Notes under the pieces: model-generated
Seen by the model: only the letters and a program-made list of their open reading frames with translations
The model's database searches: none
What the model was told of the DNA's origin: nothing
Shown: positions 1-64,000 of the stretch, piece by piece
Layout: each line of letters opens with the position of its first letter
Position numbering within the stretch: position 1 is the stretch's first letter
Source of the DNA: a virus
Lineage: Duplodnaviria; Caudoviricetes
IMG/VR virus record: IMGVR_UViG_3300028591_000076
Location: 1-64,000 of that record
DNA: 64,000 nt
Reading direction: 5' to 3' (one strand)
Made by a program: the position numbers and the translations under genes

Positions 1-79
1 AAAATAATAAATTTTATAATGGACTTTTATAAAAATAAAAAGAACTTATTTTTATTAGAAGAAAATCCCGAAGGTTATT

Positions 80-436
80 TTGATGACTAACATTGATACA
101 CGTGACGTATTTTATAACATTTATAATGATAAAATCTTTCCACATTTAACTTTTAATCCAGACGCTTATACATTAAATGTAACTCCGCTCGCTATGCAAA
201 GTTTATTTGATATAGCTTTTGCAGCCGGTATTAATTATTATAAACCCTATGAATTTTCATATGAAGCTAGAGATGTTATAGCATCAGGTTTGATTAAAAA
301 ACAATTTATAAAACAATTTGCTACAAATGCTTATTATATACAAGATATACCCGAAATTGAGCTATTTGATATTCTAGAAAAGGGCTTTATTGAAGGGCTA
401 AATACTGGTCTACAAAGTGACTATTTTAGCGACTAA
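80..436 (+). CDS. hypothetical protein (C-terminal YF-motif group)
   Basis: 118-aa ORF, TTG/ATG start after GAAGGT; ends LQSDYFSD. Confidence 0.7.
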   Translation: MMTNIDTRDVFYNIYNDKIFPHLTFNPDAYTLNVTPLAMQSLFDIAFAAGINYYKPYEFSYEARDVIASGLIKKQFIKQFATNAYYIQDIPEIELFDILEKGFIEGLNTGLQSDYFSD

Positions 437-520
437 TATAACAAAACTTATCTAAGCTGCTCTTATTCTGCTTTAAGAATTATGTAAAAATAGGCCATAG
501 TTAATATAATTATTATAGTT

Positions 521-1345
521 ATGGATAATATTAGTATTTCAACGCCAGATAATAAAGAAAATTATTATTTTACGGTATATTGCATATTTTTATCTAAAGA
601 AAGCTACGGATTTAAAAATGACCATTATTATATAGGACAGCATTATACAAATAATATAAATGATAATTATATGGGAAGTGGTGTTATATTAAGAAAATTA
701 TATAGTAAATATGGAAAAACCCACGCTAAAAAAACCATACTTAGCATATCAAAAACATTAGCAGAATGTAATGAGTCTGAAAAATATTTTATTAAAGAAT
801 ACCGCAAAAAGTACGGAAGATGTGTCTTAAATATTCAAGATGGAGGTCGAAATAATGCATCTTTTAATATTCCCGAAGGAGCTCATTTAAAAAATATTGA
901 AGGCCTAAAAGCGTATTGGTCAAATCCTGATAATAAAGATAGAATTCTTTTAAGAAATAAACGAATAGCTGAAAGTATGAAGGGAAATAAAAATGGTACG
1001 GGGACCGTACATCATCATTCAGATGAAATTCGTAAGAAAATATGGGAACATGTAAAAGCTACGAATCGGTCAAGAATACCTAAGCTCAGTGAAATTGGTA
1101 AAAAAACACTTTTTGTTTATAAAGATAATGGCCAATTGCAAGAATATAAATCCGTAAAATATTCTTGGAAATTATTGGGTTTTACTTCAGAATCTGTTTG
1201 TCAACGCTTTATTCGTTACTGTACAAAACTATTAGAAACTAATAATCTTAATACTTTTAATTTTAAGTATGGTAAATTATTTATTGCTTACCGTAAATTC
1301 GATGTTAATATAGTACAAAATATATTTAATAATACCATGTTTTAA
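521..1345 (+). CDS. GIY-YIG homing endonuclease with NUMOD3-like DNA-binding repeats
   Basis: TVY...YYIGQH, YMGSG, conserved E..FI and LNIQDGG; HHSDEIRKKI NUMOD3-like motif. Confidence 0.9.
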   Translation: MDNISISTPDNKENYYFTVYCIFLSKESYGFKNDHYYIGQHYTNNINDNYMGSGVILRKLYSKYGKTHAKKTILSISKTLAECNESEKYFIKEYRKKYGRCVLNIQDGGRNNASFNIPEGAHLKNIEGLKAYWSNPDNKDRILLRNKRIAESMKGNKNGTGTVHHHSDEIRKKIWEHVKATNRSRIPKLSEIGKKTLFVYKDNGQLQEYKSVKYSWKLLGFTSESVCQRFIRYCTKLLETNNLNTFNFKYGKLFIAYRKFDVNIVQNIFNNTMF

Positions 1346-1368
1346 TATAATATGGGAGGAGGTGCGCT

Positions 1369-2666
1369 GTGGGATGTAAGATTACACGAGACTGGAGTCT
1401 CGACCAAGGTAAAGCAGAATACTTAATGTTAACTGCCGACTTTGGTTCCTTACAATGATTCTTATGCGTTTAACTACCCAGGATACTTTTATGAACCCAT
1501 CAACTTTGGGTCACTGTGATCCTGGTTTATATGATATTTATAGGGCCGACACTGAATGTGCTGATGCCCATTCTAATACTGGCCGAATTGTCTTTGTTGA
1601 TTCTATTGGTGGCCAATTGTATGTATATACAATGGATGATGGCTCTAAGATTAAGCTATATCAAGATACTAAAATTCCTTACTTGAATAACAAGCTATCA
1701 CAAGACGTTCAGACTGGTGATATTCTGGAAGGGAAAAAAGTAGTTAGTATAGAACATCGTTCAATGACTACAAAAGAGTTTAAGTCTTTTACGAAAGATG
1801 GTTATATTGAAAAATACCAGGATAAACGTTTTGCTGGATGGCGACGTGCTTCTAAGACTGTAAACTTTGCTACACTCTTTGGCGCGACTGCGCCTACCAT
1901 GGCTAAGCAGCTTGAGAATGCTGGTTATAAAGAAGCAGAAGCGGAAGAATATATTGAGCTTACAAATAATACTGTAAGGTATAATGAGAAGCTTATTCAG
2001 ATGCGCGGTAAAATGACACCTCAGAAAGTTAAGTTTTTAGTAGCTGCAGAATTGATGCTCGAAGCTTATTATAATGGTTTCCCGGGTGTTAAAGAGAGAG
2101 CTCTGAGAGAGAAGCTTTTTGCTTGGAAAATGGGTTATTCTAGAATGTGGCATGGTCCTGTAAAGCATCTTCCAGAGCTTAAGTATATGGCAAGAAATGC
2201 TAAAGGTGAGCTAGTTGGAGCAGATAAGAAAATGTGGTCTTCAATGTTTAGTAACTTAAACAATGAAGCTGGAAATGCGCCAATTCAGTGTATGGAAGCG
2301 AATATTGCTATTAAGACTATTATAAATGTTTGTAAGTATGCTAAAGAGTGGAACTTAAAGTCTTATCTGTGGAACATGGTCCACGATTCGGAGGACTGGT
2401 GCGTTTGGAAACCAGAGCTTAATTTGGTTTGCGCATTATTAAATGCGTGTTCAACTTGGAAAAGAAACCCACATTTTGGTATTGATATGTGTATGGATTT
2501 TTCAATTTGTGATCCTTCTAAGGGATTTCAGAATAATATGTACCACGGTGGCCTAGAAAATCCATTTAAGATTGATAAAATAGAAGATGCCGTTGAAAAA
2601 TGGAATAAAGCACATGAAAATATTCCAGATTTTAAGCCTATTTCTTGGCATGGATGTGTTTGTTAG
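1369..2666 (+). CDS. polA: family A DNA polymerase, C-terminal (palm/fingers) part of a split gene; frame break at 1456-1463 in motif A
   Basis: GGAGGAGG + GTG(1369) opens 29 codons ending YLMLTADFGSLQ-TGA; ORF 1455..2666 continues MRL, DAHSNTG, motif B RRASKTVNFATLFG, NAPIQ, motif C VHDS. Confidence 0.85.
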
Positions 2667-2701
2667 TGGTTAAAATATTATAATAATTTTATTTTTATTA
2701 T

Positions 2702-2730
2702 AAAAATGCCCTTTTTAGAGGGCATTTTTT
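2702..2730. terminator. intrinsic terminator (bidirectional)
   Basis: AAAAATGCCCT..AGGGCATTTTT inverted repeat between convergent genes. Confidence 0.8.
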
Positions 2731-2795
2731 ATTATATACATCTTTTTAATAAAAATTTATAGTGAGCCATATTCCACAAAGATAATTTAAAAATT

Positions 2796-2819
2796 AAAAA
2801 GCCCCTAATTTAGGGCTTT
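2796..2819 (-). terminator. intrinsic terminator
   Basis: AAAGCCC..GGGCTTT hairpin with T tract on the minus strand, just after the LRR gene. Confidence 0.65.
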
Positions 2820-2825
2820 AATTAT

Positions 2826-3599
2826 TTATCCCACATAACTATAATTTACTACTGCTGGACAATATAAATTCCAATCGCCACCTTTAGTAATATTATTCCA
2901 TTGGCTCTCTGTTCCCCTATAATTTATACTTGATAACTTACTACAGCTAGCAAAAGCTTTATTACCAATAGTAGTAACGCTAGCTGGTATAATTATACTT
3001 ATTAAATTACTACAGCCATAGAAAGCAAAAACGCCAATAGAAGTAACTGAGTCTGGTATTTTTATACTTGTTAAATTTCTACAGCCATCGAAAGTGCCTT
3101 CTTCAATAGAAGTAACAGAGGCTGGTATATTTATACTCGTTAGTCCACTACAGTATCGGAAAGCCATCTCACCAATAGAAGTAACTGCATTTGGTATACT
3201 TATACTTGTTAAACCATTACAATACATAAAAGCGAGTCTGCCAATAAAAGTAACGGATTCTGGTATAGTTATACTTGTTAAACTCCTACATTCGTAGAAA
3301 GCTTTATCACTAATAGAAGTAACACCTTCTGGTATTTTTAGATTTTTTATTCTTTTATCCAATTTTGAACTTAAATTACCCGAATTAAGTAACTCTACTG
3401 GTATTTCATATACTAAATCAGTTATTTCTGACTTATCAGTTTTAACTACAATGTTACTAAAATTGGTACATTCGGCTGGAATAGGAATGCCACTGGATAA
3501 TGCTATATTTTTATCATAATTTTCGAAAATACCTCTATTGTCAAAGCTAACACTTATATTATCATCAGCCGTTTTTAATTTCTTAAAGGATATTTTCAT
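2826..3599 (-). CDS. BspA-type leucine-rich repeat (LRR_5) protein
   Basis: about six repeats of LTSIxIPxSVTSIGxxAFxxC. Confidence 0.95.
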   Translation of the reverse strand: MKISFKKLKTADDNISVSFDNRGIFENYDKNIALSSGIPIPAECTNFSNIVVKTDKSEITDLVYEIPVELLNSGNLSSKLDKRIKNLKIPEGVTSISDKAFYECRSLTSITIPESVTFIGRLAFMYCNGLTSISIPNAVTSIGEMAFRYCSGLTSINIPASVTSIEEGTFDGCRNLTSIKIPDSVTSIGVFAFYGCSNLISIIIPASVTTIGNKAFASCSKLSSINYRGTESQWNNITKGGDWNLYCPAVVNYSYVG

Positions 3600-3619
3600 A
3601 TAGAAATTAGTAACCTAAA

Positions 3620-3925
3620 TTAAGCATCTTTTGGCTTAAACTTACTTAAGTCTACATCTATATCATACATTTTTAATGGAAGTGTCTTTTTTTGTGGAAT
3701 ATGATTTATTTCTGCGAGCTTATTATAAAAGTCTAAGTCTTCTTTTTGCTCATAATTTTTAGCCGCTTCTAAAAAGCAAGATACATTAGAAAGGTTACTT
3801 ATAGAAAGTAATATAGCTTCCCAAACGTCTCTAGCTTCATTAGTAACTTCGCTCTCATATTGTGACATATCTTTTATAAATTTTGTTATTTTCGTATTTA
3901 TTTCGTCAATTTTTGTTGCTTTCAT
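3620..3925 (-). CDS. hypothetical protein
   Basis: 101-aa ORF preceded by ACTAAAT motif. Confidence 0.7.
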   Translation of the reverse strand: MKATKIDEINTKITKFIKDMSQYESEVTNEARDVWEAILLSISNLSNVSCFLEAAKNYEQKEDLDFYNKLAEINHIPQKKTLPLKMYDIDVDLSKFKPKDA

Positions 3926-3978
3926 ATTATAATAATTTAGTTTTTTATTGGTGCCTATTAAAATTCTTATTAAAAATA

Positions 3979-4407
3979 TTATAATGTCCTAAAATAGTTA
4001 TCTATTGTATTATAGTCATATAATACTTTGCTATTCATAAATATATCGTATATGTCCTTTTCTACTTGCTTTTTCGGAATAGTGCCTGTTTCACAAGAAG
4101 AGACTAATGATAAATTATTATCATAGAAGCTAAAGCATATACATAAAGCACTATAGCGTGCAGCTGCTAAATCTTTAAGGACTAATCTAATATTTTTTTC
4201 TGTTATTATGGACATGTCTTTTCTAATACTAATACCTATTGGTGAAAGACTTCCATATAGAGTTGTGCCAGACTTATTTTTAAAGTATATTTTTAATATA
4301 TTACTTTTACCGATAAGAAGAGGTATAGGACTCATTAGGCCATTCGTAAAATATATTTTATAGCCTTTATTATAAATATTTTCGCAAACTAAATTAAAGT
4401 CAAACAT
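3979..4407 (-). CDS. hypothetical protein (C-terminal YF-motif group)
   Basis: 142 aa, ends TIDNYFRTL. Confidence 0.7.
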   Translation of the reverse strand: MFDFNLVCENIYNKGYKIYFTNGLMSPIPLLIGKSNILKIYFKNKSGTTLYGSLSPIGISIRKDMSIITEKNIRLVLKDLAAARYSALCICFSFYDNNLSLVSSCETGTIPKKQVEKDIYDIFMNSKVLYDYNTIDNYFRTL

Positions 4408-4408
4408 A

Positions 4409-4957
4409 TTAAAAATATCCTTTATTTTTCATTAAAAAAATAGCCACTATGAAAAGTATAATATATAAAATTATTTTAATATTATATTTTTTTCTTCTTC
4501 TTTTTGGCTTTTTTAGTAATTTAGAGGATAAATAAAATCTCTTTAGCCATTGCCATAAATTTGTTGGCCCTATAAGCTGCGAAATTCGTTTTCTTAATAA
4601 AAAAACAGTTTTATCAATCTTTTTATTTTTTACTATAAATGCTTCTCTAGACTGAACTCTGCCTTCATTAGACTCTCCGTCCCATTTAACTAAATCTTTA
4701 CAATATTGTTTTATATATTTATGAATATCGTGGTCGCTCTTGTAAACTGTTGAGTCTAATAAAATATTATTGCAAGCATGTATATATAAAAGATTTTCTG
4801 ACCCAGTTATGGGGTCTTTTTTCTTTAAGAATTTATAATGTAATGTGCCTTTTGATTTATAAGCTGAATCTCTACCACCTAAAGTAGACTCTTCACCAAT
4901 TATGAGTATATCTTTATTTTCTTCTAAGTTACCCTTTCTTATATAAAGCTGTTTCAT
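4409..4957 (-). CDS. hypothetical membrane-anchored protein
   Basis: likely start MKQLY coupled to the upstream stop; basic patch then C-terminal hydrophobic helix. Confidence 0.65.
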   Translation of the reverse strand: MKQLYIRKGNLEENKDILIIGEESTLGGRDSAYKSKGTLHYKFLKKKDPITGSENLLYIHACNNILLDSTVYKSDHDIHKYIKQYCKDLVKWDGESNEGRVQSREAFIVKNKKIDKTVFLLRKRISQLIGPTNLWQWLKRFYLSSKLLKKPKRRRKKYNIKIILYIILFIVAIFLMKNKGYF

Positions 4958-5139
4958 TAAATAACAGTATACTCCAATACGTCTTTTTCTTCCCAATAAA
5001 AAGAAAGATTATCCGAATATATTGTGAAAAATCGCATATTTTCCTTATCCAGATACCCTCTTAAAACTTGATGAGCTAACCTAGCTTCGCCACAAGGCTT
5101 AAAGTATACATCAATCCAATTATCTTTTTTTGTTAACAT
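4957..5139 (-). CDS. hypothetical protein
   Basis: 60 aa, GGGAG RBS. Confidence 0.6.
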   Translation of the reverse strand: MLTKKDNWIDVYFKPCGEARLAHQVLRGYLDKENMRFFTIYSDNLSFYWEEKDVLEYTVI

Positions 5140-5156
5140 ATTTTTTCTCCCTTAAT

Positions 5157-5498
5157 CTATTCTGAATAATCATTAAAATATTTTTTGCCAGTATCATTAT
5201 AAACTAAATAGGTTATATGTGCGTCTGATATAATACGCCATTTTGGCGGCCACTTTTTAGAAATGCCAACTTCAGTTCTTACTTCATAGTCCATATTTAG
5301 TTTTGATAAAGCTATTCTCAAATATTTTCTATATCGCTTAAGCACAGTTGAATAACTTACGCCGTCTCTTATAAGTAATCTAGGCGGGGGCATTTCCACT
5401 TTTTGGTTTTTAATTATTTCATCAGATATTTCATCTAAATTATTTATTAAAAAGTTTAAAACTTTATTAAAATCACTTTTATTAAATTTTATAGACAT
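5157..5498 (-). CDS. hypothetical protein
   Basis: 113 aa directly after TTACATATT motif. Confidence 0.7.
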   Translation of the reverse strand: MSIKFNKSDFNKVLNFLINNLDEISDEIIKNQKVEMPPPRLLIRDGVSYSTVLKRYRKYLRIALSKLNMDYEVRTEVGISKKWPPKWRIISDAHITYLVYNDTGKKYFNDYSE

Positions 5499-5520
5499 AT
5501 ATTAAAAATATGTAAATTAA

Positions 5521-5550
5521 AAAGGCCTAGCATAATTTTGCTAGACCCTT
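5521..5550 (-). terminator. intrinsic terminator after replication operon
   Basis: CTAGCA..TGCTAG hairpin with T tract on the minus strand. Confidence 0.55.
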
Positions 5551-5554
5551 AAGT

Positions 5555-6166
5555 TTATTTTTTTATAAGTTCATCAATAAACATAGAATTTTCAAAAAAG
5601 TTTTTTCCAGCTACTTCATTATCTGGAAAGTCGTTATTCCTATATTTATTAAGGAATATTACTGAACTTCCGCCTTGAAACTTATACCTATTCTGTATAT
5701 GTTCAACATTTCTATTGAAGTCTTCATTTTTAGAAGTTCTTTCACCAAGAAGTTCAAGAATAAAAATATCTTTATATACCTGAACTTTATCTATTCGCCA
5801 AAGTCTCTGTGCTGATATTTCTTTCTTAGACGTAGGCACCTTTTCTGGATCGCCACCTTTCTCAATATAAATTGCCATTTCATGTGGCGTTAAGGGCCTT
5901 TCTACAGTTATATTCTCTATAACTTCAGGATACAAACTTAAAAGACTATTTTTTATATTATGTACCCATACTTTAGGGTCTTCATCATAGTCAAATGGAA
6001 AAAACTTTTTTGTTTTTGTGCCATCATGAATGATGAAAACGCCATCTACACATTTTTCAGTTCCGGTAATATCAGTAACAAGAATTGGCGCTCTCATGAG
6101 ATAAGCATGCAACTTATCCATTGCTTGACTTATCCACTTTTTACCATTCTTAGATTCCAAAATCAT
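5555..6166 (-). CDS. hypothetical protein in replication operon
   Basis: 203-aa ORF tightly packed with neighbours. Confidence 0.75.
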   Translation of the reverse strand: MILESKNGKKWISQAMDKLHAYLMRAPILVTDITGTEKCVDGVFIIHDGTKTKKFFPFDYDEDPKVWVHNIKNSLLSLYPEVIENITVERPLTPHEMAIYIEKGGDPEKVPTSKKEISAQRLWRIDKVQVYKDIFILELLGERTSKNEDFNRNVEHIQNRYKFQGGSSVIFLNKYRNNDFPDNEVAGKNFFENSMFIDELIKK

Positions 6167-6169
6167 TGT

Positions 6170-6457
6170 TTACTGACTCTCCTCTTCTTCATCCTCAGTC
6201 GCTGCGTCAATCATAGCACAAAGTGTAAAGTAATCTTCATTTACAGCTTCGCCGTCCTTTACACGCTTTCTATAATATTTATATGCATCCTTAAGGTCTG
6301 TTACAGAAACTTCTTTTTCCTGAGAAAAAGTCTTAAGCTGTTCTGTTGTATCAGCCTTAATCATTTTAATAGTTTCTTTATGAGTATCAATTTTATCCTC
6401 ATTATCATCCAAAGCTTCAAATAAGCCCAAAATTTCTGCACCTGATACGTTCTGCAT
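6170..6457 (-). CDS. putative dsDNA-binding protein (GapR/T4 DsbA-like helical protein)
   Basis: likely start MQNVSG after GAGGAG; heptad pattern IDTHKETIKMIKAD...LKDAYKYYRKR and acidic tail. Confidence 0.45.
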   Translation of the reverse strand: MQNVSGAEILGLFEALDDNEDKIDTHKETIKMIKADTTEQLKTFSQEKEVSVTDLKDAYKYYRKRVKDGEAVNEDYFTLCAMIDAATEDEEEESQ

Positions 6458-6458
6458 T

Positions 6459-6923
6459 TTAGTTCTCCTCTTTATTTTCCTGTGGCACATTTACCACTTT
6501 TTTATTTTCTTCGGCTTCCATACGGTCGCCAGTTTCTTTTATTACATTAGCTATATGAGACATTCTCTCTTCAAAAGCTCTAACAGCTTCTAAAGGCGTC
6601 TTAAAAAATCCAACTCGTAGATTCTGAGATGGTATATTTACATTTTCTGGCACTTTATCATCTATTATAGGTAATAATTTTGCCATTCTAACATTTGGTG
6701 TAGCGATAGACTGCTTATCATACTCTTCAAACTGAAGAGTGAGTACTTTAACAGTTTCTTTACCATCTGCATCTTTTTCAAAACCAGCAGAATAAATTCT
6801 ATCACCCTTCCTTAAATTATCAATCCAATCGCCACTTTCAATTGGAATATTATTATCAGTAGTTTCCTTTCTGATAAACTCGTCTACTTCTTGGAGTTTT
6901 TTCTGTGCTTCCTTCTTTTTCAT
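6459..6923 (-). CDS. hypothetical protein
   Basis: 154-aa ORF in operon. Confidence 0.7.
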   Translation of the reverse strand: MKKKEAQKKLQEVDEFIRKETTDNNIPIESGDWIDNLRKGDRIYSAGFEKDADGKETVKVLTLQFEEYDKQSIATPNVRMAKLLPIIDDKVPENVNIPSQNLRVGFFKTPLEAVRAFEERMSHIANVIKETGDRMEAEENKKVVNVPQENKEEN

Positions 6924-6934
6924 TTATTCCTATC

Positions 6935-7945
6935 CTATTTTAAGTATTCATTTATATTTTTAGGCCAAAACTTTGGATAATCATGTTTACATTTTGAAAC
7001 ATATTCATATATTATCTCATCAGAAATTTCAGCTGTTTTTAACATGCCTAGAGCCGTTAAGTATTCACTATTCTCTCTACTAGATGTATCACCATCTAAC
7101 ACTTCAAAAACTACTTCCCACTTAGGATTAGCCTTTGCAAAATGTCTCATTTTCTTTAAGTCATTTTCTGGAGTTTTCTGAAGTTCTTGATACCTTAATT
7201 GGCGCTGATATTCTTTAATTGCGTCTTCTTTAGCTTTTTTTTCTAAAAAAGCATTATGTTCTGGTACAGAAAACTCAAATTGGGACTCCAATAAACATGC
7301 ATCCTTATTATAATAATAGCAAATTTGTTTTGTTCCATTCTCTCTATTACCATTTGGCTGTCGTGTTAGTCTAGATATAGATGCACAAGCTTTATCTAAA
7401 GAGTCCACTTTATCTTGAAAAATAAACTGAGCTACTAAATCCCAATAATACTTATAATCCTTCTTTATATCTTCTCTATACTTTTCTGGTATTTTAACTA
7501 AAATGTGAATAGATTTACTACCTGAAAAAGTTACAGATGTTATACAATTCTTTGCTGGACCACTTAAAATCTTATCTATATTTTGTAATTGCTCTTCAAG
7601 TGATAACGTATCAGACTCATATACAAAAAAATAAGGTACCATATTAGAATCAATTCGTCTAAGCAGCCCGTTTTTAAAGTTCTCCGAATTTACATTTCCA
7701 TCCAAATATTCCATCATTGCTTTTTCTGTAAAAGCAGCTGCACAAATAAACTCATCAGTATTCTTTTTAGTAAAATGAGGTATCATATCATATTTATTTT
7801 TATATGACGGAATTGGATTATCGCCTAAAATATTACAGTCTACACCACTAAGTTTTAAGTTTTTATATCCCTTAATTCTTCTAACTGTAACTTGAGGCTT
7901 AGTTTGTCTTGTTGGAACTTTTACATTTCTAGTAACCATAAGCAT
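6935..7945 (-). CDS. archaeo-eukaryotic primase (PrimPol-like)
   Basis: VYESD (motif I), FSGSKSIH (motif II), D...ISRLTRQPNG; adjacent to helicase. Confidence 0.75.
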   Translation of the reverse strand: MLMVTRNVKVPTRQTKPQVTVRRIKGYKNLKLSGVDCNILGDNPIPSYKNKYDMIPHFTKKNTDEFICAAAFTEKAMMEYLDGNVNSENFKNGLLRRIDSNMVPYFFVYESDTLSLEEQLQNIDKILSGPAKNCITSVTFSGSKSIHILVKIPEKYREDIKKDYKYYWDLVAQFIFQDKVDSLDKACASISRLTRQPNGNRENGTKQICYYYNKDACLLESQFEFSVPEHNAFLEKKAKEDAIKEYQRQLRYQELQKTPENDLKKMRHFAKANPKWEVVFEVLDGDTSSRENSEYLTALGMLKTAEISDEIIYEYVSKCKHDYPKFWPKNINEYLK

Positions 7946-7950
7946 ATATT

Positions 7951-9384
7951 TTAATCTTCATCTACTAAACTATTCTCTGAATCAACTTTTGGTGTTACAG
8001 TAAAGCATTGTCCATTAAATAGCTCGTAATATCTTTTACATTCGCCATTACTTTGTTTTAAAAGCTGAACTTCAATAGTATCTTCTTCAGCCTGCGCAAT
8101 TTCATCTTCTGGAAAATACTGGTCAATATAAAACTTTTTTCTAAAAAGAGATATTGCATATCTACAACGTTCAAGTAAAGCACCAGAGTTTTTAATCTGA
8201 TGTCTTGATGGTCTAAACTTATCTATATCTTCAATATCAGTAACAGTTGCGGACTCTCCAGTTCTATTAAGCTGTGCGGTACCAATATAGTGAATTTTAA
8301 GCTCTTTTGAAAGCGCATTCATTTTATTAATCGCCATTTCAATAGTTGTTGCTAAGCTTGCTCCACTTGAGCTTCCAATACAGAAGTCCTTTACCATTGT
8401 GATAAGGTCAATAATTACTACACAATATTGCTGACCAATATCGTTCTGGAACTTTTTAATTTCCTTCTTTAATTCGGCAATGGAAATATCTGGATTTTCT
8501 GAAAATCTAAAGTTCTTATTAAGCTCAATTTTGCGACGTTCTTCTGCAATTCTTTGATAAATTGTATAGAATGTTTCTGAATCTGGCGGATTTACAATAT
8601 CCTGATATGGAATTTTAAGTCTAGCAGATAATAATCGGTCCATTGTAGATACAGCTCCCATTTCAAGAGAGAAATACATACAAGGAATACCAGAATCAAT
8701 AAATTTATTTACAAGATTAAGCACAAAAGTCGATTTACCCATACCAGACTGAGCTGCAATAATACCACCAGTTTCTGGAATAGGCCCATCTACAACTATT
8801 TGGTCAAGAACGGGTTCATTAAAATAATATTGTTTACCGTCCTTACGCTTCTTATATTCTTTTATATAATCTTCCATCCATTCAGCTGTAGTCATCGCCT
8901 TTTTAAAATTATTATCTTGGTCTACCAAGATATTATCTTCAATTTCATAAAGGTCATTTTTAAGGCTATCACGAATTTCTGGAGTTAAAACTACATTTGA
9001 TGTTAAAACACTACGAACTGAATCCAAAGAGTCCAAAGCTTTTTCTGTTCTCTTCGCAGTTTTAAGAGTTTTAACCATATCTTTAATAACAGTAATCTTA
9101 TCTTGGCTATAGTTAACTACATAATCTATCTCATTATGTGTTATGTCCATCTTAAACTTGCCAGTTTCAGTATATAAGGCCTCTTTTGAAAGAGGTACGC
9201 CTTCTTTAACTAAAGAAGCTATAGACCTACTAATAGCTTTTAATGTAGAGTCAAGATATAAATCTTCTGAATAATCAACATTATCCAGTAATTCTGGATT
9301 ATTATAGACTGCATTTACTAGTCTAGTTTGTGTTTCTAAAATTACATCAACAACTTTTGATTCATTTATTTCGTTTGAACTCAT
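7951..9384 (-). CDS. dnaB: DnaB-like replicative helicase
   Basis: AQSGMGKS Walker A, FSLEM, VIID, AQLNR, IKNSGALLE. Confidence 0.92.
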   Translation of the reverse strand: MSSNEINESKVVDVILETQTRLVNAVYNNPELLDNVDYSEDLYLDSTLKAISRSIASLVKEGVPLSKEALYTETGKFKMDITHNEIDYVVNYSQDKITVIKDMVKTLKTAKRTEKALDSLDSVRSVLTSNVVLTPEIRDSLKNDLYEIEDNILVDQDNNFKKAMTTAEWMEDYIKEYKKRKDGKQYYFNEPVLDQIVVDGPIPETGGIIAAQSGMGKSTFVLNLVNKFIDSGIPCMYFSLEMGAVSTMDRLLSARLKIPYQDIVNPPDSETFYTIYQRIAEERRKIELNKNFRFSENPDISIAELKKEIKKFQNDIGQQYCVVIIDLITMVKDFCIGSSSGASLATTIEMAINKMNALSKELKIHYIGTAQLNRTGESATVTDIEDIDKFRPSRHQIKNSGALLERCRYAISLFRKKFYIDQYFPEDEIAQAEEDTIEVQLLKQSNGECKRYYELFNGQCFTVTPKVDSENSLVDED

Positions 9385-9417
9385 TTATATATTCTCTTCA
9401 TTTAAAAATTAACGGGC

Positions 9418-10215
9418 TTAGAATAAAGCATCTTCATCAATCATACTCATGTTATCAGTATAATTATCTTCGAAATATAAATCGCCCTTACTTAGTATTG
9501 TATTTCGTGTAACTAAATCTTTTATACCCTCACCAAAAATTGATCCATCAATTTCTGAAGTACTTATATTTGAAATAAAAATTACGCCTTTTCCTTTAGT
9601 TTGAATTCTATTTCTTAAGAAAGAGTCCAAAAAGCTTAGCTGATACTGACTCTTATAAATTAAAACACGCTCTTTCATAAAAGACTCATCAATAATTAAT
9701 AAGTCCTTATTAAGAATTTTATCAATTCTCGCTTGTATTTCTTCATCTCTATCAGCCTTTTGTAAAAGTTTCAAAAGGTCATTCATTAGCGTATAATAAA
9801 CTGTTTTTCCAGCTTTTAGAAATTCTAAACCTGCCCACTTAGCTAAGGTCGTTTTTTGTGTACCATTAGGCCCAAACATATATAAACAAACTTTAGCAAG
9901 CTTATCTTGAACTTCCTTTGTTTCATTCTTATCTGTTGAACGCTTTACAAATTTAATAAGTCTATCTACATTATCTTTTGACTTCTGGCCAACATAAGAG
10001 TTAATATCATATGTTAAAATATCCGAGCCTATATTCGCTTTTGCTAAAGCGCCTTCCAAAGATACTGCTTTCTTCCATTCCTTATGACACTGACATTCTT
10101 CAAGAACTTCAACTTCTGTTTTGCCATCTGCTGCTAGAATTTTCTTTAGGATATATCCTTTTGGAACTGTGCTATCTTGATTTATACATTTTCTACATTG
10201 TATATACTGAATCAT
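9418..10215 (-). CDS. DnaC/IstB-like helicase loader ATPase
   Basis: N-terminal CxxC..CxC zinc site, GPNGTQKT Walker A, LLIIDE Walker B, FISN. Confidence 0.85.
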   Translation of the reverse strand: MIQYIQCRKCINQDSTVPKGYILKKILAADGKTEVEVLEECQCHKEWKKAVSLEGALAKANIGSDILTYDINSYVGQKSKDNVDRLIKFVKRSTDKNETKEVQDKLAKVCLYMFGPNGTQKTTLAKWAGLEFLKAGKTVYYTLMNDLLKLLQKADRDEEIQARIDKILNKDLLIIDESFMKERVLIYKSQYQLSFLDSFLRNRIQTKGKGVIFISNISTSEIDGSIFGEGIKDLVTRNTILSKGDLYFEDNYTDNMSMIDEDALF

Positions 10216-10262
10216 AATATTTAAATATTAACTTTGTTAAAAATAATCTTTGTAGAAAAATT

Positions 10263-10291
10263 AAGCTTTCTACCAGCGATAGAAAGCTTTT
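10263..10291. terminator. intrinsic terminator
   Basis: AAGCTTTCTA..TAGAAAGCTT inverted repeat. Confidence 0.6.
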
Positions 10292-10318
10292 ATGTTTAAA
10301 AATCAAAAAATTTAATTA

Positions 10319-10735
10319 TTAGTTATTATTTTCCCAAGTAACATTAAATGTTATTTTATTCTTATCAAGCTTATCTAAGTCTATAAATGACATGAGCTGA
10401 TTAAATGTAAGATAATAGCCTGTAATATCACTATGTGGATTTATGCCATCTATTATATCATCTTTAAATGACGCAAAATTATTATATTCCACTTCCTTAA
10501 AAGATTGCCTATCATTTTCTAACGACTCATTAAATGATTTTACATCCATACAATATTTGGCGTATGCATCTTCAAAAGGTAAAATCTTAAACTCATTAAT
10601 AGCATTTTTTGGGTCATTAAACCAAATTACAAAGTCTAATGTTTTTAAGTCTTCTAACTGGCATTTATTAAGCGTTACTATTGCATTACAGCTAGAAGAG
10701 TTAGTTTCAAATGTATTTAATCTGACAAGCGTCAT
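10319..10735 (-). CDS. conserved phage hypothetical protein (RxxxFETNSSS N-terminal motif)
   Basis: starts MTLVRLNTFETNSSSC; AGGAG RBS. Confidence 0.7.
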   Translation of the reverse strand: MTLVRLNTFETNSSSCNAIVTLNKCQLEDLKTLDFVIWFNDPKNAINEFKILPFEDAYAKYCMDVKSFNESLENDRQSFKEVEYNNFASFKDDIIDGINPHSDITGYYLTFNQLMSFIDLDKLDKNKITFNVTWENNN

Positions 10736-10812
10736 AAGTAATCTCCTATACCAAATTAGTAAGTAAGAACGTATATATAATTGTTTTTGAAAAATGTATA
10801 CTAACTTATATT

Positions 10813-13593
10813 ATGGAACAATTAGAGCAATTTTATGAAGAGCTTCTTCAAGAGGCTAGTAAAGCACGTTTTATAAATTCAATTGAGGAACTAACCGACG
10901 AAGAAAAGCAAGATTTTATAGATTTCTTCGATTCACATACAAATGCACAAAATCTTATAAATTGGCAAAATAAAAGTGAACTTACAAAAGAAAATCTAGA
11001 AAGAGTAGTAAATGAAGTAAAGGCTAAAGCGGATGCTAAAAAGAAAGAGCATGATAAATATCGCTTGGGTAGAAAAGACCCACTTTTAATGTTTACTTCA
11101 AGACCAGAAATGTTTGACATCTTGGAAGTAAATGATAAATGGATTTTTGCTCAATGTAAAAGCCATGCAGCTTGTAATTTCGCAGACTCATTCGAATGTG
11201 GTGGAGCTGGCGCTAAATGGTGTATAGGATGGACTAATAATCCTGCTCACTGGAATAGCTATACTAAAGCTGGTATGGAGTTTGTTTTAGCTTATAATAA
11301 ACTTGGTGATCCTAAAAAAGAAGATGACTTAAAATATATGATTCAGATTGACCCAACAAACAAAACTCAAGCTTGGCTACAGTCTGATCGATTCGGTGAT
11401 ACTATTAAGTTACCCGATTTTCCAGAATTTTTCGGGTTGGACCTAGATATAAAATCTGACTCTAGCGGAAATAGAAATGCCGTAATTGAGGGTACAACAT
11501 ATGTTAGACCGCCTTATCAAGTAAATGGCGACGGTTCGACCATTTCTGGCCAATTAAAAATTGGAAAAAAATCATTTTTTGTAACTTATAAAGAAGGCTA
11601 TAATGATAGCTCAAATAAAATATCAAGAATAGAAGTACCAGAAGGTATAGAAACTATTGCTGAGAACTGCTTTAATATGAGCTTTAGCAACCTTAGTTCT
11701 ATTTCATTACCATCAACACTTAAACGAATTAATGCAAATGCCTTTAGTGGTCCTAGGAGATATGGTTTTACTCTATCTATTCCTGAAAGCGTAGAAATAA
11801 TTGAAGATACAGCATTTAATTCTTGTATAGCAATGTCAGTTGACTTTAAAGGAAATAAATTTAAGTTTGTTTCTGCTGACAATTCTAATACGCTAGTTAA
11901 TCCTTTTAAAAAATGTGGTTCTGATGGTCATTTTTCTTGTTCAGTTAAACAAGAAAATCATGGTGGTGACGTTACTATTAGAAGCTTAGAACGTGGCCAT
12001 ATTACTATTGGACATATTATTACTCAGAAAGAAAATGGTCATAATATATTATTATCAGCAAATATTCCATCTGAAGCTGCAAATATGGATGGTATAAAGA
12101 ACATTATAAATGAATGTGATATAATAGCTCCTAATGCTTATGATGGCAGTGACACTGTAGTAATTCCATCTCAAGTAAAACATATTACAGGCTCGTTATT
12201 AGGAGAAAGTCCTGCCGCTCCTGCCGCTATAGTTATACCAGAATCAGTTGAAACAATTACTTGTGACGCATTAAGTTCCATGTATTCATATTGGCAAGAC
12301 TTTAAAACAGATGTTATATTTGAAGGTAAAAATTTTAAATTTATACCTTCTAAGGGTAAAACAAATTTATCTGACCCATTCGCTCATTCACATATAGCAA
12401 GCATACAAATACCAGAAGACCATCCATATTATAAAGTTGAAGTAATAGATGGTATATATTATCTTATTTCAACTGAGTCGGGATCAAGAGTATTATTAGG
12501 TGCTGCTTATAGTAAATCAATACATATAGATGATTTAAGACTACCAGATAATATTACTGGTATTGCTAATGATGTTATGATGACTAACAAGCTTGAAGTA
12601 AAAAATATTATTTTCCCAGAAACATTGAGATATATTGGACGATTAGCATTTTCAGACGTAACATGTACTAATAAACTTTTAGTATTAAGTAAAAATATTA
12701 GTATTATTGGTCCTAATGCTTTACCTAGAGTAGACATAATTATTATGCCACCAAAATTAAAATATCTTGGTGAGTTACATCCAACTTTCCAAAAAAATTG
12801 GGGACGTGCTATAATACTTACAAATACAAATCCACAAGATGCTAATAAATTTATTGCAGCATATCCTAATTATGCAATATCTTATAATCCGGAAGCTAGT
12901 GGTAGCCTTATTACAACAAACAATATAACATATGTTGGTAATCAAGCTATAGCTATTCCTAAGAGCGTAAAAGGTGATGTAGTAATGCCTAGTAATATTA
13001 CTTATATAATGCCACAGGCTGCTTCTCACTCAACAAATATAAAATCTCTTACATTTACATCAAATGAAGTTACAGTTAACAATTCATCTTTTAATTCATG
13101 TAGTAAAATTGCTGTTATTAACTTCCCAGCAAAAGTAATATTTGAGGGTAGATGGTCTTTTGCTTGTTGTAAGAGACTTACAACAGTTAATTTTAAGCCG
13201 CGCTCTGTTATCGAATTTAAGGGTGAAGGTACTTTTGACCACTGTGCATTATTGGATAATGTTATTTTACCTGAAGGCTTAAAGAGTCTTGGTAATAGCA
13301 CATTTAATGCATGTAAAGCACTTACACAAATTAGATTACCTAGTACATTGGAAGATTTAGGACAATATGTATTTAATGGTACACGTCTTTGTAAAATTGT
13401 ATTTAATGGTACTAGAGCACAATGGCTAGAATTAGTTAAACCATTAAAATCAACTAGACAATCTGATAAAAAAATACTTAGCTCTTTAGTAGCATGTAAA
13501 GATGGCTTTACTTTGGCTAAAAAACGTATAACTACACAGTCAGCATTAGCATACAAACGACAAATAGAACAAGCTCTTGCTAGATTAAGATAA
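10813..13593 (+). CDS. large BspA-type LRR protein with N-terminal CGGxGAKWCIG domain
   Basis: many IPxxxxxIxxxAF repeats; N-terminal ~200 aa paralogous to 17439..19799. Confidence 0.88.
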   Translation: MEQLEQFYEELLQEASKARFINSIEELTDEEKQDFIDFFDSHTNAQNLINWQNKSELTKENLERVVNEVKAKADAKKKEHDKYRLGRKDPLLMFTSRPEMFDILEVNDKWIFAQCKSHAACNFADSFECGGAGAKWCIGWTNNPAHWNSYTKAGMEFVLAYNKLGDPKKEDDLKYMIQIDPTNKTQAWLQSDRFGDTIKLPDFPEFFGLDLDIKSDSSGNRNAVIEGTTYVRPPYQVNGDGSTISGQLKIGKKSFFVTYKEGYNDSSNKISRIEVPEGIETIAENCFNMSFSNLSSISLPSTLKRINANAFSGPRRYGFTLSIPESVEIIEDTAFNSCIAMSVDFKGNKFKFVSADNSNTLVNPFKKCGSDGHFSCSVKQENHGGDVTIRSLERGHITIGHIITQKENGHNILLSANIPSEAANMDGIKNIINECDIIAPNAYDGSDTVVIPSQVKHITGSLLGESPAAPAAIVIPESVETITCDALSSMYSYWQDFKTDVIFEGKNFKFIPSKGKTNLSDPFAHSHIASIQIPEDHPYYKVEVIDGIYYLISTESGSRVLLGAAYSKSIHIDDLRLPDNITGIANDVMMTNKLEVKNIIFPETLRYIGRLAFSDVTCTNKLLVLSKNISIIGPNALPRVDIIIMPPKLKYLGELHPTFQKNWGRAIILTNTNPQDANKFIAAYPNYAISYNPEASGSLITTNNITYVGNQAIAIPKSVKGDVVMPSNITYIMPQAASHSTNIKSLTFTSNEVTVNNSSFNSCSKIAVINFPAKVIFEGRWSFACCKRLTTVNFKPRSVIEFKGEGTFDHCALLDNVILPEGLKSLGNSTFNACKALTQIRLPSTLEDLGQYVFNGTRLCKIVFNGTRAQWLELVKPLKSTRQSDKKILSSLVACKDGFTLAKKRITTQSALAYKRQIEQALARLR

Positions 13594-13595
13594 AT

Positions 13596-13626
13596 AAAAA
13601 AGTCCGCTTATTAGGCGGACTTTTTT
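13596..13626. terminator. bidirectional intrinsic terminator
   Basis: AAAAAAGTCCGC..GCGGACTTTTTT between convergent genes. Confidence 0.9.
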
Positions 13627-13627
13627 A

Positions 13628-14062
13628 TTAAATATCTTTTTTAGGCTTTAAGCTTTCTATAAATGGCGCTATTAAATTATCATACTTAGTTTTTTCTTCA
13701 TCATATTCCTTTTTAGATACTTTCCTACCAGATACATAATAATTATGGCTTGTATCATCACATATTATGGCATATCTAGAACAATCACCATCACTAATAC
13801 AAATAAGAAGCCCTATAAAAGCTATTAGTGATATAATAATTAAAATTATTGAAGCAACAAACCAAAACTGATACTTAACTGGTAATTCGTAATAATGAGA
13901 CCATGTATTGGACCCAGCTATGCTAACTATATAAACAATACAAGTTATAGTTATAATGATACTTGAAACAAAATAAAATAAAGCAAACCATTTGTCAGTA
14001 AGCCTAAAATTTTTAACTTCTTGTATATCTAATCTATTCATACTGGCACATCCTATTAACAA
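13628..14062 (-). CDS. hypothetical membrane protein
   Basis: two long hydrophobic helices. Confidence 0.7.
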   Translation of the reverse strand: MLIGCASMNRLDIQEVKNFRLTDKWFALFYFVSSIIITITCIVYIVSIAGSNTWSHYYELPVKYQFWFVASIILIIISLIAFIGLLICISDGDCSRYAIICDDTSHNYYVSGRKVSKKEYDEEKTKYDNLIAPFIESLKPKKDI

Positions 14063-14618
14063 TTTCTAATATATCTTTATACTTTCGTATTCTAAGGCCT
14101 TTTTCACCTTTCTTAAAATCTCTGGTACAACTTATTTCAGATAATTCTAACTCTACACTATAATCAGAGTTATTTGCGGCCCTATATAATTTTACTTTTT
14201 TATCATTTTCTTCATTCCTAAATATAATTATAATATAATCTTTATCATAAATATATGAATGATATTTACCAAGCGTATCAGAAAAATTAAAGGCCCAATC
14301 ATTAGCAGAGCCTACCGATATATTTTCTTTAACATTTTCTCGTAAATAACATAGCTTTTTATAAAGTTCCTTTTCTTTATTTATCTGGTCCTTACAGTCC
14401 TCAGTTATAATGCTAATTGACCTAAGAATATTATTCTTTTTATCAATCTCTATTTTAGAAGATGTTCTTGAGCCTATCTCAATAGATGACTCTTCGGTCA
14501 TACGATTAATATTATTAAGTTCAGTAATATTGACAATTAGATTTATCAATATAACAAATACTAGTAATACAGAAAATACAGCCCAAAATAAATTGGTAAT
14601 AGTTACTTTAGTTCTCAC
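14034..14618 (-). CDS. hypothetical protein with N-terminal TM helix
   Basis: GTG start, hydrophobic N-terminus. Confidence 0.65.
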   Translation of the reverse strand: MRTKVTITNLFWAVFSVLLVFVILINLIVNITELNNINRMTEESSIEIGSRTSSKIEIDKKNNILRSISIITEDCKDQINKEKELYKKLCYLRENVKENISVGSANDWAFNFSDTLGKYHSYIYDKDYIIIIFRNEENDKKVKLYRAANNSDYSVELELSEISCTRDFKKGEKGLRIRKYKDILEIVNRMCQYE

Positions 14619-15338
14619 TTTTTTGTCCTTTATAGCTAATCGACTCTAACTCACTAATCACTTCATCTAATTTAAGAATTTTATGAGTATAATCAAGACA
14701 TACATTATAATAATCTCTTATATCCACTTTTTTATTTGGATATGCTATTTTAGCTTCTGGTGGTTCAAGACCATTTTTTCTGTATGCTCTTGCTTCCATT
14801 GCCCAATTTTCTAGATCCTTACAATGATATAACTCATCGATACAGGTATTATGTGTATGGCCATAGATTACTTTAAAAGGCGAATTTTTTCCAATATAAA
14901 CAGGCTCATGACAAAGAATATATTTATCCTCAATAATAATTGGATGATCATAAACTTTATCAAAACCAAGCTCGGTAAAAAATTGAATAAGAGACTTATT
15001 CCTTATACCTAAAGTTTTAAGAATAGTTCTATCATGATTACCTAATACGAGATTAAGTGTTCTCTTTACTCCTTTCATTCTACTTACATATGACTTTAAG
15101 CAATTTATACCAGCATCAGCTAACATTTTTGAAAAGAATACATCACCTAAATTCCAAATTATAGTATTATTATCATCAGGCAAGTTATCAAAGAGTTTAA
15201 GAATATCTTCGTTCATTCTAAAGATTTCTTCTCTCTTTGTATAATCATATGGTCTATTACAATATTTTATGATATTTGCATGAAAAAAGTGCTTACCTAA
15301 TGTAAGTCAGAAATAATATATTCATTTCTAACCGCCAT
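14608..15338 (-). CDS. calcineurin-like metallophosphoesterase, interrupted by an 11-nt gap (15289-15299); about 239 aa if the gap is skipped
   Basis: AGGAGG-ATG(15338) MAVRNEYIISDLH-TAG, then FFHANIIKYCNRPY in the frame of ORF 14608..15216 with LGD, GNHD, CHEP, GHTH motifs. Confidence 0.9.
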
Positions 15339-15365
15339 TTTTATCCTCCTTATTTATATAAATTA

Positions 15366-15611
15366 TTAGTTTTCATCATAATCATCAAAATATGAATTTG
15401 GTAATTCATCTAAATATGATGTTACGGTACGTTCACATTGCTGATAAGCAGCAAAACTTCTATCTTTGTATTTTGATAATTCTTTTAGCAATTCATTAAA
15501 CTTTTTTTCATCATGACATTTTTGACTTATAAGACTACAAATTTCTTCATATATCTCATCTACAGCCGCTGTTTCCTTTGCATATTCTTCTAATTTAGAT
15601 TGTAGTGACAT
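15366..15611 (-). CDS. hypothetical protein
   Basis: 81 aa, ends NSYFDDYDEN. Confidence 0.65.
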   Translation of the reverse strand: MSLQSKLEEYAKETAAVDEIYEEICSLISQKCHDEKKFNELLKELSKYKDRSFAAYQQCERTVTSYLDELPNSYFDDYDEN

Positions 15612-15894
15612 TGAAATATGCCTCCTCTACTGGTAATGAAAATACAATAGTAATCTTATCATCTTTCTCTTTAACTTCGCTAACTCTATACTTAATATCT
15701 AACTCTGCAAAAGTATTATTTATAATTGAATTACATGTTTCTTCAACTTCTTGCTTAATATACTTCTTATTATATCTATTTGATATTACAATATTAAATG
15801 AATATGGAAATTCATTATTAAATTTAAATGAACTCTTTACAAAATTTAACATAGATATAATATCACATATAAAGGTATAATCTATACTATTCAT
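15595..15894 (-). CDS. hypothetical protein
   Basis: 99 aa after TAACATATT motif variant. Confidence 0.65.
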   Translation of the reverse strand: MNSIDYTFICDIISMLNFVKSSFKFNNEFPYSFNIVISNRYNKKYIKQEVEETCNSIINNTFAELDIKYRVSEVKEKDDKITIVFSLPVEEAYFNVTTI

Positions 15895-15940
15895 TATATT
15901 ATCTCATTTTATAATATGTTAGGCAAGCGATATAAAATAT

Positions 15941-15966
15941 AAAAGCTGGACATTTTGTCCAGCTTT
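15941..15966 (-). terminator. intrinsic terminator
   Basis: AAAGCTGGACA..TGTCCAGCTTT. Confidence 0.8.
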
Positions 15967-15969
15967 ATT

Positions 15970-16125
15970 TTAATTTTCGCCTATTCTATGGTCAGCTGCA
16001 TATTTACATGCGTCAGACTCAACCTTAAATTTAAGAGTTTCATCTGTTTCAGGGTTTCTAAGAAGCCATTGAGTTCCTTCTAGATACCACTCTAAGTTCC
16101 AACCATAAATAATTCTCACTGTCAT
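15970..16125 (-). CDS. small hypothetical protein (51 aa) missing from the ORF track
   Basis: MTVRIIYGWNLEWYLEGTQWLLRNPETDETLKFKVESDACKYAADHRIGEN fills the gap up to the terminator. Confidence 0.7.
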   Translation of the reverse strand: MTVRIIYGWNLEWYLEGTQWLLRNPETDETLKFKVESDACKYAADHRIGEN

Positions 16126-16136
16126 ATTAAAAATTC

Positions 16137-16385
16137 CTATGAGAAGTATTTATTTGCTTCTTTCTCAAATTTCTCTTCTTCTTTTTGCTCCAATTTTTTA
16201 TTTTGTGTCTCATGTATCTCATGTAATGTATTTACTAGAAGCTTAAAATAATTACTAGTAATATTTGTAGCAGATGCAAACTTACTTAATGTGCCATCTA
16301 TAAGCTCATCTATACTATTATAACTTGAATTATAATTATCCATAATAAATACCTCAAATATAATTAGTGAATTCCTTAAATCCAA
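16137..16385 (-). CDS. hypothetical protein (YF-motif group)
   Basis: ends KFEKEANKYFS; real start probably MDNYN after GAGG. Confidence 0.65.
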   Translation of the reverse strand: MDLRNSLIIFEVFIMDNYNSSYNSIDELIDGTLSKFASATNITSNYFKLLVNTLHEIHETQNKKLEQKEEEKFEKEANKYFS

Positions 16386-16615
16386 TAATCTTGAATCTGC
16401 TCATCCGTAAAATACATAGTATTAGGTTCCTTATTGCTTATAGCTATTTTACCTAAATATTCATAATTTAAGTTTTTCGTGTTACTAGAATAAGACTGTA
16501 GTCCAACCGATTTATAAAATGACTTATTAGATATGCTTATTATAGGATTAGTAATAGGTGCAAATGAGCCAAAAATTATATCATTACATAAAGTATTTCC
16601 CATTTTTTTCCTCAA
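16376..16615 (-). CDS. hypothetical protein
   Basis: ends QIQDYWI. Confidence 0.55.
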   Translation of the reverse strand: MRKKMGNTLCNDIIFGSFAPITNPIISISNKSFYKSVGLQSYSSNTKNLNYEYLGKIAISNKEPNTMYFTDEQIQDYWI

Positions 16616-16790
16616 ATTCTTTATTTAACTTATTCTCAATAGCTTTTTTATCTACTCTACCAAGAACTTCTTCTAATGCGCTTAAAGTATTTTTGATAAT
16701 TGCTTCTTGCGCTGTTAAACCAGACTCGTCAGTATTTATTGCCTGTTCTACTATATGAGACCAGTTTACTTTTAATTTATCATCAATCAT
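16584..16790 (-). CDS. small hypothetical protein, paralog of 16783..16998
   Basis: LKVNWSHIVE / EFEEKNGKYFM. Confidence 0.65.
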   Translation of the reverse strand: MIDDKLKVNWSHIVEQAINTDESGLTAQEAIIKNTLSALEEVLGRVDKKAIENKLNKEFEEKNGKYFM

Positions 16791-16998
16791 AAAAATACCT
16801 TTTGTTTATTTCTTCAAATTCTCTATCTGCCATGAGAGGTTCTACTTCTGGCGATAAATTTCCTGAAAAAGCCGTCTGAGAAAAAAAGCTTGGGTTTAAT
16901 GTAGGACTAAGTACAGCTTCTACGTTCTGTGACCAATCAACATGTACTCTTATTGGCTTTGGTGTAAAAGGTTTTGGATTAAAACTTATGGGTTTCAT
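16783..16998 (-). CDS. small hypothetical protein, paralog of 16584..16790
   Basis: VHVDWSQNVE / EFEEINKRYFYD. Confidence 0.65.
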   Translation of the reverse strand: MKPISFNPKPFTPKPIRVHVDWSQNVEAVLSPTLNPSFFSQTAFSGNLSPEVEPLMADREFEEINKRYFYD

Positions 16999-17336
16999 AT
17001 AACTATATTAAATATTTTTCCTATTTTTTGCCAGTCTATATCATTAAAGCATTGTGGAAATGCTCTATCATCTATATAGATATCTGCTACAATTTTATTT
17101 GAACATGATTTAATAGTTTGTTCATTAAATCTTGTAATCCTTATATCATTTTCTACTAAAAAATTTTTAGCCATATCTAGTGCTTCGCCATCTCTACAAG
17201 TCCATAAAATAATATTATGGCCCTGTTCAATAAGTCCATTTATAACATCTTTAGCATAGGGCCTTAAGTTTCCAGGCTGTGGAAAATTTTTTGGATGTTC
17301 AGTAATCGTTCCATCAAAATCTATTGCAATAGTCAT
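16995..17336 (-). CDS. HAD-superfamily phosphatase (capless, BT0820-like)
   Basis: IAIDFDGTI, LWTCR, K..ADIYIDDR. Confidence 0.9.
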   Translation of the reverse strand: MTIAIDFDGTITEHPKNFPQPGNLRPYAKDVINGLIEQGHNIILWTCRDGEALDMAKNFLVENDIRITRFNEQTIKSCSNKIVADIYIDDRAFPQCFNDIDWQKIGKIFNIVI

Positions 17337-17438
17337 AATCTAATTAAAATCCCTTATGTTCTCTAAAAATGTCCTAGTATCTATAATAATATAATCCATA
17401 GACTAATTAATAAATTAGCTTTAAAAGGAATATTATAA

Positions 17439-19799
17439 ATGAATAATATATTTAATCAAATACTAACAGAAGCTAGCAAAGCACGCTTTATAAATAAAGC
17501 AGACCTAACTGCTGAAGAAAAAGATAAGTATATAAAATTTTTTAATACACACCCAAATTTAGATAATTTAGTTAAATGGCAAGACCCTAATGATGTTACT
17601 AGAGAAAAATTAGAGTCCATCTATAATATGGCTATAGCTAATTCAAAAGAAAAAAAGTTATCCAGACAAAAATATAGACAGGCCTTAGATAATGGTCCAG
17701 CACAGCTTTTCTTAAGCAGACCCGATGATTTTAAGATTATTGATGAAAATGATAAATTTCTTTTTGTACAAGTTCTAACATATGAAGGCGCTAAGTTCTG
17801 CGATAGTCCAGAATGTGGCGGACAAGGCGCAAAATGGTGTATTGGATATGAAAAGACTGACGAATACTGGAAATCTTATACGCGTGTTATAGATATACCC
17901 GAAGAAGATGATGAAGAAGGCTTATATGATGACTATGAAAATGGCATGTATAATAATACATTTATTTTAGCTTTTAATAAAGATATTCATGTACCACAAA
18001 ATAAATTAAAGTATATGCTTCGTCTTAGACTAGATGACTCTTCCGGTGAAGCATGGCCACAAGATGATGACGCTAATAATACAGTTGATATAAAAGACTG
18101 GCCAGAAGTATTTGGTATACTAAGTACTGAAACTGATATACATCCTAAAATTAAGAGGTCTGAATTCTTAGGATATGTTACTACTAGTCATATAAGTATA
18201 GGTGAAATCTCTACTACACCAGCTGAGCGTAAAATTACAAAGTTCAAAGAAAAAGTTATAATACCAGAAGATATTAAAATAATAGGAACAGATGCTTTTA
18301 GAGATGCAATATTTGAAGATGATGTGATATTACCTTCAAATTTAGAGTCAATAAAAGATTATGCATTCTATAAAGCTAGCTTTAAAAATAATCCACAATT
18401 GCCTGAGGGACTTACTAATATAGGCTATAGAGCTTTTGCTTTTTCAAATATATCTGAGATAAATATTCCTTCTACCATAACTCATATAGGCAGTTCAGCT
18501 TTTGGAAACACACCTATTAAAAAAGTAATCTTACCACCTAATGATATTGCTATAGGAAATGTTTTTTATGACTGTAAAAAGCTAGAAGAACTAACAATAA
18601 CTGGTGATACTTCCCTATTCCATGACTCACGTAGCCTTAAAACATTATATTATAATGTGGGCCATAAACTAAAATTAAATTTTACTGGTACATCAAGATA
18701 TACTATAAGAGATAATATTATCATTGATAAATCTACTATGGCTTATATAGCGCCAGTAGAATATTTAGATGATATAAATACTAAAATAACTGAATTAAAT
18801 ATATTACCATATATGAAAGCTATATGTCCTATATGTAGACTTAGTGACGATATTAAAAGTCTGTATATACCAGATGGTATTGAAACTATTGGCGCTAATG
18901 CTTTTGAGTATAGCAGAATTGAAAGTATTAGATTACCTAATACATTAAAAACTATAGGATCACATGCATTTGCTAATTGTACACTTAAGGGTACATTAGA
19001 AATTCCAGAGTCAGTTACTAATATTGAGTCTGGCGCATTTTATGGATGCTATGATTTACTTATCTTTATACCTAGTAATATCAAAACACCTTTAATTGGT
19101 GAAGAATCACAAATTTTCAATGAGCCACTTTCAAATTATTCATATGTAGATGGCATATTATATAATAAAAATGATATGCTAGTTTATTTTATAAATACGG
19201 ACTCAGATACAGTTATTATTCCGGAAGGTATAAAAGGCTTTAAATTTAAGGTAAAAGATGACTATGAGGGCCGTATAATTTATTCTGTAAAATATATAAA
19301 TAATATTAAAAGTATTATATTACCAGATAGCTTTATATTAAAAGATGCAGATTTCTATGGCTTTAAGTCATTACAATTCGTATCATTTCCCAATTCTGCT
19401 ACAAATATTCCAGCTGCATGCTTTTGCAAATGTAAGGAAATAAAACAAATATCATTACCAGATAATATACAATATATTAATCGTAGCGCATTTAGTGGTT
19501 GTAGTTATCTTAAACAAATTACATTATCGCCAAATCTACGTGGAATATCTAATTTTGCATTTAATCATACTGCATTGGAAAAAATAGATTTACCTAAATC
19601 TCTAACTTATCTAGAGCCTGCCGCTTTTACTTCTACTAATATAGGCGTTAGTCCTGACTCTATATCTTATAATGGCACAGTTGACGACTTTAATAATAAT
19701 GTACTTATTTATAGTGAAGAAAGCCTTAAATGTTATTCTAAACGGGAAGCAATTGTTAACTGCGTAGATGGTAAAGCAAAAATAACTATATATATTTAA
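17439..19799 (+). CDS. large BspA-type LRR protein, paralog of 10813..13593
   Basis: EASKARFIN, ECGGQGAKWCIG, multiple LPxxLxxIGxxAF repeats. Confidence 0.88.
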   Translation: MNNIFNQILTEASKARFINKADLTAEEKDKYIKFFNTHPNLDNLVKWQDPNDVTREKLESIYNMAIANSKEKKLSRQKYRQALDNGPAQLFLSRPDDFKIIDENDKFLFVQVLTYEGAKFCDSPECGGQGAKWCIGYEKTDEYWKSYTRVIDIPEEDDEEGLYDDYENGMYNNTFILAFNKDIHVPQNKLKYMLRLRLDDSSGEAWPQDDDANNTVDIKDWPEVFGILSTETDIHPKIKRSEFLGYVTTSHISIGEISTTPAERKITKFKEKVIIPEDIKIIGTDAFRDAIFEDDVILPSNLESIKDYAFYKASFKNNPQLPEGLTNIGYRAFAFSNISEINIPSTITHIGSSAFGNTPIKKVILPPNDIAIGNVFYDCKKLEELTITGDTSLFHDSRSLKTLYYNVGHKLKLNFTGTSRYTIRDNIIIDKSTMAYIAPVEYLDDINTKITELNILPYMKAICPICRLSDDIKSLYIPDGIETIGANAFEYSRIESIRLPNTLKTIGSHAFANCTLKGTLEIPESVTNIESGAFYGCYDLLIFIPSNIKTPLIGEESQIFNEPLSNYSYVDGILYNKNDMLVYFINTDSDTVIIPEGIKGFKFKVKDDYEGRIIYSVKYINNIKSIILPDSFILKDADFYGFKSLQFVSFPNSATNIPAACFCKCKEIKQISLPDNIQYINRSAFSGCSYLKQITLSPNLRGISNFAFNHTALEKIDLPKSLTYLEPAAFTSTNIGVSPDSISYNGTVDDFNNNVLIYSEESLKCYSKREAIVNCVDGKAKITIYI

Positions 19800-20548
19800 T
19801 AAATACTAAAATATGACGTTATAGTAGAGTCTGATAATCCCTGTACTAATAAATTATATAGAGCAGCTATATTATAATATTCTTTATTTTGATTGATATA
19901 GTTATGTATTAGAAATGTAATACAATAATCATTTGTCTTTAATAATTCAATATTTCTATGCTTATGAGTAGTACAATTATAAGGCTCCCACATAAGAAGT
20001 CCATTACGTTTTCTCTTAGAACATATAATATTCATATCTTCAAAAATATTATGAATTAGTCTGGTATTTATTAGTAAAGATGAAGTATCTATCCAATTTG
20101 AAGACTTATGTATTTTCTGTAATAAATCAACTTCATTATTAGACTTAACTAAGTCAGCAATAGATATTGAGTCGACAATATTACTCATATATATATTATA
20201 TTTATCTTTTATTACTTTTGTTAAAAAAGGCTTAGCATAATCTTTTAAGTCTATTTTTCTACCACTCACCTTTAAGCCAAAAACATTACTTAATACATTT
20301 GATACTGCTACTGGGAGAGGTAAAAAATATTTAGCATCTTTTCTTTTAAGCTCCCACATCTCTGCAGCTTCCGTATAATGAAAACTACAACCTTCCTCAA
20401 ACTTACTAAGTTCATGTCCAAAAGTAGAAGTTATAGATATATAACCTGGATTTACTCGAACTACTTGATGTAAAATAATAATTGATGTATCCCCGTTAGC
20501 CAAGGTTTCTAGAGCATTTTCTAATGTTTTATAGGAAATATTATTCAT
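19796..20548 (-). CDS. hypothetical protein
   Basis: 250 aa downstream of TTACATATT; ends TITSYFSIY. Confidence 0.7.
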   Translation of the reverse strand: MNNISYKTLENALETLANGDTSIIILHQVVRVNPGYISITSTFGHELSKFEEGCSFHYTEAAEMWELKRKDAKYFLPLPVAVSNVLSNVFGLKVSGRKIDLKDYAKPFLTKVIKDKYNIYMSNIVDSISIADLVKSNNEVDLLQKIHKSSNWIDTSSLLINTRLIHNIFEDMNIICSKRKRNGLLMWEPYNCTTHKHRNIELLKTNDYCITFLIHNYINQNKEYYNIAALYNLLVQGLSDSTITSYFSIY

Positions 20549-20602
20549 AATAACTTGATATTTCTTTCAATATCTTATATTTAATAATATGTAAGCCTAT
20601 AA

Positions 20603-22567
20603 TTATAATGTATAGTCGTATTTATCAAATATTATTTTTAAGAATTTACGATTTGCTCTAGTATCACCTTTTCTTAATATAGCTGTTAATACAGTATCTT
20701 TACCAAATATGCTAATAATTTTATTTAATGCGTATTCAAATAGTTCATCTGTAGATTTAGCTACAATATCTAAATAAAACATTGCACTACCTATATTTCC
20801 GTTATCTAATAAGAGCTTATGGTCTTTTCCATAATTATCATACAGATATTTTAATACAATATCTGCTCCCTTAAATAATATATCTATCTGCTCTTTTTTT
20901 GATAAAATATTCTTATTTAATGTAATACTAGTGTCTGATAATCTATGATTATAAATTCCATCTAAATTATTAAGTATTCTCATATTTTCTGCAAATTCTA
21001 TTATGCCATAATATACAATAGTATCTTCAGAATATATGATATCTATATGAGGTATTTTCTTATAAGCTTTTTCAAGTATTTCACGCTTTATCCATTTATG
21101 CCAAAGTAGCACAGTAACTCTACAGCCTATATCATCAGTCCAGAAGTCTTCTTTTTTAACTACGGGTGGAAGATACTTAAATGTTTTACTTGCTAATGCA
21201 TCATCTATTAATATAGGGAATACTAAAATATCTTCATCGCCATAATTATTATTTTCAACTACTAATATTTCATCATCTATATCTACAAACCATATATAAT
21301 CACCCGTAGCAGCTTCAAAGCCGGATCGTCTACCTTCTAATATACCCAAGTTTGCTTTATTTACAACTATAGTAGGATTACCAATATATTCTAGTGGCTT
21401 ATCCTTATTATCTCTATTATCAACTATTATAGCCTCATATTTCACCTGTACTCTATTAAGGTATTCTGTAAATGTTTTTAGATACTGCTGATTACCATCG
21501 TAAACTAACATTATAATAGATAGTGTATATGGCCAAAGTTCCTTTGGTAAAAAGTGTTGTTCTACTATACGAGTTACTGGTCTCTCTACTAAAGTTTGAG
21601 TTTCTTCATCATAGTAAGTTTCCGTACAGCTAATTTCCTTATCAATACTATATTCAGGCCCATATACTTTCTGTAAACGCCTTAATAAAATTTCATAATA
21701 AGATGGTTTTTTTAGAGATGGAATAACTAAGCTATTAAGACCTTGTGTAAATTGTTGCTTAGTCATAACTTCGGTTAAAATATCAGTTAAATCTGTGATT
21801 TGTTGGCTTGCATCTATTGAGCGTCTTTGTATATATGTATAATTTGATAATAAATAAGGTGCATTATTATTATATAATGATCCATATAAATCAGGATAAT
21901 CTTTTAATACTTTCTTAAGTATTTCAAATTGAGCTTTACTGCCTATACAAATATGTTTTATAGTATCTGTACTACAAGTTTTATAAGATATAGATGGTCC
22001 TGGATTATGTTTATAAATTACTTCTTCTGAGCATTCAAGATTCTTTGCATTCACTAATGCAATAAGTAAGTATATTACATCTTCTCCATTTACAATTTTT
22101 AAGCTATCATCTATATATTCATCTACATTATTATATAAGGACTTTCTTATAATCTTATTCCATAATGCAAATCCTAAGCTGCCAAAGGTATCAGGCTTAA
22201 GTATACCAACATGGGATAATACGGCTGGCTTTATATTAGACTCTTGGTCCGAACCTATATAATTGTATATATTTACATCTACATTTTCATTAAAAGACTC
22301 TAATCCCAATACTTCATCATCGCCATCTACAAACCAAATAAAGTCACCACTAGATAAGTCTATAATTTTTTTTCTAGCAGAAAACTGATAAGCATTATAA
22401 CCAAAAGAAAATGCTATAGGCGCATTTATTGGAATATCTTTATATTTTTCTCGATTATCTATGATTATAATTTCATAAGGTACTTTTACTCTTGTGCTTA
22501 TTTGATTTAATAATCTATCTATATAGATGTAGTCCTTATCACAAATTATTATTCCTATTGTTAGCAT
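20603..22567 (-). CDS. tandem two-domain GT2-family glycosyltransferase
   Basis: two copies of IIxDN...R...GD(F/Y)IWFVDxDD...LWxK.I...ED. Confidence 0.88.
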   Translation of the reverse strand: MLTIGIIICDKDYIYIDRLLNQISTRVKVPYEIIIIDNREKYKDIPINAPIAFSFGYNAYQFSARKKIIDLSSGDFIWFVDGDDEVLGLESFNENVDVNIYNYIGSDQESNIKPAVLSHVGILKPDTFGSLGFALWNKIIRKSLYNNVDEYIDDSLKIVNGEDVIYLLIALVNAKNLECSEEVIYKHNPGPSISYKTCSTDTIKHICIGSKAQFEILKKVLKDYPDLYGSLYNNNAPYLLSNYTYIQRRSIDASQQITDLTDILTEVMTKQQFTQGLNSLVIPSLKKPSYYEILLRRLQKVYGPEYSIDKEISCTETYYDEETQTLVERPVTRIVEQHFLPKELWPYTLSIIMLVYDGNQQYLKTFTEYLNRVQVKYEAIIVDNRDNKDKPLEYIGNPTIVVNKANLGILEGRRSGFEAATGDYIWFVDIDDEILVVENNNYGDEDILVFPILIDDALASKTFKYLPPVVKKEDFWTDDIGCRVTVLLWHKWIKREILEKAYKKIPHIDIIYSEDTIVYYGIIEFAENMRILNNLDGIYNHRLSDTSITLNKNILSKKEQIDILFKGADIVLKYLYDNYGKDHKLLLDNGNIGSAMFYLDIVAKSTDELFEYALNKIISIFGKDTVLTAILRKGDTRANRKFLKIIFDKYDYTL

Positions 22568-22581
22568 AATTAAGCCTATTA

Positions 22582-24579
22582 TTAAAGATTAAAGCTGAAA
22601 GACTTACTACTATCAGCACTAATACTTGTAGTAGTAAGAGCAGTAGACCCTTTATATATTGTTATATCAAAAGAATTATGTATTGAAGCTACAATATTAC
22701 TCGTTGTTGATGATAATGCGCCAGCAGAAAGAATAACTACAGAGCTAGATGCTGAATTCCACAAAACTTTATATGATATAGTAAGACTAATATTACTAGG
22801 TAATGCTGATGTAGATTTTACCTCAACTTTACTTATTGAATAAACCGTATAAGTATATGTTTCCTCATATGGATAATAATCAAGTTCTTTAGTACCCGTT
22901 TCAGTCTTTGATGTAGCAGAGATAGTAACATATAAGGTTGGGAATATACAAACATTACCACACCCTTTATAAGTAGTTCTCTTTGAACAGCTATTAGCCG
23001 CTGTTCTACAAGCACAAGTTGTTGAGCCATTAGTAGTAGGACAAGAATCTAAATATTTGCCAGAATAACAAGCATTATTTAATATCATCTTTTCCCAAGT
23101 GGGACTCTTAAAATAGTCACATATATTTCTAGTTGATGCAGCCATTGTGTGTAATAAGCATTTTGACTTATATGCATTATTACGATTTAGTATTGCAGTT
23201 TTTTGATTTTCAAAGTCCGTTGACTTTTTACTTGCATATTTTGTTTTTTCTGCTGCTTCTTCATTTTCTATAAGTGTTGCACATTCAGCTTTTTTAGTAG
23301 ATGCTGTATCTTCTATAGCTTTTTTTGATGCTGCTCTAAAAGAAACACTACTTGTGTCTGTTTTTAAGCTATCTAAGATAGTTTCGCTAAAAATACCTAA
23401 AAATCCGTATTGAGTTACGCCAGTTCCTAAATTGCTGTTTACAAATTCATTTGTACCAGCAGTCCTAGCTTTATACAAGCCAGCAGATTTTGCTCCAGCT
23501 TCTGATGACGCTGTTCCTGAATACCAGTTATAATAATTTCCAGGCGACCTATAACAATATCTAGCAGTTATTACTGTGCCAGGCTTACAATAACCAAGGT
23601 CAAACCAACCACCATTATCTAAGTCAAAATTATCAGAATTAACTAATTTTCCATTTACATATAAATATATCTGGCCATCTCTACCTAAGTTATAAGACCA
23701 ATTTTTATATACTGGAGACATACTAAAGTTATTATTATCTATAGTACCAGTATAAGAAGGCTGACTATATAGATATTCAACATTAGCTGATTTATTAATA
23801 TAAAAGTCTCTTAGGTATATACTTAAAACACATGGCTCAATTATAGTTTTTTGATAAATTTCTCCTGCCTTAATTACTTTTGTTTCAAAGTCTTCTATAG
23901 AACCAGTTAGCTTATTTGTATACTCAACATAAGATAAGTCATAATCAGTTAAATATGACTTACCTAATGTTATAGGCATATTTGTCTTACCTTCTAATGA
24001 TAATGATAAATAAATATTATTACCTTTAGTAAACTCATATATATGATTATGAATTCCAGCACTTGCTAAAATAACATTTGAAGGACTTAGAATTTCATAA
24101 TAGTAAATATCTAATGTTTGTCCATCACTACTAGTTGGCGCTTCTTTAATAATGCTCTCTATCTTAAAACTTGATAATTTTATATTGCTTCCTGATGGAA
24201 TAGTTATTTTATATGAACTTAATAATATATGTCCATTACACAAATCATATACTTCTGATGAAGATTTATTTCCGCTAAGAGTTACAGATGTGCCATTTAT
24301 ATTCCAAATAGATGAATAGCCTATAGCAGAACATTTATTTCTACTAGATGAACCATTTCCACGACTTCTATATATTACTTTTAATGTATATACACCATTA
24401 CTAGTAAAGTTTACATTAGCTAAATTACTTGTAATATCAAAGCTGCTAGGAGCAGTTAACTTAGCTATCTTATAGAGAAATTTATCTTCTACACCAGTTT
24501 CTAATTTATATGTATTTGGATAATATGTATTTTTTTTAGTTAAAACTTGTAATTTAGCCATTATTATATTTAGTGGCAA
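22582..24579 (-). CDS. putative virion/tail protein with Cys-rich segment
   Basis: Ser/Thr/Tyr-rich beta-type composition; in tail operon. Confidence 0.55.
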   Translation of the reverse strand: MPLNIIMAKLQVLTKKNTYYPNTYKLETGVEDKFLYKIAKLTAPSSFDITSNLANVNFTSNGVYTLKVIYRSRGNGSSSRNKCSAIGYSSIWNINGTSVTLSGNKSSSEVYDLCNGHILLSSYKITIPSGSNIKLSSFKIESIIKEAPTSSDGQTLDIYYYEILSPSNVILASAGIHNHIYEFTKGNNIYLSLSLEGKTNMPITLGKSYLTDYDLSYVEYTNKLTGSIEDFETKVIKAGEIYQKTIIEPCVLSIYLRDFYINKSANVEYLYSQPSYTGTIDNNNFSMSPVYKNWSYNLGRDGQIYLYVNGKLVNSDNFDLDNGGWFDLGYCKPGTVITARYCYRSPGNYYNWYSGTASSEAGAKSAGLYKARTAGTNEFVNSNLGTGVTQYGFLGIFSETILDSLKTDTSSVSFRAASKKAIEDTASTKKAECATLIENEEAAEKTKYASKKSTDFENQKTAILNRNNAYKSKCLLHTMAASTRNICDYFKSPTWEKMILNNACYSGKYLDSCPTTNGSTTCACRTAANSCSKRTTYKGCGNVCIFPTLYVTISATSKTETGTKELDYYPYEETYTYTVYSISKVEVKSTSALPSNISLTISYKVLWNSASSSVVILSAGALSSTTSNIVASIHNSFDITIYKGSTALTTTSISADSSKSFSFNL

Positions 24580-24596
24580 TAATAATGTGGCAAATA

Positions 24597-26123
24597 TTAT
24601 TCTATAATTCGGATTTCTATACCGTTTATTGAAGTAACATTTATGTTTCCTGGCACAGTCAAAGAGCCATCTTTACCAAAAACAAACTCTTTCTTACCAT
24701 TATAGCCGCCTTGTAAATTTGTAAGAATATTTACACTTTCGTCGCCAGTTACTAGCATATTTTCACTATTTGCAGCTAGGCCATAATTATTTTTAACTTC
24801 TTTTACTGACTCACCAGATCCTATAACAACTGAGCCTTCGCCACCAATTAACATACCATGTCCATAATTGTCATTAGTATTATCTATAAAATCAATTACA
24901 GTTTTTGTATATCCAGCGCCCTGATAAGCAATTGGCTTCGTAATTGTAGTATTAGACTTCATCTCACGAATAGACGTTATAAGTTCTTGATAATTATTAT
25001 TTATAGTAGTACTTAAATTTGATAAAGTAGATTTTATTGTTGGTATTTCTCCATTCACATAATCTCTAACTTGCGCTGAAATATCTGTATCAAATTCGTC
25101 TACTCTATTAGCAATGCTTGTAATTTGGCTATTTAATGAGGCTAATTGTTCTGAGGTAATATTAGAAATATTAGAAATTTTGTCTGATATAATTTCATAG
25201 TCTATTGCTGGAACATTATCATCATAGAAGTTCTGTTTATCAGCTACAAGAGATACACTTACAGTAGGCACCATATTATCAAGATCTCTTACTATAGTTA
25301 CATTCAAATTCTCATCATGAGAAACGCTATATATACGAGTATCATTCTCTAAATATTTTTCACAAGCGGCCTGTAAATGATTATCTATTTTTTCTCTAAT
25401 TTCTTCTGGAGATGAATATATATTAGATGGTATAAAGTCATCTTCCGTTTTAGCTTTTAATTCAAATATATTTCTATCAAAACTTCTAGTTACAATGTCA
25501 TTGATACTTGATGATAAAGTTGGACCGCAAATTGTAGCTAATGTATTATTGAGCTCTTGCAACATAGCCATTACTATCTCATCTACTTGTGGCTTATATA
25601 CAGCATCATAGTAAGCATCATTTGTGCCATATGTATCTAATAATGATGGGTTATTATCAATATCCCTTCTCGCTTTATCAAAATATTCATCATATAAAGA
25701 TGTATATATTCTTTGATAAGCATCTGTTTTCTTAAAAGTTTCTAAATCAAAAGCTAAAAGAGCACTAGTGTTTTCCTGTATAAAATTATTAACATTTTCT
25801 AATGTTTCAGCTTTAGTATCAGTTAGAATACCACTTGAATAAGTAACTATATTTGGTAAATTTTTTCCTCTTTCAAAAGCATGTATGCTATTATACATAC
25901 GATTACAATCTACAGTTTCTTTTACTTTCTTAAGTAATTCTTCCTTGTCAGATTCAACTTTATAGTCTGCTACGGACCAGTTAAACTCGGGCTCTTCTAT
26001 TCGAGACCATGGAGCATTACCATCAGCCATTTCTGTTTGCTGATGTGGCCTAATGAGAATATTTGCGCCTTCTTTTTTAGCGCGCATTATATTTATTTTA
26101 TCTTCTAATGTTAAATCTGGCAT
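24597..26123 (-). CDS. putative tail fibre protein
   Basis: coiled-coil centre, C-terminal FVFGKDGSLTVPG fibre-like motif; N-terminus paralogous to next gene. Confidence 0.6.
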   Translation of the reverse strand: MPDLTLEDKINIMRAKKEGANILIRPHQQTEMADGNAPWSRIEEPEFNWSVADYKVESDKEELLKKVKETVDCNRMYNSIHAFERGKNLPNIVTYSSGILTDTKAETLENVNNFIQENTSALLAFDLETFKKTDAYQRIYTSLYDEYFDKARRDIDNNPSLLDTYGTNDAYYDAVYKPQVDEIVMAMLQELNNTLATICGPTLSSSINDIVTRSFDRNIFELKAKTEDDFIPSNIYSSPEEIREKIDNHLQAACEKYLENDTRIYSVSHDENLNVTIVRDLDNMVPTVSVSLVADKQNFYDDNVPAIDYEIISDKISNISNITSEQLASLNSQITSIANRVDEFDTDISAQVRDYVNGEIPTIKSTLSNLSTTINNNYQELITSIREMKSNTTITKPIAYQGAGYTKTVIDFIDNTNDNYGHGMLIGGEGSVVIGSGESVKEVKNNYGLAANSENMLVTGDESVNILTNLQGGYNGKKEFVFGKDGSLTVPGNINVTSINGIEIRIIE

Positions 26124-26139
26124 TACTTATTCTCCAAAA

Positions 26140-27708
26140 TTATGCTATTCTTTCCCAAACAAATTTAACTATATATGGAGGCATATTATTATGTGCTTGT
26201 CCACTACCGCTATTTGCAATTGTAATTCCTGTAGTTGATGCATTTACAGTTACACTCTGATTTAAGTCATCACCCGTACCGTTAGTATCGCCAGAGCCAA
26301 AGTTTGTACCAGTATGATTATTATCATCAGCTCCTCTATCTATATATGCATAAGCTGAGTGACCATGGCCTGGATCATTAACGTCATGACTATGTACTGG
26401 CATTTCTTCTATAGTTAATACATGCGTAGCCTCACCACCTGTAGCATTAGCCGTTTTATAAATATCACCAGCTGCTAGGATAAATTGGTCTTTAATTTGA
26501 GTCCATGTTCCAATACCTAATGTATCTGCTGGATTAGCATTAGTGCTAGATACATAAATTGACCCTATCGGATAAACTTTATCAATAATAGTATTAGCTA
26601 TAGCTTCTGCTTGAATTTCTGCAAAATTGTCAGATAAATTATTAAATAAGTTTCTAGTTGTAGTCTCAGCTTTACTTACAATTTCAGATTCATTTTTACT
26701 ATTATATTCTTCTATAGCAGCATCTATTAAATTATTTGTTTCAACTGTTATTGCTTCATGCTCTTCTATAATTCTATCATTAATAATACTTTCTGTTTCA
26801 CTTAAAGCGTTTGCATTTAATTCTTCTACTTTTTTTAAAATTTCATTTGCTTTATTTTCAAGTTCATCAATAGTAACAACAGTATATTTTTTCTCTACAT
26901 CATCTATCTTATCTGTTATTTGATATATATTCTTATCTTCAGATAATGTTGTTCTCTCTAAATCATAAGAAATAGTAATCGCATTTCCATTATCTACATC
27001 TTTTAAGAATACCGCTGTTATATTATTTTCATTATATTCTATAATACTCTTATCTGGTGCGTTAGGATAATCAAAAGCAATCTTATCAGCCAATGTTTGA
27101 ACAGTATTCTTTATATCTTGCTCAGTTGGCGCTGTATTAGTATAAAGAGACTCTTCATTAGGAAGATTACTACTTTTAGTTTGTATTGACTCATCTAAAA
27201 GGCTCTTTACATTTGTTAAAAGTTTATCTTTAATTATAGGCTTAATAGCCTCAGTAAAATCATGTAAATACTGATTTACTAAATTCGTATCATTATTAGA
27301 AGCCATTAAAAGCCTATTATAAAAAGCAGTATTACCAATAGTAGATACGTCTACGCCAGACATATCAACAGCTAGATTTTCATCTAAATTATTATTTATA
27401 ATAGTTTTTGCACTGTTTAAGACTTTAGTTGCGTATGTATTAATATTTTCTAGTTTCTTTCCTCGCTCAAGCCAATTAAGTTTTTGAACTAAGCTAGGAT
27501 AATTAAGAGACGCATTAGCAGCATTACTAGTAATAGTAGAAATATCATTTACTGGCTGGTAGTCAGATACACCCCAGTTCCATGCTGGGTCATCAACTTT
27601 AACATATTTATCTGACTGTTCTGCTTTTACATAAATCTGACCGCCCGCTTGAGCAACTTGCATTACAGCTATTTTTTCTGCTAAGCTACGTTTTGGTTCT
27701 AAAGCCAT
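26140..27708 (-). CDS. tail fibre/baseplate protein with gp10-C/collar-like C-terminal domain
   Basis: VYPIGSIYVS, GTW, GGEATHVLTIEEMPVHSH, HNNMPPYIVKFVWER. Confidence 0.85.
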   Translation of the reverse strand: MALEPKRSLAEKIAVMQVAQAGGQIYVKAEQSDKYVKVDDPAWNWGVSDYQPVNDISTITSNAANASLNYPSLVQKLNWLERGKKLENINTYATKVLNSAKTIINNNLDENLAVDMSGVDVSTIGNTAFYNRLLMASNNDTNLVNQYLHDFTEAIKPIIKDKLLTNVKSLLDESIQTKSSNLPNEESLYTNTAPTEQDIKNTVQTLADKIAFDYPNAPDKSIIEYNENNITAVFLKDVDNGNAITISYDLERTTLSEDKNIYQITDKIDDVEKKYTVVTIDELENKANEILKKVEELNANALSETESIINDRIIEEHEAITVETNNLIDAAIEEYNSKNESEIVSKAETTTRNLFNNLSDNFAEIQAEAIANTIIDKVYPIGSIYVSSTNANPADTLGIGTWTQIKDQFILAAGDIYKTANATGGEATHVLTIEEMPVHSHDVNDPGHGHSAYAYIDRGADDNNHTGTNFGSGDTNGTGDDLNQSVTVNASTTGITIANSGSGQAHNNMPPYIVKFVWERIA

Positions 27709-28508
27709 TATCTTGCTACCCCTATTACGTCATTTTGAGAATACCACTTTCCACCAGATATTTTCGTATCCTGTTCCCATAAGGTATCCTCTAGTGTTTC
27801 CTGTAATAAAATTACTCCGCCGTCTTCATCTTGTTTATTATACCATTTATCAGTTGTTGGCGGTAAAATATAATTAGAATTCTTTATTTCGCCTCTTACT
27901 TTTAAGGTAGCTGTTCTATCATCATTTGTAGCGTCCTTAAAATGTTTAATATCATCTCTAAATGGTAAATCAGCATTTGTATAGCCTTCACCAACTGATG
28001 AACCCATGCGTCCTATATACTTATAAAAAGAAATAGTAACCTGGTCATTACTATGCTCTATAGCAAAATTATTATCGCTAAAATAAAGCGTTCCTGCAGC
28101 TACATCAAATACTGGCTTTCCTAACTCATATGCAAGCTTATTGCCATTTATAAAAATCTTAGGAACATATGTATTTCCGCTATCTTCCAAAATTATATTT
28201 TTTAATTCTGGATGAGAATAACAGTTTATTGTACCTTCTACCCTCTTTAATGGTAAACCATCATAATATGATATCAAATTCCTTACTGTTGCGCCATCGT
28301 TAAAAGTAGTAAGTTTACCATATTTATATGACGCACCAGAAGTATCATAAGTTTCATACAATTTACCAATATATGAAGGCGCAACCTCTGGTATAAGGTT
28401 TGCGTCTCTCCAAATTTGAGTAGATTTTATTATTTGTCCTGAAATTTTCTCGGGCTCTTCAAAATGCTCACGAGTAGTTTCTACTTTAGATGTATAACTC
28501 TTATCCAT
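27708..28508 (-). CDS. putative virion structural protein
   Basis: FDVAAGTLYF...ISFYKYIG motif shared with next gene. Confidence 0.6.
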   Translation of the reverse strand: MDKSYTSKVETTREHFEEPEKISGQIIKSTQIWRDANLIPEVAPSYIGKLYETYDTSGASYKYGKLTTFNDGATVRNLISYYDGLPLKRVEGTINCYSHPELKNIILEDSGNTYVPKIFINGNKLAYELGKPVFDVAAGTLYFSDNNFAIEHSNDQVTISFYKYIGRMGSSVGEGYTNADLPFRDDIKHFKDATNDDRTATLKVRGEIKNSNYILPPTTDKWYNKQDEDGGVILLQETLEDTLWEQDTKISGGKWYSQNDVIGVAR

Positions 28509-28512
28509 TTAC

Positions 28513-31500
28513 TTAAATCAAATCCTTTATAGTAATACCCTTAAAGGCCATATTTGAGTCTTTTTTAATGCCTATACGTATAATTAGTCGGCCAGAATAA
28601 ACGTTACGGCCAAATGTAATTCTCTTTTCAGTAGCAGAAGAACTACCAGCGTACATTGCTTCATCACCATCACTTGAGCCAACCATTAAGAATCCATCAA
28701 ACGGCGCGTTACAATCAATCCACTTAGTAATTGATGGGTCTGTATCAGTAATATTTGGATCAATAATTTTAGCTTGAATAATAATATTATCTGTTACCAT
28801 AGAATATTTATTTGTGGTCCAATATTTCAAATTATCATCTTCAATATCAAACTTTAATGTAAATCCAGAGTTTGCGTCTAAATTAACAGCTTCTAGATTA
28901 TCACCAAACTGAGTTATTGTAGCAAATCTATAAATGTCCTCACCAATTTCTACACCATTAGTAATAGCATCATAATCTGTTATACTACCGTCTGTATATT
29001 CGTTATATTTACCACTTGGCCATTTATATTCTGATATACGAACTGCTTTATCATCTTTAATTACATTTCTACCAACTTTCTGTAATTCATTTATATAAAC
29101 GCCATTATCAAGTGTTTTTGATGAGTCCCAATTAGCATTACCACATTGGCCTACTCTAGAAGGTGTATATGTTGGATATAAGTCTGAACCAGAAAAAACT
29201 CTTTCAGACTCCGTTGTTGGATCAAATCTAATATTAAACTTAAATATATCTGAAATTACTTTTTCATTTCCATAAACATCATATACTATAGCATTAAATA
29301 TAAAGTTATCCCAAACTAAGTCGCTCTGTACCGCATAAGGGCTATTTATGAAGTTATAGTCTTTATATCCTTCATTATTATCTATATTCTTTACAATACT
29401 TAGTCCTTGTGGCTTTTCTAAGTTTTCATTTATATTAGAATATACCATGATACGCTTTGTATCATCTATATTTAACATATTTGTTAAAGCACATTTAATA
29501 CGATAAGTTAAGTTAAATGTAAATGGCGTATCCTTTATCTTTATAGATTTAATACCAGAACAATAACCAGCTTTTTCAGCATTAATAATTGGCGTTACAA
29601 CTGCAAAACGTCTATCTTCTTCACCATCAATTTCTGTCTTATCAAGTAAGTAAGGCTTAATAATATTTATCTTAAAGTCTTCTGTTACGCCAACAACGCC
29701 AGCCATGAAATTAGGGTTATTTGGTTTAATATCAGAAACGCCTATACTAAAAGTATGAGTTCCTACAGAAAGGTCTTCTTTTGGTAAAATCTTTATTTTT
29801 ACTCCATAGAAGTATCCCTCGCCAATAAACTCATCTTTATAAGGGTCAATTGGCTTAGAAATTATCATAAATGAGCTTTGTTTACTTCCAACAAACTTTA
29901 GATTAGTCTCATCAGAATTTTTTGTTAGAAGATGATTTTCTTTATAATTCGTTTCATCAATATCTGGATTTTCTAATTCTTTAGGATCAATATAGCCAGT
30001 TATTACACCTTCATCACCAAAGTAAATTAAGTTTTTCCAGTCATCTATTTGTGGTGTTTGAACACTAAATCTTAAAACGCTCTTATCAATATTACAGTCA
30101 TATCCTTCACTCTCAGTATTTGCTATAACATTATTATCACTTACTGATATATATTTTGTTTTAACATAGTCTTTTACTGGTGATAATTTGATAGAGGAAA
30201 TATTCGCTGGATGTTTTACTTGTAATCTCTTAAGTTCTTGGTTAACTTGGTCAAATGCTTCGCCAATAGTTTTTTTACCTAAGTCTAAAGCACCTAAACC
30301 CCAGCCATTATTAAATGACTCTTTAGAAGTTCTCCAATACCACGATATTCTACCAGATGCGGAGTCTGAATTATCTCCTGTAGTATAAACTGGAAGAATA
30401 GAGAAAACTGGGTCTTGATAAGCTCTATCTAATTTTTCAAAGTATGAGCCATTCCAAATTACCCAGTCTCCAGCCGTGAATACTAAGCCACCAGATTTTA
30501 AGTATCCAGCAATTATAGCATCTTCCTCTGTTAGAGTATTTTCAGTGCTAGCAGCTATAAGAGCTTCTACTTCATCTTTTGTGAGTCTTTCTAGCTTACT
30601 AACCTTAGATGCATCTAGGGTAGTAGCTAAAACTTTTAAATGTTCATTTTCGAATGTATATTGAACTACAGATGCTTGGTCGCTAACAGGATTATCTATA
30701 TTACGTTCTTTAGACTCAGATACTACCCAGAACCATCCAGGCTGTAATTTATTTTCGTCAACTTTTAAGTCTAATGATAAATATGGGTGGTCTTGAATCG
30801 TTTCTTCAAATGTTGGATAAGCACCATTATTTTCATCAAAAGACCAAGAACCAATATATAAAAGTCCACCATATGCTACTGAATCTGGTAATTCTGTAAG
30901 AGGAACTTTTCCAGAAACTAAATCAGCCTTTGTTAAATATATATCTTTAAGAACGCCCTGAAGTGTTCCACCAGTATATGTTAACTCGCCCTCATAGTTT
31001 GAATCGCGCTGATAATAGTCATCTACACCAATCTGGTCAGCAGCTATGTGAACAGAAAGCTCATATTTACCATCTTCACCTTCTACGGCCTGATAATGTA
31101 AATATTCCGCATCTATATTTAACTCTATTTTATTTGTGTCTTCATTATATGTAAAATAATTTTCAAAAGCTGCATATTGTAAATACTGGTCACTTGATTT
31201 AGAATAAATAGGGAACATACCTGGATTTGGTATATCTTGCCTACTAATAGTTGCCGCAAATTTATTTACTCTACAGCTTCTAAACTGTACACTTTTTGGT
31301 TTTTCTAATACATTAAAGAATATACAGCCAATAGCAGAAACTTGATTATGGTCCTTAAAAGTTGCTTCATGTGCAAAACATGTATTTATAAATGTTTTTG
31401 ATGAGTCTACATTAATAATTTTTGCATTAGAGTGGCTAAGCTCAATAAGTATTTTATCATCTTCTTCAGGTGTTTCATCTGTATTCTTTAAGTCAATTTC

Positions 31501-33273
31501 CATTAAAGATACTTCTGAAATCTGAACATTATTATGTAATGCTTCAACATTTAATATCTTATTAGAGGTTATATATTTTATAAATACTGTTTCTTGTGCA
31601 GCTTTAATATTGATGTTAACATTATAAAATACTAGGTCTCTAAATAATAGTACTCCAGCTGTTTCCTGATTATCATAAATTATAGCTTTTTCGTTATTTA
31701 AGGACCTAATGGTAACAGTCTGTCCTGGCTCACCAATTAAAGCAACATTTTCAAAAGCGCTAAGATTTATATCATCATTTATTACATAATTACCAGCTCT
31801 TAAAAAGATAGTTCCCTTAAACTCTAGCTTATTATTAATAGTAAAATCGGCTTTAATACGACTAATTATGTCATTTAAGTAAAATGATGTAGTATTCTTT
31901 ACAATGTAATCTGCTGATTTTGTGCTATATTCACCTTCTACTGCTACAGTTACTGAATAATTCCTTGGACCATAGTAATCTGGCGTAATAGAATCTGAAT
32001 ATGCAGAAATAGCTGCTGAGTCCATTGTTACAGATGGTGGAATTTTACCATTTATAGCAACAATTGCAAAACCAAAGTTACAGTTATTTTCATCCTTAGT
32101 TACAAATGGTAAATACTCCTGAGTTGTCTTATTCCAATAAAGTAATAAAGCTCTTACTTTTTCTGGATTTTCTTCTATAGTAAATGTATATTCGCCATCT
32201 TCTGGAGTATCAGTAGCATCTATAATTATAAATGCATCTCTTTCACCACTAGGTAATTTATAAATTCCCTTAGTTATGGATTTAGCTTTACCACCCTCAA
32301 AAGAAGCTTGACCCTGAGATACTACTACTGTATATGTATTATCTTTTAAAAGTCCCTGAGATGCAAATGTTATTTTGAAATTATCATTTTGTTCTGATAA
32401 AGATGGTATCTTGTCAGATAACAATGTACCAATTTCAGCGTCTAGAGAGTCATCATATCCTTTTACTTTATCTTTAGTAAATGTATACTCTAATGCGATA
32501 ATCTTTTCAAGTGAAAGCGCAATACCTTCATTCTTATCTGCACCGTCCCATCCATATGTCGCTGCAAAGCCATCTTCTACTTTCGAAGCAACTTTACATA
32601 TATGACTATAAAGAGACTCTTCTGCGTTGGAATTATAATCTATTAAATATACGCCCTTTGGAATATGCCAGTTTTCGAGTGGTAATGCTGCACCATCATA
32701 GCCGTATGTGTCCTGTCTAAATCCAGTTCCACCAGTATATTGATAAAATGTAATTTTAGGTGGATGATTATGGTCTACGCCCTCTGGTAAATCACCATAG
32801 AACGTAAGTACGCCCGAAAAAATATCAAGATGCCAATCACCTACACCAAAATAAATTCTATCACCAGCATCTGTTGTTAAATAATAATTATAGAGGTCTA
32901 ATGCATAATTAAATGGGATAATATTTTGTAAAGGCTTTCCATTTTCATCTACAAGCTTAAATGAGTTATCCGTACCATCATCTATTTTTGTAAGGGGATA
33001 ATTCACATGTTTCGTAAATACAGGTATATATGTGGACTCATCTTTTTGCCAGGTCCATACATCACCATCATTAAAATTTTTGATTTTTATATATGTTTCA
33101 TCCTGTCTAGATGTTGGCTTTGGGATCTGGTCAGCATACATAAGAAGCTGATTTGGATTTACTGAAAATGCAGAGGTTATAGCCTCTTCAAAGAAATCTC
33201 TATTAGTTCGTGTATCTGCTACGCCCGAATAGTGCTTATATAGCTTAGTAGTTATTTGTTTTATGCTTGGCAT
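28513..33273 (-). CDS. large virion structural (tail/baseplate) protein, 1586 aa
   Basis: first gene of tail operon after ACTAATT motif; beta-helix-like GTIFLRAGNY..ALIGE region; GDWVIWNG module. Confidence 0.7.
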   Translation of the reverse strand: MPSIKQITTKLYKHYSGVADTRTNRDFFEEAITSAFSVNPNQLLMYADQIPKPTSRQDETYIKIKNFNDGDVWTWQKDESTYIPVFTKHVNYPLTKIDDGTDNSFKLVDENGKPLQNIIPFNYALDLYNYYLTTDAGDRIYFGVGDWHLDIFSGVLTFYGDLPEGVDHNHPPKITFYQYTGGTGFRQDTYGYDGAALPLENWHIPKGVYLIDYNSNAEESLYSHICKVASKVEDGFAATYGWDGADKNEGIALSLEKIIALEYTFTKDKVKGYDDSLDAEIGTLLSDKIPSLSEQNDNFKITFASQGLLKDNTYTVVVSQGQASFEGGKAKSITKGIYKLPSGERDAFIIIDATDTPEDGEYTFTIEENPEKVRALLLYWNKTTQEYLPFVTKDENNCNFGFAIVAINGKIPPSVTMDSAAISAYSDSITPDYYGPRNYSVTVAVEGEYSTKSADYIVKNTTSFYLNDIISRIKADFTINNKLEFKGTIFLRAGNYVINDDINLSAFENVALIGEPGQTVTIRSLNNEKAIIYDNQETAGVLLFRDLVFYNVNINIKAAQETVFIKYITSNKILNVEALHNNVQISEVSLMEIDLKNTDETPEEDDKILIELSHSNAKIINVDSSKTFINTCFAHEATFKDHNQVSAIGCIFFNVLEKPKSVQFRSCRVNKFAATISRQDIPNPGMFPIYSKSSDQYLQYAAFENYFTYNEDTNKIELNIDAEYLHYQAVEGEDGKYELSVHIAADQIGVDDYYQRDSNYEGELTYTGGTLQGVLKDIYLTKADLVSGKVPLTELPDSVAYGGLLYIGSWSFDENNGAYPTFEETIQDHPYLSLDLKVDENKLQPGWFWVVSESKERNIDNPVSDQASVVQYTFENEHLKVLATTLDASKVSKLERLTKDEVEALIAASTENTLTEEDAIIAGYLKSGGLVFTAGDWVIWNGSYFEKLDRAYQDPVFSILPVYTTGDNSDSASGRISWYWRTSKESFNNGWGLGALDLGKKTIGEAFDQVNQELKRLQVKHPANISSIKLSPVKDYVKTKYISVSDNNVIANTESEGYDCNIDKSVLRFSVQTPQIDDWKNLIYFGDEGVITGYIDPKELENPDIDETNYKENHLLTKNSDETNLKFVGSKQSSFMIISKPIDPYKDEFIGEGYFYGVKIKILPKEDLSVGTHTFSIGVSDIKPNNPNFMAGVVGVTEDFKINIIKPYLLDKTEIDGEEDRRFAVVTPIINAEKAGYCSGIKSIKIKDTPFTFNLTYRIKCALTNMLNIDDTKRIMVYSNINENLEKPQGLSIVKNIDNNEGYKDYNFINSPYAVQSDLVWDNFIFNAIVYDVYGNEKVISDIFKFNIRFDPTTESERVFSGSDLYPTYTPSRVGQCGNANWDSSKTLDNGVYINELQKVGRNVIKDDKAVRISEYKWPSGKYNEYTDGSITDYDAITNGVEIGEDIYRFATITQFGDNLEAVNLDANSGFTLKFDIEDDNLKYWTTNKYSMVTDNIIIQAKIIDPNITDTDPSITKWIDCNAPFDGFLMVGSSDGDEAMYAGSSSATEKRITFGRNVYSGRLIIRIGIKKDSNMAFKGITIKDLI

Positions 33274-33330
33274 TTAAAAAATTCCTTAAAAGTACTTTAT
33301 AAGGCCAATTTGGCTTATTTAATCTTATAA

Positions 33331-33379
33331 AATTAGTAGTAATATTCCGAATGAAGTGAAAAAGCACATAATACTAATT
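33331..33379. promoter_or_regulatory. divergent pair of ACTAATT motifs (putative late promoters)
   Basis: 33331-33337 (-) heads the tail operon, 33373-33379 (+) heads the divergent operon; same motif precedes other virion-type genes. Confidence 0.55.
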
Positions 33380-33420
33380 TATTATAATTTATTATATCTT
33401 AAATTAGAGGAAATTAAAAT

Positions 33421-34107
33421 ATGGATTTAGTAGCAGAGTTCTTTGAGTCAATTGATAATAGTGAGCCTAATGAAAATAAAGTATTATCTAAAAAAGATGG
33501 CCTACTTATTTATGGTGGTAGACTACTTATGTATGGCGATGATGCTGTAAGTGATGATATATGTACTTTACATTATGCTTTTATAGGCAAATACACACAT
33601 AAGTACCATGAAGAAAATACAGAAAAATCAAAAGACTTCTTTGTAGTATTTATTGGTGACTCTAATCATAAATATGAAGGTGGCTGGGGTCATGAGGGTT
33701 ATGGAACAGAGCCACCAGATGGGGAATCTTGGTGGAGTGAGAGTGAAATAAAGCTAACGGAATACTATTGGGGTCCTGAATTTTTTGATAACTTTGAAAA
33801 TGCTAAAAAATACTATGAACAAGACAATTTACAACATACACCAGATAACTTAGTAAGTAGTCTACATGATGACGAAGATGCATATATTGACTTAATTGAT
33901 GAGTTCAACAAAAAATATGCAGACACTGTATTTGGTGTAGCTTCAGGCGGATGCTGGGAAAATGGTGATCTTGGTGAAATTGATCTTAAGAGCGATGAAG
34001 CTGATAAAAGTAAGTTTACACTACAAGAGCCAGATGAAGATGCTGGTAGAGGTGCTTGGGCAAAATATTCCGCTTATAAATCTGGTACTGCTAAGAGGCC
34101 CTGGTAA
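33421..34107 (+). CDS. acidic hypothetical protein
   Basis: 228 aa, GAGG RBS, ACTAATT upstream. Confidence 0.75.
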   Translation: MDLVAEFFESIDNSEPNENKVLSKKDGLLIYGGRLLMYGDDAVSDDICTLHYAFIGKYTHKYHEENTEKSKDFFVVFIGDSNHKYEGGWGHEGYGTEPPDGESWWSESEIKLTEYYWGPEFFDNFENAKKYYEQDNLQHTPDNLVSSLHDDEDAYIDLIDEFNKKYADTVFGVASGGCWENGDLGEIDLKSDEADKSKFTLQEPDEDAGRGAWAKYSAYKSGTAKRPW

Positions 34108-34110
34108 AAT

Positions 34111-35151
34111 ATGATTAAATTTAATGATGACGAATTAAAAAATAAAGAAAAAAATGAACTTTTTGCTAAATTTATAAAAGCTCTTAGAAAAGCAGATTTT
34201 ATAGATGATAATGGGTCAGTAAATATATCTAAAATAGCAAAAGATAGAAACTGGCCTAAAACATTAGATATAGAAAATTTTGAGATTGACTCTATAATGG
34301 CAGATGCGCTTGTTGGTAATGCTGGTGGTGACTGGCAAATGGCAACATGGTTTACAGTTTACTATAACAAGAAAAAAGATAGTGTAGACCTTATTATGTT
34401 TGAAGATGGCTCTAATGGTACTGGTAAAAAGCAATCTTTTTCAAAAGTAAAAAAAGAAATACAAAAAATCCTTTCTGGTGAAATATCAGAAAATGATGAT
34501 GATAAAAGTGAAAAATCAGAAGACAAAGATGACGCATCTTCTCATTACTTTTCTGAAGAAGAACTTAGAAAGCTAGGTAAAGAATACCTTGAAAAACTAG
34601 AAAAAGAAGAGTTAGATGAGTCCAAGTCTGGCGATACTAGAACCCTCAAAAAATATTTTAAGGAATTTAATAAAAAATTCTTTAATAATGAAATTCCAGA
34701 TATGGAAATTAAGCTAACAGGTAAGGATACGGAGCATTCTAAAGGAGTTGCAGGCTCATTTAATTACTTTAAGGATATGAAAAGTATTCATAGTAATAAA
34801 AGTGGAAAACATTTCAGCTTAGATGACTTAAGAAATAAAGGTCATAGAGATGATGAGGAAGAAAGAGCTTTTAATTACTTTGTTGAACATTCATATATTG
34901 AACTTCCTAAAGACGTAGTAGAAAAGGGTAAATATTATTTCTGTTCTGTATTACTTCATGAGATGACTCATGCTTGGGTAAATCTTTGCTCTAAGTCACA
35001 TGATAAAGACCCACATGGTCCAACTTTCAGAAAAAAGGTGGATGAAATCAATAGAAAATCTAATAATGAATATCGTGTTGCATATGAACAAGTCCCACAA
35101 GAGCTTGTTTCTGATAAGCCAATAAATGAAAGACCAGAAGATATAAATTAA
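34111..35151 (+). CDS. SprT-like zinc metalloprotease domain protein
   Basis: FNKKFFNNEIP, VLLHEMTH (HExxH), HGPTF. Confidence 0.85.
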   Translation: MIKFNDDELKNKEKNELFAKFIKALRKADFIDDNGSVNISKIAKDRNWPKTLDIENFEIDSIMADALVGNAGGDWQMATWFTVYYNKKKDSVDLIMFEDGSNGTGKKQSFSKVKKEIQKILSGEISENDDDKSEKSEDKDDASSHYFSEEELRKLGKEYLEKLEKEELDESKSGDTRTLKKYFKEFNKKFFNNEIPDMEIKLTGKDTEHSKGVAGSFNYFKDMKSIHSNKSGKHFSLDDLRNKGHRDDEEERAFNYFVEHSYIELPKDVVEKGKYYFCSVLLHEMTHAWVNLCSKSHDKDPHGPTFRKKVDEINRKSNNEYRVAYEQVPQELVSDKPINERPEDIN

Positions 35152-35155
35152 ATAT

Positions 35156-35740
35156 ATGAATATTTTTGAATGCGTATATAATTCTGCTAATAATTTAAGG
35201 CTATTTGAAATGGCTGCTGAAACGGCTTATAGAAATAGAATCGCGCCAGAACTTAAAAATGCAAAGCTTGGTAAACCTTTAAACATCTCTAACGCTGGCG
35301 CGGTATTAAATAACTATAATGAAATACCAATTTTTACAGATATAAATGGTAATGAAATTACTCAATCTCAATTTGTTATCAATTTATATAATCTTGGTAT
35401 AAAGGACGGCTATGAGCCACAAAAAGTAAAAGACGCTATATTTTATTATTTATATCCAGCTAATAAAAAATTTATTATTCCAGAAAATTGGTCATATATT
35501 GAAAAGAAAAAACGTACATATGATGGTAAAGAAATAACTGTAAAAATAAACCTAACTAGATATACTAGCTTAGATATGGTCATAACTGAAATTATTAGCG
35601 CATATTTAGATAATTATAAAATTGTAGAAATAACTGATAAAAATAATCAGCTTATTTTTGAAATAAAGAAAAATAATAAGGTACTAGATGAAGTTAAAGA
35701 TAAAGAGATATTAGGTCAACTTAAATCTCAAGAGAAATAA
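35156..35740 (+). CDS. hypothetical protein (putative head-associated)
   Basis: N-terminal IFECVY...LFE-MA pattern shared with 42299..43237. Confidence 0.6.
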   Translation: MNIFECVYNSANNLRLFEMAAETAYRNRIAPELKNAKLGKPLNISNAGAVLNNYNEIPIFTDINGNEITQSQFVINLYNLGIKDGYEPQKVKDAIFYYLYPANKKFIIPENWSYIEKKKRTYDGKEITVKINLTRYTSLDMVITEIISAYLDNYKIVEITDKNNQLIFEIKKNNKVLDEVKDKEILGQLKSQEK

Positions 35741-36011
35741 TATCTTTATTTCCGCCATTTTTAATATAAAAATCCATAATTACATTAGCCTCTTTATTAT
35801 TTAAGCTAACACAAGTATTGATCATCTTGTATTCACTAATAGCTTTAATAATTCCATCATTTAATGGAAATACTTTAAGTTTCATTGGCGTTTCTACTTC
35901 ATGTTCTTTTTTATTGGTAATAAGGTCTATACCAAAAAGTGAATCAAATTTGCCAGTTCCCAAAATATAAGCGAATACAGCGTATTTTTTATTTAAATCT
36001 TTAATATTCAT
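35721..36011 (-). CDS. hypothetical protein
   Basis: 96 aa, AGGAG RBS, TTACATATT upstream. Confidence 0.7.
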   Translation of the reverse strand: MNIKDLNKKYAVFAYILGTGKFDSLFGIDLITNKKEHEVETPMKLKVFPLNDGIIKAISEYKMINTCVSLNNKEANVIMDFYIKNGGNKDIISLEI

Positions 36012-36063
36012 ATTAGTCTCCTTACATTACATAATATGTAAAAAGTATATAGAAAATATGAAA

Positions 36064-36360
36064 TTATAAAAAATACTCGCTAGCTATATCAGGCGCATCT
36101 TCAAACCAGAATGGTATTATTTGTTGGTTAGTATCTACTAGGTCTATATAAAAAATTTTATTTTCTTTAGCAGCTCTATTCTCAATCTCTTTTCTTAATT
36201 CTAACGAATATTCGCCGACAGTATAATATCCATCAATTTTTGTAGGATATTTATGTTCATCTATAAGCTTTAATACCTGGTCCGGACTGCCAACATAATA
36301 TAGACTAGCAAGTAATTGCTGTGACATTATGCTATTTTTTAAAGTTATACTATTATTCAT
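36064..36360 (-). CDS. hypothetical protein (YF-motif group)
   Basis: ends IASEYFL. Confidence 0.65.
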   Translation of the reverse strand: MNNSITLKNSIMSQQLLASLYYVGSPDQVLKLIDEHKYPTKIDGYYTVGEYSLELRKEIENRAAKENKIFYIDLVDTNQQIIPFWFEDAPDIASEYFL

Positions 36361-36397
36361 CTTCTAAATTCCTTTATATATGAACTCATACATTTCC

Positions 36398-36730
36398 TTA
36401 TAAAAAATAATTGTTAATTTGATCCATACTATCTTTATAAGAAAGTATTTTATGCAAAATATCTTCTACATATTCTTCTTCTTTAGGATTAAAAGAGTAA
36501 TTATGCAGGTTATTTTTACTAATAACGCTTATAATAATATGGTCCGCTTGAATAAGTTTTGTTTTACCTATCAAAGACCACTGTTCATATATAGAATGTA
36601 CGATATGTTTATAAACTAAGTATTGTTCTACACCGATGTAAACAGTTTCGTCTAGATTGTCCTTAAAAAAGCTATAAATAAGACTATCATTTTTATTTAT
36701 TAACTCTTCTATATTATTGTTTTTATTCAT
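36398..36730 (-). CDS. hypothetical protein (YF-motif group), paralog of 36740..37042
   Basis: IYSFFKDNLDETVYI; ends QINNYFL. Confidence 0.65.
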   Translation of the reverse strand: MNKNNNIEELINKNDSLIYSFFKDNLDETVYIGVEQYLVYKHIVHSIYEQWSLIGKTKLIQADHIIISVISKNNLHNYSFNPKEEEYVEDILHKILSYKDSMDQINNYFL

Positions 36731-36739
36731 ATATAAACC

Positions 36740-37042
36740 TTAAGAATAATAATTATTAATATACCTTTCTTCATATATACTTCTAACCATTTTAGCTAGG
36801 TCAGCTTTTAAAAACTTATCCCATACTTCTACATCATCATCAATAAGAGCAAATTTATTTAATTTTATGTAATATACTAATAATATTCCATATTTAACAT
36901 TTGCAAGCTCATAAGTATCAGCTAACGTAAATTTTGCGTCTGAAATAAAATAAAATCTACCATCTACATTAACTTGTTCCCCAGCATGCGCTTTAAGAAA
37001 ATCATATAAACATCTATTAGTTTTCATCATTTCAGGAGTCAT
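36740..37042 (-). CDS. hypothetical protein (YY-motif group)
   Basis: LYDFLKAHAGEQVNV; ends YINNYYS. Confidence 0.65.
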   Translation of the reverse strand: MTPEMMKTNRCLYDFLKAHAGEQVNVDGRFYFISDAKFTLADTYELANVKYGILLVYYIKLNKFALIDDDVEVWDKFLKADLAKMVRSIYEERYINNYYS

Positions 37043-37195
37043 TTTATAATTTTCTAGTTATGAGTCTACTTTTGTATTTTCTCTCTTAAAAAAACTCATA
37101 AGTTTATCCTTAAAAATGTGAATTTTTTGAAATTGAAGTTATATTAATTAATGTATAGTAAGAAGGAATATAGCTTTTGGCTTGCGTAGCGCCAA

Positions 37196-37459
37196 TTAAT
37201 AATTATAATATTTTTCTATATTTGTATCATTTGTTTCGTTTATTATAAATTCGTATACAACAACACCAGAAATTGTTGTATTTAAATAATTTATTTTATA
37301 TTTTATATTATGGTCATCTAAAAAGCTTCTTATTAAAATTGCTGGAATACCATTATATCCATAATTTGCTATTAAAGATGTAAATTTATTATTAAATGCG
37401 TCTTTTAATTGAGGAAATTGCTCTAGTAAAGTTTTTTCATTAGCAGTAATATCAGCCAT
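37196..37459 (-). CDS. hypothetical protein, paralog of 37452..37763
   Basis: FPQLKDAFNNKFTS; ends NIEKYYNY. Confidence 0.65.
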   Translation of the reverse strand: MADITANEKTLLEQFPQLKDAFNNKFTSLIANYGYNGIPAILIRSFLDDHNIKYKINYLNTTISGVVVYEFIINETNDTNIEKYYNY

Positions 37460-37763
37460 AATAATAATTCTCTAACTTATCCATATTTATAAAAATTCTG
37501 TAGGACTGTATAATACCGCATGTTACTTTTTCAGCAGATAATTTATAATTTAATTTTTTCTTATCCAGTAATTCTAATATTTTTTCTTTTTGATTTGGTG
37601 CAGGTGAACCAATCATATATTCATTAAACTCAATAGGAATTACAAAAGATACATATTCACCATTTAGCGCTTTTTGTAAATCTGGATATAAGCTAATAAT
37701 ACCATTATCAGTATATCGAATATATCCATTAGAGTATTGAACGGTTAAGGGACTTTCTTCCAT
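37452..37763 (-). CDS. hypothetical protein, paralog of 37196..37459
   Basis: YPDLQKALNGEYVS; ends KLENYYYG. Confidence 0.65.
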   Translation of the reverse strand: MEESPLTVQYSNGYIRYTDNGIISLYPDLQKALNGEYVSFVIPIEFNEYMIGSPAPNQKEKILELLDKKKLNYKLSAEKVTCGIIQSYRIFINMDKLENYYYG

Positions 37764-37850
37764 ATGTATATAATATGTAAATACTATTTATTTTAGTATA
37801 TAAAAGGCAATTAAGAGTTTTTACTAAATAGTATAGGAGAATTTATATTT

Positions 37851-39122
37851 ATGTTTAATGAGTCAATAATATCAGATAAAGAATATAATAAAAACTTAAA
37901 AGCTAACTTAGCACAGTCCTTAAAGGATGAGTTATATATTTTCGAAGATGAATTTAAAGATTATAAGTTAGAAGTAGAAAATCCGAAAAAGCTTGATAAA
38001 GGATTTGATGCAAAATTAAATATTTATAATAAGAAAAATGAGTTAGTAGGTTATATTGCATATTATGAAACTCACTACTTAAATATTTGCGCTTATACGG
38101 CAGATAATGATATGGTAGCACATGAAATTGGCAACTGGGGTGACCAAAGAAATATTGCAAAACTTATTAGAATTTTAATAAATCCGGATGTTACAAAAGC
38201 TATTGTTACATATGAAGCAAATATAAATTCATTAAAAGAAAATATTGATTTAGAAAAAAAGCCAGAAGCTGCATTAGAACAAGTATTTATTGGTACCGAA
38301 AAAGTTTCATCACATGATGAAGAAGATACAAAGTTAAAGGACTATTGTGATAAACTTTTACTAACAGCTGACGAAAGAGAAAAGGTTATTGATTACTTAA
38401 ATAATCGTTTTCCAAATGAATCAAAAAATGGAAATGAGTTTGCAAATGGATGTATAACTCGTAAAAAAAATATAGATGACGCTATTAAGTCTTTAAGCCT
38501 ATCCGCATTTGCTCTACAAAGAATTGAGTCTTATAAAGATGCAGAAAAAGGTAAGCAATATATTGTTCTTTTTATAAAAAATGCTCTCTTAAAAGATGAC
38601 TATCATGATCAACATCCCGCTTATAAATTAAATACCAAAGCTGAAGACCGAACTAATCCAGAATTAGATAATGCAGCTACTATTGATAGACTTCATGCTC
38701 TTATTTTTAAGAATAGGGAAAATGCGCAAAATTATTTGGATAATCATGAAGAATTTAAGAATGAAGGTTTTAAGGTAGCTAAAGTTGATATTGGCGGCTA
38801 TGAATTATGGAGCTGTCAAGATTTAGTAGATTATGAGAGCTTAAAAGAAAATATATATCTTGGTAGACAAGATAGCCTGGTATTAAAAGAAATACCTAAT
38901 AGCGTAAGACCTAAGTTCTTAAAGAAAAACGGTAAATGTTCAAATATTATATATGCTGATAAAAAAGATTATCAAAATACCTCAGATAAAAACAATATTG
39001 ATTACGAAAAAGGGTGGATATTAAAAAGAAATCCAGAACCAGAAAAACTACACAATAAATTTGCAAAGGATGAAAAGAAAGGCGTTTGGTACGGTATAGC
39101 GCCAGGTGATATTGGAGAATAA
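37851..39122 (+). CDS. hypothetical protein (putative late/head-associated)
   Basis: 423 aa, ACTAAAT + AGGAG upstream. Confidence 0.75.
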   Translation: MFNESIISDKEYNKNLKANLAQSLKDELYIFEDEFKDYKLEVENPKKLDKGFDAKLNIYNKKNELVGYIAYYETHYLNICAYTADNDMVAHEIGNWGDQRNIAKLIRILINPDVTKAIVTYEANINSLKENIDLEKKPEAALEQVFIGTEKVSSHDEEDTKLKDYCDKLLLTADEREKVIDYLNNRFPNESKNGNEFANGCITRKKNIDDAIKSLSLSAFALQRIESYKDAEKGKQYIVLFIKNALLKDDYHDQHPAYKLNTKAEDRTNPELDNAATIDRLHALIFKNRENAQNYLDNHEEFKNEGFKVAKVDIGGYELWSCQDLVDYESLKENIYLGRQDSLVLKEIPNSVRPKFLKKNGKCSNIIYADKKDYQNTSDKNNIDYEKGWILKRNPEPEKLHNKFAKDEKKGVWYGIAPGDIGE

Positions 39123-39126
39123 TATT

Positions 39127-39151
39127 AAAAAGGCTAGTATTAACTAGCCTT
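39127..39151. terminator. bidirectional intrinsic terminator
   Basis: AAGGCTAGT..ACTAGCCTT between convergent genes. Confidence 0.8.
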
Positions 39152-39154
39152 ATT

Positions 39155-39895
39155 TTATTTATAGTAAACTGCTACTTGGCACTTTCTATAAAGAGTTGCA
39201 CCATTTTCTTTCCAAAGTTTATTATTAATAGCACTTCCCCAAGTATCTTCTTTATTCATAGGATATAATTTCTTATAATCACAATATGTGCTATCTGGAA
39301 TAATATTTAATAACGAAAGTCCTTCATGACATGCTAAAACATCATGTAAACGTTTGTCACTATTAAATTTATACTCTTCTTGTAATTCTTTAAAAAATTT
39401 AGAAGACCATAATCCTTTAATAGTATTTTTTTCATCATGACATAAATGTTTACCAACTAAAATAATTTCACTTAATTTATTTTCTGGCATAGATAAAACT
39501 TTTTTAGTTGACTCTATGTCCATATTAAAGTTGTAAGTTCTAACAAACTCTTTATATTTAAACTTTGGAAGTTGCTCTTCAGCTACTATGATATTATTTC
39601 CTACAAAACCGCCATTCATAACTAAAGTATCTAATGTATTTCCAGCTTCTAAGAACTCAGCAACTTTTGTAAGCGCACCACCACAAAATACTATTTCAGT
39701 GCCTAATTGAATTTCTGGAAACTTAGCTACGCCTTTAAGAATAAATTTATTTAATCTCTGTTTTCCTTCTTCTGATATAGGTTCAGGATCACAAACAATA
39801 TAAGATAATGCGTCATATTTGAGAAGGTATTCTATTGCAATTATATCATCAATATCTTGGTCTAGGTCTGCTATATAAGCTACTTTAGTTTTCAT
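39155..39895 (-). CDS. nucleoside hydrolase-like protein (IU-NH fold)
   Basis: DLDQDIDDIIA (DxDxxxDD), GALT, VMNGG, YNFNMD, LHD. Confidence 0.8.
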   Translation of the reverse strand: MKTKVAYIADLDQDIDDIIAIEYLLKYDALSYIVCDPEPISEEGKQRLNKFILKGVAKFPEIQLGTEIVFCGGALTKVAEFLEAGNTLDTLVMNGGFVGNNIIVAEEQLPKFKYKEFVRTYNFNMDIESTKKVLSMPENKLSEIILVGKHLCHDEKNTIKGLWSSKFFKELQEEYKFNSDKRLHDVLACHEGLSLLNIIPDSTYCDYKKLYPMNKEDTWGSAINNKLWKENGATLYRKCQVAVYYK

Positions 39896-39959
39896 ATTTA
39901 TAATATGTAAATTAATATATTATGGGCGCTATTATTATATATGGGAGTCATATTATTTT

Positions 39960-40652
39960 ATGTCATATTTAACACATAAAGCGGATTTTTTAGATTTTTA
40001 TGAAATGTCTAATAATAAAAAAGAGTTTATAAAAAATTTGGATTTATATGTAGATAATATTAAAGTTGTAGTTAATAATGAAGTTGACTTAATACCATAT
40101 TATCCATTTCTTATATCTTCTTCTAGTACTACCCCATCAAAAGTTGTAGTAAACTTAACAAAATGTTCATATATCGATACGCTAGAACTAGATATAATAT
40201 CATTAATGATATATCTTTGTGTAAAACAAGCTAAAAAACATAAAAATGATAAATCAAAAATTTTAGTAGATGAAGATTTTGTTAGTCAGCTTCATACTTA
40301 CCCAGAATCTATATTTATTTTAGATATTATATTAGAAAATAAACTTACAAATAAAATTCCGCTCTTTAATAGAGATGCAGCTAAATTTCATAGATATTGT
40401 AATAATTGGCTAATACCAGAATATTTTAGTAATATAAGGTCTTATGCAGCAAATAATTTAAGAATAAAATGGCTAGAATTAGCAAAGGATAATAATTATA
40501 TAGTTTCATTATATGATGCTGATAAGAACGAATTCATAAGGTATAATGAAGATGGAATATATTCAAAAATAATAAATGATGCAGTTTTAAAAATTTATTT
40601 TTATATTAATTTTCTTAAAAAGAAAAATTCATTAAAAACATTTTCAATTTAA
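39960..40652 (+). CDS. hypothetical protein
   Basis: 230 aa, GGGAG RBS. Confidence 0.7.
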   Translation: MSYLTHKADFLDFYEMSNNKKEFIKNLDLYVDNIKVVVNNEVDLIPYYPFLISSSSTTPSKVVVNLTKCSYIDTLELDIISLMIYLCVKQAKKHKNDKSKILVDEDFVSQLHTYPESIFILDIILENKLTNKIPLFNRDAAKFHRYCNNWLIPEYFSNIRSYAANNLRIKWLELAKDNNYIVSLYDADKNEFIRYNEDGIYSKIINDAVLKIYFYINFLKKKNSLKTFSI

Positions 40653-40655
40653 AAT

Positions 40656-40681
40656 AAAAGCTGCCTATTTGGCAGCTTTTT
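40656..40681. terminator. bidirectional intrinsic terminator
   Basis: AAAAGCTGCC..GGCAGCTTTT; same stem as 52028..52055. Confidence 0.85.
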
Positions 40682-40688
40682 ATATTTA

Positions 40689-40916
40689 CTAAGCGAACAA
40701 TTCCTCATATATATCAAATTCAGTTTCAACTAAATTTGAAGAGTCTATTTCTGATAATTGTTCAGTATCATTATTAAACTCATTATAAGACATATCATCA
40801 AAAATATCATCAAAATAATAATTTGATGAGTTATCATCCGACTCTTCTACTTCCGTAGGACCTACAATATCTAAACTTTCCAAGTCTAATTCGTCGTATA
40901 TCTGGTCGTCGCTCAA
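40689..40916 (-). CDS. small extremely acidic protein
   Basis: 26 D/E and no K/R/H in 75 aa; GAGG + TTG start. Confidence 0.7.
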   Translation of the reverse strand: MSDDQIYDELDLESLDIVGPTEVEESDDNSSNYYFDDIFDDMSYNEFNNDTEQLSEIDSSNLVETEFDIYEELFA

Positions 40917-40978
40917 AATAAACCTCTTTATTTTATATTAGCCTTTACTTAATTAGGCTATATTCTTAAAAGGCATTA

Positions 40979-41842
40979 TTAGCAAATAGCAACTGGCTTA
41001 TTTAAGAAATGCGCATATTTTCTATTAGGGTTATCTACAGATTTCCAGTATTTTAGCATATAATTAAATGATACTTCAATATCGTTACCAGATTGATTAC
41101 CATCATATTTATTTGTAGACTCTATTATTTTTCCCCATGGATCATCTACTATAAGATTAGTAATAACTTTAGATAGTCCAGCAGAAGTATTATCCTCACT
41201 ATTTATCCATTTTATTAAATCATCTTCAGATGTAGCTTCAAAACCAACAATAGTAATAATATGCCCTTTTAATCCGCCCCATTGTACAGAAGTTGGAATG
41301 GCAATTCTATTTTCATATAGCTGTTTAACAATATCTTTCATTGTAGCACTAGTAGTAAATGTATCAGCTTTAGAACAGCCCATATATTCATTAAAATAAT
41401 GCGCTAGTACCTCATGTAACTCTAAAGGAGTATATGCATTTGGATCACCTTCATACCAGTTTTTCCATAATTGTGGCATTTTTTGCTTAAACCAGTTATT
41501 TTCTTTATTACATTCTGTAATAGTATAATCTGCTAAGGCATCTGGCTCTCTTTCATATGCAGACTTAGGGAAAATCCAGCCAGAATATAGCGCAGCCATT
41601 CCTAAGCTATGAACATTACAAACACAAGTCCAGTTAATTGTATTAGTACCGTATTGTCCTTTCTGTTCATGCACATATTTTGACTTTCTTTGACTATAAT
41701 TATCCTTGCCTTCTGATACGTTTAATCTAAACATTATTTTCTTCTCCTCTATACTAGTACTGCTTATAGTACTTTCTGTATTGGTAATATACTTTTTTCT
41801 TAAAATCTTAAAAATTTTTAGAATTATATCTAGTAGCTTCAT
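40979..41842 (-). CDS. C39-like (papain-fold) peptidase, possible lysin
   Basis: YSQR, CNVHS (Cys), GHIITIVG (His), IVDDPWG (Asp). Confidence 0.8.
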   Translation of the reverse strand: MKLLDIILKIFKILRKKYITNTESTISSTSIEEKKIMFRLNVSEGKDNYSQRKSKYVHEQKGQYGTNTINWTCVCNVHSLGMAALYSGWIFPKSAYEREPDALADYTITECNKENNWFKQKMPQLWKNWYEGDPNAYTPLELHEVLAHYFNEYMGCSKADTFTTSATMKDIVKQLYENRIAIPTSVQWGGLKGHIITIVGFEATSEDDLIKWINSEDNTSAGLSKVITNLIVDDPWGKIIESTNKYDGNQSGNDIEVSFNYMLKYWKSVDNPNRKYAHFLNKPVAIC

Positions 41843-41895
41843 CTATTTAATTTAGTAATACTGACATTTTATCAAATTAAATTACATATTTTAAT

Positions 41896-42252
41896 ATGAC
41901 TAAATTGGAAGAATATGATTTATATGGCTTATGTACAAGCTTAAATGAAACATTTCTAAAAAAAGACGGAGTAGGATTAGGTTTTTATTTTTTAATGAAT
42001 AGTCCATATTTTATAGATAATAGATGCTTAAGAAGTTATCCACAAACAAGTATACCTAAAGACAATAAATATCATCGTACTAGCCAAGCACTTATCCAAA
42101 CGTGCATTGGGCATATTAAAAATAGTAAATGTATTTTTAAAAAAATGCTTAAAAAAAATTTTAATATAGACGATAAACTTTTTGAAAGCTTAAAATGCCA
42201 TATAGATAATTATATTACTAACTTAAGCACTTATGAAAAATATTTTCTATAA
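41896..42252 (+). CDS. hypothetical protein (YF-motif group)
   Basis: TTACATATT 5 nt before ATG; ends TYEKYFL. Confidence 0.7.
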   Translation: MTKLEEYDLYGLCTSLNETFLKKDGVGLGFYFLMNSPYFIDNRCLRSYPQTSIPKDNKYHRTSQALIQTCIGHIKNSKCIFKKMLKKNFNIDDKLFESLKCHIDNYITNLSTYEKYFL

Positions 42253-42281
42253 AAAAAGGACCTATTACAAGGTCCTTTTTT
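42251..42281. terminator. bidirectional intrinsic terminator
   Basis: AAAAAAGGACCT..AGGTCCTTTTTT. Confidence 0.9.
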
Positions 42282-42298
42282 ATAAGTCAGATTAAAGA

Positions 42299-43237
42299 TT
42301 AGTCGCCAAACATCTTAGCGATATCTTCATCAGACATATTTTCATACTTATCCATATCTAATGCAATTTCATCGTCTGACTTATTAAAAATATCAAATGG
42401 GTCATCATTACCAGTATCAGCTGGCTCTTCTACTTCATTAGAAGCTGGTTCAGCTGGTTTTTCAGCTTTAGGCTCTTCTACTGGTGGCTCATTAGATACT
42501 GGTTCTTCAGTTTCTGGCTCTTCTGCAGCTGGTTCGCTAGCTGCTGGAGTATCATCATTACCTAAGAAATCATTATCTGTAATATCAGCGAATGGGTCAT
42601 CTCCCGCTGCACCTTCTGGTTCTGCATTTGCAGATTCTGCAGGTGTATTATCATTTGATGCTGGAACTACTAGAAGATCATCAGCAACTGCATCTTGTGC
42701 ATTCATTAAGATATTTGCAAGATTAGTATCACCCTTACCCATTTCGTCGACAAGAAGCTGTGCCTGTCTAAGAAGTTCAGCTACTTTGTTAGCTTTAGCT
42801 TCATCTGAAACATTTTCTGAAGCTGCTGTATCAGTTCCTGATGTAAATTCAGCTTCAAGACCAGTAGGTGTTGCTTTTCCTGGATTCTTAGCTTTCCAGT
42901 CTGCTATCATGCTATCAGCAATAGGCTGAATTGCATTAGAAATTGCAGTACGTTTACCCTGGTGCTTTACATTACCATTTCTATCAAGTCTATCTGTGTT
43001 AGCCATGTCTGGGAACATTTCATAGAACTCGTTAACTAATGCATTATATGCTTCATAAGCAGGTGTACCTTCTGCATTGTGTGAAGGATTTTTATAAAGG
43101 AATAAGAACTCAGGGTGAATTTCGCAGAATTGACGAATTTGTCTTGCATATGCCTGAGCCATTTCATTCAAATTACCTTCTTGAAGGTTACTCTTTAATG
43201 CCTCTTTATAGATATTTTCGAAAAATGTCTTATTCAT
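42299..43237 (-). CDS. acidic Pro/Ala/Glu-rich protein, putative prohead core/internal head protein
   Basis: downstream of terminase; LQE/LNE-MA N-terminal sites; disordered acidic C-terminal half with DDPF repeats. Confidence 0.55.
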   Translation of the reverse strand: MNKTFFENIYKEALKSNLQEGNLNEMAQAYARQIRQFCEIHPEFLFLYKNPSHNAEGTPAYEAYNALVNEFYEMFPDMANTDRLDRNGNVKHQGKRTAISNAIQPIADSMIADWKAKNPGKATPTGLEAEFTSGTDTAASENVSDEAKANKVAELLRQAQLLVDEMGKGDTNLANILMNAQDAVADDLLVVPASNDNTPAESANAEPEGAAGDDPFADITDNDFLGNDDTPAASEPAAEEPETEEPVSNEPPVEEPKAEKPAEPASNEVEEPADTGNDDPFDIFNKSDDEIALDMDKYENMSDEDIAKMFGD

Positions 43238-43323
43238 TTTTTTCTCCTATAGGACTCGCCCATATTATATATGAGCTTTTTATATAAAATTAGTTATTTA
43301 TAATTTAAATTAGTTTATGAATG

Positions 43324-45594
43324 CTATAAATATAGACCTAAGCTATTCATAAATGTATTAGTTTTACCCTTAATTATCTCATATGATCTTTCTAGCGCAG
43401 CTCCTGGATCCCAAACTTTTCTAGGTATAAACTCATCAGGATATGTATCTAGTAATGATATAGACGCTACAACAGAGTCAAGATTATCCTTTGCAAAATA
43501 GCCAATTTGAGATTTAGACCATGCGGAGTCTGTATAAGTAGCGCCAGACTGACAGAAAGAGTCTGTATAAACGTTTTTTCCTTTCTTATGGTCTACTTTA
43601 GTAGAGCCCGACTGTCGCTTAGCATACTCAAGTGATAACATATTATTTTTTGCCATAATATTTTTACCACAAGCCCATCTTCTATGGAAAGCATAATCTA
43701 TAAATGCATTATAAGGAACATTTACTTTATCAACTGATAATAACTCAACTTCAAAACCAAATCTTTCCAAAGCCTGCATGATAGAACGAGACTGGAATCC
43801 ATCGAAAGATACATGAGATATATTCATATGTCCTAAAGTTACTAAATCCATCAAGAAAAACTTAAATGCATCAAGGTTAATCATACCACCCTTAGGAATT
43901 ACCGGAATAGTAAAATCAGTAACATACATCTTTAACTGATTACCTTCGTCATCTAATACGGGACTCCACTCAACGTGACTTATAGCAATAGACGCAGTAT
44001 CGCCAGAAATAGCTAAGTCGACAGAAGCTGATCTTGGTGTGGATGGCTCATAATAGAAATAATAATTTTCCATTACTTTATTAAAGAATATATCTTTAAC
44101 TTGATTCCAAATTAAATGTTCTGGCTCTTCTTCTTTCAAAGCAATAATATTACTGAATACATTTCTTAAATTATTATTAAATGCATCTTCTACTACTTGT
44201 TGTTCATAGAAAATGCGGTCTGCAGCGCCAGATGGCTGTCCACATAAGTCACGCATGAACTGTATAGGGTTTTCTTGCGCCTGTATTTTATAGTTAACTT
44301 CACCATTTGGGCCCATATATAATTTTGGACACCAAATAATATCTTTCTCATTATAAGTTGCTAACTGTTCAGCATTTTCAATAACAGTTGTTGGCTTACC
44401 AGAGCCGCCTTTAAATAATGGGAATGCCACTTTTAAGTCATGCTTAACTTGACCATTCTCATCTAAAGCATGCTCAAACCCTTTAGGGAAATATTTCCAT
44501 CTTGAGCCGGTTAAAATATAATTTTTAGGGTCTTTTGGAGCAGTTTCATGAATCCATTTATCAATACTAGATTCTAAATTATTTGGGGAAGAATCAAGTA
44601 TAAATCTACCATAGTAATTACCAAACATACGAGAATCAATTCTGGAACGAAGTTTAGTAAAGAATTTCATAACATCATCAGAAGACCAGCCGTTTTCTTC
44701 AAAGAATGCTAACTCAGTTAAAATTCCAGAAATGATTGTAGAACCAATGATATCTTTATCACCTGCTACGGTTTTATAATTGACGCCACCCTGCATCGTA
44801 AGAGCGCTGGTCTTTGAAGCGGTTGTCCAAAGTAATTGATTAGCTACTTCATCTGGTGGCGCGTCTTCATCAGTAATATCCTTACTTCCACGTACTTGTT
44901 TAAAATAAGGACTAGAGTTAATTATATTAAGAATTGGTTCAAGTAAGATTTCAGAGCCTTTTTTCTGAGACCAAGCGCCCAATGCCTGAATATAAACAGT
45001 AGCTGAGCTCTGCCCAAAATACTTGTATGGATGCCACATCATTGCGAAGTGTGTAGAAATATAAAGCTGAATAATAGCAGAAAGCGCGGATTTTCCCCAT
45101 CCAATATGCAAACTTAATATTGCGTTTCTATATGGACTAAGTGGATTCATAAATTCTATAAACGCTTTTCTAACAGGTTCATATAGTGTTTCAGCTGTTG
45201 GACCTAGATATTTTTCTGTTAAGAATTCTTCTGGCGTAGGCGGCTTACATTTGAAATTAAGTCGCCAGCCTTCTGATAAAAGCTCATTTTTAAATACATC
45301 ATTTATACTATTAGTCTTTGCTAACCATTCTATAGCAGCTTTAATATTATTAAAATTTAATGCCTTAAATTCTGGCCTATTAAGAGCTTCTTCATTACCA
45401 TCGAGAATGTCTTGAAATATATATTTTAAGTTACCTAGTGTATCTGGTAATAAAACTGTATTTTCTTGGTCAAGTCCGTTATATGGTAAAATTAAGCCTT
45501 TATCTTCGCCGGATTTTACCATATCATATTTTACTTTTTCAGGGTCATCAGATATTTGAGCTGCGTCAAATAAATCTTGTCCTATATCTTTCAT
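43324..45594 (-). CDS. terminase large subunit (T4 gp17-like)
   Basis: HIGWGKS Walker A, ILTELAF Walker B, LDSSP, RNase H nuclease SVDLAISGD, SFDGFQS, KD..D. Confidence 0.9.
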   Translation of the reverse strand: MKDIGQDLFDAAQISDDPEKVKYDMVKSGEDKGLILPYNGLDQENTVLLPDTLGNLKYIFQDILDGNEEALNRPEFKALNFNNIKAAIEWLAKTNSINDVFKNELLSEGWRLNFKCKPPTPEEFLTEKYLGPTAETLYEPVRKAFIEFMNPLSPYRNAILSLHIGWGKSALSAIIQLYISTHFAMMWHPYKYFGQSSATVYIQALGAWSQKKGSEILLEPILNIINSSPYFKQVRGSKDITDEDAPPDEVANQLLWTTASKTSALTMQGGVNYKTVAGDKDIIGSTIISGILTELAFFEENGWSSDDVMKFFTKLRSRIDSRMFGNYYGRFILDSSPNNLESSIDKWIHETAPKDPKNYILTGSRWKYFPKGFEHALDENGQVKHDLKVAFPLFKGGSGKPTTVIENAEQLATYNEKDIIWCPKLYMGPNGEVNYKIQAQENPIQFMRDLCGQPSGAADRIFYEQQVVEDAFNNNLRNVFSNIIALKEEEPEHLIWNQVKDIFFNKVMENYYFYYEPSTPRSASVDLAISGDTASIAISHVEWSPVLDDEGNQLKMYVTDFTIPVIPKGGMINLDAFKFFLMDLVTLGHMNISHVSFDGFQSRSIMQALERFGFEVELLSVDKVNVPYNAFIDYAFHRRWACGKNIMAKNNMLSLEYAKRQSGSTKVDHKKGKNVYTDSFCQSGATYTDSAWSKSQIGYFAKDNLDSVVASISLLDTYPDEFIPRKVWDPGAALERSYEIIKGKTNTFMNSLGLYL

Positions 45595-45599
45595 ATCTA

Positions 45600-47807
45600 T
45601 TAAGTATTGGCAGTTTCTGGTATTTCATCCGTATTAACATCTCCACCAAGGAGGTTTGTTTTGTTTTTCGGATCGCCAGCGCCATTTTCTCCTTTTTTAT
45701 CATTTTGGTCGCCATTAGTATCACTTTGAGACTGTTCCGCTTGTTCCTTATTAGTCTCACTTGCTGGCGTATCTTGGTTATTAGATTCTTGTTTATTTTT
45801 ATTTTCCTCATTAAGTGCTTCTTGTCTAATTTTTGGAGATTTAGCTTCATCCAGTGCAACTAAGAATTCATTTATTTTATCCCAACCAATATTTTCTATA
45901 TTTCTACCCGTAAAATTTATTAAAGCCTGATCTAGACTTAATGGACTTGTCTGTCCACTATTAGGTGTTAATGAATATAATCTTACTATTAATGTTTTAT
46001 CTTCTTCTGCTAGCGGTCCATTATTAGTAGATAAAGTAGGACTTACATTTGTTGGTTGTTCATTAGCGTTATTTGTACCATTATTATTAGGCGCTACTTG
46101 TTCAGACTCATAAAATTTTTTCATAAATACATCCACTAAATCAAAGTTTGTAGACTCATTCTTTACTTGATTATCAGCTTGACTATTTGTAGAGCTTATA
46201 GTGGTATCAGTATTTTGTATATCCGAATCATCAACTTCAGCCAAAATTTTTTCTAATTCTGCTCTTTCTTCAGGAGTTAGTTCTTGGTTAGACTTAAATT
46301 TATTAGAAATCTTTTCCCAATTAATTTTACGTCTAGAGTCCCAAGCATTTTTACCAGACTGTGCTAGCTCTTTAGCTTTTTTAAATTTCTTATAAGGCAT
46401 AAGTAAGCTAGAAAAGCTAAAGTTTGAAAGGCCTATGGCATCTCTAAATGCTTTTAAGTCTTCTAAGTGGCCAACTTCAAAGAATTTATCTAAATCTTTA
46501 AAGAACTTTTCTGTTGAACTCTCATTTTCCGATTCAGTAGCTTTTAAGTTAAAGTTTGGATTACCATAAACGTCTATATTTCTATATTTTAAGTACCATT
46601 TATAATAATCAAAAAATGCAACTAAAAATTTCTTATCTATAGCTCTATATTTACTGATAACGTTAGCATTATTAAAATCAAAACGTGTAAGATATTTGCT
46701 AGATATATTATCTGGATTTTCATCTATGGATTTTATTGTAGCTTTTTCGTAAGACTCAATTCTATCAAATGTGCCTTTTAACGCTTTATTTAAATTTATA
46801 CTAGGCTCAGTAGCGCCGCTTATACATACTACCTTTGGACACCAGTTAAAATATTTTTTATAAGGTTCAGTACAGAAAATTACAATATTATTCTTATTTG
46901 CTGAGCCTCTAAGCTTTCTAATTTTTTGTAAGAAAGACATTTCATCTAGAAATCCGCCAGTTACTTTAGACTGGTTCTTATTGAAGACTTCTTTTTCAAT
47001 ACCCAGCATAGCATTGCCTTTTATAAGGCCTTGACTCTTAGGGAATATTTCAAAATTATTATAAATATTGGCTAATTCTTCTATCATTGCGCCAGCATTT
47101 GAAAATTCTTGTCCCATTTCTTTAATTGATGCTGGTACATAAATTAATGTTGACCAATCACCTTTTTTATTAGAGTATACAGTACTAGTTGACCTATCAT
47201 TTGTAGGTGACCTACCATTATTATCTTTCTTAAATTCATGATTTAACTGAATAAGTGCATTTTTCATATTTACTGCACTTGTATAAGCGTTAATAGGCCA
47301 TACAAAAATAGATGCGGCATGGTCTGCAGAATAGGATACATTCATTGATCCAATTTCATTATATGTTGAACTCTGATTTGGCGTATTAGCATTATAATTT
47401 AATCCTATATTGCTATTGTCCTGACCTATATTATTATTCTGTACAGTATTCTGAGAATTAATTATACCAGCGGGGCTAGCCTGTGTATATTGATTAGCTA
47501 GATTAGCGCTATTCATATCGCCTTCTACCAATTTCTTATTATACTTATATGGTAGCGCGCCAGTTTTATTAAATTCTTTGAACTCAGATTTCATATCTTT
47601 GGTCATAGAACTAATATCATTCTTTTCCCAAAAAATATAAAAATTGTCATATCCATTAGCTTTAGCTTTTTTAGACTCTTCCTTTAGAATAGCATAATTT
47701 GGGATGCTATCTATAGTAGAAATAAATGCATTAGAATATGCACTTTTTTGTTTTTCTATGTTATATTTATCAAAACCTTCAGTAAAAAATACAATATAAT
47801 CTTTCAT
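45600..47807 (-). CDS. large Asn-rich hypothetical protein between portal and terminase
   Basis: 735 aa; low-complexity N/Q tracts; several LxE sites. Confidence 0.7.
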   Translation of the reverse strand: MKDYIVFFTEGFDKYNIEKQKSAYSNAFISTIDSIPNYAILKEESKKAKANGYDNFYIFWEKNDISSMTKDMKSEFKEFNKTGALPYKYNKKLVEGDMNSANLANQYTQASPAGIINSQNTVQNNNIGQDNSNIGLNYNANTPNQSSTYNEIGSMNVSYSADHAASIFVWPINAYTSAVNMKNALIQLNHEFKKDNNGRSPTNDRSTSTVYSNKKGDWSTLIYVPASIKEMGQEFSNAGAMIEELANIYNNFEIFPKSQGLIKGNAMLGIEKEVFNKNQSKVTGGFLDEMSFLQKIRKLRGSANKNNIVIFCTEPYKKYFNWCPKVVCISGATEPSINLNKALKGTFDRIESYEKATIKSIDENPDNISSKYLTRFDFNNANVISKYRAIDKKFLVAFFDYYKWYLKYRNIDVYGNPNFNLKATESENESSTEKFFKDLDKFFEVGHLEDLKAFRDAIGLSNFSFSSLLMPYKKFKKAKELAQSGKNAWDSRRKINWEKISNKFKSNQELTPEERAELEKILAEVDDSDIQNTDTTISSTNSQADNQVKNESTNFDLVDVFMKKFYESEQVAPNNNGTNNANEQPTNVSPTLSTNNGPLAEEDKTLIVRLYSLTPNSGQTSPLSLDQALINFTGRNIENIGWDKINEFLVALDEAKSPKIRQEALNEENKNKQESNNQDTPASETNKEQAEQSQSDTNGDQNDKKGENGAGDPKNKTNLLGGDVNTDEIPETANT

Positions 47808-47833
47808 ACTATAATTAGCTTCCTATATTCCAA

Positions 47834-50119
47834 TTAAATATGCTTTTCTTCGCCATAATTTTTAATATTTTCTCTAGCAATTTTTAATTGCTGATTTATA
47901 TTTACACCTGACTCTCTAAGAGCTGTTGCAGCAGCTGAAGCTGATAATGCAGTTTCTATAGTAGATAATTTATTATCTTTTGCAGAGGCCAATTTAGTAA
48001 TCTTTTTAGGTTTGTTAGCTCGTATACCCTGCATAAGCTCATTTACTTGCGCTTCATTTAATTTTGTTTTTCCGCCTTTTTTATTATTAGAAATAACCTT
48101 AAAAGACTCATAAACTTCTGAGCCCTCTGTTATTTTTGGTACATATAGGCAGTGTTTTTTAGTATTCGCATTATTCCAGTCGGAAAGACTATTTGACTCA
48201 ACAAAATGCATATAAATATCATCAGCAGCATTTTTATAGCGTTCTCTTATTTCTCTAAGATGTTCTAATTCACGTTCTTTCTTTTCTCTTAAATACTTTT
48301 TCTTTTTAAGATTTATTCTTTTAGACTCTGGTAATTCATCTGCTCCGCCTGCATCATCACCACCGCCCATATCATCGCCACCAAAATCATCACTACCACC
48401 GCCAAGGTCGTCACCGCCAAACTCGTCGTCGCCACCATCAGAATTTTTAGCTGGCTTTAAGAATGCTGATAATCTCATCCATTTTTGTACTTCAGTTGGG
48501 TCTAAGAATGAGTATTTAGAAAGAATATCTGTTACAACGTCTTCCGGTAAGGTATCTTCATCACTTATACCTAATACATCTTTAAGTAAGTCAACAATAG
48601 CCTGAGATAAGTCAATTGAAGACTGTCTAGCCTGACGTTTTTCATCTGACATCTCTATAGCTGGGAAGCGCATACTTAAAATAAAAGGAGTATTATAATC
48701 AAATTCACCAGTTATTGCATAGTGCATACGAATAAGCATACCTATAGTATCAAGGACTATCGACTGAATTGAGTATACATGTCTAGCAAATGGCTTATAT
48801 TGTTCCATAAGTGATATACCAGAAACATAGGTACTGCCTTCTCCACCATTTGGGTCAAGATATCCGAGTGGTATATTCGCAGCATAAGCTACACGTTTTT
48901 GGTAATTTTCCAAGTCTTCAATAAAGTCCATATCACATTTAGACTCTTTTACATCTATATCAAGAAGTTCACTTGGAACCCAAATTTTAGTATTTACGGT
49001 ATATACTTCTGAACCAGCACCCGCTGGTGAAACACCTAGATTATCATATTGTTGTCTAACATTATTTACAGTATCAAAAGCTTGAGTTGGCGTAAGTCCT
49101 TTAGGCGTTGTTACCTTATACATTGTGACCGGAAAGCTCATAGAACGAGCTAAGCCTTGTAAGGCCATAGTTGAATGTGCTTGCTTAAATGGCGCTAAAC
49201 ACTGAATTAGAGGAGGCCTTCCATATGGATAGAATTCAGAATGGTCCATATTAAATCTAAAATGAGAAATAAGCCAAGGAGGAGCGATAATACCGTCATG
49301 TAATTCATAGCCTAAAAGCTTATCATCAAACATATCAGCTAAGTTTTCAGCTTCATCCATTGACTCTTTAGATTTTAAGAGATTTACTAAATCTTTTATT
49401 TTCGAGCCTCTATCACGATTTGCTGTCATCCAACCGTCTCTTTCAGCTAGGAACTTAGCAACATGTATTGGAGAAAACTCTAGTCTTTCCATTACTGCAT
49501 TTACAGGAATAGGTTTAATTCTTTCAATACCATTAGTTCCAACTTTATGGGCCCAGAATGACTCTCCATATAGCTCAAGATCAAAACAAACTGCATTTAA
49601 GCGGGCTTGTGTAATACCCCAAGAATTCAAGAGATTATATGTATGCTCTACAAAGTTTATATTTGGAGACTCAATAGAGATTATACGGTCTTGAACATCT
49701 TGCTGAGTTGCTTCATCTGCAACTAAGTGGCAGGCTCTAGAAATAAATGGGTCATTATAATACATGAAAGAAAGCTCATTTAATCTAGCTTGTCTATCTT
49801 GAATATCATCGTAAGATACAGTTGTGTCATTTAAGTAAGCGTCTAAATAATGCTCTACTGTTGAATTTAACTTTTGACTTCTATAAACTGCGCCTTTAGC
49901 AGCATTTTTTACTCTATAAGCGTCATTATTTAGGTCTACACGAACAAATTTGATACCTGTTCTTTTTTCTATTTCAGTTTCTGGCTTTTCATTTTTATTT
50001 AATGTTCTAAAACCAAAAATGCTATTAAGCCTATTTATAAAAGATGAATTTATAATACTTGATTTCGGCTTTTGGCCTGAAATATAGATATTATCTTCAT
50101 TTAACTTTTGTTTTGCCAT
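47834..50119 (-). CDS. portal protein (T4 gp20-like)
   Basis: I..A..LVADEAT, LELYGESF, ISHFR, PYGRPPL, IEDLENY...NIPLGYL; Gly/Asp tail. Confidence 0.88.
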   Translation of the reverse strand: MAKQKLNEDNIYISGQKPKSSIINSSFINRLNSIFGFRTLNKNEKPETEIEKRTGIKFVRVDLNNDAYRVKNAAKGAVYRSQKLNSTVEHYLDAYLNDTTVSYDDIQDRQARLNELSFMYYNDPFISRACHLVADEATQQDVQDRIISIESPNINFVEHTYNLLNSWGITQARLNAVCFDLELYGESFWAHKVGTNGIERIKPIPVNAVMERLEFSPIHVAKFLAERDGWMTANRDRGSKIKDLVNLLKSKESMDEAENLADMFDDKLLGYELHDGIIAPPWLISHFRFNMDHSEFYPYGRPPLIQCLAPFKQAHSTMALQGLARSMSFPVTMYKVTTPKGLTPTQAFDTVNNVRQQYDNLGVSPAGAGSEVYTVNTKIWVPSELLDIDVKESKCDMDFIEDLENYQKRVAYAANIPLGYLDPNGGEGSTYVSGISLMEQYKPFARHVYSIQSIVLDTIGMLIRMHYAITGEFDYNTPFILSMRFPAIEMSDEKRQARQSSIDLSQAIVDLLKDVLGISDEDTLPEDVVTDILSKYSFLDPTEVQKWMRLSAFLKPAKNSDGGDDEFGGDDLGGGSDDFGGDDMGGGDDAGGADELPESKRINLKKKKYLREKKERELEHLREIRERYKNAADDIYMHFVESNSLSDWNNANTKKHCLYVPKITEGSEVYESFKVISNNKKGGKTKLNEAQVNELMQGIRANKPKKITKLASAKDNKLSTIETALSASAAATALRESGVNINQQLKIARENIKNYGEEKHI

Positions 50120-50130
50120 ATTTTAATGTC

Positions 50131-50385
50131 CTAGTATTTTATATCATCTACAAGGGGTACTTCAATTGTACTAAAACTTATTGGAATGCCCTTACGTCCA
50201 TACTCATAGATTCTTTCAATAAAATATTGAATTTCACGTACAGTTTTTTGTAAATCAGGCTTAGCTCTTGTCTCATCTGCACTATTATATAACATATAGG
50301 TATCAAGAACTTTACCACAATCAATTAGTGAAATTTTAGTCATTATTTCGTCATCTTGAGTAAAATTTATAGTTTTTAATTCCAT
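50131..50385 (-). CDS. hypothetical protein
   Basis: 84 aa in head operon. Confidence 0.65.
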   Translation of the reverse strand: MELKTINFTQDDEIMTKISLIDCGKVLDTYMLYNSADETRAKPDLQKTVREIQYFIERIYEYGRKGIPISFSTIEVPLVDDIKY

Positions 50386-50387
50386 AA

Positions 50388-50894
50388 TTATTCTTTAGTT
50401 TTTTTGGTTTTCTTATCTTTCTTAGCTTCTGCGCCATGCATTATAAATCTTTGTTTATTTGCTAAATATAAATTTCTATAATTTTGGTCATCCGCTATTT
50501 CAAAACCAGAAGTTACTCCAATTGCATATATAATTCTAATATAATTTTCTATTTCAGTTCTTAATATACTTTCATATCCAATATTTAATACACCATCTTC
50601 TTGATTAGAGACTACCGCTTGTAATAAGCCATTAATAGCTTGTAATCCCATTTCGTCTTTAATAAAATTATCTGGCAACATCTGTGTAAGTTCTTTACTT
50701 TTTTCTATATCACCTACACTTTTAGAGATATTCTTAAATTTTATTATGGACATAATACCTTCATTAAAGGCTTCAGATGCAATAATTCCAATATCTGACT
50801 CTATCTTTTTTGGTGTATTAAATTTAGCATTTGTTGAAACTCTTTTAACTTCTTCTTTAAAAGCCATCGAATTTAAATATTCTGTTATACTCAA
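50388..50894 (-). CDS. hypothetical protein
   Basis: 168 aa, GAGG + TTG, ACTAATT upstream. Confidence 0.7.
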   Translation of the reverse strand: MSITEYLNSMAFKEEVKRVSTNAKFNTPKKIESDIGIIASEAFNEGIMSIIKFKNISKSVGDIEKSKELTQMLPDNFIKDEMGLQAINGLLQAVVSNQEDGVLNIGYESILRTEIENYIRIIYAIGVTSGFEIADDQNYRNLYLANKQRFIMHGAEAKKDKKTKKTKE

Positions 50895-50982
50895 AATTAA
50901 ACCTCTTTCTAAATTAGTTTAAAATTTGTTTTTTCACTAATATATAATATATATTATCTAAAATAAGGAAATACTATAGAAA

Positions 50983-52023
50983 ATGAATATTATTATACCT
51001 ACTGATGACCAAGGTAATATGACTTCGTTAGATAATCTGCATAATGCTGTTTTTCTTGCTGGACCATGTCCTAGAGAAGATTATGAGAAAAACGACGTTT
51101 GGAGAAAAGAAGCATATTCAATTTTTGAAGATATTGGCTTTGACGGTGATATTTTAAATCCAACAAATAAAAATTATGGCTTAATGAAAGACCTAACAAA
51201 GCAAACAGATTGGGAAAATGAAGCAATGCATAAAGCATCCGCTATTATTTTCTATCTTGAAAGAACTGAGAAGAATCCGGGATTTACATCAAATGTAGAA
51301 ATAGGCATGTGGCTTAAATCAAATAATATTTTTGTGTGTATTCCAGACGACTCAAGAAAAAAGAATGCAAATGCTTATATTCGTATTAAGTGTGACCAAG
51401 CTGGCATACCCGTTTTTAATACATTAGAAGAAACAATTATTGCTGTAGATGAAAGGCTTAATAGGGAAGAATCAAAAAAATGGTTTATTTCTGATACTCA
51501 TTTTAGCCAGCAAAGAACATTAGACTTTAGTAAAAGGCCATTTAGAAATGTAAGAGAAATGGATTTAGATATAATTTCTAATTGGAATAAAACTGTTAGT
51601 GTAAATGATGATGTTTATGTACTTGGCGACTTTGGGGAAAATGATAAATATCTAGACTGCCTTAATTTCAAAACATTACATTTTGTTAAAGGCAACTATG
51701 AACGTGATAAAGTTCCAGACTTAGTAGAGTCTCTAAAAAAACGAAAAAATGTAAAAGTCTATAATAATGATGAATGTAAAATAAAAGTTGGCGATTTTAA
51801 TTGTGTATTACGTCATGAGCCAATAACAGATTATAAATTAAAAGATGATGAATTTGTACTTTATGGACATATTCATGGACGTCAGTTTATAAAAAATAAA
51901 GGATTAGATGTTGGTGTTGATTGTCATAACTTTACGCCAGTATCGGAAGAAGACGTAGCGTTTTATTTAAATGCTATAGATAAAGGCTATTATGATAATC
52001 AAGTTATGAATAAAATAAACTAA
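50983..52023 (+). CDS. nucleoside 2-deoxyribosyltransferase-like domain fused to metallophosphoesterase
   Basis: VFLAGP..WR..NP..QTDWE..TSNVEIG, then ISDTHF, LGDF, GNYE, RHEP, GHIH, DVGVD. Confidence 0.88.
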   Translation: MNIIIPTDDQGNMTSLDNLHNAVFLAGPCPREDYEKNDVWRKEAYSIFEDIGFDGDILNPTNKNYGLMKDLTKQTDWENEAMHKASAIIFYLERTEKNPGFTSNVEIGMWLKSNNIFVCIPDDSRKKNANAYIRIKCDQAGIPVFNTLEETIIAVDERLNREESKKWFISDTHFSQQRTLDFSKRPFRNVREMDLDIISNWNKTVSVNDDVYVLGDFGENDKYLDCLNFKTLHFVKGNYERDKVPDLVESLKKRKNVKVYNNDECKIKVGDFNCVLRHEPITDYKLKDDEFVLYGHIHGRQFIKNKGLDVGVDCHNFTPVSEEDVAFYLNAIDKGYYDNQVMNKIN

Positions 52024-52027
52024 AATT

Positions 52028-52055
52028 AAAAAAGCTGCCTAAATGGCAGCTTTTT
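52028..52055. terminator. bidirectional intrinsic terminator
   Basis: AAAAAGCTGCC..GGCAGCTTTTT. Confidence 0.88.
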
Positions 52056-52057
52056 AT

Positions 52058-52600
52058 TTATAAATCATATTTTAATGCATCAATAAGCTCTTGAATATCT
52101 ATATTTTTTAAGTTTGCTTGCTGAATAATCATTTTAGCAAAATTACTAACTTCAGACCCATATACTATATCGTCGCCTATATTTTTTAATGTTATCTCTT
52201 TTCTATTAACTTCTATATAATTACTAATATAGTCTAAGGTTTCTTGTGGAATTTCAATTTTTTTGGCGGACACAACCTCATCTTTCATAATATGTCTATT
52301 ATTAGATATAGTTCTAAAAACGCCATTTGATAAAAAACATAAAATTGGCTCTGGCGAACGTAATGTAAGAACTACATAATAATTTACATTAAATTCGTCT
52401 TCTTCAAAATTATCCTTTTGCCAATCAACATATTTTTTAACTTCTTCTTCAAAAGACTTTTTTAAGCCCGACTCATAGAAACTTTTTGCGAATTTTTCAA
52501 GCGGTATTTTTTCATTATCAATTGTTACAAACTGGTCCTTTAATTGTTCAGCATATTTACCATCAAACTTAAAATTATCTAATATATCTTTTTTTGTCAT
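52058..52600 (-). CDS. hypothetical protein
   Basis: 180 aa coupled to Nudix gene. Confidence 0.7.
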   Translation of the reverse strand: MTKKDILDNFKFDGKYAEQLKDQFVTIDNEKIPLEKFAKSFYESGLKKSFEEEVKKYVDWQKDNFEEDEFNVNYYVVLTLRSPEPILCFLSNGVFRTISNNRHIMKDEVVSAKKIEIPQETLDYISNYIEVNRKEITLKNIGDDIVYGSEVSNFAKMIIQQANLKNIDIQELIDALKYDL

Positions 52601-53043
52601 TAGTAAACCTCTAATTTAGAAAAAGCCTGTTTAAGAACTACTTTTAGTGTTTTATATACATATGATTTTTCTAGGTCATCATTCTCAAAGTCAAAATATA
52701 AAAAGCTATCCATTTCAGGTTTTTGTTTACCTGTATATATGTCAGTAAAATATGAGTCACAGTAGAGCTGGTCAATAAGAATATCTTTTTCTAGATAATA
52801 AAGCTTAAGTGTATCTCCTTTTACATAAGGGTAATCGCCAATAAAAGTAAAATTATCATTAGAAATATTTAAGCCACACTCTTCTTTTACTTCTCTAATT
52901 AGAGCTTCTTTTGGGTCTTCATTTGGTTCTACATGGCCTTTTATAATATCCCAACAAAATGGTGGCTTTCTACCTGTAGCATGTGCTAATAAAATATTAT
53001 TTGTACCCTTATTTCTTAATAAAATACCTACTCTAAGTGCCAT
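52600..53043 (-). CDS. Nudix hydrolase
   Basis: KGHVEPNEDPKEALIREVKEECGL Nudix box. Confidence 0.95.
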   Translation of the reverse strand: MALRVGILLRNKGTNNILLAHATGRKPPFCWDIIKGHVEPNEDPKEALIREVKEECGLNISNDNFTFIGDYPYVKGDTLKLYYLEKDILIDQLYCDSYFTDIYTGKQKPEMDSFLYFDFENDDLEKSYVYKTLKVVLKQAFSKLEVY

Positions 53044-53054
53044 TTTTTAATTCC

Positions 53055-53495
53055 TTAAATATCTCTAAAAACTACAATTGGTAATGATTTTTTTAATAAA
53101 CTTAAAATATCAGTATCACAAAATCCATACCAAATTTTATTAATTTTCGCTAAGTCTTTTTTAGACTCACAAACATAAATTGTTTCAACTTCACAACATC
53201 CACAACAAATGCACTTCTTAAATTCAGTTTGTTCTAACTTGTTAATAACATCTGAAACGGTCAATATTGAGAGACGTTCATAGATAGAGTCATCTCCCGT
53301 ATAGTCATCCATATAGTTATTATCAAAAGTTAGATGGTCTTTCTCTTCTTGGATAGACTGTGCTATATCAAATCCGTTGCAAGAGGGACAGCCATCACCA
53401 TCTTGAAACGCGATATATGCATTCGGTAAATTTAAATTTTTTAAGATTGCATAAATATTCTTATTAGAAATATCTTTAATATCAATTTCTTTCAT
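53055..53495 (-). CDS. hypothetical Cys-containing protein
   Basis: CPSC and CICCGCC. Confidence 0.65.
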   Translation of the reverse strand: MKEIDIKDISNKNIYAILKNLNLPNAYIAFQDGDGCPSCNGFDIAQSIQEEKDHLTFDNNYMDDYTGDDSIYERLSILTVSDVINKLEQTEFKKCICCGCCEVETIYVCESKKDLAKINKIWYGFCDTDILSLLKKSLPIVVFRDI

Positions 53496-53551
53496 AAAAA
53501 TCTCCTTTTTAAAATATGTAATAATCTATAATAATATGTAAGCATAAATAG

Positions 53552-53584
53552 AAAAGTCCTATAAACTTATAATTTATAGGACTT
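53552..53584 (-). terminator. intrinsic terminator after RNA ligase
   Basis: AAGTCCTATAAA..TTTATAGGACTT. Confidence 0.75.
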
Positions 53585-53603
53585 ATAATCTGATAATCTT
53601 AAA

Positions 53604-54875
53604 TTACCATTCTACTTTAGCTTTTACGCCTAAATCATTCATAATAGGAAGGTAAATATCAGTATATCCTTTTTTAAGATTTATCATTTTTTCTTTAATC
53701 ATTTTAGCAATTGGTTTTCCATCAGCAGCTGAAAAATAAATATTTCTTAAATTTGGCTTAACCTGACCATTTACAAATTCCGCAAAATGTTTTCTATTAT
53801 GTTTTGAGTCATTATCCCAAACATCAATAGCATAAGCAACTTCAGCATCTAATTTTTTATTGAACTCAACTAACTGCTTTACTTGCGCATCTATTTTATC
53901 TTTAAGCTCTGGCGCATTTGGAAGAATATCATCATACTGCTCAGATATAACTAAACGCCAAATACCTTCAGGATTATCATTGTCTCTAACGAATTTCATA
54001 TTAAGATATGATGGCGACTTCATTTTTACACGAGTCCAATTTTCCTCATCAACAACAACAAATCCTTCATTTTCAATGCCATTCATTTTCGAAAGCGCTT
54101 CAAGAATATCTTCGCGCTTATTAAGGTCCCAGCGTTTTGGAATATCAAATGGTATACCAAACATTGTGGCTACTTCTTCTGGGCTATGCTCAATACCTTC
54201 AGCGTCTCTAGCCCCATGGAACCAAAGCTTAGTATCTGAATATTTTACAATAATACGATTTTGTGGAGAGGTAAGCTCAAACATTAGAGTCCAACCATCT
54301 GGCACTTTATCAAGCCAACTAGCAACTACATGGAAGTCTATTCTCTTATTATCTTTATCAGTAAGAATATTACAAACAGCATTTGGATCAGCATTAGCTA
54401 TTGCGGAAGACATTAAATCAAAGTAGTCTTTAACTGTTTCAGTTTCATAGTCAAGTGGAGTAAAAAGGCCCGTTCCGCCATTAGTTACCCAATAGTCTCG
54501 TCCTTTATACTTAAAACACTTATTTAATTGACCATCCACTTTAAGCTCTGTTTTAAGTTTTTTAGAGTCCCAGTTAATTTTGTCTGCGTGTGGGTCGTTA
54601 ATATCAAAGAACTTAAGATAAGGAGCACAAATTACATTTACAGTCCCATCAGGAAGAACTTCAACTACAGTACCACGGCACTGTTTAACAATTTTATTAC
54701 TTAAGTCAGAAGAAAACAAATTATAAACTAGCATCCACCAAGTAGGATGATTTTCAAATTGCTTTATTGCTTGTAAATTATATGGCGCTTTTTTAAGTTT
54801 ATCAACCCAAGCATTATTTTTAAAATTTTTCTTAATAAATTCTTCCAACTCTTCAAAATTTTTCATAAAAACCAC
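53604..54875 (-). CDS. RNA ligase 1 (T4 Rnl1/RnlA family)
   Basis: CRG, KFF, KVDGQL (motif I), FELTSPQNRIIV, EGFVV, RVKMKSPSY. Confidence 0.92.
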   Translation of the reverse strand: MVFMKNFEELEEFIKKNFKNNAWVDKLKKAPYNLQAIKQFENHPTWWMLVYNLFSSDLSNKIVKQCRGTVVEVLPDGTVNVICAPYLKFFDINDPHADKINWDSKKLKTELKVDGQLNKCFKYKGRDYWVTNGGTGLFTPLDYETETVKDYFDLMSSAIANADPNAVCNILTDKDNKRIDFHVVASWLDKVPDGWTLMFELTSPQNRIIVKYSDTKLWFHGARDAEGIEHSPEEVATMFGIPFDIPKRWDLNKREDILEALSKMNGIENEGFVVVDEENWTRVKMKSPSYLNMKFVRDNDNPEGIWRLVISEQYDDILPNAPELKDKIDAQVKQLVEFNKKLDAEVAYAIDVWDNDSKHNRKHFAEFVNGQVKPNLRNIYFSAADGKPIAKMIKEKMINLKKGYTDIYLPIMNDLGVKAKVEW

Positions 54876-54887
54876 TCCTTTGCTATA

Positions 54888-55151
54888 TTATATAATCTTT
54901 TTCATATATAACTTATAGCCGCTATAATTTCTATTCACTAAGTCTAACGCTTCTTCATATGAATAATGAATAGCACCATCAATGCCATTCGCGTCTTCTT
55001 CTACATTATAAACTTTGGTAGGACACCAATCTGGATGTACAGAATTATGCGTAAAAATAAATCTATTATATCCTAGTTCATCTGGCTTATCTGTTTCTGC
55101 AATAATAATATATTTAGAATTATCCATAATAAATTTCCTCAATATTGGCAT
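54888..55151 (-). CDS. hypothetical protein
   Basis: likely start MDNSK. Confidence 0.6.
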   Translation of the reverse strand: MPILRKFIMDNSKYIIIAETDKPDELGYNRFIFTHNSVHPDWCPTKVYNVEEDANGIDGAIHYSYEEALDLVNRNYSGYKLYMKKII

Positions 55152-55527
55152 TATTATATAAATGTTCTAAAAATTTAATAGTATGTTCTTCATCTACTAA
55201 TGTATAATATTTATTTGTTTCAAAGTTTATATTACTATTATTGTTACTTAATTCACAAACTAAAAACTGTCCCATAGGATCAGAGTCTAGCATTTCCTTA
55301 TCGGCATATTTTCTAAAAATAAAAAATATAGAGGTATTTGACATATTTAACTTAGCATTATATATAATTTGATAGGGCCCAATGTTAAAATAGTTATCAA
55401 TACCGTCCTTTGATATGCTAATTAAATATTCTAAGTAATTTCTATAAATTTCTTTATTAGATAATATATTATTTTTAATTTTTTGAAATAAATATTCATT
55501 AGCGGCAGACTCTACTTGCGAAAACAT
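55120..55527 (-). CDS. hypothetical protein, paralog family with 55639, 56422, 57595
   Basis: GQFLVCEL..FETNKY..IKFLEHLY; ends IEEIYYG. Confidence 0.7.
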   Translation of the reverse strand: MFSQVESAANEYLFQKIKNNILSNKEIYRNYLEYLISISKDGIDNYFNIGPYQIIYNAKLNMSNTSIFFIFRKYADKEMLDSDPMGQFLVCELSNNNSNINFETNKYYTLVDEEHTIKFLEHLYNNANIEEIYYG

Positions 55528-55638
55528 TTATTCTCCATAAAAAATCTTATTTCAATATTATTTATAATATGTAGGATATACTGTGCTAGTGTGAATGGAT
55601 ATTTTGCTAAAGACTAAATATTCTTTTAAATTATATAA

Positions 55639-56037
55639 TTAAAAATATTCTTGTAATATTGAGTTTTTATATTGCTTTAAGTTATATAAATCATCCAAAA
55701 ATTTTAGTATTAGTCTTTCTTCACTCTCTGAAATATAGCGGTTACCCTCAAAATCTACTTTGATATTATTTAACTCAAACCATAAAAACTGTCCAAATAC
55801 TTCTTCATTATCTCTATTAAGAGGACCAAAAGCAAAAAAAGTAAAGGTTTTGGTAATAGAATTATAATTCCACTTTATTTCAAATTCATTAAAAAATAAA
55901 GATTTACAATCATCACCTATACAGTCTATTCCAATTGCTCTATATAATATTGCTGAATAAGCTTTTTCTCTAGAAGTTATTTTTTTATAGATTTCTTTCG
56001 CTAACTGCTCATTTTCCATTATAGTATGCGTAAACAT
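55639..56037 (-). CDS. hypothetical protein, paralog of 55120..55527
   Basis: GQFLWFEL..FEGNRY..LKFLDDLY; ends ILQEYF. Confidence 0.7.
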   Translation of the reverse strand: MFTHTIMENEQLAKEIYKKITSREKAYSAILYRAIGIDCIGDDCKSLFFNEFEIKWNYNSITKTFTFFAFGPLNRDNEEVFGQFLWFELNNIKVDFEGNRYISESEERLILKFLDDLYNLKQYKNSILQEYF

Positions 56038-56038
56038 T

Positions 56039-56419
56039 CTAATCTGCCTTTTCTAACTTTACTTTAAGAGGTTTAGCTGGAATATTTTCAAATTCAGTAT
56101 TTACCATACAAACTATATCTTCTAGAATATTCCTGCTCATCGGATAATTCTGTATATATAAATAAGAAGCTAATCCAATCTTTTTCTCATCATTCTTAAA
56201 AATTGCTCTAAAATATGGTAACATATAAGAATAATATGATATATATGCACGTGCTAAATTTGTTGATGAGTCTAATTCTGCATCAAGTTCAGAAGTTTTT
56301 ATTTTTGTAACACAGCCTGATGATTTTGACCTTATAATTTGCTCTATTATAGTTTTTAGATTAACTATAAAAAGAATTACTGTAATTGCTATAATTACTA
56401 ATGATAATAATTGGTCCAT
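56039..56419 (-). CDS. hypothetical protein with N-terminal TM helix
   Basis: hydrophobic N-terminus. Confidence 0.65.
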   Translation of the reverse strand: MDQLLSLVIIAITVILFIVNLKTIIEQIIRSKSSGCVTKIKTSELDAELDSSTNLARAYISYYSYMLPYFRAIFKNDEKKIGLASYLYIQNYPMSRNILEDIVCMVNTEFENIPAKPLKVKLEKAD

Positions 56420-56421
56420 TT

Positions 56422-56769
56422 TTATTCTCCATAATAATCGTCTACTTTATTTTCAAACTTAATATAACTTAAGAATTTAGACAAGAGTCTATCTTCTCTT
56501 TCTGTTTCTATATCAGAAAAAAAGCCAGATGCTAAATTATAACTTAAAAAAGTTTGCATTCCAAAGTTTACTAAAACTTTATCAGCCTGTCTATAATCAG
56601 GATGTACATACATAAGAATACTAAAAGGACCAAGCTTTTTCTCATAAAATGCTTGAAAAGAACCCTCATATAAAAGATTTATAATTTTAGCATTCTTAAA
56701 ATCTAGCTTAGAAATATAAACTTCTATTAAGTCTCGATCTTCGAATGGCATAAAAAAACCTGTACCCAT
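56422..56769 (-). CDS. hypothetical protein (YY-motif group)
   Basis: LLSKFLSY; ends VDDYYGE. Confidence 0.65.
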   Translation of the reverse strand: MGTGFFMPFEDRDLIEVYISKLDFKNAKIINLLYEGSFQAFYEKKLGPFSILMYVHPDYRQADKVLVNFGMQTFLSYNLASGFFSDIETEREDRLLSKFLSYIKFENKVDDYYGE

Positions 56770-56773
56770 AATA

Positions 56774-57181
56774 TTAAAAATAATTACTAGCGATACTTAT
56801 AGAATGCATTATCGCATTTTTATCTCTATAAAATATAACTGTAAATTTTTTCTTAAATACCTTTATAAAAGTACATTCCATATTATTAGACTTCTTAAAA
56901 ATACTAACTTGAGAAAGATAGCCCTCATTTAATAATCTTCCAATACTACAATCTTTATAATATTTTGCATAGCGCTCATAATTTAAAAATGTAGTAACTT
57001 TATATTTATCATCTAAGGGTACAGAGTATTTTGTTAGGCCATATCCATCATCAAATATTTTTTCTGTACTCATTTCATTATCATTAAAAGTATTATCAAT
57101 CTTAAAATCTGATAAAGTTAAAGACTCTAAAAACTCTGCAATTTGATTTATTTCATTTATGTCTTCTATGCTATTAAACAT
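56774..57181 (-). CDS. hypothetical protein (YF-motif group)
   Basis: ends IASNYF. Confidence 0.65.
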   Translation of the reverse strand: MFNSIEDINEINQIAEFLESLTLSDFKIDNTFNDNEMSTEKIFDDGYGLTKYSVPLDDKYKVTTFLNYERYAKYYKDCSIGRLLNEGYLSQVSIFKKSNNMECTFIKVFKKKFTVIFYRDKNAIMHSISIASNYF

Positions 57182-57187
57182 ATTATT

Positions 57188-57589
57188 TTATTCGTTAAGA
57201 CAAATATAATATTTACTATCTTCGCCTTGTATTATTTGTAAATTATGACCATTTTTACAAGTAAAGCCCCATATAGCTTCTACTTTGGAATTATTAGTAT
57301 CTTCCCAAGCGCATTTTGTTTCTACATCAATATCAGTCACTACATTTTCATATGTATCTACTTTTTGCGCTGTAACTTTAATGCATTGTGGCACATCATC
57401 TACGGTAAATCGCCATTTTATACCAGTTGATCTTTCCAAAGAAAATTTTAAATAGTATGTATAAAGGTCATCTATATCAAAAAGTGAAGCCTTATCAATA
57501 GTAGTAAAATTAAATTGACCACATAAATTTGATAAGTAACAATCATTATTATTACTATTTCCTTGTGCTAATAGCGTGTCCATACCCAT
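57188..57589 (-). CDS. hypothetical protein
   Basis: 133-aa ORF in operon. Confidence 0.65.
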   Translation of the reverse strand: MGMDTLLAQGNSNNNDCYLSNLCGQFNFTTIDKASLFDIDDLYTYYLKFSLERSTGIKWRFTVDDVPQCIKVTAQKVDTYENVVTDIDVETKCAWEDTNNSKVEAIWGFTCKNGHNLQIIQGEDSKYYICLNE

Positions 57590-57594
57590 TACCT

Positions 57595-57954
57595 CTATTC
57601 ATAATATTCCATTTCTGAAAGATGCATATAAAATTGACTTAAGAACTTTAATACAAGCGTTTTATTAGGCCCAGAAATAAATGTGCATTCTTCTTTATCT
57701 GAGAATCTAGAAATTCCATAATAAATAACTTGTTCTTCATTATGGAATACTCTAAATTCATAAGTAAAGTTTTTGCTATAGCTATCTATAATACCTTTAA
57801 CCTTAAAACTACCAATATCAAATTCTAAATCTGAATTTTTTACTTTCTCTATGAAAAAATCAAAAACTTTATCTTCGCTTTTATTAAAAAATTCTTTTAT
57901 TTCTTCATAAGCACTCTTATCTATTAAGCAATTAATTTTTAATGGATATGCCAT
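57595..57954 (-). CDS. hypothetical protein (YY-motif group)
   Basis: LVLKFLSQFY; ends LSEMEYYE. Confidence 0.65.
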   Translation of the reverse strand: MAYPLKINCLIDKSAYEEIKEFFNKSEDKVFDFFIEKVKNSDLEFDIGSFKVKGIIDSYSKNFTYEFRVFHNEEQVIYYGISRFSDKEECTFISGPNKTLVLKFLSQFYMHLSEMEYYE

Positions 57955-57957
57955 AAA

Positions 57958-58778
57958 CTAGTCATCCGTAGGAATTACTTTTTCAATATATTCCTTATCT
58001 TGAGTAAAAATTGGAATTTCCTCATCGATTTCCCACCGTGAGCGATTTATTTTTTCATCAAATACATGAATTACACAAGAACCCCGTTTTTCTACAGTCT
58101 TACGGTCATTCCAGTTAATATTCTTTTCTTCATGAAGTTTATCTTGAAGCTGTGAATTATTTAAGCCCTGTATTTGCTTCTGTGAAAAATTCGCTTGAGC
58201 AAGTCCCTGAATTGAATTACGAGTTGCATCATTCTGACGCCAAATGAAATAATTAACAATTTCATTTTCTGGAATATTAAATGCTCTAGCATCAAAATAT
58301 CCACCTAATTCAGTTTTCTTTAAAAGGACATTTTTGTAAAAACGTTCATCTTCATCTTCACGAAAATTATCCTCAACTCTTTCTTTATAGAACTTCTCTA
58401 CCAAGTCTGCCCAATTCTTATTAAAGTACATTGTGGCCATTGACGCAGCGACAGAACAAATTTTCTGAACAGAATAATCAAACCATGCATCGGTCTGTAA
58501 ACTATCATAGTCAGTCAAAAGTAATGAAATTTCGTCAGACTCTACATATCCTATCTTACATCCTTGAATATGCTCACAAAGGTCCTTAGTAGTTAATTGC
58601 ATTACTTCAATAAAAAGTGGGTCATAAGGTTTTCTTAAACCCTTACAAAAACTATGAAAATGACCTAATGACACCCGTCAATACGAATAATGACGGGTGT
58701 CCTACGAGTTAAATATGTCTTAGAGCGGTTTTCGTAGAAATCCTTCATACGATCCCCGAGTGAGTCTCTTACAGCCAT
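57958..58778 (-). CDS. thg1: tRNA(His) guanylyltransferase Thg1/TLP, interrupted by an 8-nt gap (58660-58667); about 270 aa if the gap is skipped
   Basis: AGGAGG-ATG(58778) MAVRDSLGDRMKDFYE...TPVIIRIDGCH-TAG, then FHSFCKGLRKPYD, YVESDEISL, FDARAF, YFIWRQNDATRNS in another frame. Confidence 0.93.
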
Positions 58779-58813
58779 AAGAACTCTCCTCCTTATATAA
58801 TCTTATTTATAAT

Positions 58814-58822
58814 AATATGTAA
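58814..58822 (-). promoter_or_regulatory. TTACATATT motif (putative early/middle promoter), representative copy
   Basis: about 12 intergenic copies, oriented toward and close to non-structural gene starts. Confidence 0.7.
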
Positions 58823-58845
58823 ATTGTCTTAAAAATATATATTTA

Positions 58846-59649
58846 TTATATATTTTTTCCATTATTCATATAAATAGATTCTCCAGCGTTTACTTCATTA
58901 GCATTTAATGCGCCGGATATCCTAATATCATTATCAGCAGATATTGTCTCAGCTTTTACCGTTCCTTTTACTGTAAGGTCTTGACCAATATTTAAGTCGT
59001 TTCCTTCAACATTACCACCAATGGTTACTTCGTCGTTAGTTTCTATATCTTTTGCTTTAAGATTACCGCCAACATTAAGAGTACTAGTATCTAAATCTCC
59101 AAGTGTAGCATTTCCTGAAACTTCAAATTTGTCATCTACTTGAATATCACCATCTGTTTTTAAATCTCCAGTAACATTTATATTTCCAGATGAACTTATA
59201 TTACCAGTAATACTATCTGCTGTTATAGTTAAATCACCATCACAATCAATATCGCCACAAATATTTTTTGCGGTCAAATTAAATGACTCATCACAGCTAA
59301 TAGAGCCCACACTTCCTTCAACCTGAATATTAAGCTCAGAAATAAATAAGTTCATATCATTATCTTTTTCTTTTTCTATTATAATAGGCTGTGGCTGTTC
59401 TGGTAGAGTAGACTTTTTTGAGTCTTTTTCAAGATTTATTTTATCCGACTCAATCGACACATTATAGTCTTTTAAATGTTTTAAATAAGCAGTAACATTT
59501 TCATTATTCGCATAAATCTTTTCACCATCATAGCTTAATGAGCTAATATTGTCATCAATAGGCACAAGCTCATCTAAGTACTGACCATTTATTTTAATCC
59601 TACCATGAATATCCGATAATGTAAAGTTCTTATTTTTCCAAAATCCCAT
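58846..59649 (-). CDS. beta-helix repeat protein (bactofilin/DUF4097-like)
   Basis: repeating VxGNxxxxDIxxxxxLxV pattern. Confidence 0.65.
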   Translation of the reverse strand: MGFWKNKNFTLSDIHGRIKINGQYLDELVPIDDNISSLSYDGEKIYANNENVTAYLKHLKDYNVSIESDKINLEKDSKKSTLPEQPQPIIIEKEKDNDMNLFISELNIQVEGSVGSISCDESFNLTAKNICGDIDCDGDLTITADSITGNISSSGNINVTGDLKTDGDIQVDDKFEVSGNATLGDLDTSTLNVGGNLKAKDIETNDEVTIGGNVEGNDLNIGQDLTVKGTVKAETISADNDIRISGALNANEVNAGESIYMNNGKNI

Positions 59650-59652
59650 TTT

Positions 59653-59859
59653 TTACTCCAGCGATGATAAAGTAATTATATCTATAATTGGATATGTTTT
59701 TCCATTATAGCTATATTTATATGAATTATTTAAAATAAATTTTTTCTTTTTTTCTGCTCTATGTGAGGTAGGACAATAGCCTATTAGTGTACTAACCTCC
59801 TGAACACCAGAACTAGATGCTATCCTATCTGTTCTTTTAAGTATATAAATTGATTTCAT
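59653..59859 (-). CDS. hypothetical protein
   Basis: 68 aa, coupled to upstream gene. Confidence 0.55.
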   Translation of the reverse strand: MKSIYILKRTDRIASSSGVQEVSTLIGYCPTSHRAEKKKKFILNNSYKYSYNGKTYPIIDIITLSSLE

Positions 59860-60815
59860 TAATTTATCCAGCTCTCCTCATGTTTTATAAGATATTCCAT
59901 TGCAGCCATACCTGCATTATATTTATCTTTCTTATAATCCTCATATACTTTTAAAAGTGCTTTATGTTTAGCCTCATCATCTTCCATTTTATATATATCA
60001 TTTTGACGAGTTAAATAACATTCATCATCATCTGATAAATCAATATATTTCTTTAAGAGTTTTCTATATGTCCAAATCTCATGAAGAGTTTTAATTCTAC
60101 CATCTACCAAAGATTTTAAGTTATCAGATAACTTAATATAATCTTCTGGTGTAATTTCAAAGGTCTCATATTGTAAAAAAGCTTTTGCTACTTCTTTTTG
60201 TGATATACCACAAAAGCTTACAATTTTATTAATTATAGCGTCTATATTTAATGAATTATAAAATGCTTCTGAACTATTTAATAGCTTTTCTTTATAATCT
60301 TGTACATCTTCAGTTTCTAGTGTTTCCCAATTTGCAATTACTTTCTTAGTTTTACCCTCTACTGGGACATCTACAAAATATCCAATTTTAAGTTGGTCTT
60401 TATCTTTTAATAAATAAAAAGATGATCCCGTATAATCTCCACTTGCTGGCTTACTACAAATATAATATCGGTCTTTTGAGGATTTTAAAAATTCCTTAAT
60501 AGATTTTTCTATAAATGGTAATTTTTTTTCATATGAGACATTATCATCTATTAGCTTATATCCATCAATAGCTCTTTTATAATGATAATCATATTTTCTT
60601 ATGCTATTATACATTTGTCTACATTTAATCTCCATAAAACCAAACATAGACATACCACCAGACCAGGTATCATTTAAAACCCAAAGATTACCTTGATACA
60701 TATCTTTTTCTTTTCTAAAGCGAAAATAATATTCTGTTTCAAAAAACTGTTCAACTATTCTCTTTAATTCTTGAAATGGCTTTTTAATAGCTGTGATTAT
60801 CCCATAAAATTTCAT
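59859..60815 (-). CDS. hypothetical protein
   Basis: 318-aa ORF. Confidence 0.7.
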   Translation of the reverse strand: MKFYGIITAIKKPFQELKRIVEQFFETEYYFRFRKEKDMYQGNLWVLNDTWSGGMSMFGFMEIKCRQMYNSIRKYDYHYKRAIDGYKLIDDNVSYEKKLPFIEKSIKEFLKSSKDRYYICSKPASGDYTGSSFYLLKDKDQLKIGYFVDVPVEGKTKKVIANWETLETEDVQDYKEKLLNSSEAFYNSLNIDAIINKIVSFCGISQKEVAKAFLQYETFEITPEDYIKLSDNLKSLVDGRIKTLHEIWTYRKLLKKYIDLSDDDECYLTRQNDIYKMEDDEAKHKALLKVYEDYKKDKYNAGMAAMEYLIKHEESWIN

Positions 60816-60819
60816 ACTA

Positions 60820-61566
60820 TTACCTTACAATAATTTTTTCAAAAACTTCTTTCATATCTCTATGAATAACTAAATCAGCCATAGAATCAACTTCTGTTTC
60901 TTGCAGGTTAAGAATAACAAATTTCTCACCCCTAAAATACCTAAGTAAGCTATTTGCAGGATGTACTACTAATGAAGTACCAGCAACAATAAGCATATCT
61001 GCGTTTTTTAGAGCTTTAACAGACTTATCCCAAGCATCACTCGGTAAATTTTCTTCATACAATGTTACGTCAGGTTTTATAACAGACCCACAATCACAGA
61101 TAGGAATACCATCTTCATTTCTTCTTTCAAATAAATCGCTAATAGAATATTCCTTATTACAGCCCTGTCTAACACAATGGTTTGTAAAAGTAGTTCCATG
61201 AACTTGATAAACTTCTTTTGATCCTGCATCCTGATGTAATGTATCAATATTCTGGGTTATAATTGCTTTTAATTTTCCAATAGCCTCTAACTCAGCTAAC
61301 TTTTTATGAATAATATTTGGCTCAATTTTTTGGCCATTCATAAGTATCTTATCAAAATAAAATTTATAAAAAAGCTCAGTTTCTTTTTTCCAACAAGTAT
61401 GAGATAAAATATATTCTGGCGCTTTATTTCCATAATTTTGAGCATATAGTCCATTTGGACTTCTAAAATCAGGAATACCAGAAGCCGTAGAAACACCAGC
61501 TCCGCCAAAAAATACTATATTCTTACTATCGTCTATATATTTCTGTAATTGTTCAATATCTGTCAT
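60820..61566 (-). CDS. cobB: Sir2/CobB-family NAD-dependent protein deacylase
   Basis: GAGVSTASGIPDFRS, TQNIDTLH, VHGT, Zn cysteines, KPDVTLYEE, GTSLVVHPA. Confidence 0.95.
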   Translation of the reverse strand: MTDIEQLQKYIDDSKNIVFFGGAGVSTASGIPDFRSPNGLYAQNYGNKAPEYILSHTCWKKETELFYKFYFDKILMNGQKIEPNIIHKKLAELEAIGKLKAIITQNIDTLHQDAGSKEVYQVHGTTFTNHCVRQGCNKEYSISDLFERRNEDGIPICDCGSVIKPDVTLYEENLPSDAWDKSVKALKNADMLIVAGTSLVVHPANSLLRYFRGEKFVILNLQETEVDSMADLVIHRDMKEVFEKIIVR

Positions 61567-61602
61567 AAATTACCTTTATTAAATATGTAATAATTATTTA
61601 AT

Positions 61603-61884
61603 TTACGCTTGTTTACTTAAAGCTTGTGCCATTAAATCATTGCCATCTCTAAATGGAGAATTAGAGCCTAAAACGTCCTCAGAATTTGTCATTATAACTT
61701 CATTTGGATTATTTGTTTTATTTGTTTGTAATGTTCTTAATGCCATAAAACTATTCTGGAAATTTACAAAATCTGTATTTCTTTTTATATCAACTTGTTG
61801 CTGAATAAGTTTTATTTTTGTAATATCATCCATATCAGAATGTAATATAGCAAGTTCAGTTTTATATATTTCTTTTTCTTCCAT
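61603..61884 (-). CDS. hypothetical protein
   Basis: likely start MEEKE after GAGG. Confidence 0.55.
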   Translation of the reverse strand: MEEKEIYKTELAILHSDMDDITKIKLIQQQVDIKRNTDFVNFQNSFMALRTLQTNKTNNPNEVIMTNSEDVLGSNSPFRDGNDLMAQALSKQA

Positions 61885-61885
61885 C

Positions 61886-62482
61886 TTAGTCCTCATCAAA
61901 TTCAGGCTCTCTAGTATCTTCACAACATTTTATTTCTTTAACTTTTACTGTTTTATAATAAGAATCACTAATATCAAAACCAAATTCTCTTCGTGATCTT
62001 ATTTTTTCTAATTCCTTCATACGACTCTTAATTTCTTCTAAATTAAAATTATCTAGTAGATATCTAACCACAGAGTTTACTACATTATTTACTATAGACG
62101 TATCAGAATAGCTATTTACCCAAATAGGCTTAATTGTCCATTCTCTTTTACCATTTACATTTTTTATTTTATAATAATTCGATAAAATATGGTCTCCCTC
62201 ACGATGAGTATTCCTTAACGCGCCATAGATATTACGTCCAAAACAATTTTTCCAATTTTCATTTCTAAAGCGTATACCATCAAAAGATGGCCTAATATCT
62301 ACTATCATACCAGACATACCTACATGTACATGGTCTTCTGGCGCCCATGTTGGACTAACGGCACTACCAAAAATAAAATTTATATCTGCTTCTTTATCAG
62401 CTGTTGCTTTATTTATTAAAAAATATGCACCCTGTACTGTACTAATAATATCCTTTAATCTCTTAACTTCCTTTTTAGTCAT
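61886..62482 (-). CDS. hypothetical protein
   Basis: 198-aa ORF. Confidence 0.7.
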   Translation of the reverse strand: MTKKEVKRLKDIISTVQGAYFLINKATADKEADINFIFGSAVSPTWAPEDHVHVGMSGMIVDIRPSFDGIRFRNENWKNCFGRNIYGALRNTHREGDHILSNYYKIKNVNGKREWTIKPIWVNSYSDTSIVNNVVNSVVRYLLDNFNLEEIKSRMKELEKIRSRREFGFDISDSYYKTVKVKEIKCCEDTREPEFDED

Positions 62483-62493
62483 ATCTATATATC

Positions 62494-62844
62494 CTACCTA
62501 ATATAATAATTATATTTATAATCTAGATGATAATTATCACCAGATAAAGCAACATGTTTATCATAAATTTTTACTAAAAAACTTTTATCCCAGCCTAATA
62601 CCCTATCAAAAAATTCATTTTCGCCCTGTAAATCTTCCATTTGTATTAGAAAAAAATTTTCAATGCTATAGAGAAAAAAACCTAATAAGTCACTTTCCTT
62701 ATTATTAAAATCATTAAATAAAAATTCTGAAAATAGCTCTTTATACTTTTTATTATTTCGCTTACTAAAAATATAAATAAAAAAGCCATTAGTATCATCA
62801 TCTTTTTCTAAATTTACAATATAGCTAGACAGCTCAACAGTCAT
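62494..62844 (-). CDS. hypothetical protein
   Basis: 116 aa, ends YNYYIR. Confidence 0.65.
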   Translation of the reverse strand: MTVELSSYIVNLEKDDDTNGFFIYIFSKRNNKKYKELFSEFLFNDFNNKESDLLGFFLYSIENFFLIQMEDLQGENEFFDRVLGWDKSFLVKIYDKHVALSGDNYHLDYKYNYYIR

Positions 62845-63113
62845 TAGTTGCTCCCATAATACATATTATATAAATTTATATCACTAGTTTCAGTTATTGT
62901 AATATCGGATATAACTATATCCTCTTCTGAAAGATGTAATTTATATACTAATAAAGTAAAGTCATAAACACCGATCGCTGTTTTAGCTGCGCCATGAGAT
63001 GCAAAAACTCTAGCATTTTGTAAATTTTCTACTAGGCATATTTCTGAGCCAGAGCCAGCTATATATTTATTACCTATTCTAACAACGCATTTTCTATCGT
63101 TTCTCTTTTTCAT
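62844..63113 (-). CDS. hypothetical protein
   Basis: 89 aa, ends NMYYGSN. Confidence 0.65.
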   Translation of the reverse strand: MKKRNDRKCVVRIGNKYIAGSGSEICLVENLQNARVFASHGAAKTAIGVYDFTLLVYKLHLSEEDIVISDITITETSDINLYNMYYGSN

Positions 63114-63532
63114 TATATAAGTTTTCCTTTGATATCATTCGATAGTTTTTTCGCCATTTCTAAATCAAACCAAATTTCTGACTTAAAGATTTTTTTATTA
63201 TATCTAGTAAAATAATTATCCCAAATATTAAGATATATTAAATTATCTAATTCTGATAATTCCAATAATTCAGAAAAACATGTACATTTTAAGTAAACAC
63301 TATCGTTATATACGAAAGGATTATTTAAGTAATCACAAAGTTTTAAAATAGACTCTTTTCTAAGAAGAATACAATCCCATGTAGTATATTTTTTCCTATT
63401 TTTAAACTTCTTATTAATAATTGAAATACCATATAATTCGGGTGTATCATTATTATTAAAAATTGTTAAAACGCGGTCTTCAATTTCTACTTGAGTAAGT
63501 ATATTAGCTGAATTATCTACTTTCTTGAACAT
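63113..63532 (-). CDS. hypothetical protein
   Basis: 139-aa ORF. Confidence 0.65.
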   Translation of the reverse strand: MFKKVDNSANILTQVEIEDRVLTIFNNNDTPELYGISIINKKFKNRKKYTTWDCILLRKESILKLCDYLNNPFVYNDSVYLKCTCFSELLELSELDNLIYLNIWDNYFTRYNKKIFKSEIWFDLEMAKKLSNDIKGKLI

Positions 63533-63541
63533 ATAATCCTA

Positions 63542-63964
63542 TTAATAAGCCGTTGTGGACTCTACAAAAGAATAATATAAAGTATAAATAGGCTTATCTT
63601 CATCTTCATACCATACTTTATATCCATGTAAATCGCCAATGCCGTAATCTACAAAAGTTTCTTTTTTATTATCTGCTCCTCCCAAATTATCCATTATCTT
63701 AATAGCATCTATAAGTACATTTTTCTTAGTAGGTAAAATACTATCATTATTAAACTTATCAAAATTAAATTCAATAAGAACGTCTTGCCTACCATCTGGA
63801 TATTTTGGTAAAGACTTTATTAACTCTTCTTCATCATAATTTAAGTCTCTATTTTCAGCTTCAGCAGTTGCATATATATCTAAAATTGAGCTAATAGTAT
63901 AAACTCTATAATCAAAGTCTAAATTAAAAAGGTTCTGCCTAGCATTATAAATTGTACTATCCAT
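63542..63964 (-). CDS. hypothetical protein
   Basis: 140-aa ORF. Confidence 0.65.
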   Translation of the reverse strand: MDSTIYNARQNLFNLDFDYRVYTISSILDIYATAEAENRDLNYDEEELIKSLPKYPDGRQDVLIEFNFDKFNNDSILPTKKNVLIDAIKIMDNLGGADNKKETFVDYGIGDLHGYKVWYEDEDKPIYTLYYSFVESTTAY

Positions 63965-64000
63965 ACTTTTTATATTTGCAAATTTTAAAGATAACCCAAA

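Follow-up and report, generated by a model that had tools for sequence, protein, structure and literature searches.

Known terminal address tags include degrons, clamp-binding tails and cargo-loading peptides. C-terminal signals for AAA+ proteases include the ssrA tag (...YALAA, ClpXP/ClpAP), the MuA (...RRKKAI) and SulA (...LYH, Lon) termini, and the Mycoplasma ssrA tag (...NYAFA), which is read by Lon; the known ClpX and ClpA C-degrons have fixed non-polar terminal residues. The PIP-box follows the consensus Qxx[ILM]xx[FY][FY], and the T4 gp45-binding tail is hydrophobic, of the L-D-F-L-F type. The encapsulin cargo-loading peptide is C-terminal and rich in Gly, Ser and Leu, with the cargo gene lying beside the shell gene; the T4 signal for capsid targeting lies at the N-terminus and is removed by cleavage. 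The HbYX motif places Hydrophobic-Tyr-X as the exact last three residues of a proteasome ATPase activator, and Vps4, a classical AAA ATPase, reads the MIM motifs of ESCRT-III proteins through its N-terminal MIT domain and then remodels those proteins.

Here, we describe a Tyr-aromatic C-terminal tail on about one-sixth (~18%) of the proteins of an uncultured 240-kb giant phage. It resembles the AAA+ degrons in being short, in having aromatic or hydrophobic determinants and in sitting at the very C-terminus of otherwise unrelated proteins, and the phage genome also codes for a Clp peptidase and an AAA+ unfoldase. Unlike these degrons, which are added or rare, it is encoded on ~18% of the proteome, and its Tyr-aromatic pair is preceded by acidic or amide residues and followed by 0-2 variable ones. 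With the PIP-box and the T4/RB69 gp45 tails it shares an aromatic pair close to the C-terminus with a hydrophobic residue 3-4 positions ahead of it, but there is no conserved Gln, the first aromatic is strictly Tyr, the 240 kb yielded no clamp, the polymerase-like protein is untailed, and the ~50 bearers contrast with a handful of clamp clients. A looser analogy may be drawn to encapsulin cargo loading and T4 capsid targeting, in which a terminal peptide common to unrelated proteins addresses one structure.

Tail counts and tail-bearing proteins

The preliminary description of the window (the whole 64,000-nucleotide stretch analysed) had quoted 23 such C-termini, all of which were found in the sequence. 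We applied a strict rule, Y-[FYW] inside the last six residues, to the 288 called ORFs of the 240-kb phage record (76% complete, 30% GC), and 19 of the 23 passed. The other four fall outside this count, three (5157, 15366 and 15595) because their pair lies 7-8 residues from the end and one because the ORF caller dropped it (16584-16790). Two further tails in the window, absent from the quoted list, were identified at 4409-4996 and 39155-39895. The quoted genes at 80 and 41896 lie on the + strand, so their C-termini are at 436 and 42252. The tail-bearing genes of the window are as follows.

80-436, + strand: 118 aa, ...LQSDYFSD
3979-4407, - strand: 142 aa, ...IDNYFRTL
4409-4996, - strand: 195 aa, ...KNKGYF
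5157-5498, - strand: 113 aa, ...KKYFNDYSE; pair 7 from the end, fails the strict rule
15366-15611, - strand: 81 aa, ...NSYFDDYDEN; pair 8 from the end, fails the strict rule
15595-15894, - strand: 99 aa, ...EEAYFNVTTI; pair 7 from the end, fails the strict rule
16137-16385, - strand: 82 aa, ...ANKYFS (codons TAC TTC)
16376-16615, - strand: 79 aa, ...IQDYWI
16584-16790, - strand: 68-aa ORF, ...NGKYFM; overlaps its neighbour and so is not in the called set
16783-16998, - strand: 71 aa, ...INKRYFYD
19796-20548, - strand: 250 aa, ...ITSYFSIY
36064-36360, - strand: 98 aa, ...IASEYFL; in the array 36064-37763
36398-36730, - strand: 110 aa, ...QINNYFL
36740-37042, - strand: 100 aa, ...YINNYYS
37196-37459, - strand: 87 aa, ...NIEKYYNY; followed by a hairpin, with no gene start
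37452-37763, - strand: 103 aa, ...KLENYYYG
39155-39895, - strand: 246 aa, ...VAVYYK; terminator-like hairpin after; may be a chance instance
41896-42252, + strand: 118 aa, ...YEKYFL; terminator-like hairpin after
55120-55527, - strand: 135 aa, ...IEEIYYG; paralogue of 55639-56037
55639-56037, - strand: 132 aa, ...ILQEYF
56422-56769, - strand: 115 aa, ...VDDYYGE
56774-57181, - strand: 135 aa, ...IASNYF
57595-57954, - strand: 119 aa, ...EMEYYE
62494-62844, - strand: 116 aa, ...KYNYYIR
62844-63113, - strand: 89 aa, ...NMYYGSN

Genome-wide, 51 of the 288 proteins end in a Y-[FYW] tail, compared to 9.4±3.0, and never more than 22, in 2000 shuffles made protein by protein. Internal windows used as background gave an expectation of 9.2 and an N-terminal control gave 7; ~9 of the 51 instances are expected by chance. 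Within the window, 21 of 80 genes carry the tail (18 of the 40 shorter than 150 aa). The enrichment is about fivefold overall and 10-12-fold at two preferred positions: 24 proteins have Tyr at -3 and 19 have it at -4, where the background rate is 0.67% (together 43 of the 51 tails, binomial p ~3e-31). Beyond -5, Tyr returns to its background frequency, which places the motif at the extreme C-terminus, where a degron is expected. An unbiased scan of all 400 dipeptides returned YF (p=1e-15) and YY (p=1e-7) as the top two; only Tyr-first pairs are enriched, including instances of YW (TAT TGG), whereas FY, FF and FW are not.

The resulting signature is [I/L/V/M]-x(2,3), usually with D/E/N at -1/-2, then Tyr-[Phe/Tyr/Trp] and 0-2 (rarely 3) variable residues before the stop. 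A hydrophobic residue stands 3 or 4 positions before the Tyr in 71% of tails versus 40% of internal Y[FYW] pairs (p=2.6e-5), and D/E/N at -1 and -2 reach 1.12 per site pair in tails versus 0.51 in the internal pairs (p=2e-9). The second residue of the pair is F in 29 of the 51 tails, and the last 1-2 residues vary.

The bearers are mainly small, soluble, fast-evolving accessory proteins, mostly of unknown function: 40 of the 117 proteins shorter than 150 aa are tailed, but none of the 36 longer than 500 aa. DHFR, one DUF (DUF7695) and one HNH family are the only recognisable families among them, and the DHFR tail is probably a chance instance. With tails trimmed, the bearers form 48 phmmer families at ~27 loci. 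The claim that they are mostly unrelated thus stands for these families, but the genes of the 232-235 kb array are diverged paralogues, as are those of a few adjacent pairs, so part of the tail count is inherited rather than independent.

Selection on the tail and its conservation

We considered whether the tails could be an artefact of AT-rich codons (TAT, TTT) ahead of stops, or of signals for transcribing or translating the gene that follows. At 30% GC, the genome encodes proteins in which Tyr and Phe make up ~10% of residues, and the next start codon lies 10-20 nt downstream of many tails. However, the coding hexamers are enriched solely in frame, with 24 instances at 9 nt and 19 at 12 nt ahead of the stop (~2.8 expected) and 0-4 at each out-of-frame offset. 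Synonymous codon choice is that of the genome, with TAC in 5 of 51 motif Tyr codons (10.4% genome-wide) and TTC in 3 of 29 motif Phe codons (17%). Tails are about as frequent ahead of terminators and convergent genes as elsewhere (18% for a convergent next gene, 22% when it is >60 nt away, 29% within 25 nt); YW occurs, while FY and FF stay at background. The 486 non-gene ORFs show no excess (24 tails, 21 expected), and farther relatives of like composition show no tail signal: relatives at 33-37% GC, which serve as a composition control, have little or no enrichment, and G002 has no excess. The tests run have already refuted a compositional or nucleotide artefact, which we regard as virtually excluded.

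Of 32 homologue pairs, at 36–97% identity, 30 retain the tail, including pairs as low as 36-44%. Across these pairs the Tyr is 94% and the second aromatic 97% identical, versus 59-72% at positions -1 to -5, and the tail is the best-conserved part of the bearers' C-terminal regions. For example, homologues of 41896-42252 (79-85% identity) keep EKYFL, where the flanking genes are 95-97% identical. In the relative L059, the orthologue of 55639-56037 (88% identity) retains its tail, the homologues of 56422-56769 at 82% and 36% identity end in ...DDYYGE and ...NKYFGE, and the homologue of 56774-57181 (36% identity) ends in ...LDSYFSIN. In the distant relative G001, the homologue of 62844-63113 (49% identity) ends in ...EGGYF. 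New genes of L059 and the related L067, which lack a homologue in this phage (G000), also bear tails. G001 shows a weak excess (10 tails at -3/-4, ~4.5 expected), and the tail is concentrated in this phage lineage. Both outcomes that the preliminary description had named as speaking against a tag, an origin in AT composition or downstream nucleotide signals and a failure of orthologues to keep the motif, were tested, and neither held. We conclude, with high confidence, that the tail is a short linear motif under protein-level selection. Since the spacing between motif and C-terminus varies so little, the protein end is probably recognised by a single common reader, and the tail would act as an address tag.

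In an AF2 model of one member of the 232-235 kb array (mean pLDDT of 81), the tail lies at the far end of a long C-terminal helix, and pLDDT drops to ~43 there, which fits an exposed end. This helix bears on the proposal that there is no independent tag, the bearers being a few very diverged, lineage-specific paralogue families in which the Tyr-aromatic end is an inherited C-terminal helix cap. The nine tandem genes at 232000-234967 indeed align as one family with a common C-terminal helix, alignment z>5 is reached by 1.6% of tail-tail protein pairs versus 0.2%, and the bearers are alike in size, arranged in tandem arrays and lineage-restricted. However, the 48 families persist after tail trimming, the array profile matches no other protein of the genome even at E<10, and the bearers, among them an HNH-type endonuclease and the DUF7695 protein, range in length from 65 to 384 aa. 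The predicted secondary structures also differ, the array member being alpha/beta and 41896-42252 all-alpha, the latter in a low-confidence model. The tail is more conserved than the preceding helix and has low pLDDT, a poor fit to a buried core residue, and counting by loci still leaves ~27 where 9 or fewer are expected. A single diverged paralogue family was rejected, as similarity outside the tail is limited to the nine-gene array and a few pairs; inheritance within several families appears improbable as the general explanation.

Candidate readers of the tail

We rank first the proposal that the tail is read by an AAA+ protease, as a putative C-terminal degron or tethering signal (probability of roughly 0.4), because the phage encodes a ClpP, an AAA+ unfoldase with a conserved IGF, Hsp70 and GroEL. 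The ClpP (91521-92126) is canonical, at 279 bits. The AAA+ protein (148272-149543) belongs to the classical clade, with VAT, Rpt subunits and p97 as closest solved relatives, and has an intact pore loop (SKYCGE), a C-terminal IGF invariant in 21 homologues and a conserved N-domain of ~200 aa. The candidate reader would be this unfoldase acting with the phage ClpP, or else a host protease, and the tag would direct the timed removal of accessory, probably early, proteins. For the unfoldase and peptidase that such a degron would need, what is established is the presence of candidate genes. The degron, offered by the preliminary description as an alternative, gains circumstantially from this gene content.

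Other observations count against a degron read by the phage protease. The last 1-2 residues of the tails vary, where the ClpX and ClpA C-degrons are fixed. No ClpP or AAA+ homologue was found in G001 (an 88%-complete record) despite its weak tail excess; G002 has an AAA+ and a ClpP-like gene without a tail excess, and its AAA+ N-domain is not alignable to that of this phage. The distribution of the phage AAA+/ClpP pair therefore does not follow that of the tag. The HbYX docking motif was rejected, as the register varies (0-3 residues after the pair), F is often the second residue and no recognisable bearer is an ATPase. MIM/Vps4 offers an analogy, with many small proteins bearing a short C-terminal helical motif and a phage AAA+ of the same clade with its ~200-aa N-domain, but the phage sequences are not similar to MIM or MIT, and the bearers do not form one family. 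In its most specific form, the degron proposal would be a private phage proteolysis, in which a proteasome-ATPase-like AAA+ docks the phage ClpP via its IGF and unfolds ~50 unrelated tagged proteins; we consider this a long shot.

Alternatively, the tail could be a non-proteolytic docking tag that tethers many accessory proteins to one hub, in the manner of PIP-box/gp45 tails or encapsulin cargo. Candidate hubs are a clamp encoded beyond the 240 kb, RNA polymerase, a chaperone (the phage Hsp70 or GroEL), the capsid interior or a host protein. The evidence for a real, selected tag also fits docking, the hydrophobic-x-x-aromatic-aromatic spacing is PIP-box-like, and restriction of the tail to a narrow lineage agrees with adaptation to a particular host or phage factor. 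A clamp had been proposed as one possible hub, but searches of the 240 kb gave neither a gp45/PCNA-like clamp (profiles PF09116, PF02916, PF00705 and PF02768, zero matches; no DnaN) nor a family-B polymerase. Because the record is 76% complete, these absences are not decisive; one protein of this phage also occurs on a 351,527-bp contig, a longer version, and a clamp could be encoded in the portion that the record lacks. The motif itself did not match PIP/gp45: position -6 is E/Y/L/D and never Gln, the first aromatic is strictly Tyr, and so tight a C-terminal distance is unusual for clamp motifs. Canonical clamp clients are not tagged either, since the PF00476 (PolA, family-A polymerase) match, a window protein, lacks the tail, as do all large enzymes. 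The ten proteins with an N-terminal FExIY leader are never tailed. An encapsulin-type cargo peptide was rejected, as the motif differs and the bearers are spread over the ~27 loci, mostly in small-gene arrays. Thus, of the shared tag on accessory proteins first proposed, the amino-acid-level tag kept in orthologues stands, while the particular hubs named find no support, and non-proteolytic docking in general is possible but on balance unlikely.

Implications for giant-phage proteins

In a literature search, we found no description of a lineage-specific tag on such a share of one virus's proteins, mostly of unrelated families, and the tail looks like an undescribed address tag. Were the private proteolysis true, it would be the virus's own clock for removing early proteins. 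If one reader exists, dozens of 'hypothetical' giant-phage proteins fall into one functional class by sequence alone, and tail peptides and YF-to-AA mutants would provide an experimental handle on proteins that otherwise offer none.

Position and composition of the Tyr-aromatic tail

We analyzed the C-termini across the whole virus record to which the window belongs (G000), a single sequence of 239,841 bp with 30% GC, classed as linear and ~76% complete. Gene calling by longest ORF with a low-overlap rule gave 288 genes at 94% coverage. All 23 C-termini quoted in the preliminary description are present in the sequence, and the enrichment that it suspected holds genome-wide: a tail, defined as Y-[FYW] within the last six residues, ends 51 proteins versus 9.4 ± 3.0 (maximum 22) in 2000 per-protein shuffles. 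The corresponding count is 9.2 for internal windows of these proteins and 7 for the N-terminal control. The tail belongs to small proteins, being found in 40 of 117 proteins below 150 aa, 3 of 66 of 250–500 aa and none of 36 above 500 aa. Within the window it is carried by 21 of 80 genes (18/40 among those <150 aa).

Counting from the C-terminal residue, the Tyr is at position 3 in 24 proteins and at position 4 in 19, relative to a per-position background of 0.67% (binomial p ~3e-31), and the Tyr-aromatic rate returns to background beyond −5. When all 400 dipeptides were scanned over the six C-terminal residues, YF ranked first (p = 1e-15) and YY next (p = 1e-7). FY, FF and FW are at background, thus the first residue of the pair must be Tyr. 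An I, L, V or M is found at −3 or −4 from the Tyr in 71% of tails versus 40% of internal Y[FYW] pairs (p = 2.6e-5), and D, E or N at −1 and −2 occur at 1.12 per position pair versus 0.51 internally (p = 2e-9). Between 0 and 2 residues, in rare cases 3, follow the aromatic pair, and none is strongly preferred. The bearers lean acidic and are soluble, with a transmembrane-like segment in 1 of 41 compared to 13 of 83 other small proteins.

Nucleotide-level constraints had been put forward as a possible source of the pattern, and four tests agree in placing it at the protein level instead. TAY-(TTY, TAY or TGG) hexamers occur 24 and 19 times when placed in frame 9 and 12 nt upstream of the stop codon (~2.8 expected) and 0–4 times at out-of-frame offsets. 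Synonymous codons in the motif are genome-like (TAC 5/51, genome 10.4%; TTC 3/29, genome 17%). Tail frequency is 18% before convergent genes, 22% before gaps >60 nt and 29% before tightly coupled genes, with terminator-like hairpins directly after at least seven tails. The 486 ORFs outside the called gene set have 24 tails where 21 are expected. In addition, a distant relative, G001 (33% GC), has 14 tails versus 10 expected and three farther relatives, G002–G004 (~37% GC), have 1–2 each versus 2–5 expected; composition alone is excluded, since relatives of similar GC lack a comparable excess. Together, the codon, frame, context, non-gene-ORF and relatives' GC tests exclude artefactual explanations of the tail.

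Families and conservation of the tail

The bearers had been described as mostly unrelated. Judged by sequence comparison this largely stands: phmmer all-against-all places the tail in 48 families, whether or not the last ten residues are trimmed, and only three bearers match known families (DHFR, DUF7695 and an HNH/homing endonuclease). It fails for some groups of paralogues, namely nine consecutive genes (232000–234967 of G000, the array) that align as a single family, the related bearers 55120, 55639 and 57595 (genes are named by first coordinate), and 37196 with 37452.

150176–151039 of G000 (L019:10176–11039), + strand, DHFR, 287 aa

This DHFR is matched in two Pfam stretches and is ~130 residues over the standard length. 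Its terminus, ...RYYND, is kept in G001 and in the relative L065; it probably represents the final strand of the enzyme itself and not the tag. Another terminal signal, an F-E-x-I-Y leader, starts ten proteins (35156–35740 and 42299–43237 in the window and eight genes outside it). None of the ten has a Tyr-aromatic tail, thus the two signals mark separate sets.

No deposited phage is closely related to this record, whose closer relatives are represented by fragments only. Comparison with these confirms that the tail is conserved, being kept in 30 of 32 homologue pairs, some of which are redundant. Across the 32 pairs the Tyr is identical in 94% and the aromatic residue after it in 97%, compared to 59–72% for the five preceding residues. 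In a contig stretch with a 93% identical RNA ligase (L059), nine small genes lie upstream of the ligase and six of them carry the tail. Two of these six have no homologue in G000, and two that are 36% identical to 56774 and 56422 still end in ...DSYFSIN and ...NKYFGE. Homologues of 41896–42252 (79–85% identity) all end in EKYFL, while neighbours in the stretch L058 are 95–97% identical to those of the window, which indicates a fast-evolving gene with a fixed tail. A further stretch, L068, is syntenic with the G000 arrays at 225–226 kb and 232–235 kb and keeps Y-[FY] in 12 of 13 tail genes at 60–97% identity (for example, CEDNYYL becomes KMGEYYL), the sole exception being a truncated gene. G001 shares 70 of 288 proteins at a median identity of 43%; it keeps the tail in 3 of 6 homologues of tail proteins and its excess at −3/−4 is weak (10 versus ~4.5 expected). 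The retention in 30 of 32 pairs and the weak excess in G001 argue that the tag is under purifying selection and concentrated in the G000 lineage.

In L058, which is from a close relative (3566–7629, corresponding to window 43324–45594), a 436-aa ORF splits the orthologue of a 756-aa protein that is 97–99% identical on both sides. This ORF has a weak DUF7487 match and is akin to an eight-member G000 family, one member of which matches HNH and homing-endonuclease PHROGs. The ORF resembles a mobile insertion.

An AF2 model of one array member, from a 17-sequence alignment (mean pLDDT 81), consists of a helix, a four-stranded sheet and a long C-terminal helix that reaches the Tyr, with pLDDT falling to ~43 across the last three residues. 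This prediction fits the tail being an exposed helix tip and not buried core. A Foldseek search of the PDB with the model returned no match at E ≤ 0.001. The model of 41896–42252 (mean pLDDT 51) is usable for rough secondary structure at most.

Candidate readers of the tail

The window codes for a portal-like protein, a gp10-like baseplate domain, a DnaB-type helicase, RNA ligase, Thg1, Sir2, a PolA-type domain and BspA-type LRR proteins, and beyond it G000 carries topoisomerase IB, NrdD, thymidylate synthase, flagellin and a spirochaete-specific FlaA. The last two suggest that the host is a spirochaete. One G000 protein is also found, identical, on a 351,527-bp contig, and the record may therefore lack roughly one third of the genome. 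Scanning the 240 kb for tRNA and tmRNA genes gave none, so there is no phage tmRNA tag with which to compare the tail.

The proposal of a sliding clamp as the hub found no support: the 240 kb of this ~76% complete record contain no gp45, PCNA or DnaN and no family-B polymerase, the Gln of the PIP box is absent from the motif, and the PolA-type protein has no tail. A T4 prohead-protease site, (L/I)-x-E just before the tail, was rejected by inspection, the I/L spacing being unlike I-x-E. DnaK motifs favour basic flanks, and a DnaK-type binding site is unlikely given the acidic flanks of the tail.

Candidate readers and proteostasis genes of G000, all outside the window

148272–149543 (L019:8272–9543), + strand, AAA+ protein, classical clade, 423 aa
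91521–92126 (L016:11521–12126), − strand, ClpP, canonical, 279 bits
100151–101833, 141837–143717 and 160996–163701, further loci of the proteostasis set

The ClpP gene is flanked by tail genes 90322 and 92428. With GroEL, at least one Hsp70 (626 aa; possibly a second, 901 aa) and a rhomboid, it forms a set of proteostasis genes that is unusually complete for a virus. The close relative L065 has an Hsp20-like gene beside Hsp70. A survey of jumbo phages notes phage ClpP (PMC7824862).

Among solved structures, the AAA+ protein is most closely related to VAT, proteasomal Rpt subunits and p97. Its pore loop is SKYCGE and it terminates in ...KKTIGF. The I-G-F lies within the last 1–5 residues of 20/20 full-length phage homologues, down to 46% identity, and is also present in the G002 and Arcobacter homologues; all 21 phage sequences compared have G422 and F423, and I421 is ≥90% conserved. 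ClpX docks on ClpP via the tripeptide IGF. Since the AAA+ protein ends in the same tripeptide, the phage may build its own AAA+-ClpP protease, and a C-terminal IGF may be a new way to couple an AAA+ protein to ClpP. A search of viral contigs gave no relatives that carry the AAA+ protein, and one of genome contigs gave distant AAA domains only (23–32% identity).

Meaning of the tail

A shared address tag, the general part of the original proposal, is well supported. We favor a degron or tether for an AAA+ protease, at a probability of about 0.4. By analogy with Vps4, whose MIT domain reads MIM motifs at the C-termini of ESCRT-III proteins, the phage AAA+ would read the C-terminal tags through its conserved N-domain of 200 residues. 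Complex prediction of this domain (residues 1–200) with a tail-bearing array protein scored 0.00, which counts neither for nor against binding. The phyletic pattern is no neat fit to the phage AAA+ or ClpP as the reader: G001 has some tails and neither gene in its 88% complete record, and G002 has a ClpP-like gene and an AAA+ with a non-alignable N-terminal region, but no tails. It is equally possible that the reader is a host protein.

A docking tag without proteolysis ranks second, as a somewhat less probable account of the same address. Hidden paralogy of the bearers ranks third and is improbable. Tail–tail protein pairs are over-represented among high alignment z-scores; against this, the array profile matches no other G000 protein even at E < 10, and among 1.84 billion representative proteins it finds nine significant members only, all tail-bearing array homologues. 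Counting each physical cluster once leaves ~27 loci with a tail versus nine or fewer expected.

We found no description of such a C-terminal tail in the literature searched. A different shared tail, ...[AG]-R-R-I-I-x-x, ends four larger proteins of G002 (L039–L048), and the same genes are present in G003.

93365–94417, 106720–108054, 158034–158699 and 158939–160246 of G002, [AG]RRII-tail genes (PARRIING, AGRRIIKD, PARRIIKD, VGRRIIQR)

Two of these four genes lie 3–5 kb from a ClpP-like S14 gene. With shared C-terminal tails of other kinds reported for further large phages, such tails may be a general phenomenon.

Follow-up and report, generated by a model that had tools for sequence, protein, structure and literature searches.

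How is a DNA polymerase made from a gene in which a stop codon and a change of reading frame separate the catalytic aspartate of motif A from the remainder of that motif? The question is raised by polC, the gene for the C-terminal part of a family A polymerase (PolA), in the stretch of giant-phage DNA analysed here, nucleotides 1 to 64,000 of the IMG/VR virus record IMGVR_UViG_3300028591_000076 (Caudoviricetes), which we refer to as the window. Its features are collected in Table 1; related phages are referred to by L or P numbers.

Table 1. Features of the window, numbered from its first letter
Feature	Position	Strand	Basis or remark
Small ORF, 118 aa, preceding the cassette	80..436	+	Synteny marker; homologues in relatives
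Free-standing homing endonuclease, 274 aa, GIY-YIG-like motifs	521..1345	+	PHROG 314, E 1.8e-20; Pfam GIY-YIG weak
Shine-Dalgarno GGGAGGAGGT of leader	1354..1363	+	Read from sequence; 5 nt before GTG 1369
Leader, first 29 codons of polC	1369..1455	+	Start GTG 1369; motif A strand
Predicted hairpin CGAGAC-TGGA-GTCTCG	1387..1402	+	Predicted fold; 50 nt upstream of stop
CAA (Gln29), last leader sense codon	1453..1455	+	Take-off codon in related alleles
ATG overlapping the stop (A-TG-A), in body frame	1455..1457	+	Read from sequence; possible restart codon
403-codon ORF	1455..2666	+	-1 frame relative to leader; starts ATG ATT CTT ATG(1464) CGT TTA
8-nt insert TGATTCTT (stop TGA + TT + CTT)	1456..1463	+	Absent in uninterrupted relatives
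polC body from conserved Met30 codon (MRL of motif A, motifs B and C, stop)	1464..2666	+	Pfam, PDB alignment
Intrinsic terminator 3' of polC	2702..2729	+	Predicted
Gap in metallophosphoesterase gene, CAT/TAGGTAAG/CAC	15289..15299	-	Pfam Metallophos match on body
Gap in Thg1-like gene, CAT/TAGGT/CAT	58660..58667	-	Sequence; matched codons

The interruption and its alleles in related phages

The leader ends in GAC (1438-1440) TTT GGT TCC TTA CAA (1453-1455), followed by TGA (1456-1458), and this GAC is the codon of the catalytic Asp of motif A. The remainder of the motif is not contiguous with it and stands in a different frame. A sequence-only reading made earlier had placed the Asp in the upstream 29-codon frame alone, and this was borne out: no motif A Asp was found in the 403-aa ORF, which is the only one of the two to give a Pfam DNA_pol_A match (PF00476, E 4.1e-11). 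Motif B (RRASKTVNF; RRASKTVNFATLFG) and motif C (VHDSE) of the body align to Bst Pol I. Excision of exactly 1456-1463 gives DFGSLQMRLTTQDT, a string encoded identically by P0002, P0003, P0004, L016 and L032; the product DFGSLQ-MRL foreseen for removal of 8 nt is exactly what uninterrupted relatives encode (DFGSLQMRL). Motif A is contiguous in these five and in the fused form P0046, and the leader is colinear with residues 1-29 of the uninterrupted relatives. The insert is missing from L006, L016, L032, P0003 and P0004, and homologous 8-nt inserts are found at the same place in L008, L010 and L033. Gene callers place the polC starts at MRL, at MNPST or in the wrong frame.

The comparison with polA of related phages that had been proposed confirmed the insert and yielded eleven versions of it at the DNA level, 4-12 nt long; a twelfth (P0028) was inferred from protein sequence. 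The interruption is not a matter of chance, because the eleven versions all fall within five adjacent codons at motif A in related phages. Written as take-off codon/gap/landing codon, the window allele is CAA/TGATT/CTT, and the others are CAA/TAGCT/CTT (L033), CAA/TAGCT/CAA (L008), CAA/TAACG/CAA (L010), CAA/TGAC/CAA (L020), CAA/T/GAA (L029), CTG/TGAC/CTG (L011), CTT/TGAG/CCC (L003), CGG/CC/CGT (L009), ACT/TAGGTGAGG/ACT (L021) and ACT/TAAGTAAGG/ACT (L031); insert letters in the relatives' allele series include TGAA, TGACCAA, TAGCTCAA and TAGGTGAGGACT.

Identical take-off and landing codons, in phase, are present in six of the eleven (L008, L010, L020, L011, L021, L031), and a stop directly follows the take-off codon in ten of the eleven alleles read, that of the window (TGA 1456-1458) included. 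Statistics based on base composition and calculated for ten alleles (without L033) gave a P of about 3e-9 for the six exact in-phase matches, or 3e-6 with close alleles collapsed, and of about 8e-10 for a stop right after the take-off codon in nine of the ten. Judged from the sequences, matched codons together with a stop are the signature of translational hopping in the related alleles. Take-off and landing codons of the window, CAA and CTT, are not read by the same tRNA: the CTT of its insert occupies the position of the relatives' landing codon. The earlier remark that there is no matching Gln landing codon is therefore correct, and names the key oddity of the window allele. The poor landing matches (the window, L033, L029 and the protein-inferred P0028) all belong to alleles just before the conserved AUG of Met30, whereas the five alleles that have no AUG to restart at pair at 3/3 positions (L011, L021, L031) or 2/3 (L009, L003); the contrast is between seven AUG-adjacent alleles and these five.

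RNA structure was considered as well. In the 12-nt alleles the stop lies within a hairpin loop (CCTCAC-TTAG-GTGAGG in L021, CCTTAC-TTAA-GTAAGG in L031), and the two hairpins differ by a compensatory change of T:A to C:G. No stem-loop spanning the take-off codon and stop was found in the predicted fold of the window polC. The GC-rich hairpin pointed out previously in the leader is present; its counterpart in L008, L010 and L020 is CGAGAG-TATA-CTCTCG. A second predicted leader helix, of 8 bp, pairs 1403-1410 with 1439-1446 and ends 6 nt before the take-off codon.

The alleles differ in how often they were seen. One of them, with a gap reading CGT CTT TGA G, is common to L003, L004, L005, L013 and L023, from five samples. 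The sister allele of L029 was seen in two samples, on a 248-kb contig, and the CTT landing recurs in the distant relative L033. The window allele is on one contig only; IMG/VR yielded neither relatives nor a second copy of its exact junction, its exact 403-aa product is not on record, and a 40-aa query matched one small protein only. Reassignment of a stop codon was rejected as an explanation: TGA, TAG and TAA all open gaps, and TGA read as Trp runs into a TAA four codons on.

Two other genes of the window carry gaps. In the Thg1-like gene, the leader matches the Pfam Thg1 profile up to position 27, and the match picks up again at position 27 in the body. In the phosphoesterase gene, the stop is in the loop of the hairpin CTTAC-ATTAG-GTAAG, and no start codon occurs within 83 nt after the stop. 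The CTTACA that had been taken as shared between the polC and phosphoesterase gaps is not kept in relatives and is, on the sequence comparison, probably a coincidence. A naive genome-wide scan for codon-stop-gap-codon patterns returned 388 matches against 412 expected. A stricter gap scan recovered the three known sites. It also returned CTT TGA C at 24661 on the minus strand, a candidate discarded because it lies in another frame within the last part of a 509-aa gene; a site at 14818 sharing TCCTTACAATGA was likewise discarded, being antisense within an intact gene.

A probable homing-endonuclease cassette before polC

The synteny marker at the 5' end of the window is 66% identical to a 112-aa ORF of L003 and 64% identical to the N-terminal part of a 184-aa ORF of L029. 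Since the N-terminal PolA gene (polN) lies a few kb farther upstream in L003 and L029, it is placed off the 5' contig end here. At the position of the window's endonuclease, L003 has an unrelated endonuclease; in L029 the endonuclease is decayed, its N-terminal half deleted and its C-terminal half (window 895-1350) 90.6% identical. Nucleotide homology with L003, at 90%, begins at 1473, directly after the insert. In the same comparison the endonuclease region is unrelated, and the leader keeps its amino acids at a nucleotide identity of 63-75%, against 90% for the body. L032 is an empty-site twin of L008, with a body 94% identical, no endonuclease and no insert, and the Phe-Gly-Ser-Leu codons of the two differ synonymously. 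In L016, also free of endonuclease and insert, polN abuts polC with the overlap TAATG. A distant fused polN-polC1 protein, P0046, was found by HMMER search; a word-index search for longer fused polymerase forms found none.

At this locus, then, an endonuclease gene stands beside the gap, presence and absence are polymorphic, and homology breaks at the gap. The 8 nt are very probably a cassette-borne gap related to stop-hop elements. The cassette would consist of the endonuclease gene, the recoded first 29 codons of polC and the short stop-containing insert, and would lie in front of polC, this phage clade dividing its PolA between an N-terminal and a C-terminal gene. By analogy with T4 mobA/gene 60, the most likely role inferred for the insert is to shield the DNA of the cassette itself against cleavage.

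The window-lineage changes in the polC body are 16 synonymous and 6 non-synonymous, and the leader compared with L003 has a pS of 1.07 and a pN of 0.21. Leader and body are intact and every invariant residue is kept. By these substitution patterns, both flanking frames are under purifying selection. The earlier view that simple pseudogenisation is unlikely holds up on these changes, on the conserved leader and on the polymerase content: no PolB, PolC or second PolA was found in the 240 kb examined, the record being 76% complete, and another DNA polymerase that would make this copy dispensable is thus not seen there. Splicing was dropped, as 8 nt are too short and Rfam (window 1-3000, E up to 1) gave nothing relevant and no intron catalytic RNA core. 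No intein domains were found, and from residue 2 onward the leader consists of polymerase sequence only. A special phage-encoded tRNA within the 240 kb is not the answer, because ARAGORN found no phage tRNA genes there.

Restart or hopping at the window copy

The window copy has lost the matching landing codon (CAA to CTT), and a restart coupled to the stop, giving a free 29-aa catalytic peptide, is therefore the likeliest explanation for this copy; we favour it tentatively. Termination at UGA 1456 would be followed at once by a restart, either from AUG 1455, which overlaps the stop, or from AUG 1464, the conserved Met30 codon. The products would be a free 29-residue peptide with the catalytic Asp strand and a body of 400-403 residues, both of which would need to assemble with the N-terminal subunit. 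A restart is favoured by the pairing of tRNA-Gln with CTT at only 1/3 positions, by the confinement of poorly matched landings to alleles before the conserved AUG, by A-TG-A being a standard coupling overlap, and by the fragmentation tolerated in the clade, where the polN/polC split is found everywhere and a further polC1/polC2 split in L021, L029 and L031. On the other hand, neither AUG 1455 nor AUG 1464 is preceded by a Shine-Dalgarno, and L029, read in this way, would become a four-piece enzyme. The window's other two gaps, in the Thg1-like and phosphoesterase genes, have matched codons, so that ribosomes of this host seem able to hop, and hopping would leave the polymerase as a single chain; CTT, which recurs in the distant L033, may be functional.

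We know of no precedent for a free 29-residue peptide that supplies the central catalytic strand of a polymerase. Prediction of the leader peptide in complex with the 403-aa ORF, a check suggested by the sequence-only reading, gave weak support: a 30-residue leader stretch with the 403-aa body scored 0.52, against 0.01 for the best of three controls. Of 80 solved complexes, 58 came up to the mark that it passed, as did 2 of 110 mismatched pairs, and passing scores of 0.60 or less came from 7 of the 80 solved complexes and from both passing mismatches. At least 84% of contacts were common to the runs, and the pLDDT of the partner was 57 or higher. Because the two chains follow one another in a known fold, the pass may reflect only likeness to solved polymerases. 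An AlphaFold2 model of P0002 built from four sequences had a mean pLDDT of 47, too poor for use.

A translational bypass of the stop, keeping the enzyme in one chain, is a possible but doubtful alternative. With UGA in the A site, peptidyl-tRNA-Gln would detach from CAA 1453, and the ribosome would move 8 nt to the non-cognate CUU and resume at AUG 1464, giving ...DFGSLQ-MRL... with no extra residue, inefficiently or aided by some unknown factor. The insert agrees in position and length with those of L008 and L010 (CAA...CAA), and the family-wide matched-codon and stop statistics, the 12-nt alleles with the stop in a hairpin loop and a compensatory change, the two matched gaps elsewhere in the window and the hint from L033 that CTT alleles work all speak for such a move. 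So does the predicted 8-bp leader helix, since a helix that forms again in the wake of the ribosome, as has been suggested for gene 60, would promote movement in the forward direction. Against it, tRNA-Gln would pair with CUU at 1/3 positions, whereas in every case of gene 60 and its homologues a single tRNA reads both the take-off and the landing codon (bioRxiv 10.1101/2022.08.31.505936), and the alleles unable to restart keep good pairing, which seems to matter. The sole in-frame downstream cognate Gln codon is CAG 1479-1481, and landing there would delete MRLTTQ; this 26-nt hop was rejected, the six skipped codons differing from those of L003 only synonymously. A broader version, to which we give rather little credence, is a clade-wide programme of short-range stop-hops in which a phage or host factor makes even a CUU landing yield a single chain, that is, bypass independent of pairing; PolA, the Thg1-like enzyme and the phosphoesterase would each have a gap of 4-12 nt at the first of its catalytic motifs.

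The remaining explanations are weaker than either restart or bypass. The allele may be crippled, by the cassette or by a later CAA-to-CTT double change, with the polymerase made poorly or not at all and the genome persisting by co-infection or sampled shortly before its loss. The landing mismatch and the single contig would fit, and homing cassettes can spread despite their cost; this is nevertheless improbable given the intact leader and body, the mostly synonymous changes in the window lineage, the occurrence of CTT in the unrelated clade of L033 and of the L029 sister allele in two samples, and the polymerase content described above. A -1 (or +2) frameshift before the stop, one of the options raised earlier, would give ...SLQ-MIL-MRL... 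or ...SLQ-IL-MRL... in one chain, and the body frame is indeed open through the insert (ATG ATT CTT). We consider it highly unlikely: the stretch from GAC 1438 to TGA 1456 holds no slippery X XXY YYZ site, tRNA-Gln cannot re-pair on ACA or AUG, the sister allele of L029 with its 4-nt insert requires the opposite shift, and the 12-nt alleles, in frame and with a stop, are solved by no frameshift. The two or three extra residues would fall in the helix after the motif A strand known from the Klenow and Taq structures. Just as slight is the chance of an assembly or sequencing artefact hiding a real CAA-ATG or a matched allele. The allele is on one contig, and its junction coincides with a mosaic boundary, the kind of place at which assemblers may join different strains wrongly; yet eight extra non-repetitive bases are atypical of Illumina error, homologous inserts occur at the same position in other assemblies (with one allele in the five samples of the L003 type), and no simple chimera of the observed alleles would give TGATTCTT.

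Relation to known recoding systems and significance

The coding gap of phage T4 gene 60 is reported to be carried by MobA, a homing-endonuclease element (Huang 1988; Bonocora 2011). Outside mitochondria, T4 gene 60 with its homologues is, to our knowledge, the one firmly established case of natural programmed bypassing.

The comparison with T4 gene 60/MobA draws on Manning and Atkins (bioRxiv 10.1101/2022.08.31.505936). In both systems an essential enzyme is split over two genes with an endonuclease gene inserted at the split, the downstream gene begins with a cassette-encoded, nucleotide-diverged copy of host sequence, and a few dozen codons into that gene lies an untranslated insert with a stop. 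Homology breaks at or just after the landing codon in both, take-off and landing codons are paired (in many polC alleles), and the endonuclease may be swapped or lost while the gap stays. The polC system differs from gene 60 in that the enzyme is a family A DNA polymerase rather than a topoisomerase, the gaps are 4-12 nt instead of about 50 nt and fall at any of five adjacent codons instead of one, most alleles have no take-off hairpin, and the polN/polC split exists without any endonuclease (L016). Unlike every gene 60 homologue, the window allele has no matched landing codon.

Other systems share single features with polC. Shorter natural counterparts of gene 60 have long been presumed but, according to reviews, had not turned up, and no natural in-frame stop-hop was known to the reviewers (PMC5009743). 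The hop distances of +4 to +12 are the same as in synthetic stop-hops and in low-level bypass from one codon to a matched one in E. coli (Weiss 1987; Gallant; review PMC5009743), but those were engineered or low-level, whereas hops here would serve an essential enzyme. In the terminase of Streptomyces phage phiHau3, also a natural phage gene with short inserts, 10-nt inserts are proposed to be bypassed, with a junction peptide detected by mass spectrometry in E. coli (PMC10732093). The trigger there is the rare UUA codon, not a stop as in polC, and a regulatory role has been put forward (PMC10732093); phiHau3 lacks both an endonuclease cassette and an allele family at a single motif. The CA-AUG-A of the window, with its AUG in the body frame, and the TAATG between polN and polC in L016 are like stop/start coupling (AUGA, UAAUG); the usual coupling joins two complete genes, whereas here it would cut a catalytic motif and free a 29-residue active-site piece. 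The +1 frameshift site of prfB (RF2), CUU UGA, resembles the L003-type allele, but the motif is absent in the window, and a +1 shift in L003 would add Glu-Pro inside the motif A helix. Insertion of free-standing homing endonucleases can leave an essential enzyme in separate polypeptides: in Aeromonas phage Aeh1, nrdA is split by mobE, and gene 43 is split in T4-like phages; the pieces still assemble. Those pieces are large domains, unlike the leader of polC, and have no short out-of-frame gap.

The practical consequence of these inserts is that gene callers split or truncate such gapped genes. About a dozen natural alleles at one motif, with gaps of 4-12 nt, constitute a mutational series for the requirements of ribosome hopping, in which matched codons, stop-in-loop hairpins with a compensatory change and unmatched landings such as that of the window occur side by side. 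The cassette that combines an endonuclease with an immunity gap would be extended from a topoisomerase to a replicative polymerase. If stop-coupled restart proves true of the window copy, a polymerase would obtain the strand bearing its catalytic Asp from a free peptide of 29 residues, a remarkable arrangement in itself.

The polC locus and its motif A insert

The source record is 239,841 bp long (30% G+C, rated 76% complete), and the window is its first 64 kb. The window's polC, the C-terminal gene of a two-gene PolA, consists of a leader frame and a body ORF (table). Pfam DNA_pol_A is matched by the 403-codon ORF only, not by the leader frame; this ORF aligns to Bst Pol I at motifs B and C, and the motif A aspartate is absent from it (1455-2666). 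The sequence-only reading had described the locus, including a hairpin at 1387-1402, and when the sequence was re-read it proved right in every detail. Its proposal that removal of 8 nt restores motif A was borne out as well: among the closest proteins in a large collection are forms 428-440 residues in length, which start MGCKI and run unbroken through TADFGSLQMRLTTQDT, and the window without 1456-1463 encodes the string of these uninterrupted relatives exactly. Given this identity, TGATTCTT has, by comparison with the relatives, been inserted between codons Gln29 and Met30, within motif A. As is established for Klenow and Taq, the aspartate is the end of the strand, and SLQMRL matches the start of the helix in DYSQIELR.

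Lineage-specific changes in the body (1464-2666), polarised with the related phages L006 and L016 as outgroups, number 16 synonymous and 6 non-synonymous in the window lineage, and 21 and 8 in the lineage of another relative, L003. The window's leader (1369-1455) retains every residue invariant among 14 leaders. Judged from the sequence, polC in the window is not a decaying gene.

Features of the window and its genome, and alleles at the motif A junction (written take-off / gap / landing; L numbers are DNA records of related phages)
Feature	Position	Strand	Detail
Shine-Dalgarno sequence	1354-1363	+	strong; precedes GTG 1369
Leader frame	GTG 1369 to stop 1456-1458	+	29 codons; ends GAC TTT GGT TCC TTA CAA TGA
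Body ORF	1455-2666	+	403 codons; -1 frame; starts ATG ATT CTT ATG CGT TTA
Metallophosphoesterase gene, region of the gap	15280-15352	-	CAT / TAGGTAAG / CAC, after codon 13
Thg1-like gene, region of the gap	58654-58795	-	CAT / TAGGT / CAT, after codon 37
DUF7487 / PHROG 3339 paralogues, genome beyond window	132087-133007; 143753-144472; 171363-172469; 192793-193707; 211910-213046; 220380-221255		
Allele, window			CAA / TGATT / CTT
Allele, L033			CAA / TAGCT / CTT
Allele, L008			CAA / TAGCT / CAA
Allele, L010			CAA / TAACG / CAA
Allele, L020			CAA / TGAC / CAA
Allele, L029/L030			CAA / T / GAA
Allele, L011			CTG / TGAC / CTG
Allele, L003/L004/L005/L013/L023			CTT / TGAG / CCC
Allele, L009			CGG / CC / CGT
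Allele, L021	L021: 880-930		ACT / TAGGTGAGG / ACT; 12-nt, in-frame
Allele, L031	L031: 8700-8740		ACT / TAAGTAAGG / ACT; 12-nt, in-frame

Alleles at the junction and gaps in other genes

The junction was read in every relative with retrievable DNA, giving eleven alleles, a small set in which some share descent; the window's allele has a single occurrence. A related protein, P0028 (MTLAHYNDRMRL...), implies CAA / TGAC / CGN or AGR, as inferred from protein, and the junction is uninterrupted in L006/L007/L014/L022, L016, L032 and the protein P0003. All inserts lie within five adjacent codons. Their length is not a multiple of three in 9 of the 11 alleles, ten open with a stop (TGA, TAG and TAA are all represented), and in six the repeat is exactly one codon, in phase. 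By base composition, for the ten alleles that exclude the later-read L033, six codon matches have a chance probability of ~3e-9 (~3e-6 with close alleles collapsed), and stops in 9 of 10 one of ~8e-10. In L021 and L031 the take-off ACT tops a 6-bp hairpin with the stop in its 4-nt loop; the gap forms its 3' arm, and the landing ACT comes immediately after. Between the two hairpins there is a compensatory T:A to C:G change, and one has TAG where the other has TAA. We read this pattern as the hallmark of translational bypassing from one matched codon to the other. In five alleles (L003, L011, L009, L021, L031) there is no start codon 3' of the gap and the downstream TTQDTxxNPST is conserved, its variation being synonymous, so that both frames must, on this comparison, be read as one chain.

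In L003 (5958-5985; also L004, L005, L013 and L023), CGT CTT TGA GCC C includes CUU UGA, the motif at which RF2 undergoes its +1 frameshift. Removal of 7 nt restores MRL-TTQ exactly; with a +1 shift, Glu-Pro would be added. The same gene piece of L033 has a second in-frame insert, TCC TAG AGT GCT GCA, at a DAHS/ATG motif (L033: 620-660). The hairpin GCACT-CCTAG-AGTGC holds the stop of this insert in its loop, and in the collection's gene call this TAG was taken as Gln.

Two other genes of the window are similarly interrupted. The Thg1-like gap has an 11-bp perfect stem (GACACCCGTCA...TGACGGGTGTC) ending at the take-off codon, and Pfam Thg1 resumes where the leader ends (leader, profile positions 2-27; body, 27-130). 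In the metallophosphoesterase gene the hairpin CTTAC-ATTAG-GTAAG has the stop in its loop, and the body frame offers no start codon over 83 nt. Since both genes carry matched-codon gaps, hopping seems to operate in the phage's host. ARAGORN found zero tRNA or tmRNA genes in the whole 240-kb record, which is unusual at such phage size.

The 2016 recoding review (PMC5009743) states that bypasses shorter than that of T4 gene 60 had long been presumed, that stop-hops had been demonstrated with synthetic constructs only, and that a natural in-frame case was not known. The closest natural short case to the polC gap is the phiHau3 terminase gene, with a pair of 10-nt inserts (PMC10732093). No paper on short gaps in a phage polymerase came up in our literature search.

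Decoding of the window's copy

The alleles with poor matches, namely those of the window, L033, L029 and (by inference from protein) P0028, all stand directly before the conserved Met30 AUG, at 1464 in the window. The five alleles with no restart retain pairing in full (L011, L021, L031) or at two of three positions (L009, L003), so pairing seems to matter where no alternative exists. Tentatively, and at somewhat below an even chance, we favor termination and restart for the window's copy: the ribosome would terminate at the stop at 1456 and restart at AUG 1455 (A-TG-A) or AUG 1464, yielding a free peptide of 29 residues that bears the catalytic strand, and a body of 400-403 residues. To our knowledge, a catalytic piece as small as 29 residues has no precedent. 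In complex prediction the leader stretch scored 0.52 against the body (best of three controls, 0.01). Among 80 solved complexes 58 reach the mark, against 2 among 110 mismatched pairs; the passes at 0.60 or less comprise only 7 of the 80 and both passing mismatches. Contact agreement between runs was at least 84%, with partner pLDDT of at least 57. The prediction weakly supports a leader-body assembly; it may do no more than mirror a resemblance to solved polymerases, the leader and body being consecutive parts of a known fold, and would fit a fused chain equally well.

A single chain made by a poorly paired hop is rather unlikely, as tRNA-Gln can pair with the landing CTT at one of three positions, although the matched-codon gaps in the Thg1-like and phosphoesterase genes, and the recurrence of the CTT landing in the unrelated L033 allele, both count against restart. 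A hop to CAG at 1479, the sole downstream Gln codon that is cognate and in the right frame, was rejected: it would remove six residues at which the codons show synonymous differences alone from those of L003. That the allele is crippled is improbable in view of the mostly synonymous body changes and the intact invariant leader residues. A -1 shift would be very surprising, for there is no slippery site, the helix would gain Met-Ile-Leu within it, and L029, the sister allele, would need a shift in the opposite direction. An artefact is just as remote, and what probability remains belongs to other readings.

Endonuclease cassette and fragmentation of the polymerase

ORF 521-1345 encodes a homing endonuclease (PHROG 314, E 1.8e-20), and L003, L008, L020 and L031 have a different one, DUF7487 / PHROG 3339, at the same place. 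Of the latter type, the window's genome carries six or seven paralogues elsewhere, and free-standing endonucleases are plentiful in it. Compared with L003, the window is 90% homologous from 1473, nine bases past the insert; the leader has only 63-75% nucleotide identity (pS 1.07, pN 0.21), the two endonuclease regions are unrelated, and upstream homology is back at 92-531. The window's leader is nearer L008, and its body nearer L003 and L029. L032 is an empty-site twin of L008, without endonuclease or insert; its body is 94% identical, and four codons before the site differ synonymously. L029 has the window's own cassette minus the catalytic half of the endonuclease (window 895-1350 matches at 90.6%), and its insert is TGAA only, with a frame relation opposite to the window's. 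The T4 MobA element has an endonuclease that can be replaced or lost, a copy of the target region that has diverged, and a gap where the element ends (bioRxiv 10.1101/2022.08.31.505936); the window's endonuclease, leader and insert share this architecture and cassette logic. By analogy, we infer that the insert may protect against the endonuclease.

Relatives carry an upstream N-terminal gene, polN, of 697-787 residues, which encodes the 3'-5' exonuclease together with the initial part of DNA_pol_A, as far as PNLQNIP; in L016 it meets the C-terminal gene in a TAATG overlap. In the window's record it falls off the 5' end, ORF 80-436 being the homologue of the last small ORF after it in L003 and L029. 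Small ORFs with a Tyr-Phe/Tyr tail (EGYFDD, SDYFSD, DYFSD, NYYI, SYYG and others) are many, at window 1-90 and 80-436 and genome 231961-234964, and include a tandem array near the record's other end. No family B polymerase, family C polymerase or exonuclease domain was found across the 240 kb. Since P0046, a distant relative of 748 aa from the representative library, combines the N-terminal part with the motif A piece in a single chain (...PNLQQIP...CTADFSSLQCRL...), the two-gene state of the clade is, on this evidence, derived. A further cut in polC, ~100 codons on, is made by at least one inserted gene in L029 (8768-10930), L021 (921-3396) and L031 (8600-10912). The inserted genes include a PHROG 314 endonuclease (L029) and, on the opposite strand, a DUF7487 gene (L031), and in these three phages the polymerase is spread over at least three genes. 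The clade does tolerate fragmentation of its polymerase, into polN and polC everywhere and, in L021, L029 and L031, of polC itself into polC1 and polC2.

Follow-up and report, generated by a model that had tools for sequence, protein, structure and literature searches.

In an uncultured jumbo phage, the genes for two RNA-repair enzymes, Thg1 and a metallophosphoesterase, are interrupted within the region coding for the active site by 8 and 11 untranslatable bases, respectively, over which ribosomes most likely hop. Comparison with related sequences makes it probable that each gene contains a miniature, hairpin-assisted His-to-His stop-hop, i.e., a programmed bypass element. Both genes lie in the 64,000-nt stretch of DNA analyzed here (the window), which belongs to a contig of 239,841 bp. 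A first-pass annotation had proposed one layout for three interrupted genes, Thg1, phosphoesterase and PolA; sequence reading confirmed its coordinates and the Shine–Dalgarno (SD) sequence, leader, stop and gap at all three sites. Since all three genes have uninterrupted close relatives, the insert lengths are fixed at exactly 8, 11 and 8 nt, and the inserts are confirmed as precise and real. The same Thg1 and phosphoesterase inserts recur in independent Logan, ENA, JGI and IMG/VR assemblies, which excludes assembly error, raised in the annotation as a possible refutation, for these two genes.

The Thg1 gene is encoded on the minus strand. Its SD sequence (AAGGAGGAGAG, 58784..58794) is followed by a leader ORF of 37 codons plus TAG (58665..58778), which starts with ATG at 58778, ends in ..IIRIDGCH and is colinear with intact relatives. 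This leader is the N-terminus with the catalytic Asp (RIDG motif) and aligns to positions 2–28 of the Pfam Thg1 profile, and the body, from the landing codon to the stop (57958..58662), matches positions 27–130 (E = 3e-21). The candidate hop site (58660..58670) consists of take-off CAT (58670–58668), TAG (58667–58665), the spacer GT and landing CAT (58662–58660), followed by TTT. Uninterrupted relatives (P0005, P0006, P0010) read IDGCHFHSF without an added residue, so that the insert is exactly 8 nt; interrupted relatives have CAT TAG TT CAT, CAT TAG TT CAC or CAT TAG GTT CAT, the last being a 9-nt, in-frame version. Folding predicts a 5′ stem-loop with an 11-bp GC-rich stem (58670..58701; −21.6 kcal/mol, z −5.0), which ends on the C of the take-off CAU. 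The interrupted alleles L008, L010 and L019 retain it, with one C-G pair replaced by G-C in compensation and with G-U wobbles; in intact alleles, L011 excepted, it is weak or absent. The gap is too small for a take-off stem-loop like that of T4 gene 60.

The phosphoesterase gene, also on the minus strand, has the SD sequence AAGGAGGA (15344..15351) and a leader ORF (MAVRNEYIISDLH) of 13 codons plus TAG (15297..15338, ATG at 15338) that carries the D-x-H metal-binding motif. Take-off CAT (15302–15300), TAG (15299–15297), GTAAG and landing CAC (15291–15289), then TTT, make up the candidate hop site, which together with a take-off stem-loop spans 15289..15309. As the first-pass annotation had stated, CAT-TAG-GT, a His landing codon followed by TTT and take-off hairpins are thus present in both genes. 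The body (14608..15291, landing codon to stop) is a weak match to Pfam Metallophos, and PF00149 is found in the full-length relatives P0126 and P0132. The intact relative L015 reads SD-x-HFFH without an added residue, which sets the insert at exactly 11 nt. A 5′ stem-loop with a 12-bp stem (15305..15333; −14.8 kcal/mol, z −3.9) ends 2 nt before the take-off CAU; it is retained in L012, L013 and L014 and absent from intact L015, and the interrupted allele L061 has an unrelated 10-bp stem at its position. The take-off stem pairs UG(A)CUUAC with GUAAGCA; AU from the take-off codon and the stop lie in its loop. The L061 counterpart differs in sequence yet pairs (UGACCUCCA with UGGAGGUCA, 9 bp, −14.7 kcal/mol, z −4.6), and thus the gap covaries with the Leu codon.

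In total, nine interrupted alleles from independent assemblies were compared, four of Thg1 (window, L008/L009, L010, L019) and five of the phosphoesterase (window, L012, L013, L014, L061), and all have the order CAU–stop–gap–CAY. All nine share a consensus SD, a short leader and a strong hairpin ending 0–2 nt before the CAU take-off codon, after which come UAG or UAA, 2–8 variable bases (GT, TT, GTT, GTAAG and CTGGAGGT among the spacers) and a CAU or CAC landing codon. Their displacements are 8, 8, 8, 9, 11, 11, 11, 11 and 14 nt. Because the 9-nt allele is in frame, no single frameshift covers all nine, and frameshifting is not the common mechanism. Under conventional recoding, alleles of 8, 11 and 14 nt would shift by −1 or +2 at the His-stop site, the 9-nt allele would be decoded by stop-codon readthrough, and the products would gain 2–4 residues. 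In the 8- and 11-nt alleles inspected by eye, no stop interrupts the body frame downstream of a TGA that lies shortly before the take-off codon, and a −1 shift would therefore produce a fusion. We nevertheless regard this explanation as very unlikely: alleles of one element would need two different mechanisms, the slippery X XXY YYZ motif is absent (GGG is GGC in L008), and the matched His codons would be left unexplained. Moreover, the extra residues would come after the catalytic Asp and before the conserved FH or FFH, where none of the homologs examined, including about 55 intact alleles of the Thg1 tree, has an insertion.

In fixed windows, the hairpin adjoining the take-off codon folds at −10 to −19 kcal/mol in 9/9 interrupted alleles (z −2.0 to −5.0 against shuffles in the six tested), compared with −1.8 to −10.6 in intact alleles (z near +0.9 in the three tested), with the exception of L011 at −14. 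Among interrupted alleles, the hairpins show a compensatory pair change and helix-level covariation. The SD is a consensus (T)AAGGAGG or AGGAGGTG in every interrupted allele and weaker in intact ones: the (T)AAGGAGG core occurs in all four interrupted Thg1 alleles, against cores of 3 to 7 nt in intact Thg1 alleles, and intact L015 has GGAG only. This difference is consistent with a stronger SD making up for an inefficient step. Purifying selection acts on the gene bodies, with dN/dS of 0.065 for Thg1 (window versus interrupted L008), 0.12–0.20 among interrupted phosphoesterase alleles and 0.06–0.20 across the comparisons. Between interrupted alleles of Thg1 and of the phosphoesterase, dS is 0.3–1.4 and further lesions are absent. 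Since close intact sisters exist for all interrupted Thg1 alleles, however, the body may have experienced part of this purifying selection before it acquired the insert.

The distribution of the inserts is mosaic. Interrupted Thg1 alleles are scattered among about 55 intact ones in the tree, where a single clade is rejected (AU p = 4e-9, 4 changes), and in two near-identical pairs similarity breaks at the insert, marking recombination junctions there. The element behaves as an exchangeable 5′ module. Both the window and L053 have a homing endonuclease gene next to PolA, and L009 has one next to its interrupted Thg1. These observations lend some support to the earlier suggestion of tiny selfish insertions at conserved motifs. 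In its full form, this explanation treats the inserts as selfish or protective lesions, e.g., conferring immunity to a homing endonuclease that cuts active-site DNA, as known for gene 60, where the insert gives protection from MobA (bioRxiv 10.1101/2022.08.31.505936); the genes would be silenced, or expressed through trace unprogrammed read-over, and would look intact since the module recombines faster than it decays. We consider this unlikely, if worth keeping in mind. The module's leaders have diverged to 70–81% identity, yet the stop, both His codons and the hairpin are kept through compensatory changes, and the phosphoesterase element persists in L061, from a 395-kb phage of 44% GC whose protein is only 39% identical. 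An upgraded SD and selection on a hairpin would make little sense in a dead gene, and no endonuclease gene was found beside the window Thg1 or phosphoesterase among the ORFs tested against Pfam and PHROGs.

Loss of the gap before translation, whether by RNA excision and re-ligation, by polymerase realignment at short direct repeats or through a subpopulation of DNA lacking the gap, appears quite unlikely. An Rnl1-type RNA ligase gene (53604..54875, minus strand; PF09511, E = 1.4e-13) lies 3 kb from Thg1, an RNA-repair context outside the element; gaps are flanked by direct repeats of 3–6 nt, and the phosphoesterase gap sits within a stem-loop. The repeats, however, shorten to 2–3 nt in alleles such as L010 (TCA) and the phosphoesterase of the window and of L012 (CA), and the gap is present in all independent assemblies. 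Excision would demand a specificity for which we know of no endonuclease, with cut points placed asymmetrically in the stem, and the anatomy gives no support to the Rnl1-mediated micro-intron removal suggested earlier. The conserved stop at take-off and the consensus SD are features of translation rather than splicing.

The PolA gap is real and of a different kind. On the plus strand, an SD (GGGAGGAGG, 1354–1362) precedes the leader of the PolA C-subunit (1369..1458), 29 codons from GTG at 1369 to TGA, which ends in ..TADFGSLQ and contains the motif A Asp; intact relatives have the N-terminus MGCKI.., then ..TADFGSLQMRLTTQDT. The 8-nt insert TGATTCTT (1456..1463) includes the TGA (1456–1458), and family sequence restarts at ATG 1464 with the body (palm and fingers, motif A onward; 1464..2666, Pfam DNA_pol_A; dN/dS = 0.058, window versus L053). 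Uninterrupted relatives (P0246–P0248, L057) read DFGSLQMRL, so the insert is exactly 8 nt; within four codons of this site, L053 has a 7-nt TGAGCCC after MRL and L056 a 5-nt insert inside the Arg codon. Sequence reading and folding revealed neither matched codons nor a hairpin or other significant structure at the PolA site. Immediately 5′ of the leader lies a free-standing homing endonuclease gene (521..1345, plus strand; PHROG 314, E = 1.8e-20), and the gap is a separate endonuclease-linked indel. Of the three genes in the proposed bypass family, Thg1 and the phosphoesterase are backed by the comparisons (matched His codons, adjacent stop, gap of variable length, covarying hairpins and purifying selection on the bodies) as probable bearers of a take-off/landing recoding element, but PolA does not share the layout that matters for this mechanism. 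There, the most plausible alternative is a split enzyme made by termination and re-initiation: ATG 1455 overlaps the TGA (ATGA), an in-frame ATG (1464) follows 5 nt after, and phages of this group already have their polymerase divided into N and C subunits. As a reading of the inserts generally, separate leader and body polypeptides seem highly improbable. A GTG 9 nt before the stop in the window Thg1 could serve such a scheme but is CTG in L008; no start occurs for 83 nt in the phosphoesterase body, the L053 and L056 PolA genes have none at the junction, and a peptide of 13 or 29 residues with one catalytic Asp is an unlikely subunit.

The whole contig was scanned for short SD-led leader ORFs that end where a long ORF extends 5′ without a start codon, and the scan recovered the Thg1 and phosphoesterase sites alone. 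Of all short ORFs preceded by a 6-mer consensus SD, the Thg1, phosphoesterase and PolA leaders are the only ones lying ahead of a long body that lacks a start. The octamer CATTAGGT occurs 12 times, no enrichment over the roughly 8.5 copies that base composition predicts, and only two copies, those of Thg1 and the phosphoesterase, stand in frame behind an ORF. No tRNA genes were found on the contig.

From these comparisons we infer the hop, including its efficiency, and the hairpin as its driving force. In the proposed His-to-His stop-hop, the consensus SD would load ribosomes on the short leader, the true N-terminus with the first catalytic Asp, until decoding pauses with CAU and peptidyl-tRNA-His occupying the P site and a UAG or UAA stop in the A site. 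The 5′ hairpin, melted by the ribosome, would then re-form at the mRNA exit and pull the message by about one gap length, a forward-driving role described for a 5′ stem-loop in bypassing (bioRxiv 10.1101/2024.12.09.627546). In the phosphoesterase, a second small stem-loop containing the stop would pair the gap with the Asp-Leu-His codons. Peptidyl-tRNA-His would re-pair with the next CAU or CAC 5–11 nt downstream and translation restart at the Phe codon, giving a single polypeptide colinear with uninterrupted homologs and the junction peptides IDGCHFHSFCK (Thg1) and ..SDLHFFHANIIK. The M-A-V-R start noted in the first-pass annotation is not conserved in relatives and thus is not a nascent-peptide signal; no other conserved one was found among the relatives compared. 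The unprogrammed stop-hops of Weiss et al. 1987 are reportedly about 1% efficient.

The elements resemble T4 gene 60 (PMC5009743) in the stop directly after take-off, the 5′ stem-loop and take-off stem-loop, the insertion into a conserved enzyme region and, as in the MobA cassette, a patchy, mobile-like distribution linked to homing endonucleases (here adjoining PolA and one Thg1 allele). They differ in having 5–11 nt between codons rather than 47 nt (a 50-nt gap), a His-His instead of a Gly-Gly pair, neither sequence nor gene homology nor the conserved nascent-peptide signal, no adjoining endonuclease gene at the window Thg1 and phosphoesterase, and the same codon pair in two unrelated genes of one genome. 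Mitochondrial byps of Magnusiomyces (27–55 nt) are likewise short mobile inserts, many per genome, bypassed via matched codons, but they are longer, GC-rich and number dozens per genome, against two sites on a 240-kb contig here. The first-pass statement that nothing of this kind had been described in phages was too strong. For the terminase of Streptomyces phage phiHau3, bypass of two 10-nt inserts (7 nt in a prophage) was proposed and partly tested, with a junction peptide for the 10-nt inserts from mass spectrometry (PMC10732093). These, too, are very short frame-breaking inserts, several per genome, in a conserved phage enzyme, absent from homologs and with a proposed 5′ stem-loop; their A-site codon, however, is the rare UUA, tied to the host bldA tRNA, instead of a stop, whereas the present elements, known from sequence comparison, comprise nine alleles with covariation and an in-frame variant.

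Together, our results indicate a 5′ module that may have spread as, or together with, immunity to homing endonucleases. The hop proposed for it would be a small-scale analog of T4 gene 60 bypassing and of the bypass suggested in phiHau3. It also resembles the classic synthetic stop-hop of E. coli reporters, in which peptidyl-tRNA leaves the pre-stop codon and pairs again at a matching codon a few nucleotides farther on, with +5, +6 and in-frame 9-nt hops seen (Weiss et al. 1987, reviewed in PMC5009743). Those hops were artificial and inefficient, and the review knew of no natural in-frame stop-hop; the arrangement in Thg1 and the phosphoesterase is natural, conserved and flanked by dedicated structures. 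If the proposed hop is true, these genes would represent a rare natural instance of very short translational bypassing.

At the Thg1 gene, on the minus strand of the window, a leader of 37 codons starts at ATG 58778 behind a consensus Shine-Dalgarno (SD) site and ends in ..IIRIDGCH; the junction then reads CAT-TAG-GT-CAT-TTT, with the frame resuming at CAT 58662. The leader corresponds to positions 2–28 of the Pfam Thg1 profile and the 234 codons from CAT 58662 to positions 27–130. In intact relatives with 79–89% identity (database proteins P0005, P0006, P0010 and others), a single ORF runs through the same region as ..IIRIDGCHFHSFC... The metallophosphoesterase gene, also on the minus strand, opens with an SD-led leader of 13 codons (ATG 15338, ending in ..SDLH), followed by CAT-TAG-GTAAG-CAC-TTT and a further 227 codons; the intact gene at locus L015 (82% identical) reads GAC ACT CAT TTC TTC CAT and is 11 nt shorter. 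The third site, in the PolA C-subunit gene on the plus strand, comprises an SD-led leader of 29 codons from GTG 1369, ending in ..TADFGSLQ, a TGA at 1456 and a return to the family sequence at ATG 1464. All three sites read as the first-pass annotation had described them. An uninterrupted distant relative of the phosphoesterase is also encoded in the same genome, as a fusion of a nucleoside 2-deoxyribosyltransferase-like protein with Metallophos_2 (window 50983–52023, plus strand).

The DNA of interrupted relatives was traced through several database proteins called from an internal Met (L-numbers denote DNA loci of relatives, P-numbers their database proteins). The Thg1 junction reads CAT TAG TT CAT in L008/L009, CAT TAG TT CAC in L010 and CAT TAG GTT CAT, a 9-nt in-frame insert, in L019 (61% identical). 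For the phosphoesterase, L012 and L014 carry CAT TAG GTAAG CAC/CAT, L013 (78%) carries CAT TAA GTAAG CAT, and L061 reads GAC CTC CAT TAG CTGGAGGT CAC TTT TTT CAT. The last of these, a match of the phosphoesterase pattern in IMG/VR, lies in a complete 395-kb phage with 44% GC; the protein shares no more than 39% identity with the window phosphoesterase, and its leader likewise has 13 codons, behind AGGAGGTG.

A common design was observed in the nine interrupted Thg1 and phosphoesterase alleles, which come from independent assemblies. The codon before the stop, the putative take-off site, is CAU, and the landing codon is CAU or CAC, in nine of nine; the adjoining stop is UAG in eight alleles and UAA in L013, and the landing codon is followed by a Phe codon in all of them. 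The displacement is 8, 9, 11 or 14 nt (a codon-to-codon gap of 5–11 nt) and the spacer varies in both sequence and length, while intact relatives lack exactly the gap and have products colinear with their homologues. When −1/+1 frameshifting was considered, no slippery heptamer was found at the Thg1 and phosphoesterase sites and the frame change was not constant; since the 9-nt allele of L019 is in frame, a frameshift cannot be the mechanism common to the nine alleles. No Rfam family reached its gathering score anywhere in the window, which argues that no intron, of group I or any other catalogued RNA, is involved. The window covers the first 64 kb of a linear IMG/VR viral contig of 239,841 bp with 30% GC, estimated by CheckV to be 76% complete. 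A tRNA search of the window and of this whole contig detected no tRNA genes; hence, no phage tRNA-His or suppressor is encoded on the assembled part.

A ribosomal hop, or alternatively removal of the gap, fits all nine alleles. A hop would yield the junction peptides IDGCHFHSFCK for Thg1 and NEYIISDLHFFHANIIK for the phosphoesterase. As for a nascent-peptide signal, the leader is the enzyme's own N-terminus, and the MAVR start proposed earlier as a shared feature is not conserved among the alleles (MVSDK in L008, MAEKD in L010, MTVRN in L013 and MSGQK in L061). From sequence comparison, we consider translational bypassing well supported and probable for Thg1 and the phosphoesterase.

A strong predicted hairpin ends 0–2 nt 5′ of the take-off codon in every interrupted Thg1 and phosphoesterase allele. 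The Thg1 hairpin has a stem of 10–11 bp and a folding energy of −17 to −19 kcal/mol in a fixed 48-nt window (z −3.2 to −5.0 against shuffles), and the phosphoesterase hairpin is predicted to have a 10–12-bp stem at −10 to −14 kcal/mol. In L008 the Thg1 stem is preserved by a C-G to G-C exchange together with a G-U pair, and in L019 by a G-U pair; the stem in L061 occupies the same position although its sequence is unrelated to that of the window stem. The intact alleles examined fold at −1.8 to −10.6 kcal/mol, with L011 (−14 kcal/mol) as the lone exception, and the three tested against shuffles (L015, L016 and L018) gave z of +0.8 to +0.9. A second stem-loop is predicted at the phosphoesterase gap, its loop formed by the last two bases of CAU plus the stop codon. 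Its arms are UG(A)CUUAC / GUAAGCA in the window and UGACCUCCA / UGGAGGUCA in L061 (−14.7 kcal/mol, z −4.6); because this pairing changes between the two, the gap covaries with the Leu codon paired to it.

The exceptional L011 (positions 1300–1440) is a gap-free Thg1 allele that keeps a 9-bp version of the hairpin and lacks a start codon in frame. At its 5′ end is a tandem ATGTAAAAGG / ATGTAAAAAG, i.e., two ATG-TAA start-stop pairs in other frames, and the database proteins P0111 and P0117 resemble it. L011 could be a derivative after gap loss, or represent another odd initiation arrangement.

Interrupted alleles of all three genes possess SD sites of the (T)AAGGAGG type, and their intact counterparts have shorter cores; the strong sites are consistent with either a heavy load of ribosomes or compensation for loss at one step. 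Pairs of interrupted alleles gave a dN/dS of 0.065 for Thg1 (window vs. L008, dS 1.42), 0.12–0.20 for all six phosphoesterase pairs (dS 0.33–1.24) and 0.058 for PolA (window vs. L053, dS 0.52), and no further lesions were seen in the interrupted alleles. Decay of these genes with scattered lesions, the counter-scenario set out in the first-pass annotation, was accordingly not observed (dN/dS 0.058–0.20).

PolA departs from this design. Its intact relatives (P0246–P0248 and L057) read MGCKI...TADFGSLQMRLTTQDT and are 8 nt shorter than the window gene, which bears the insert TGATTCTT after Gln. In L053, with a body 95% identical, TGAGCCC occurs three codons later, after CUU; this is the only allele with a CUU_UGA shifty stop, where a +1 shift would add two residues. 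In L056 (63%), five extra bases lie within an Arg codon (CGG CC CGU). No significant structure was found at the window, L053 or L056 inserts. For a hop in the window gene from Gln CAA or Leu UUA, reading of the sequence revealed no correctly framed cognate codon on which to land, and the candidate was rejected. The ATGA overlap, with an ATG 5 nt past the stop, makes re-initiation possible there. The proposed bypassing is thus supported by the comparative evidence for Thg1 and the phosphoesterase, but not for PolA as a sharer of the mechanism, given its want of a cognate landing codon and significant structure.

In this phage group the family A polymerase is already divided: one gene encodes an N subunit, with the exonuclease and the beginning of the polymerase domain, another encodes the C subunit, and further ORFs lie between them (window 1369–2666; L056:1–3733; P0253–P0269). 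The N-terminal subunit was not found on the contig, which begins just upstream of the C-subunit region and is about 76% complete. In many relatives the C fragment is shorter again, at about 300 aa, and begins near window residue 95, suggesting that mobile elements have split the polymerase further.

Genome-wide scans pointed to the same few loci. On the whole contig, a scan for SD-led short leaders that end within a long ORF's 5′ extension lacking a start returned only the Thg1 and phosphoesterase sites, and of the short ORFs preceded by a 6-mer consensus SD, the three leaders alone are followed by a startless body. Strong-SD short ORFs at 45685, 131237, 201163, 41434 and 45661 were rejected as leaders of interrupted genes, and long ORFs with long startless 5′ extensions proved to be ordinary genes. 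The octamer CATTAGGT, common to the Thg1 and phosphoesterase sites, showed no genome-wide enrichment, and a generic codon–stop–matching-codon scan of the contig and the 395-kb phage was too noisy to show further sites. The phage GenBank collection held no close relatives, and protein-guided scans of IMG/VR with the phosphoesterase and PolA gave no matches. The Thg1 element pattern had no matches in IMG/VR or in GTDB genomes; the phosphoesterase pattern had one true match (L061) and five chance matches in IMG/VR, and nine matches in bacterial genomes, all by chance.

About half of the long genes on the contig have no SD site. Many of these carry a recurring (A/C)CTAAT(T) 8–10 nt 5′ of the ATG (for example, in the region of window 17439 and at contig positions 77248, 79726, 191422, 196642, 204204, 211062(−), 202746(−) and 184020(−)), possibly a promoter or a different initiation signal of one class of genes.

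On a tree of 61 Thg1 bodies, including the four interrupted alleles, each interrupted allele is sister to an intact one, with starred support in three of the four cases; the interrupted state requires four changes, and grouping the four alleles was rejected (AU p 4e-9). In the pairs L009/L059 and L019/L060, alignments read by eye indicate that the DNA is about 96–97% identical from the insert onward, while the leader is far more divergent (roughly 60% identity) and the upstream genes differ. The leaders of interrupted alleles are more alike than would be expected from the bodies: for example, L008 and L019 share 81% of the leader vs. 69% of the body, and interrupted L008 vs. L016 gives 69% and 90%, respectively. 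The break in similarity at the insert and the likeness of the leaders argue that SD site, leader, hairpin and gap behave as an exchangeable module, whose recombination junction would thus lie at the insert.

Homing endonuclease genes were found beside several of these loci. An ORF at window 521..1345, just upstream of the PolA leader, matches PHROG 314 (E 1.8e-20), and L053 has a different homing endonuclease (1368..2345; PHROG 3339) in the same place; in L057, with intact PolA, no endonuclease-size ORF was called directly upstream, judged by ORF size alone. Our interpretation is that the PolA inserts are indels linked to endonucleases, at a target hot spot. A homing endonuclease (38..850; PHROG 655, E 1.7e-35) also lies directly upstream of the interrupted Thg1 of L009, and none is present upstream of Thg1 in its near-identical intact sister L059. 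None was identified by Pfam and PHROG among the ORFs tested beside the window Thg1 and phosphoesterase, nor adjoining the L010 Thg1. In L060, a partial ORF (positions 1–486) upstream of the intact Thg1 has a weak NUMOD3 motif and a C-terminal domain of 53 residues (43% identity) in common with the L009 endonuclease, weak evidence that intact L060 may also carry a homing endonuclease. Endonucleases seem to have settled repeatedly in the 5′ flank of Thg1. In the window, a bactofilin-like gene (58846–59649, minus strand; PF04519, E 4e-8) lies directly upstream of Thg1, as it does upstream of intact Thg1 in L059.

To our knowledge, efficient natural bypassing is established in very few systems, namely T4 gene 60 with its homologues and the yeast mitochondrial byps. 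The gene 60 cassette lies in a topoisomerase gene and has no homology to the elements here, which have gaps of 5–11 nt and reside in Thg1 and Metallophos genes. In the MobA/gene 60 cassette the insert protects against cleavage (bioRxiv 10.1101/2022.08.31.505936); the association of endonuclease and insert described here is a parallel, but only a partial one. Short stop-hops with matched codons are known only from synthetic constructs; a review (PMC5009743) describes natural short ones as long presumed but not found, with no natural in-frame stop-hop known. Two inserts of 10 nt in the terminase of Streptomyces phage phiHau3 (7 nt in a prophage) have been proposed to be bypassed, and a junction peptide was seen in E. 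coli (PMC10732093). For gene 60, pairing of the exiting mRNA has been proposed as the forward driver (bioRxiv 10.1101/2024.12.09.627546). In light of the phiHau3 proposal and the synthetic stop-hops, the earlier statement that nothing of the kind had been described in phages was too strong. Still, in the literature we found no description of a natural His-stop-His hop that is conserved and occurs in two genes.

An Rnl1 ligase gene lies 3 kb from Thg1, and in L001, a distant relative, Thg1, a phosphoesterase and an ORF judged by eye to be Rnl-like are adjacent, so both interrupted genes plausibly belong to one RNA-repair pathway. Thg1, Rnl1 and a repair-type phosphoesterase are all encoded on these 240 kb of a jumbo phage, on which no tRNA gene was detected and from which about a quarter of the genome is absent. 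A regulatory link of the two genes to tRNA-His is conceivable. As a speculation that we hold to be rather unlikely, the hop could serve as a regulatory sensor and not just be a scar that is tolerated; in such a sensor the state of peptidyl-tRNA-His (G-1 or queuosine status, damage from a host anticodon nuclease) and release-factor activity would gate both RNA-end-repair enzymes; host attack on tRNA would turn phage repair on, and the module would move between phages as a hairpin-driven cassette.

Together, our results describe an element of about 50 nt, including its predicted hairpin, that one phage carries in two unrelated genes and that is conserved with covariation among relatives down to 39% protein identity. 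Of the two gene products, which we take to be enzymes of RNA-end repair, one is like tRNA-His guanylyltransferase and the other is a phosphoesterase of the healing type. The natural variants of 8, 9, 11 and 14 nt would provide a ready mutational series for relating hairpin, stop codon and codon re-pairing to a defined short ribosome movement. The finding also matters for annotation, as gene callers cut these enzymes to startless fragments and at least 10 database clusters start at an internal Met. Finally, it connects recombination in jumbo phages and the dynamics of their homing endonucleases with small recoded inserts.

Follow-up and report, generated by a model that had tools for sequence, protein, structure and literature searches.

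The minus strand of the DNA analyzed here carries a metallophosphoesterase gene whose reading frame is broken by an 11-nt insert that begins with a stop codon, and from its sequence and its relatives we consider it probable that ribosomes read this gene by means of a short programmed translational bypass (stop-hop) between two matched His codons. A bypass had been proposed in a first-pass annotation of the same DNA, and its sequence-level predictions held wherever they were testable, which lends support to the predicted hop. The stretch that was analyzed (hereafter the window) is 64,000 nucleotides long, has a G+C content of 30%, and forms the beginning of a linear virus record in IMG/VR that measures 239,841 bp and is estimated to be 76% complete. 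No close cultured relative of this phage was found, and the related contigs come from several independent metagenome samples.

Anatomy of the interrupted gene

Translation of the broken gene is preceded by a Shine-Dalgarno sequence, AGGAGG (15345-15350, minus strand), which lies 6 nt 5' of the ATG and is conserved in all gap-bearing contigs. Coding part 1 (15300-15338, minus strand) runs for 13 codons from the ATG at 15338 to the take-off codon, includes the DxH metal-binding motif, and closes with GAC TTA CAT. Here, the take-off codon CAT (His; 15300-15302, minus strand), invariant in the gap-bearing contigs, is followed by the 11-nt coding gap (15289-15299, minus strand), of which two sites vary, and which is made up of the stop codon TAG (15299-15297), the bases GTAAG, and the landing codon CAC (15289-15291, minus strand; CAT in three relatives), the first His triplet in any frame past the take-off codon. 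Both CAT and CAC are decoded by a single tRNA-His. Coding part 2 (14608-15288, minus strand) then opens with TTT TTT CAT and extends over 226 codons to a TAA in the -1/+2 frame relative to part 1. The AGGAGG, the ATG with its 13 codons, and the series CAT TAG GTAAG CAC had all been reported in the first-pass annotation and were recovered at these positions.

Downstream, the open frame begins at 15306 and closes with the stop at 14608, and because its first ATG is located at 15216, gene callers give a 202-aa protein from this internal Met that lacks DxH, just as had been remarked beforehand of the open reading frame caller. Skipping 15299-15289, on the other hand, gives DLH-FFH and a joined product of 239 aa with a normal DxH-FxH motif. 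The motifs of calcineurin-like metallophosphoesterases (DxH, GD, GNH[DE], a later H, and GH) are present in order in this joined sequence, and every residue that is invariant in the family alignment (D11, H13, G61, D62, G96, N97, H98, and D99) is kept. Against the Pfam Metallophos profile (PF00149), part 2 alone scores just under the cut-off and the intact ortholog P0002 above it. The earlier claim that an 11-nt skip is colinear with the paralogous domain at 50983-52023 also holds, and a better control is offered by the intact orthologs P0002 and P0009, both of which are exactly colinear with the skip.

Conservation of the insert and of the joined reading frame

A protein search identified close relatives of two kinds, namely calls of 202 aa that begin at this internal Met as well as uninterrupted proteins with lengths of 237-239 aa. 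Viral contigs searched with the window protein gave no related loci, nor did they contain a match to a flank-anchored sequence pattern, which in metagenome contigs found one true relative (L009) and four chance matches. Altogether, the same 11-nt insert is found in six independent contigs (the window and five others from different samples), which were built by different assemblers and represent three haplotypes, and two intact-gene contigs read GAC ACT/ACG CAT TTC TTC CAT with no insert. The survey of homologs that had been suggested earlier thus shows intact orthologs colinear with the skip and gap-bearing copies that retain the gap. The insert is genuine DNA and not an assembly error. For a sequencing or assembly artefact there is nothing to cite beyond the general error rate of metagenome assemblies, and with the same insert in different samples, assemblers, and haplotypes this explanation is refuted and its probability practically nil, as the original argument against sequencing error had anticipated.

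When part 1 and part 2 are joined over the 11 nt, every gap-bearing contig gives a protein of 239-241 aa, with no further stop or shift in any of the six copies. Among the gap-bearers, pairwise dN/dS is 0.12-0.19 with dS of up to 1.15, and comparisons of gapped with intact genes fall in the same range. Moreover, the 24 codons from the landing site to the first Met have a dN/dS of 0.04-0.22, which argues that they are translated in the frame of part 2, and no in-frame start codon lies ahead of them. The leader (13-15 codons) varies in length between lineages through a 6-nt indel that leaves the frame intact, as would be expected if translation starts at the upstream ATG. With purifying selection and no other lesions in six copies, a pseudogene was rejected.

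A related alternative is that no full-length enzyme is made, and that the insert disables or attenuates the gene and leaves a 13-residue peptide or the internally started 202-aa protein without DxH. While the 202-aa frame is the only one found by gene callers, and a distant relative on contig L020 has a decayed N-terminus, we regard this outcome as unlikely, since the leader codons, the DxH, and the 24 pre-Met codons have been under purifying selection across a dS of about 1 and the leader indel preserves the frame. Furthermore, a calcineurin-like enzyme without its first Asp and His metal ligands is expected to be inactive. The L020 homolog itself (P0047; L020:1270-1530), in which the N-terminal region has decayed and DxH is missing, was considered as a further gap case and rejected; it looks like a real truncation, unlike the conserved leader in the clade of the window.

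Variation inside the gap is confined to haplotypes TAG...CAC (three contigs), TAG...CAT (two), and TAA...CAT (one), so that one of the two variable sites preserves the stop codon and the other the His codon. By comparison, 126 of the 226 downstream third codon positions are variable (56%; p = 0.013 versus the 2 of 11 gap sites), and the leader is unusually constant too, with variation at 2 of its 13 third positions (p = 0.008 versus downstream). Part of this strong conservation of the 5' element could come from recent horizontal spread and not from selection, and the codon match may partly be a side effect of the way in which such inserts arise, such as duplication of the target triplet.

RNA structures at the take-off site

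The strongest RNA signal at the site comes from a stem-loop of 12 bp on the 5' side of the take-off codon, and not from the 5-bp hairpin to which attention had been drawn earlier. This 5' stem-loop (15305-15333, minus strand) pairs 15333-15322 with 15316-15305 around a 5-nt loop and has a 3' arm that ends 2 nt before the take-off codon, and its folding energy of -11.9 kcal/mol (z -5.8) was matched by 0 of 200 shuffles. It is retained in all five gap-bearers tested, where the only changes in the stem are between G-U and A-U pairs and the 6-nt indel falls within the loop, and no comparable structure exists in the intact orthologs (z +1.3 and +2.0). As for the hairpin described in the first-pass annotation, in which GTAAG pairs with CTTAC and the stop codon sits in the loop, it folds as described but is weak. 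In this take-off hairpin (UG-A-CUUAC/GUAAG-CA; 15290-15309, minus strand, as predicted by folding), the CTTAC/GTAAG pairing is extended by UG/CA with one bulged A around a 5-nt loop that holds the stop codon, for -4.1 kcal/mol and a z of -2.2. Two-sided covariation was looked for in both structures, and no base pair was changed on both sides.

A 12-nt version in distant relatives

A profile search of IMG/VR gave 80 distant homolog loci, of which 79 are intact and one, L024, is broken, and a 17-nt pattern search (two true matches and 17 chance matches) added a second contig, L114. The phosphoesterase of L024 and L114 is only 40% identical to that of the window, and after its 13th codon the element reads GAC TTA CAT, TAA, GTAAGT, CAC, with a gap of 12 nt that is in frame. 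Here, with one additional T, the take-off hairpin pairs perfectly over 8 bp (-9.2 kcal/mol, z -4.9), and the 11-nt version of the window is that hairpin short of one base. TAG or TAA occupies the A site at take-off in all gap-bearing copies, 11-nt and 12-nt alike. Just upstream of the L024 gene is a gene for a homing endonuclease (phrog_655, E = 1.4e-11), and among the genes neighboring the window phosphoesterase we found no match to an endonuclease.

That 11-nt and in-frame 12-nt versions both exist argues that the landing codon, rather than a frameshift or readthrough, sets the frame: the 12-nt form is beyond rescue by a -1 shift and the 11-nt form beyond rescue by readthrough, and both forms would be rescued by re-pairing at the landing codon or by physical removal of the insert. 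This bears directly on the explanation in which a -1 (or +2) frameshift occurs at or just before CAU UAG, with the gap read as sense and four extra residues (LGKH) placed in motif I. Such a shift would be productive anywhere in GAC TTA CAT, given that the downstream frame is open from 15306, and shifting is known to be stimulated when the A site holds a stop codon (PMC5009743). Against it stands the spacing from DxH to RP[YF], which is exactly 11 residues in 101 of 101 homologs with a detectable motif and is restored by the 11-nt skip, whereas a -1 shift would insert four residues. There is also no slippery X XXY YYZ heptamer, neither tRNA-Leu nor tRNA-His re-pairs at -1, and one of the two gap substitutions would become a Gly to Ser change. 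In addition, the RNA structures lie at or 5' of the site, whereas a -1 frameshift site has its stimulatory structure on the 3' side, and upstream hairpins promote forward and not backward movement of the ribosome (PMC5009743). Taken with the 12-nt form, these points make a frameshift quite improbable. Slippage had been argued against beforehand, and we likewise saw no slippery site in GAC TTA CAT TAG; transcriptional slippage on the T6-7 run was rejected because that run lies past the stop codon.

Removal of the 11 nt before translation, whether by an mRNA cut-and-rejoin step or from a fraction of the DNA, would fit the exact colinearity with the intact orthologs equally well, and the hairpin sets the gap in a defined structure. 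It nonetheless leaves unexplained why nearly all inserts begin with an in-frame stop and end with a codon of the same tRNA, and the insert is present in all six assemblies. Moreover, we know of no 8-12-nt splicing system in bacteria or phages, and removal appears to us very improbable.

Proposed course of the bypass

For the bypass that we favor, the hop, its efficiency, and the roles of both structures are what we infer from sequence, and the following course is offered in that sense. Ribosomes would initiate at the ATG at 15338, translate 13 codons, and stall when CAU, bound by peptidyl-tRNA-His, occupies the P site and UAG the A site. This tRNA would then unpair, the mRNA would slide by 11 nt, and the same tRNA would re-pair with CAC, such that decoding resumes at UUU and gives the 239-aa metallophosphoesterase. 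With CAU in the P site, published footprint sizes would place the 3' arm of the 5' stem-loop inside the ribosome and its 5' arm outside. Refolding of this stem behind the ribosome probably pulls the mRNA forward, and one new base pair could pay for each base slid, while the take-off hairpin probably prevents re-pairing at the take-off codon. At take-off, the nascent peptide has only 13 residues, too few for a signal of the gene 60 type. An ARAGORN search of the 240-kb phage record (G000) found no tRNA or tmRNA genes, so the tRNA-His that makes the hop must be supplied by the host.

Other interrupted genes in the window

A genome-wide scan for a stop followed by a matched codon was too noisy when unfiltered, and once filtered it led to the phosphoesterase and to a second site in a Thg1-like gene. 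Here (58657-58778 region, minus strand), a strong Shine-Dalgarno sequence precedes 37 codons ending in TGT CAT, an 8-nt gap (TAG GT CAT; 58660-58667, minus strand), and then TTT CAT, with the take-off CAT at 58670-58668 and the landing CAT at 58662-58660. The downstream frame matches the Pfam Thg1 profile only from profile position 29. A perfect, G+C-rich 5' stem of 11 bp (58701-58670; -20.7 kcal/mol, z -5.2) ends at the first take-off base and is absent from an intact homolog. Orthologs that are up to 89% identical are intact and read an uninterrupted ...RIDGCH-FHSF..., which leaves this gap without comparative support. We also noticed that both of the clearly gapped genes start with MAVR, encoded by different codons (15327-15338 and 58767-58778, minus strand), and that the intact phosphoesterase orthologs start with MKNK.

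A third break was found in motif A of PolA, where an 8-nt insert (TGATTCTT; 1456-1463, plus strand, within a break region at 1369-1466) has no matching landing codon, and an ATG at 1455 overlaps the TGA stop. Intact PolA orthologs read ...FGSLQ-MRL... at this point. In four relatives (L014, L017, L018, and L019), differing inserts of 5, 7, or 8 nt occur at or near the same place, two of them as CAA-stop-NN-CAA, one as 7 nt after CTT TGA, and one as 5 nt flanked by CGG and CGT. Just upstream of the window insert is a gene for a homing endonuclease (521-1345; phrog_314), and L014 likewise has a homing endonuclease gene immediately before PolA, though of a different family. In L014, moreover, the 5' codons of PolA are heavily recoded at synonymous sites up to the insert. 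With its unmatched landing codon, the window PolA insert means that matched-codon hopping fails to explain every break in the phage. The hexamer CTTACA precedes the stop in PolA as well as in the phosphoesterase, but its absence from the Thg1 site leaves the idea of a shared signal unsupported.

No additional split genes came to light in the intergenic gaps that have long open extensions; all of these were ordinary promoters or terminators, and unmatched breaks inside long genes would be missed by this approach. Shine-Dalgarno strength was useless as a discriminator, with 120 of the 280 open frames lacking a strict one.

Origin of the inserts

The insert in the phosphoesterase was probably brought in by a homing-endonuclease cassette that this locus later lost, an origin supported by the endonuclease genes that adjoin the L024 copy and the PolA sites. 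More broadly, and with rather less than even confidence, we put forward that this phage lineage uses mobile mini bypass cassettes, which homing endonucleases would have seeded into the phosphoesterase, the Thg1-like gene, and PolA, at catalytic motifs in each case, and over which host ribosomes would hop efficiently with no long nascent-peptide signal. In the same tentative proposal, a cassette would comprise a 5' stem-loop and a take-off codon followed by a stop, with 2-6 filler bases between that stop and the landing codon. In two of the three proposed hops the tRNA is tRNA-His, and one of these two lies in a gene that belongs to the tRNA-His guanylyltransferase family. A possibility is that hopping is tunable, for instance through the status of release factor or tRNA-His.

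As a separate observation, the phosphoesterase of two gap-bearing relatives (L003:2768-2872 and L009:5420-5460) starts only after a spacer of about 100 nt that follows the upstream gene. This spacer is 27 nt in the window, and the intact orthologs have overlapping genes instead. This longer spacer may be the remnant of a lost cassette.

Relation to known bypassing systems

To our knowledge, natural bypassing is documented in very few systems, these being T4 gene 60 and its homologs, yeast mitochondria, and, in part, the phage Hau3. The byp elements in mitochondria of Magnusiomyces capitatus are 27-55 nt long. As in T4 gene 60, the stop in the phosphoesterase comes directly after the take-off codon, and a take-off hairpin holds both of them. 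In contrast, the gap is 11 nt here and 50 nt in gene 60, the tRNA is tRNA-His here and tRNA-Gly there, and a hop at codon 13 makes a long nascent-peptide signal impossible. Also unlike the gene 60/MobA case, a different gene family is interrupted, with no adjoining endonuclease and no sequence homology to the gene 60 element. Forward sliding driven by new base pairs has been proposed for the 5' stem-loop of T4 gene 60 (PMC5009743).

The terminase gene of the Streptomyces phage Hau3, with two 10-nt inserts for which bypassing was proposed (PMC10732093), resembles the present case in that a conserved region of a natural phage gene is interrupted by roughly 10 nt that break the frame. There, bypassing was preferred over a frameshift since the junction is conserved, and a nearby stem-loop and Shine-Dalgarno-like signals were proposed (PMC10732093). 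However, the A-site trigger in Hau3 is a rare UUA sense codon, and a regulatory role was proposed there, whereas here the trigger is a stop codon set between matched His codons. Also similar are the synthetic stop-hops in Escherichia coli reporters (Weiss et al., 1987, as cited in PMC5009743), in which a peptidyl-tRNA sitting just ahead of a stop moves on to a matching codon located a few nucleotides further 3', though these were artificial and of low efficiency, and natural use of such hops is not known according to the review (PMC5009743). The mitochondrial byp elements are likewise several short frame-breaking inserts per genome that are tolerated through bypassing (PMC5009743), but they differ in having an unassigned codon in the A site, often imperfectly matched codons, and 81 copies.

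If an 11-nt stop-hop does work, then the skipping of bases could be programmed by a very small signal, without the long nascent peptide of gene 60, and the natural 11-nt and 12-nt versions, together with the three haplotypes, would serve as ready-made mutants for studying the mechanism. The finding also supports a view in which short inserts left behind by homing endonucleases in conserved motifs survive only by means of ribosome hopping. For annotation, it matters that gene callers give the phosphoesterase, the Thg1-like protein, and PolA as truncated proteins without catalytic residues. Along these lines, one further phosphoesterase call and several Thg1 calls (P0116, P0151, P0223, P0252, P0253, and P0259 in all) start just past the motifs at which the gaps are located, and these may conceal more gap variants.
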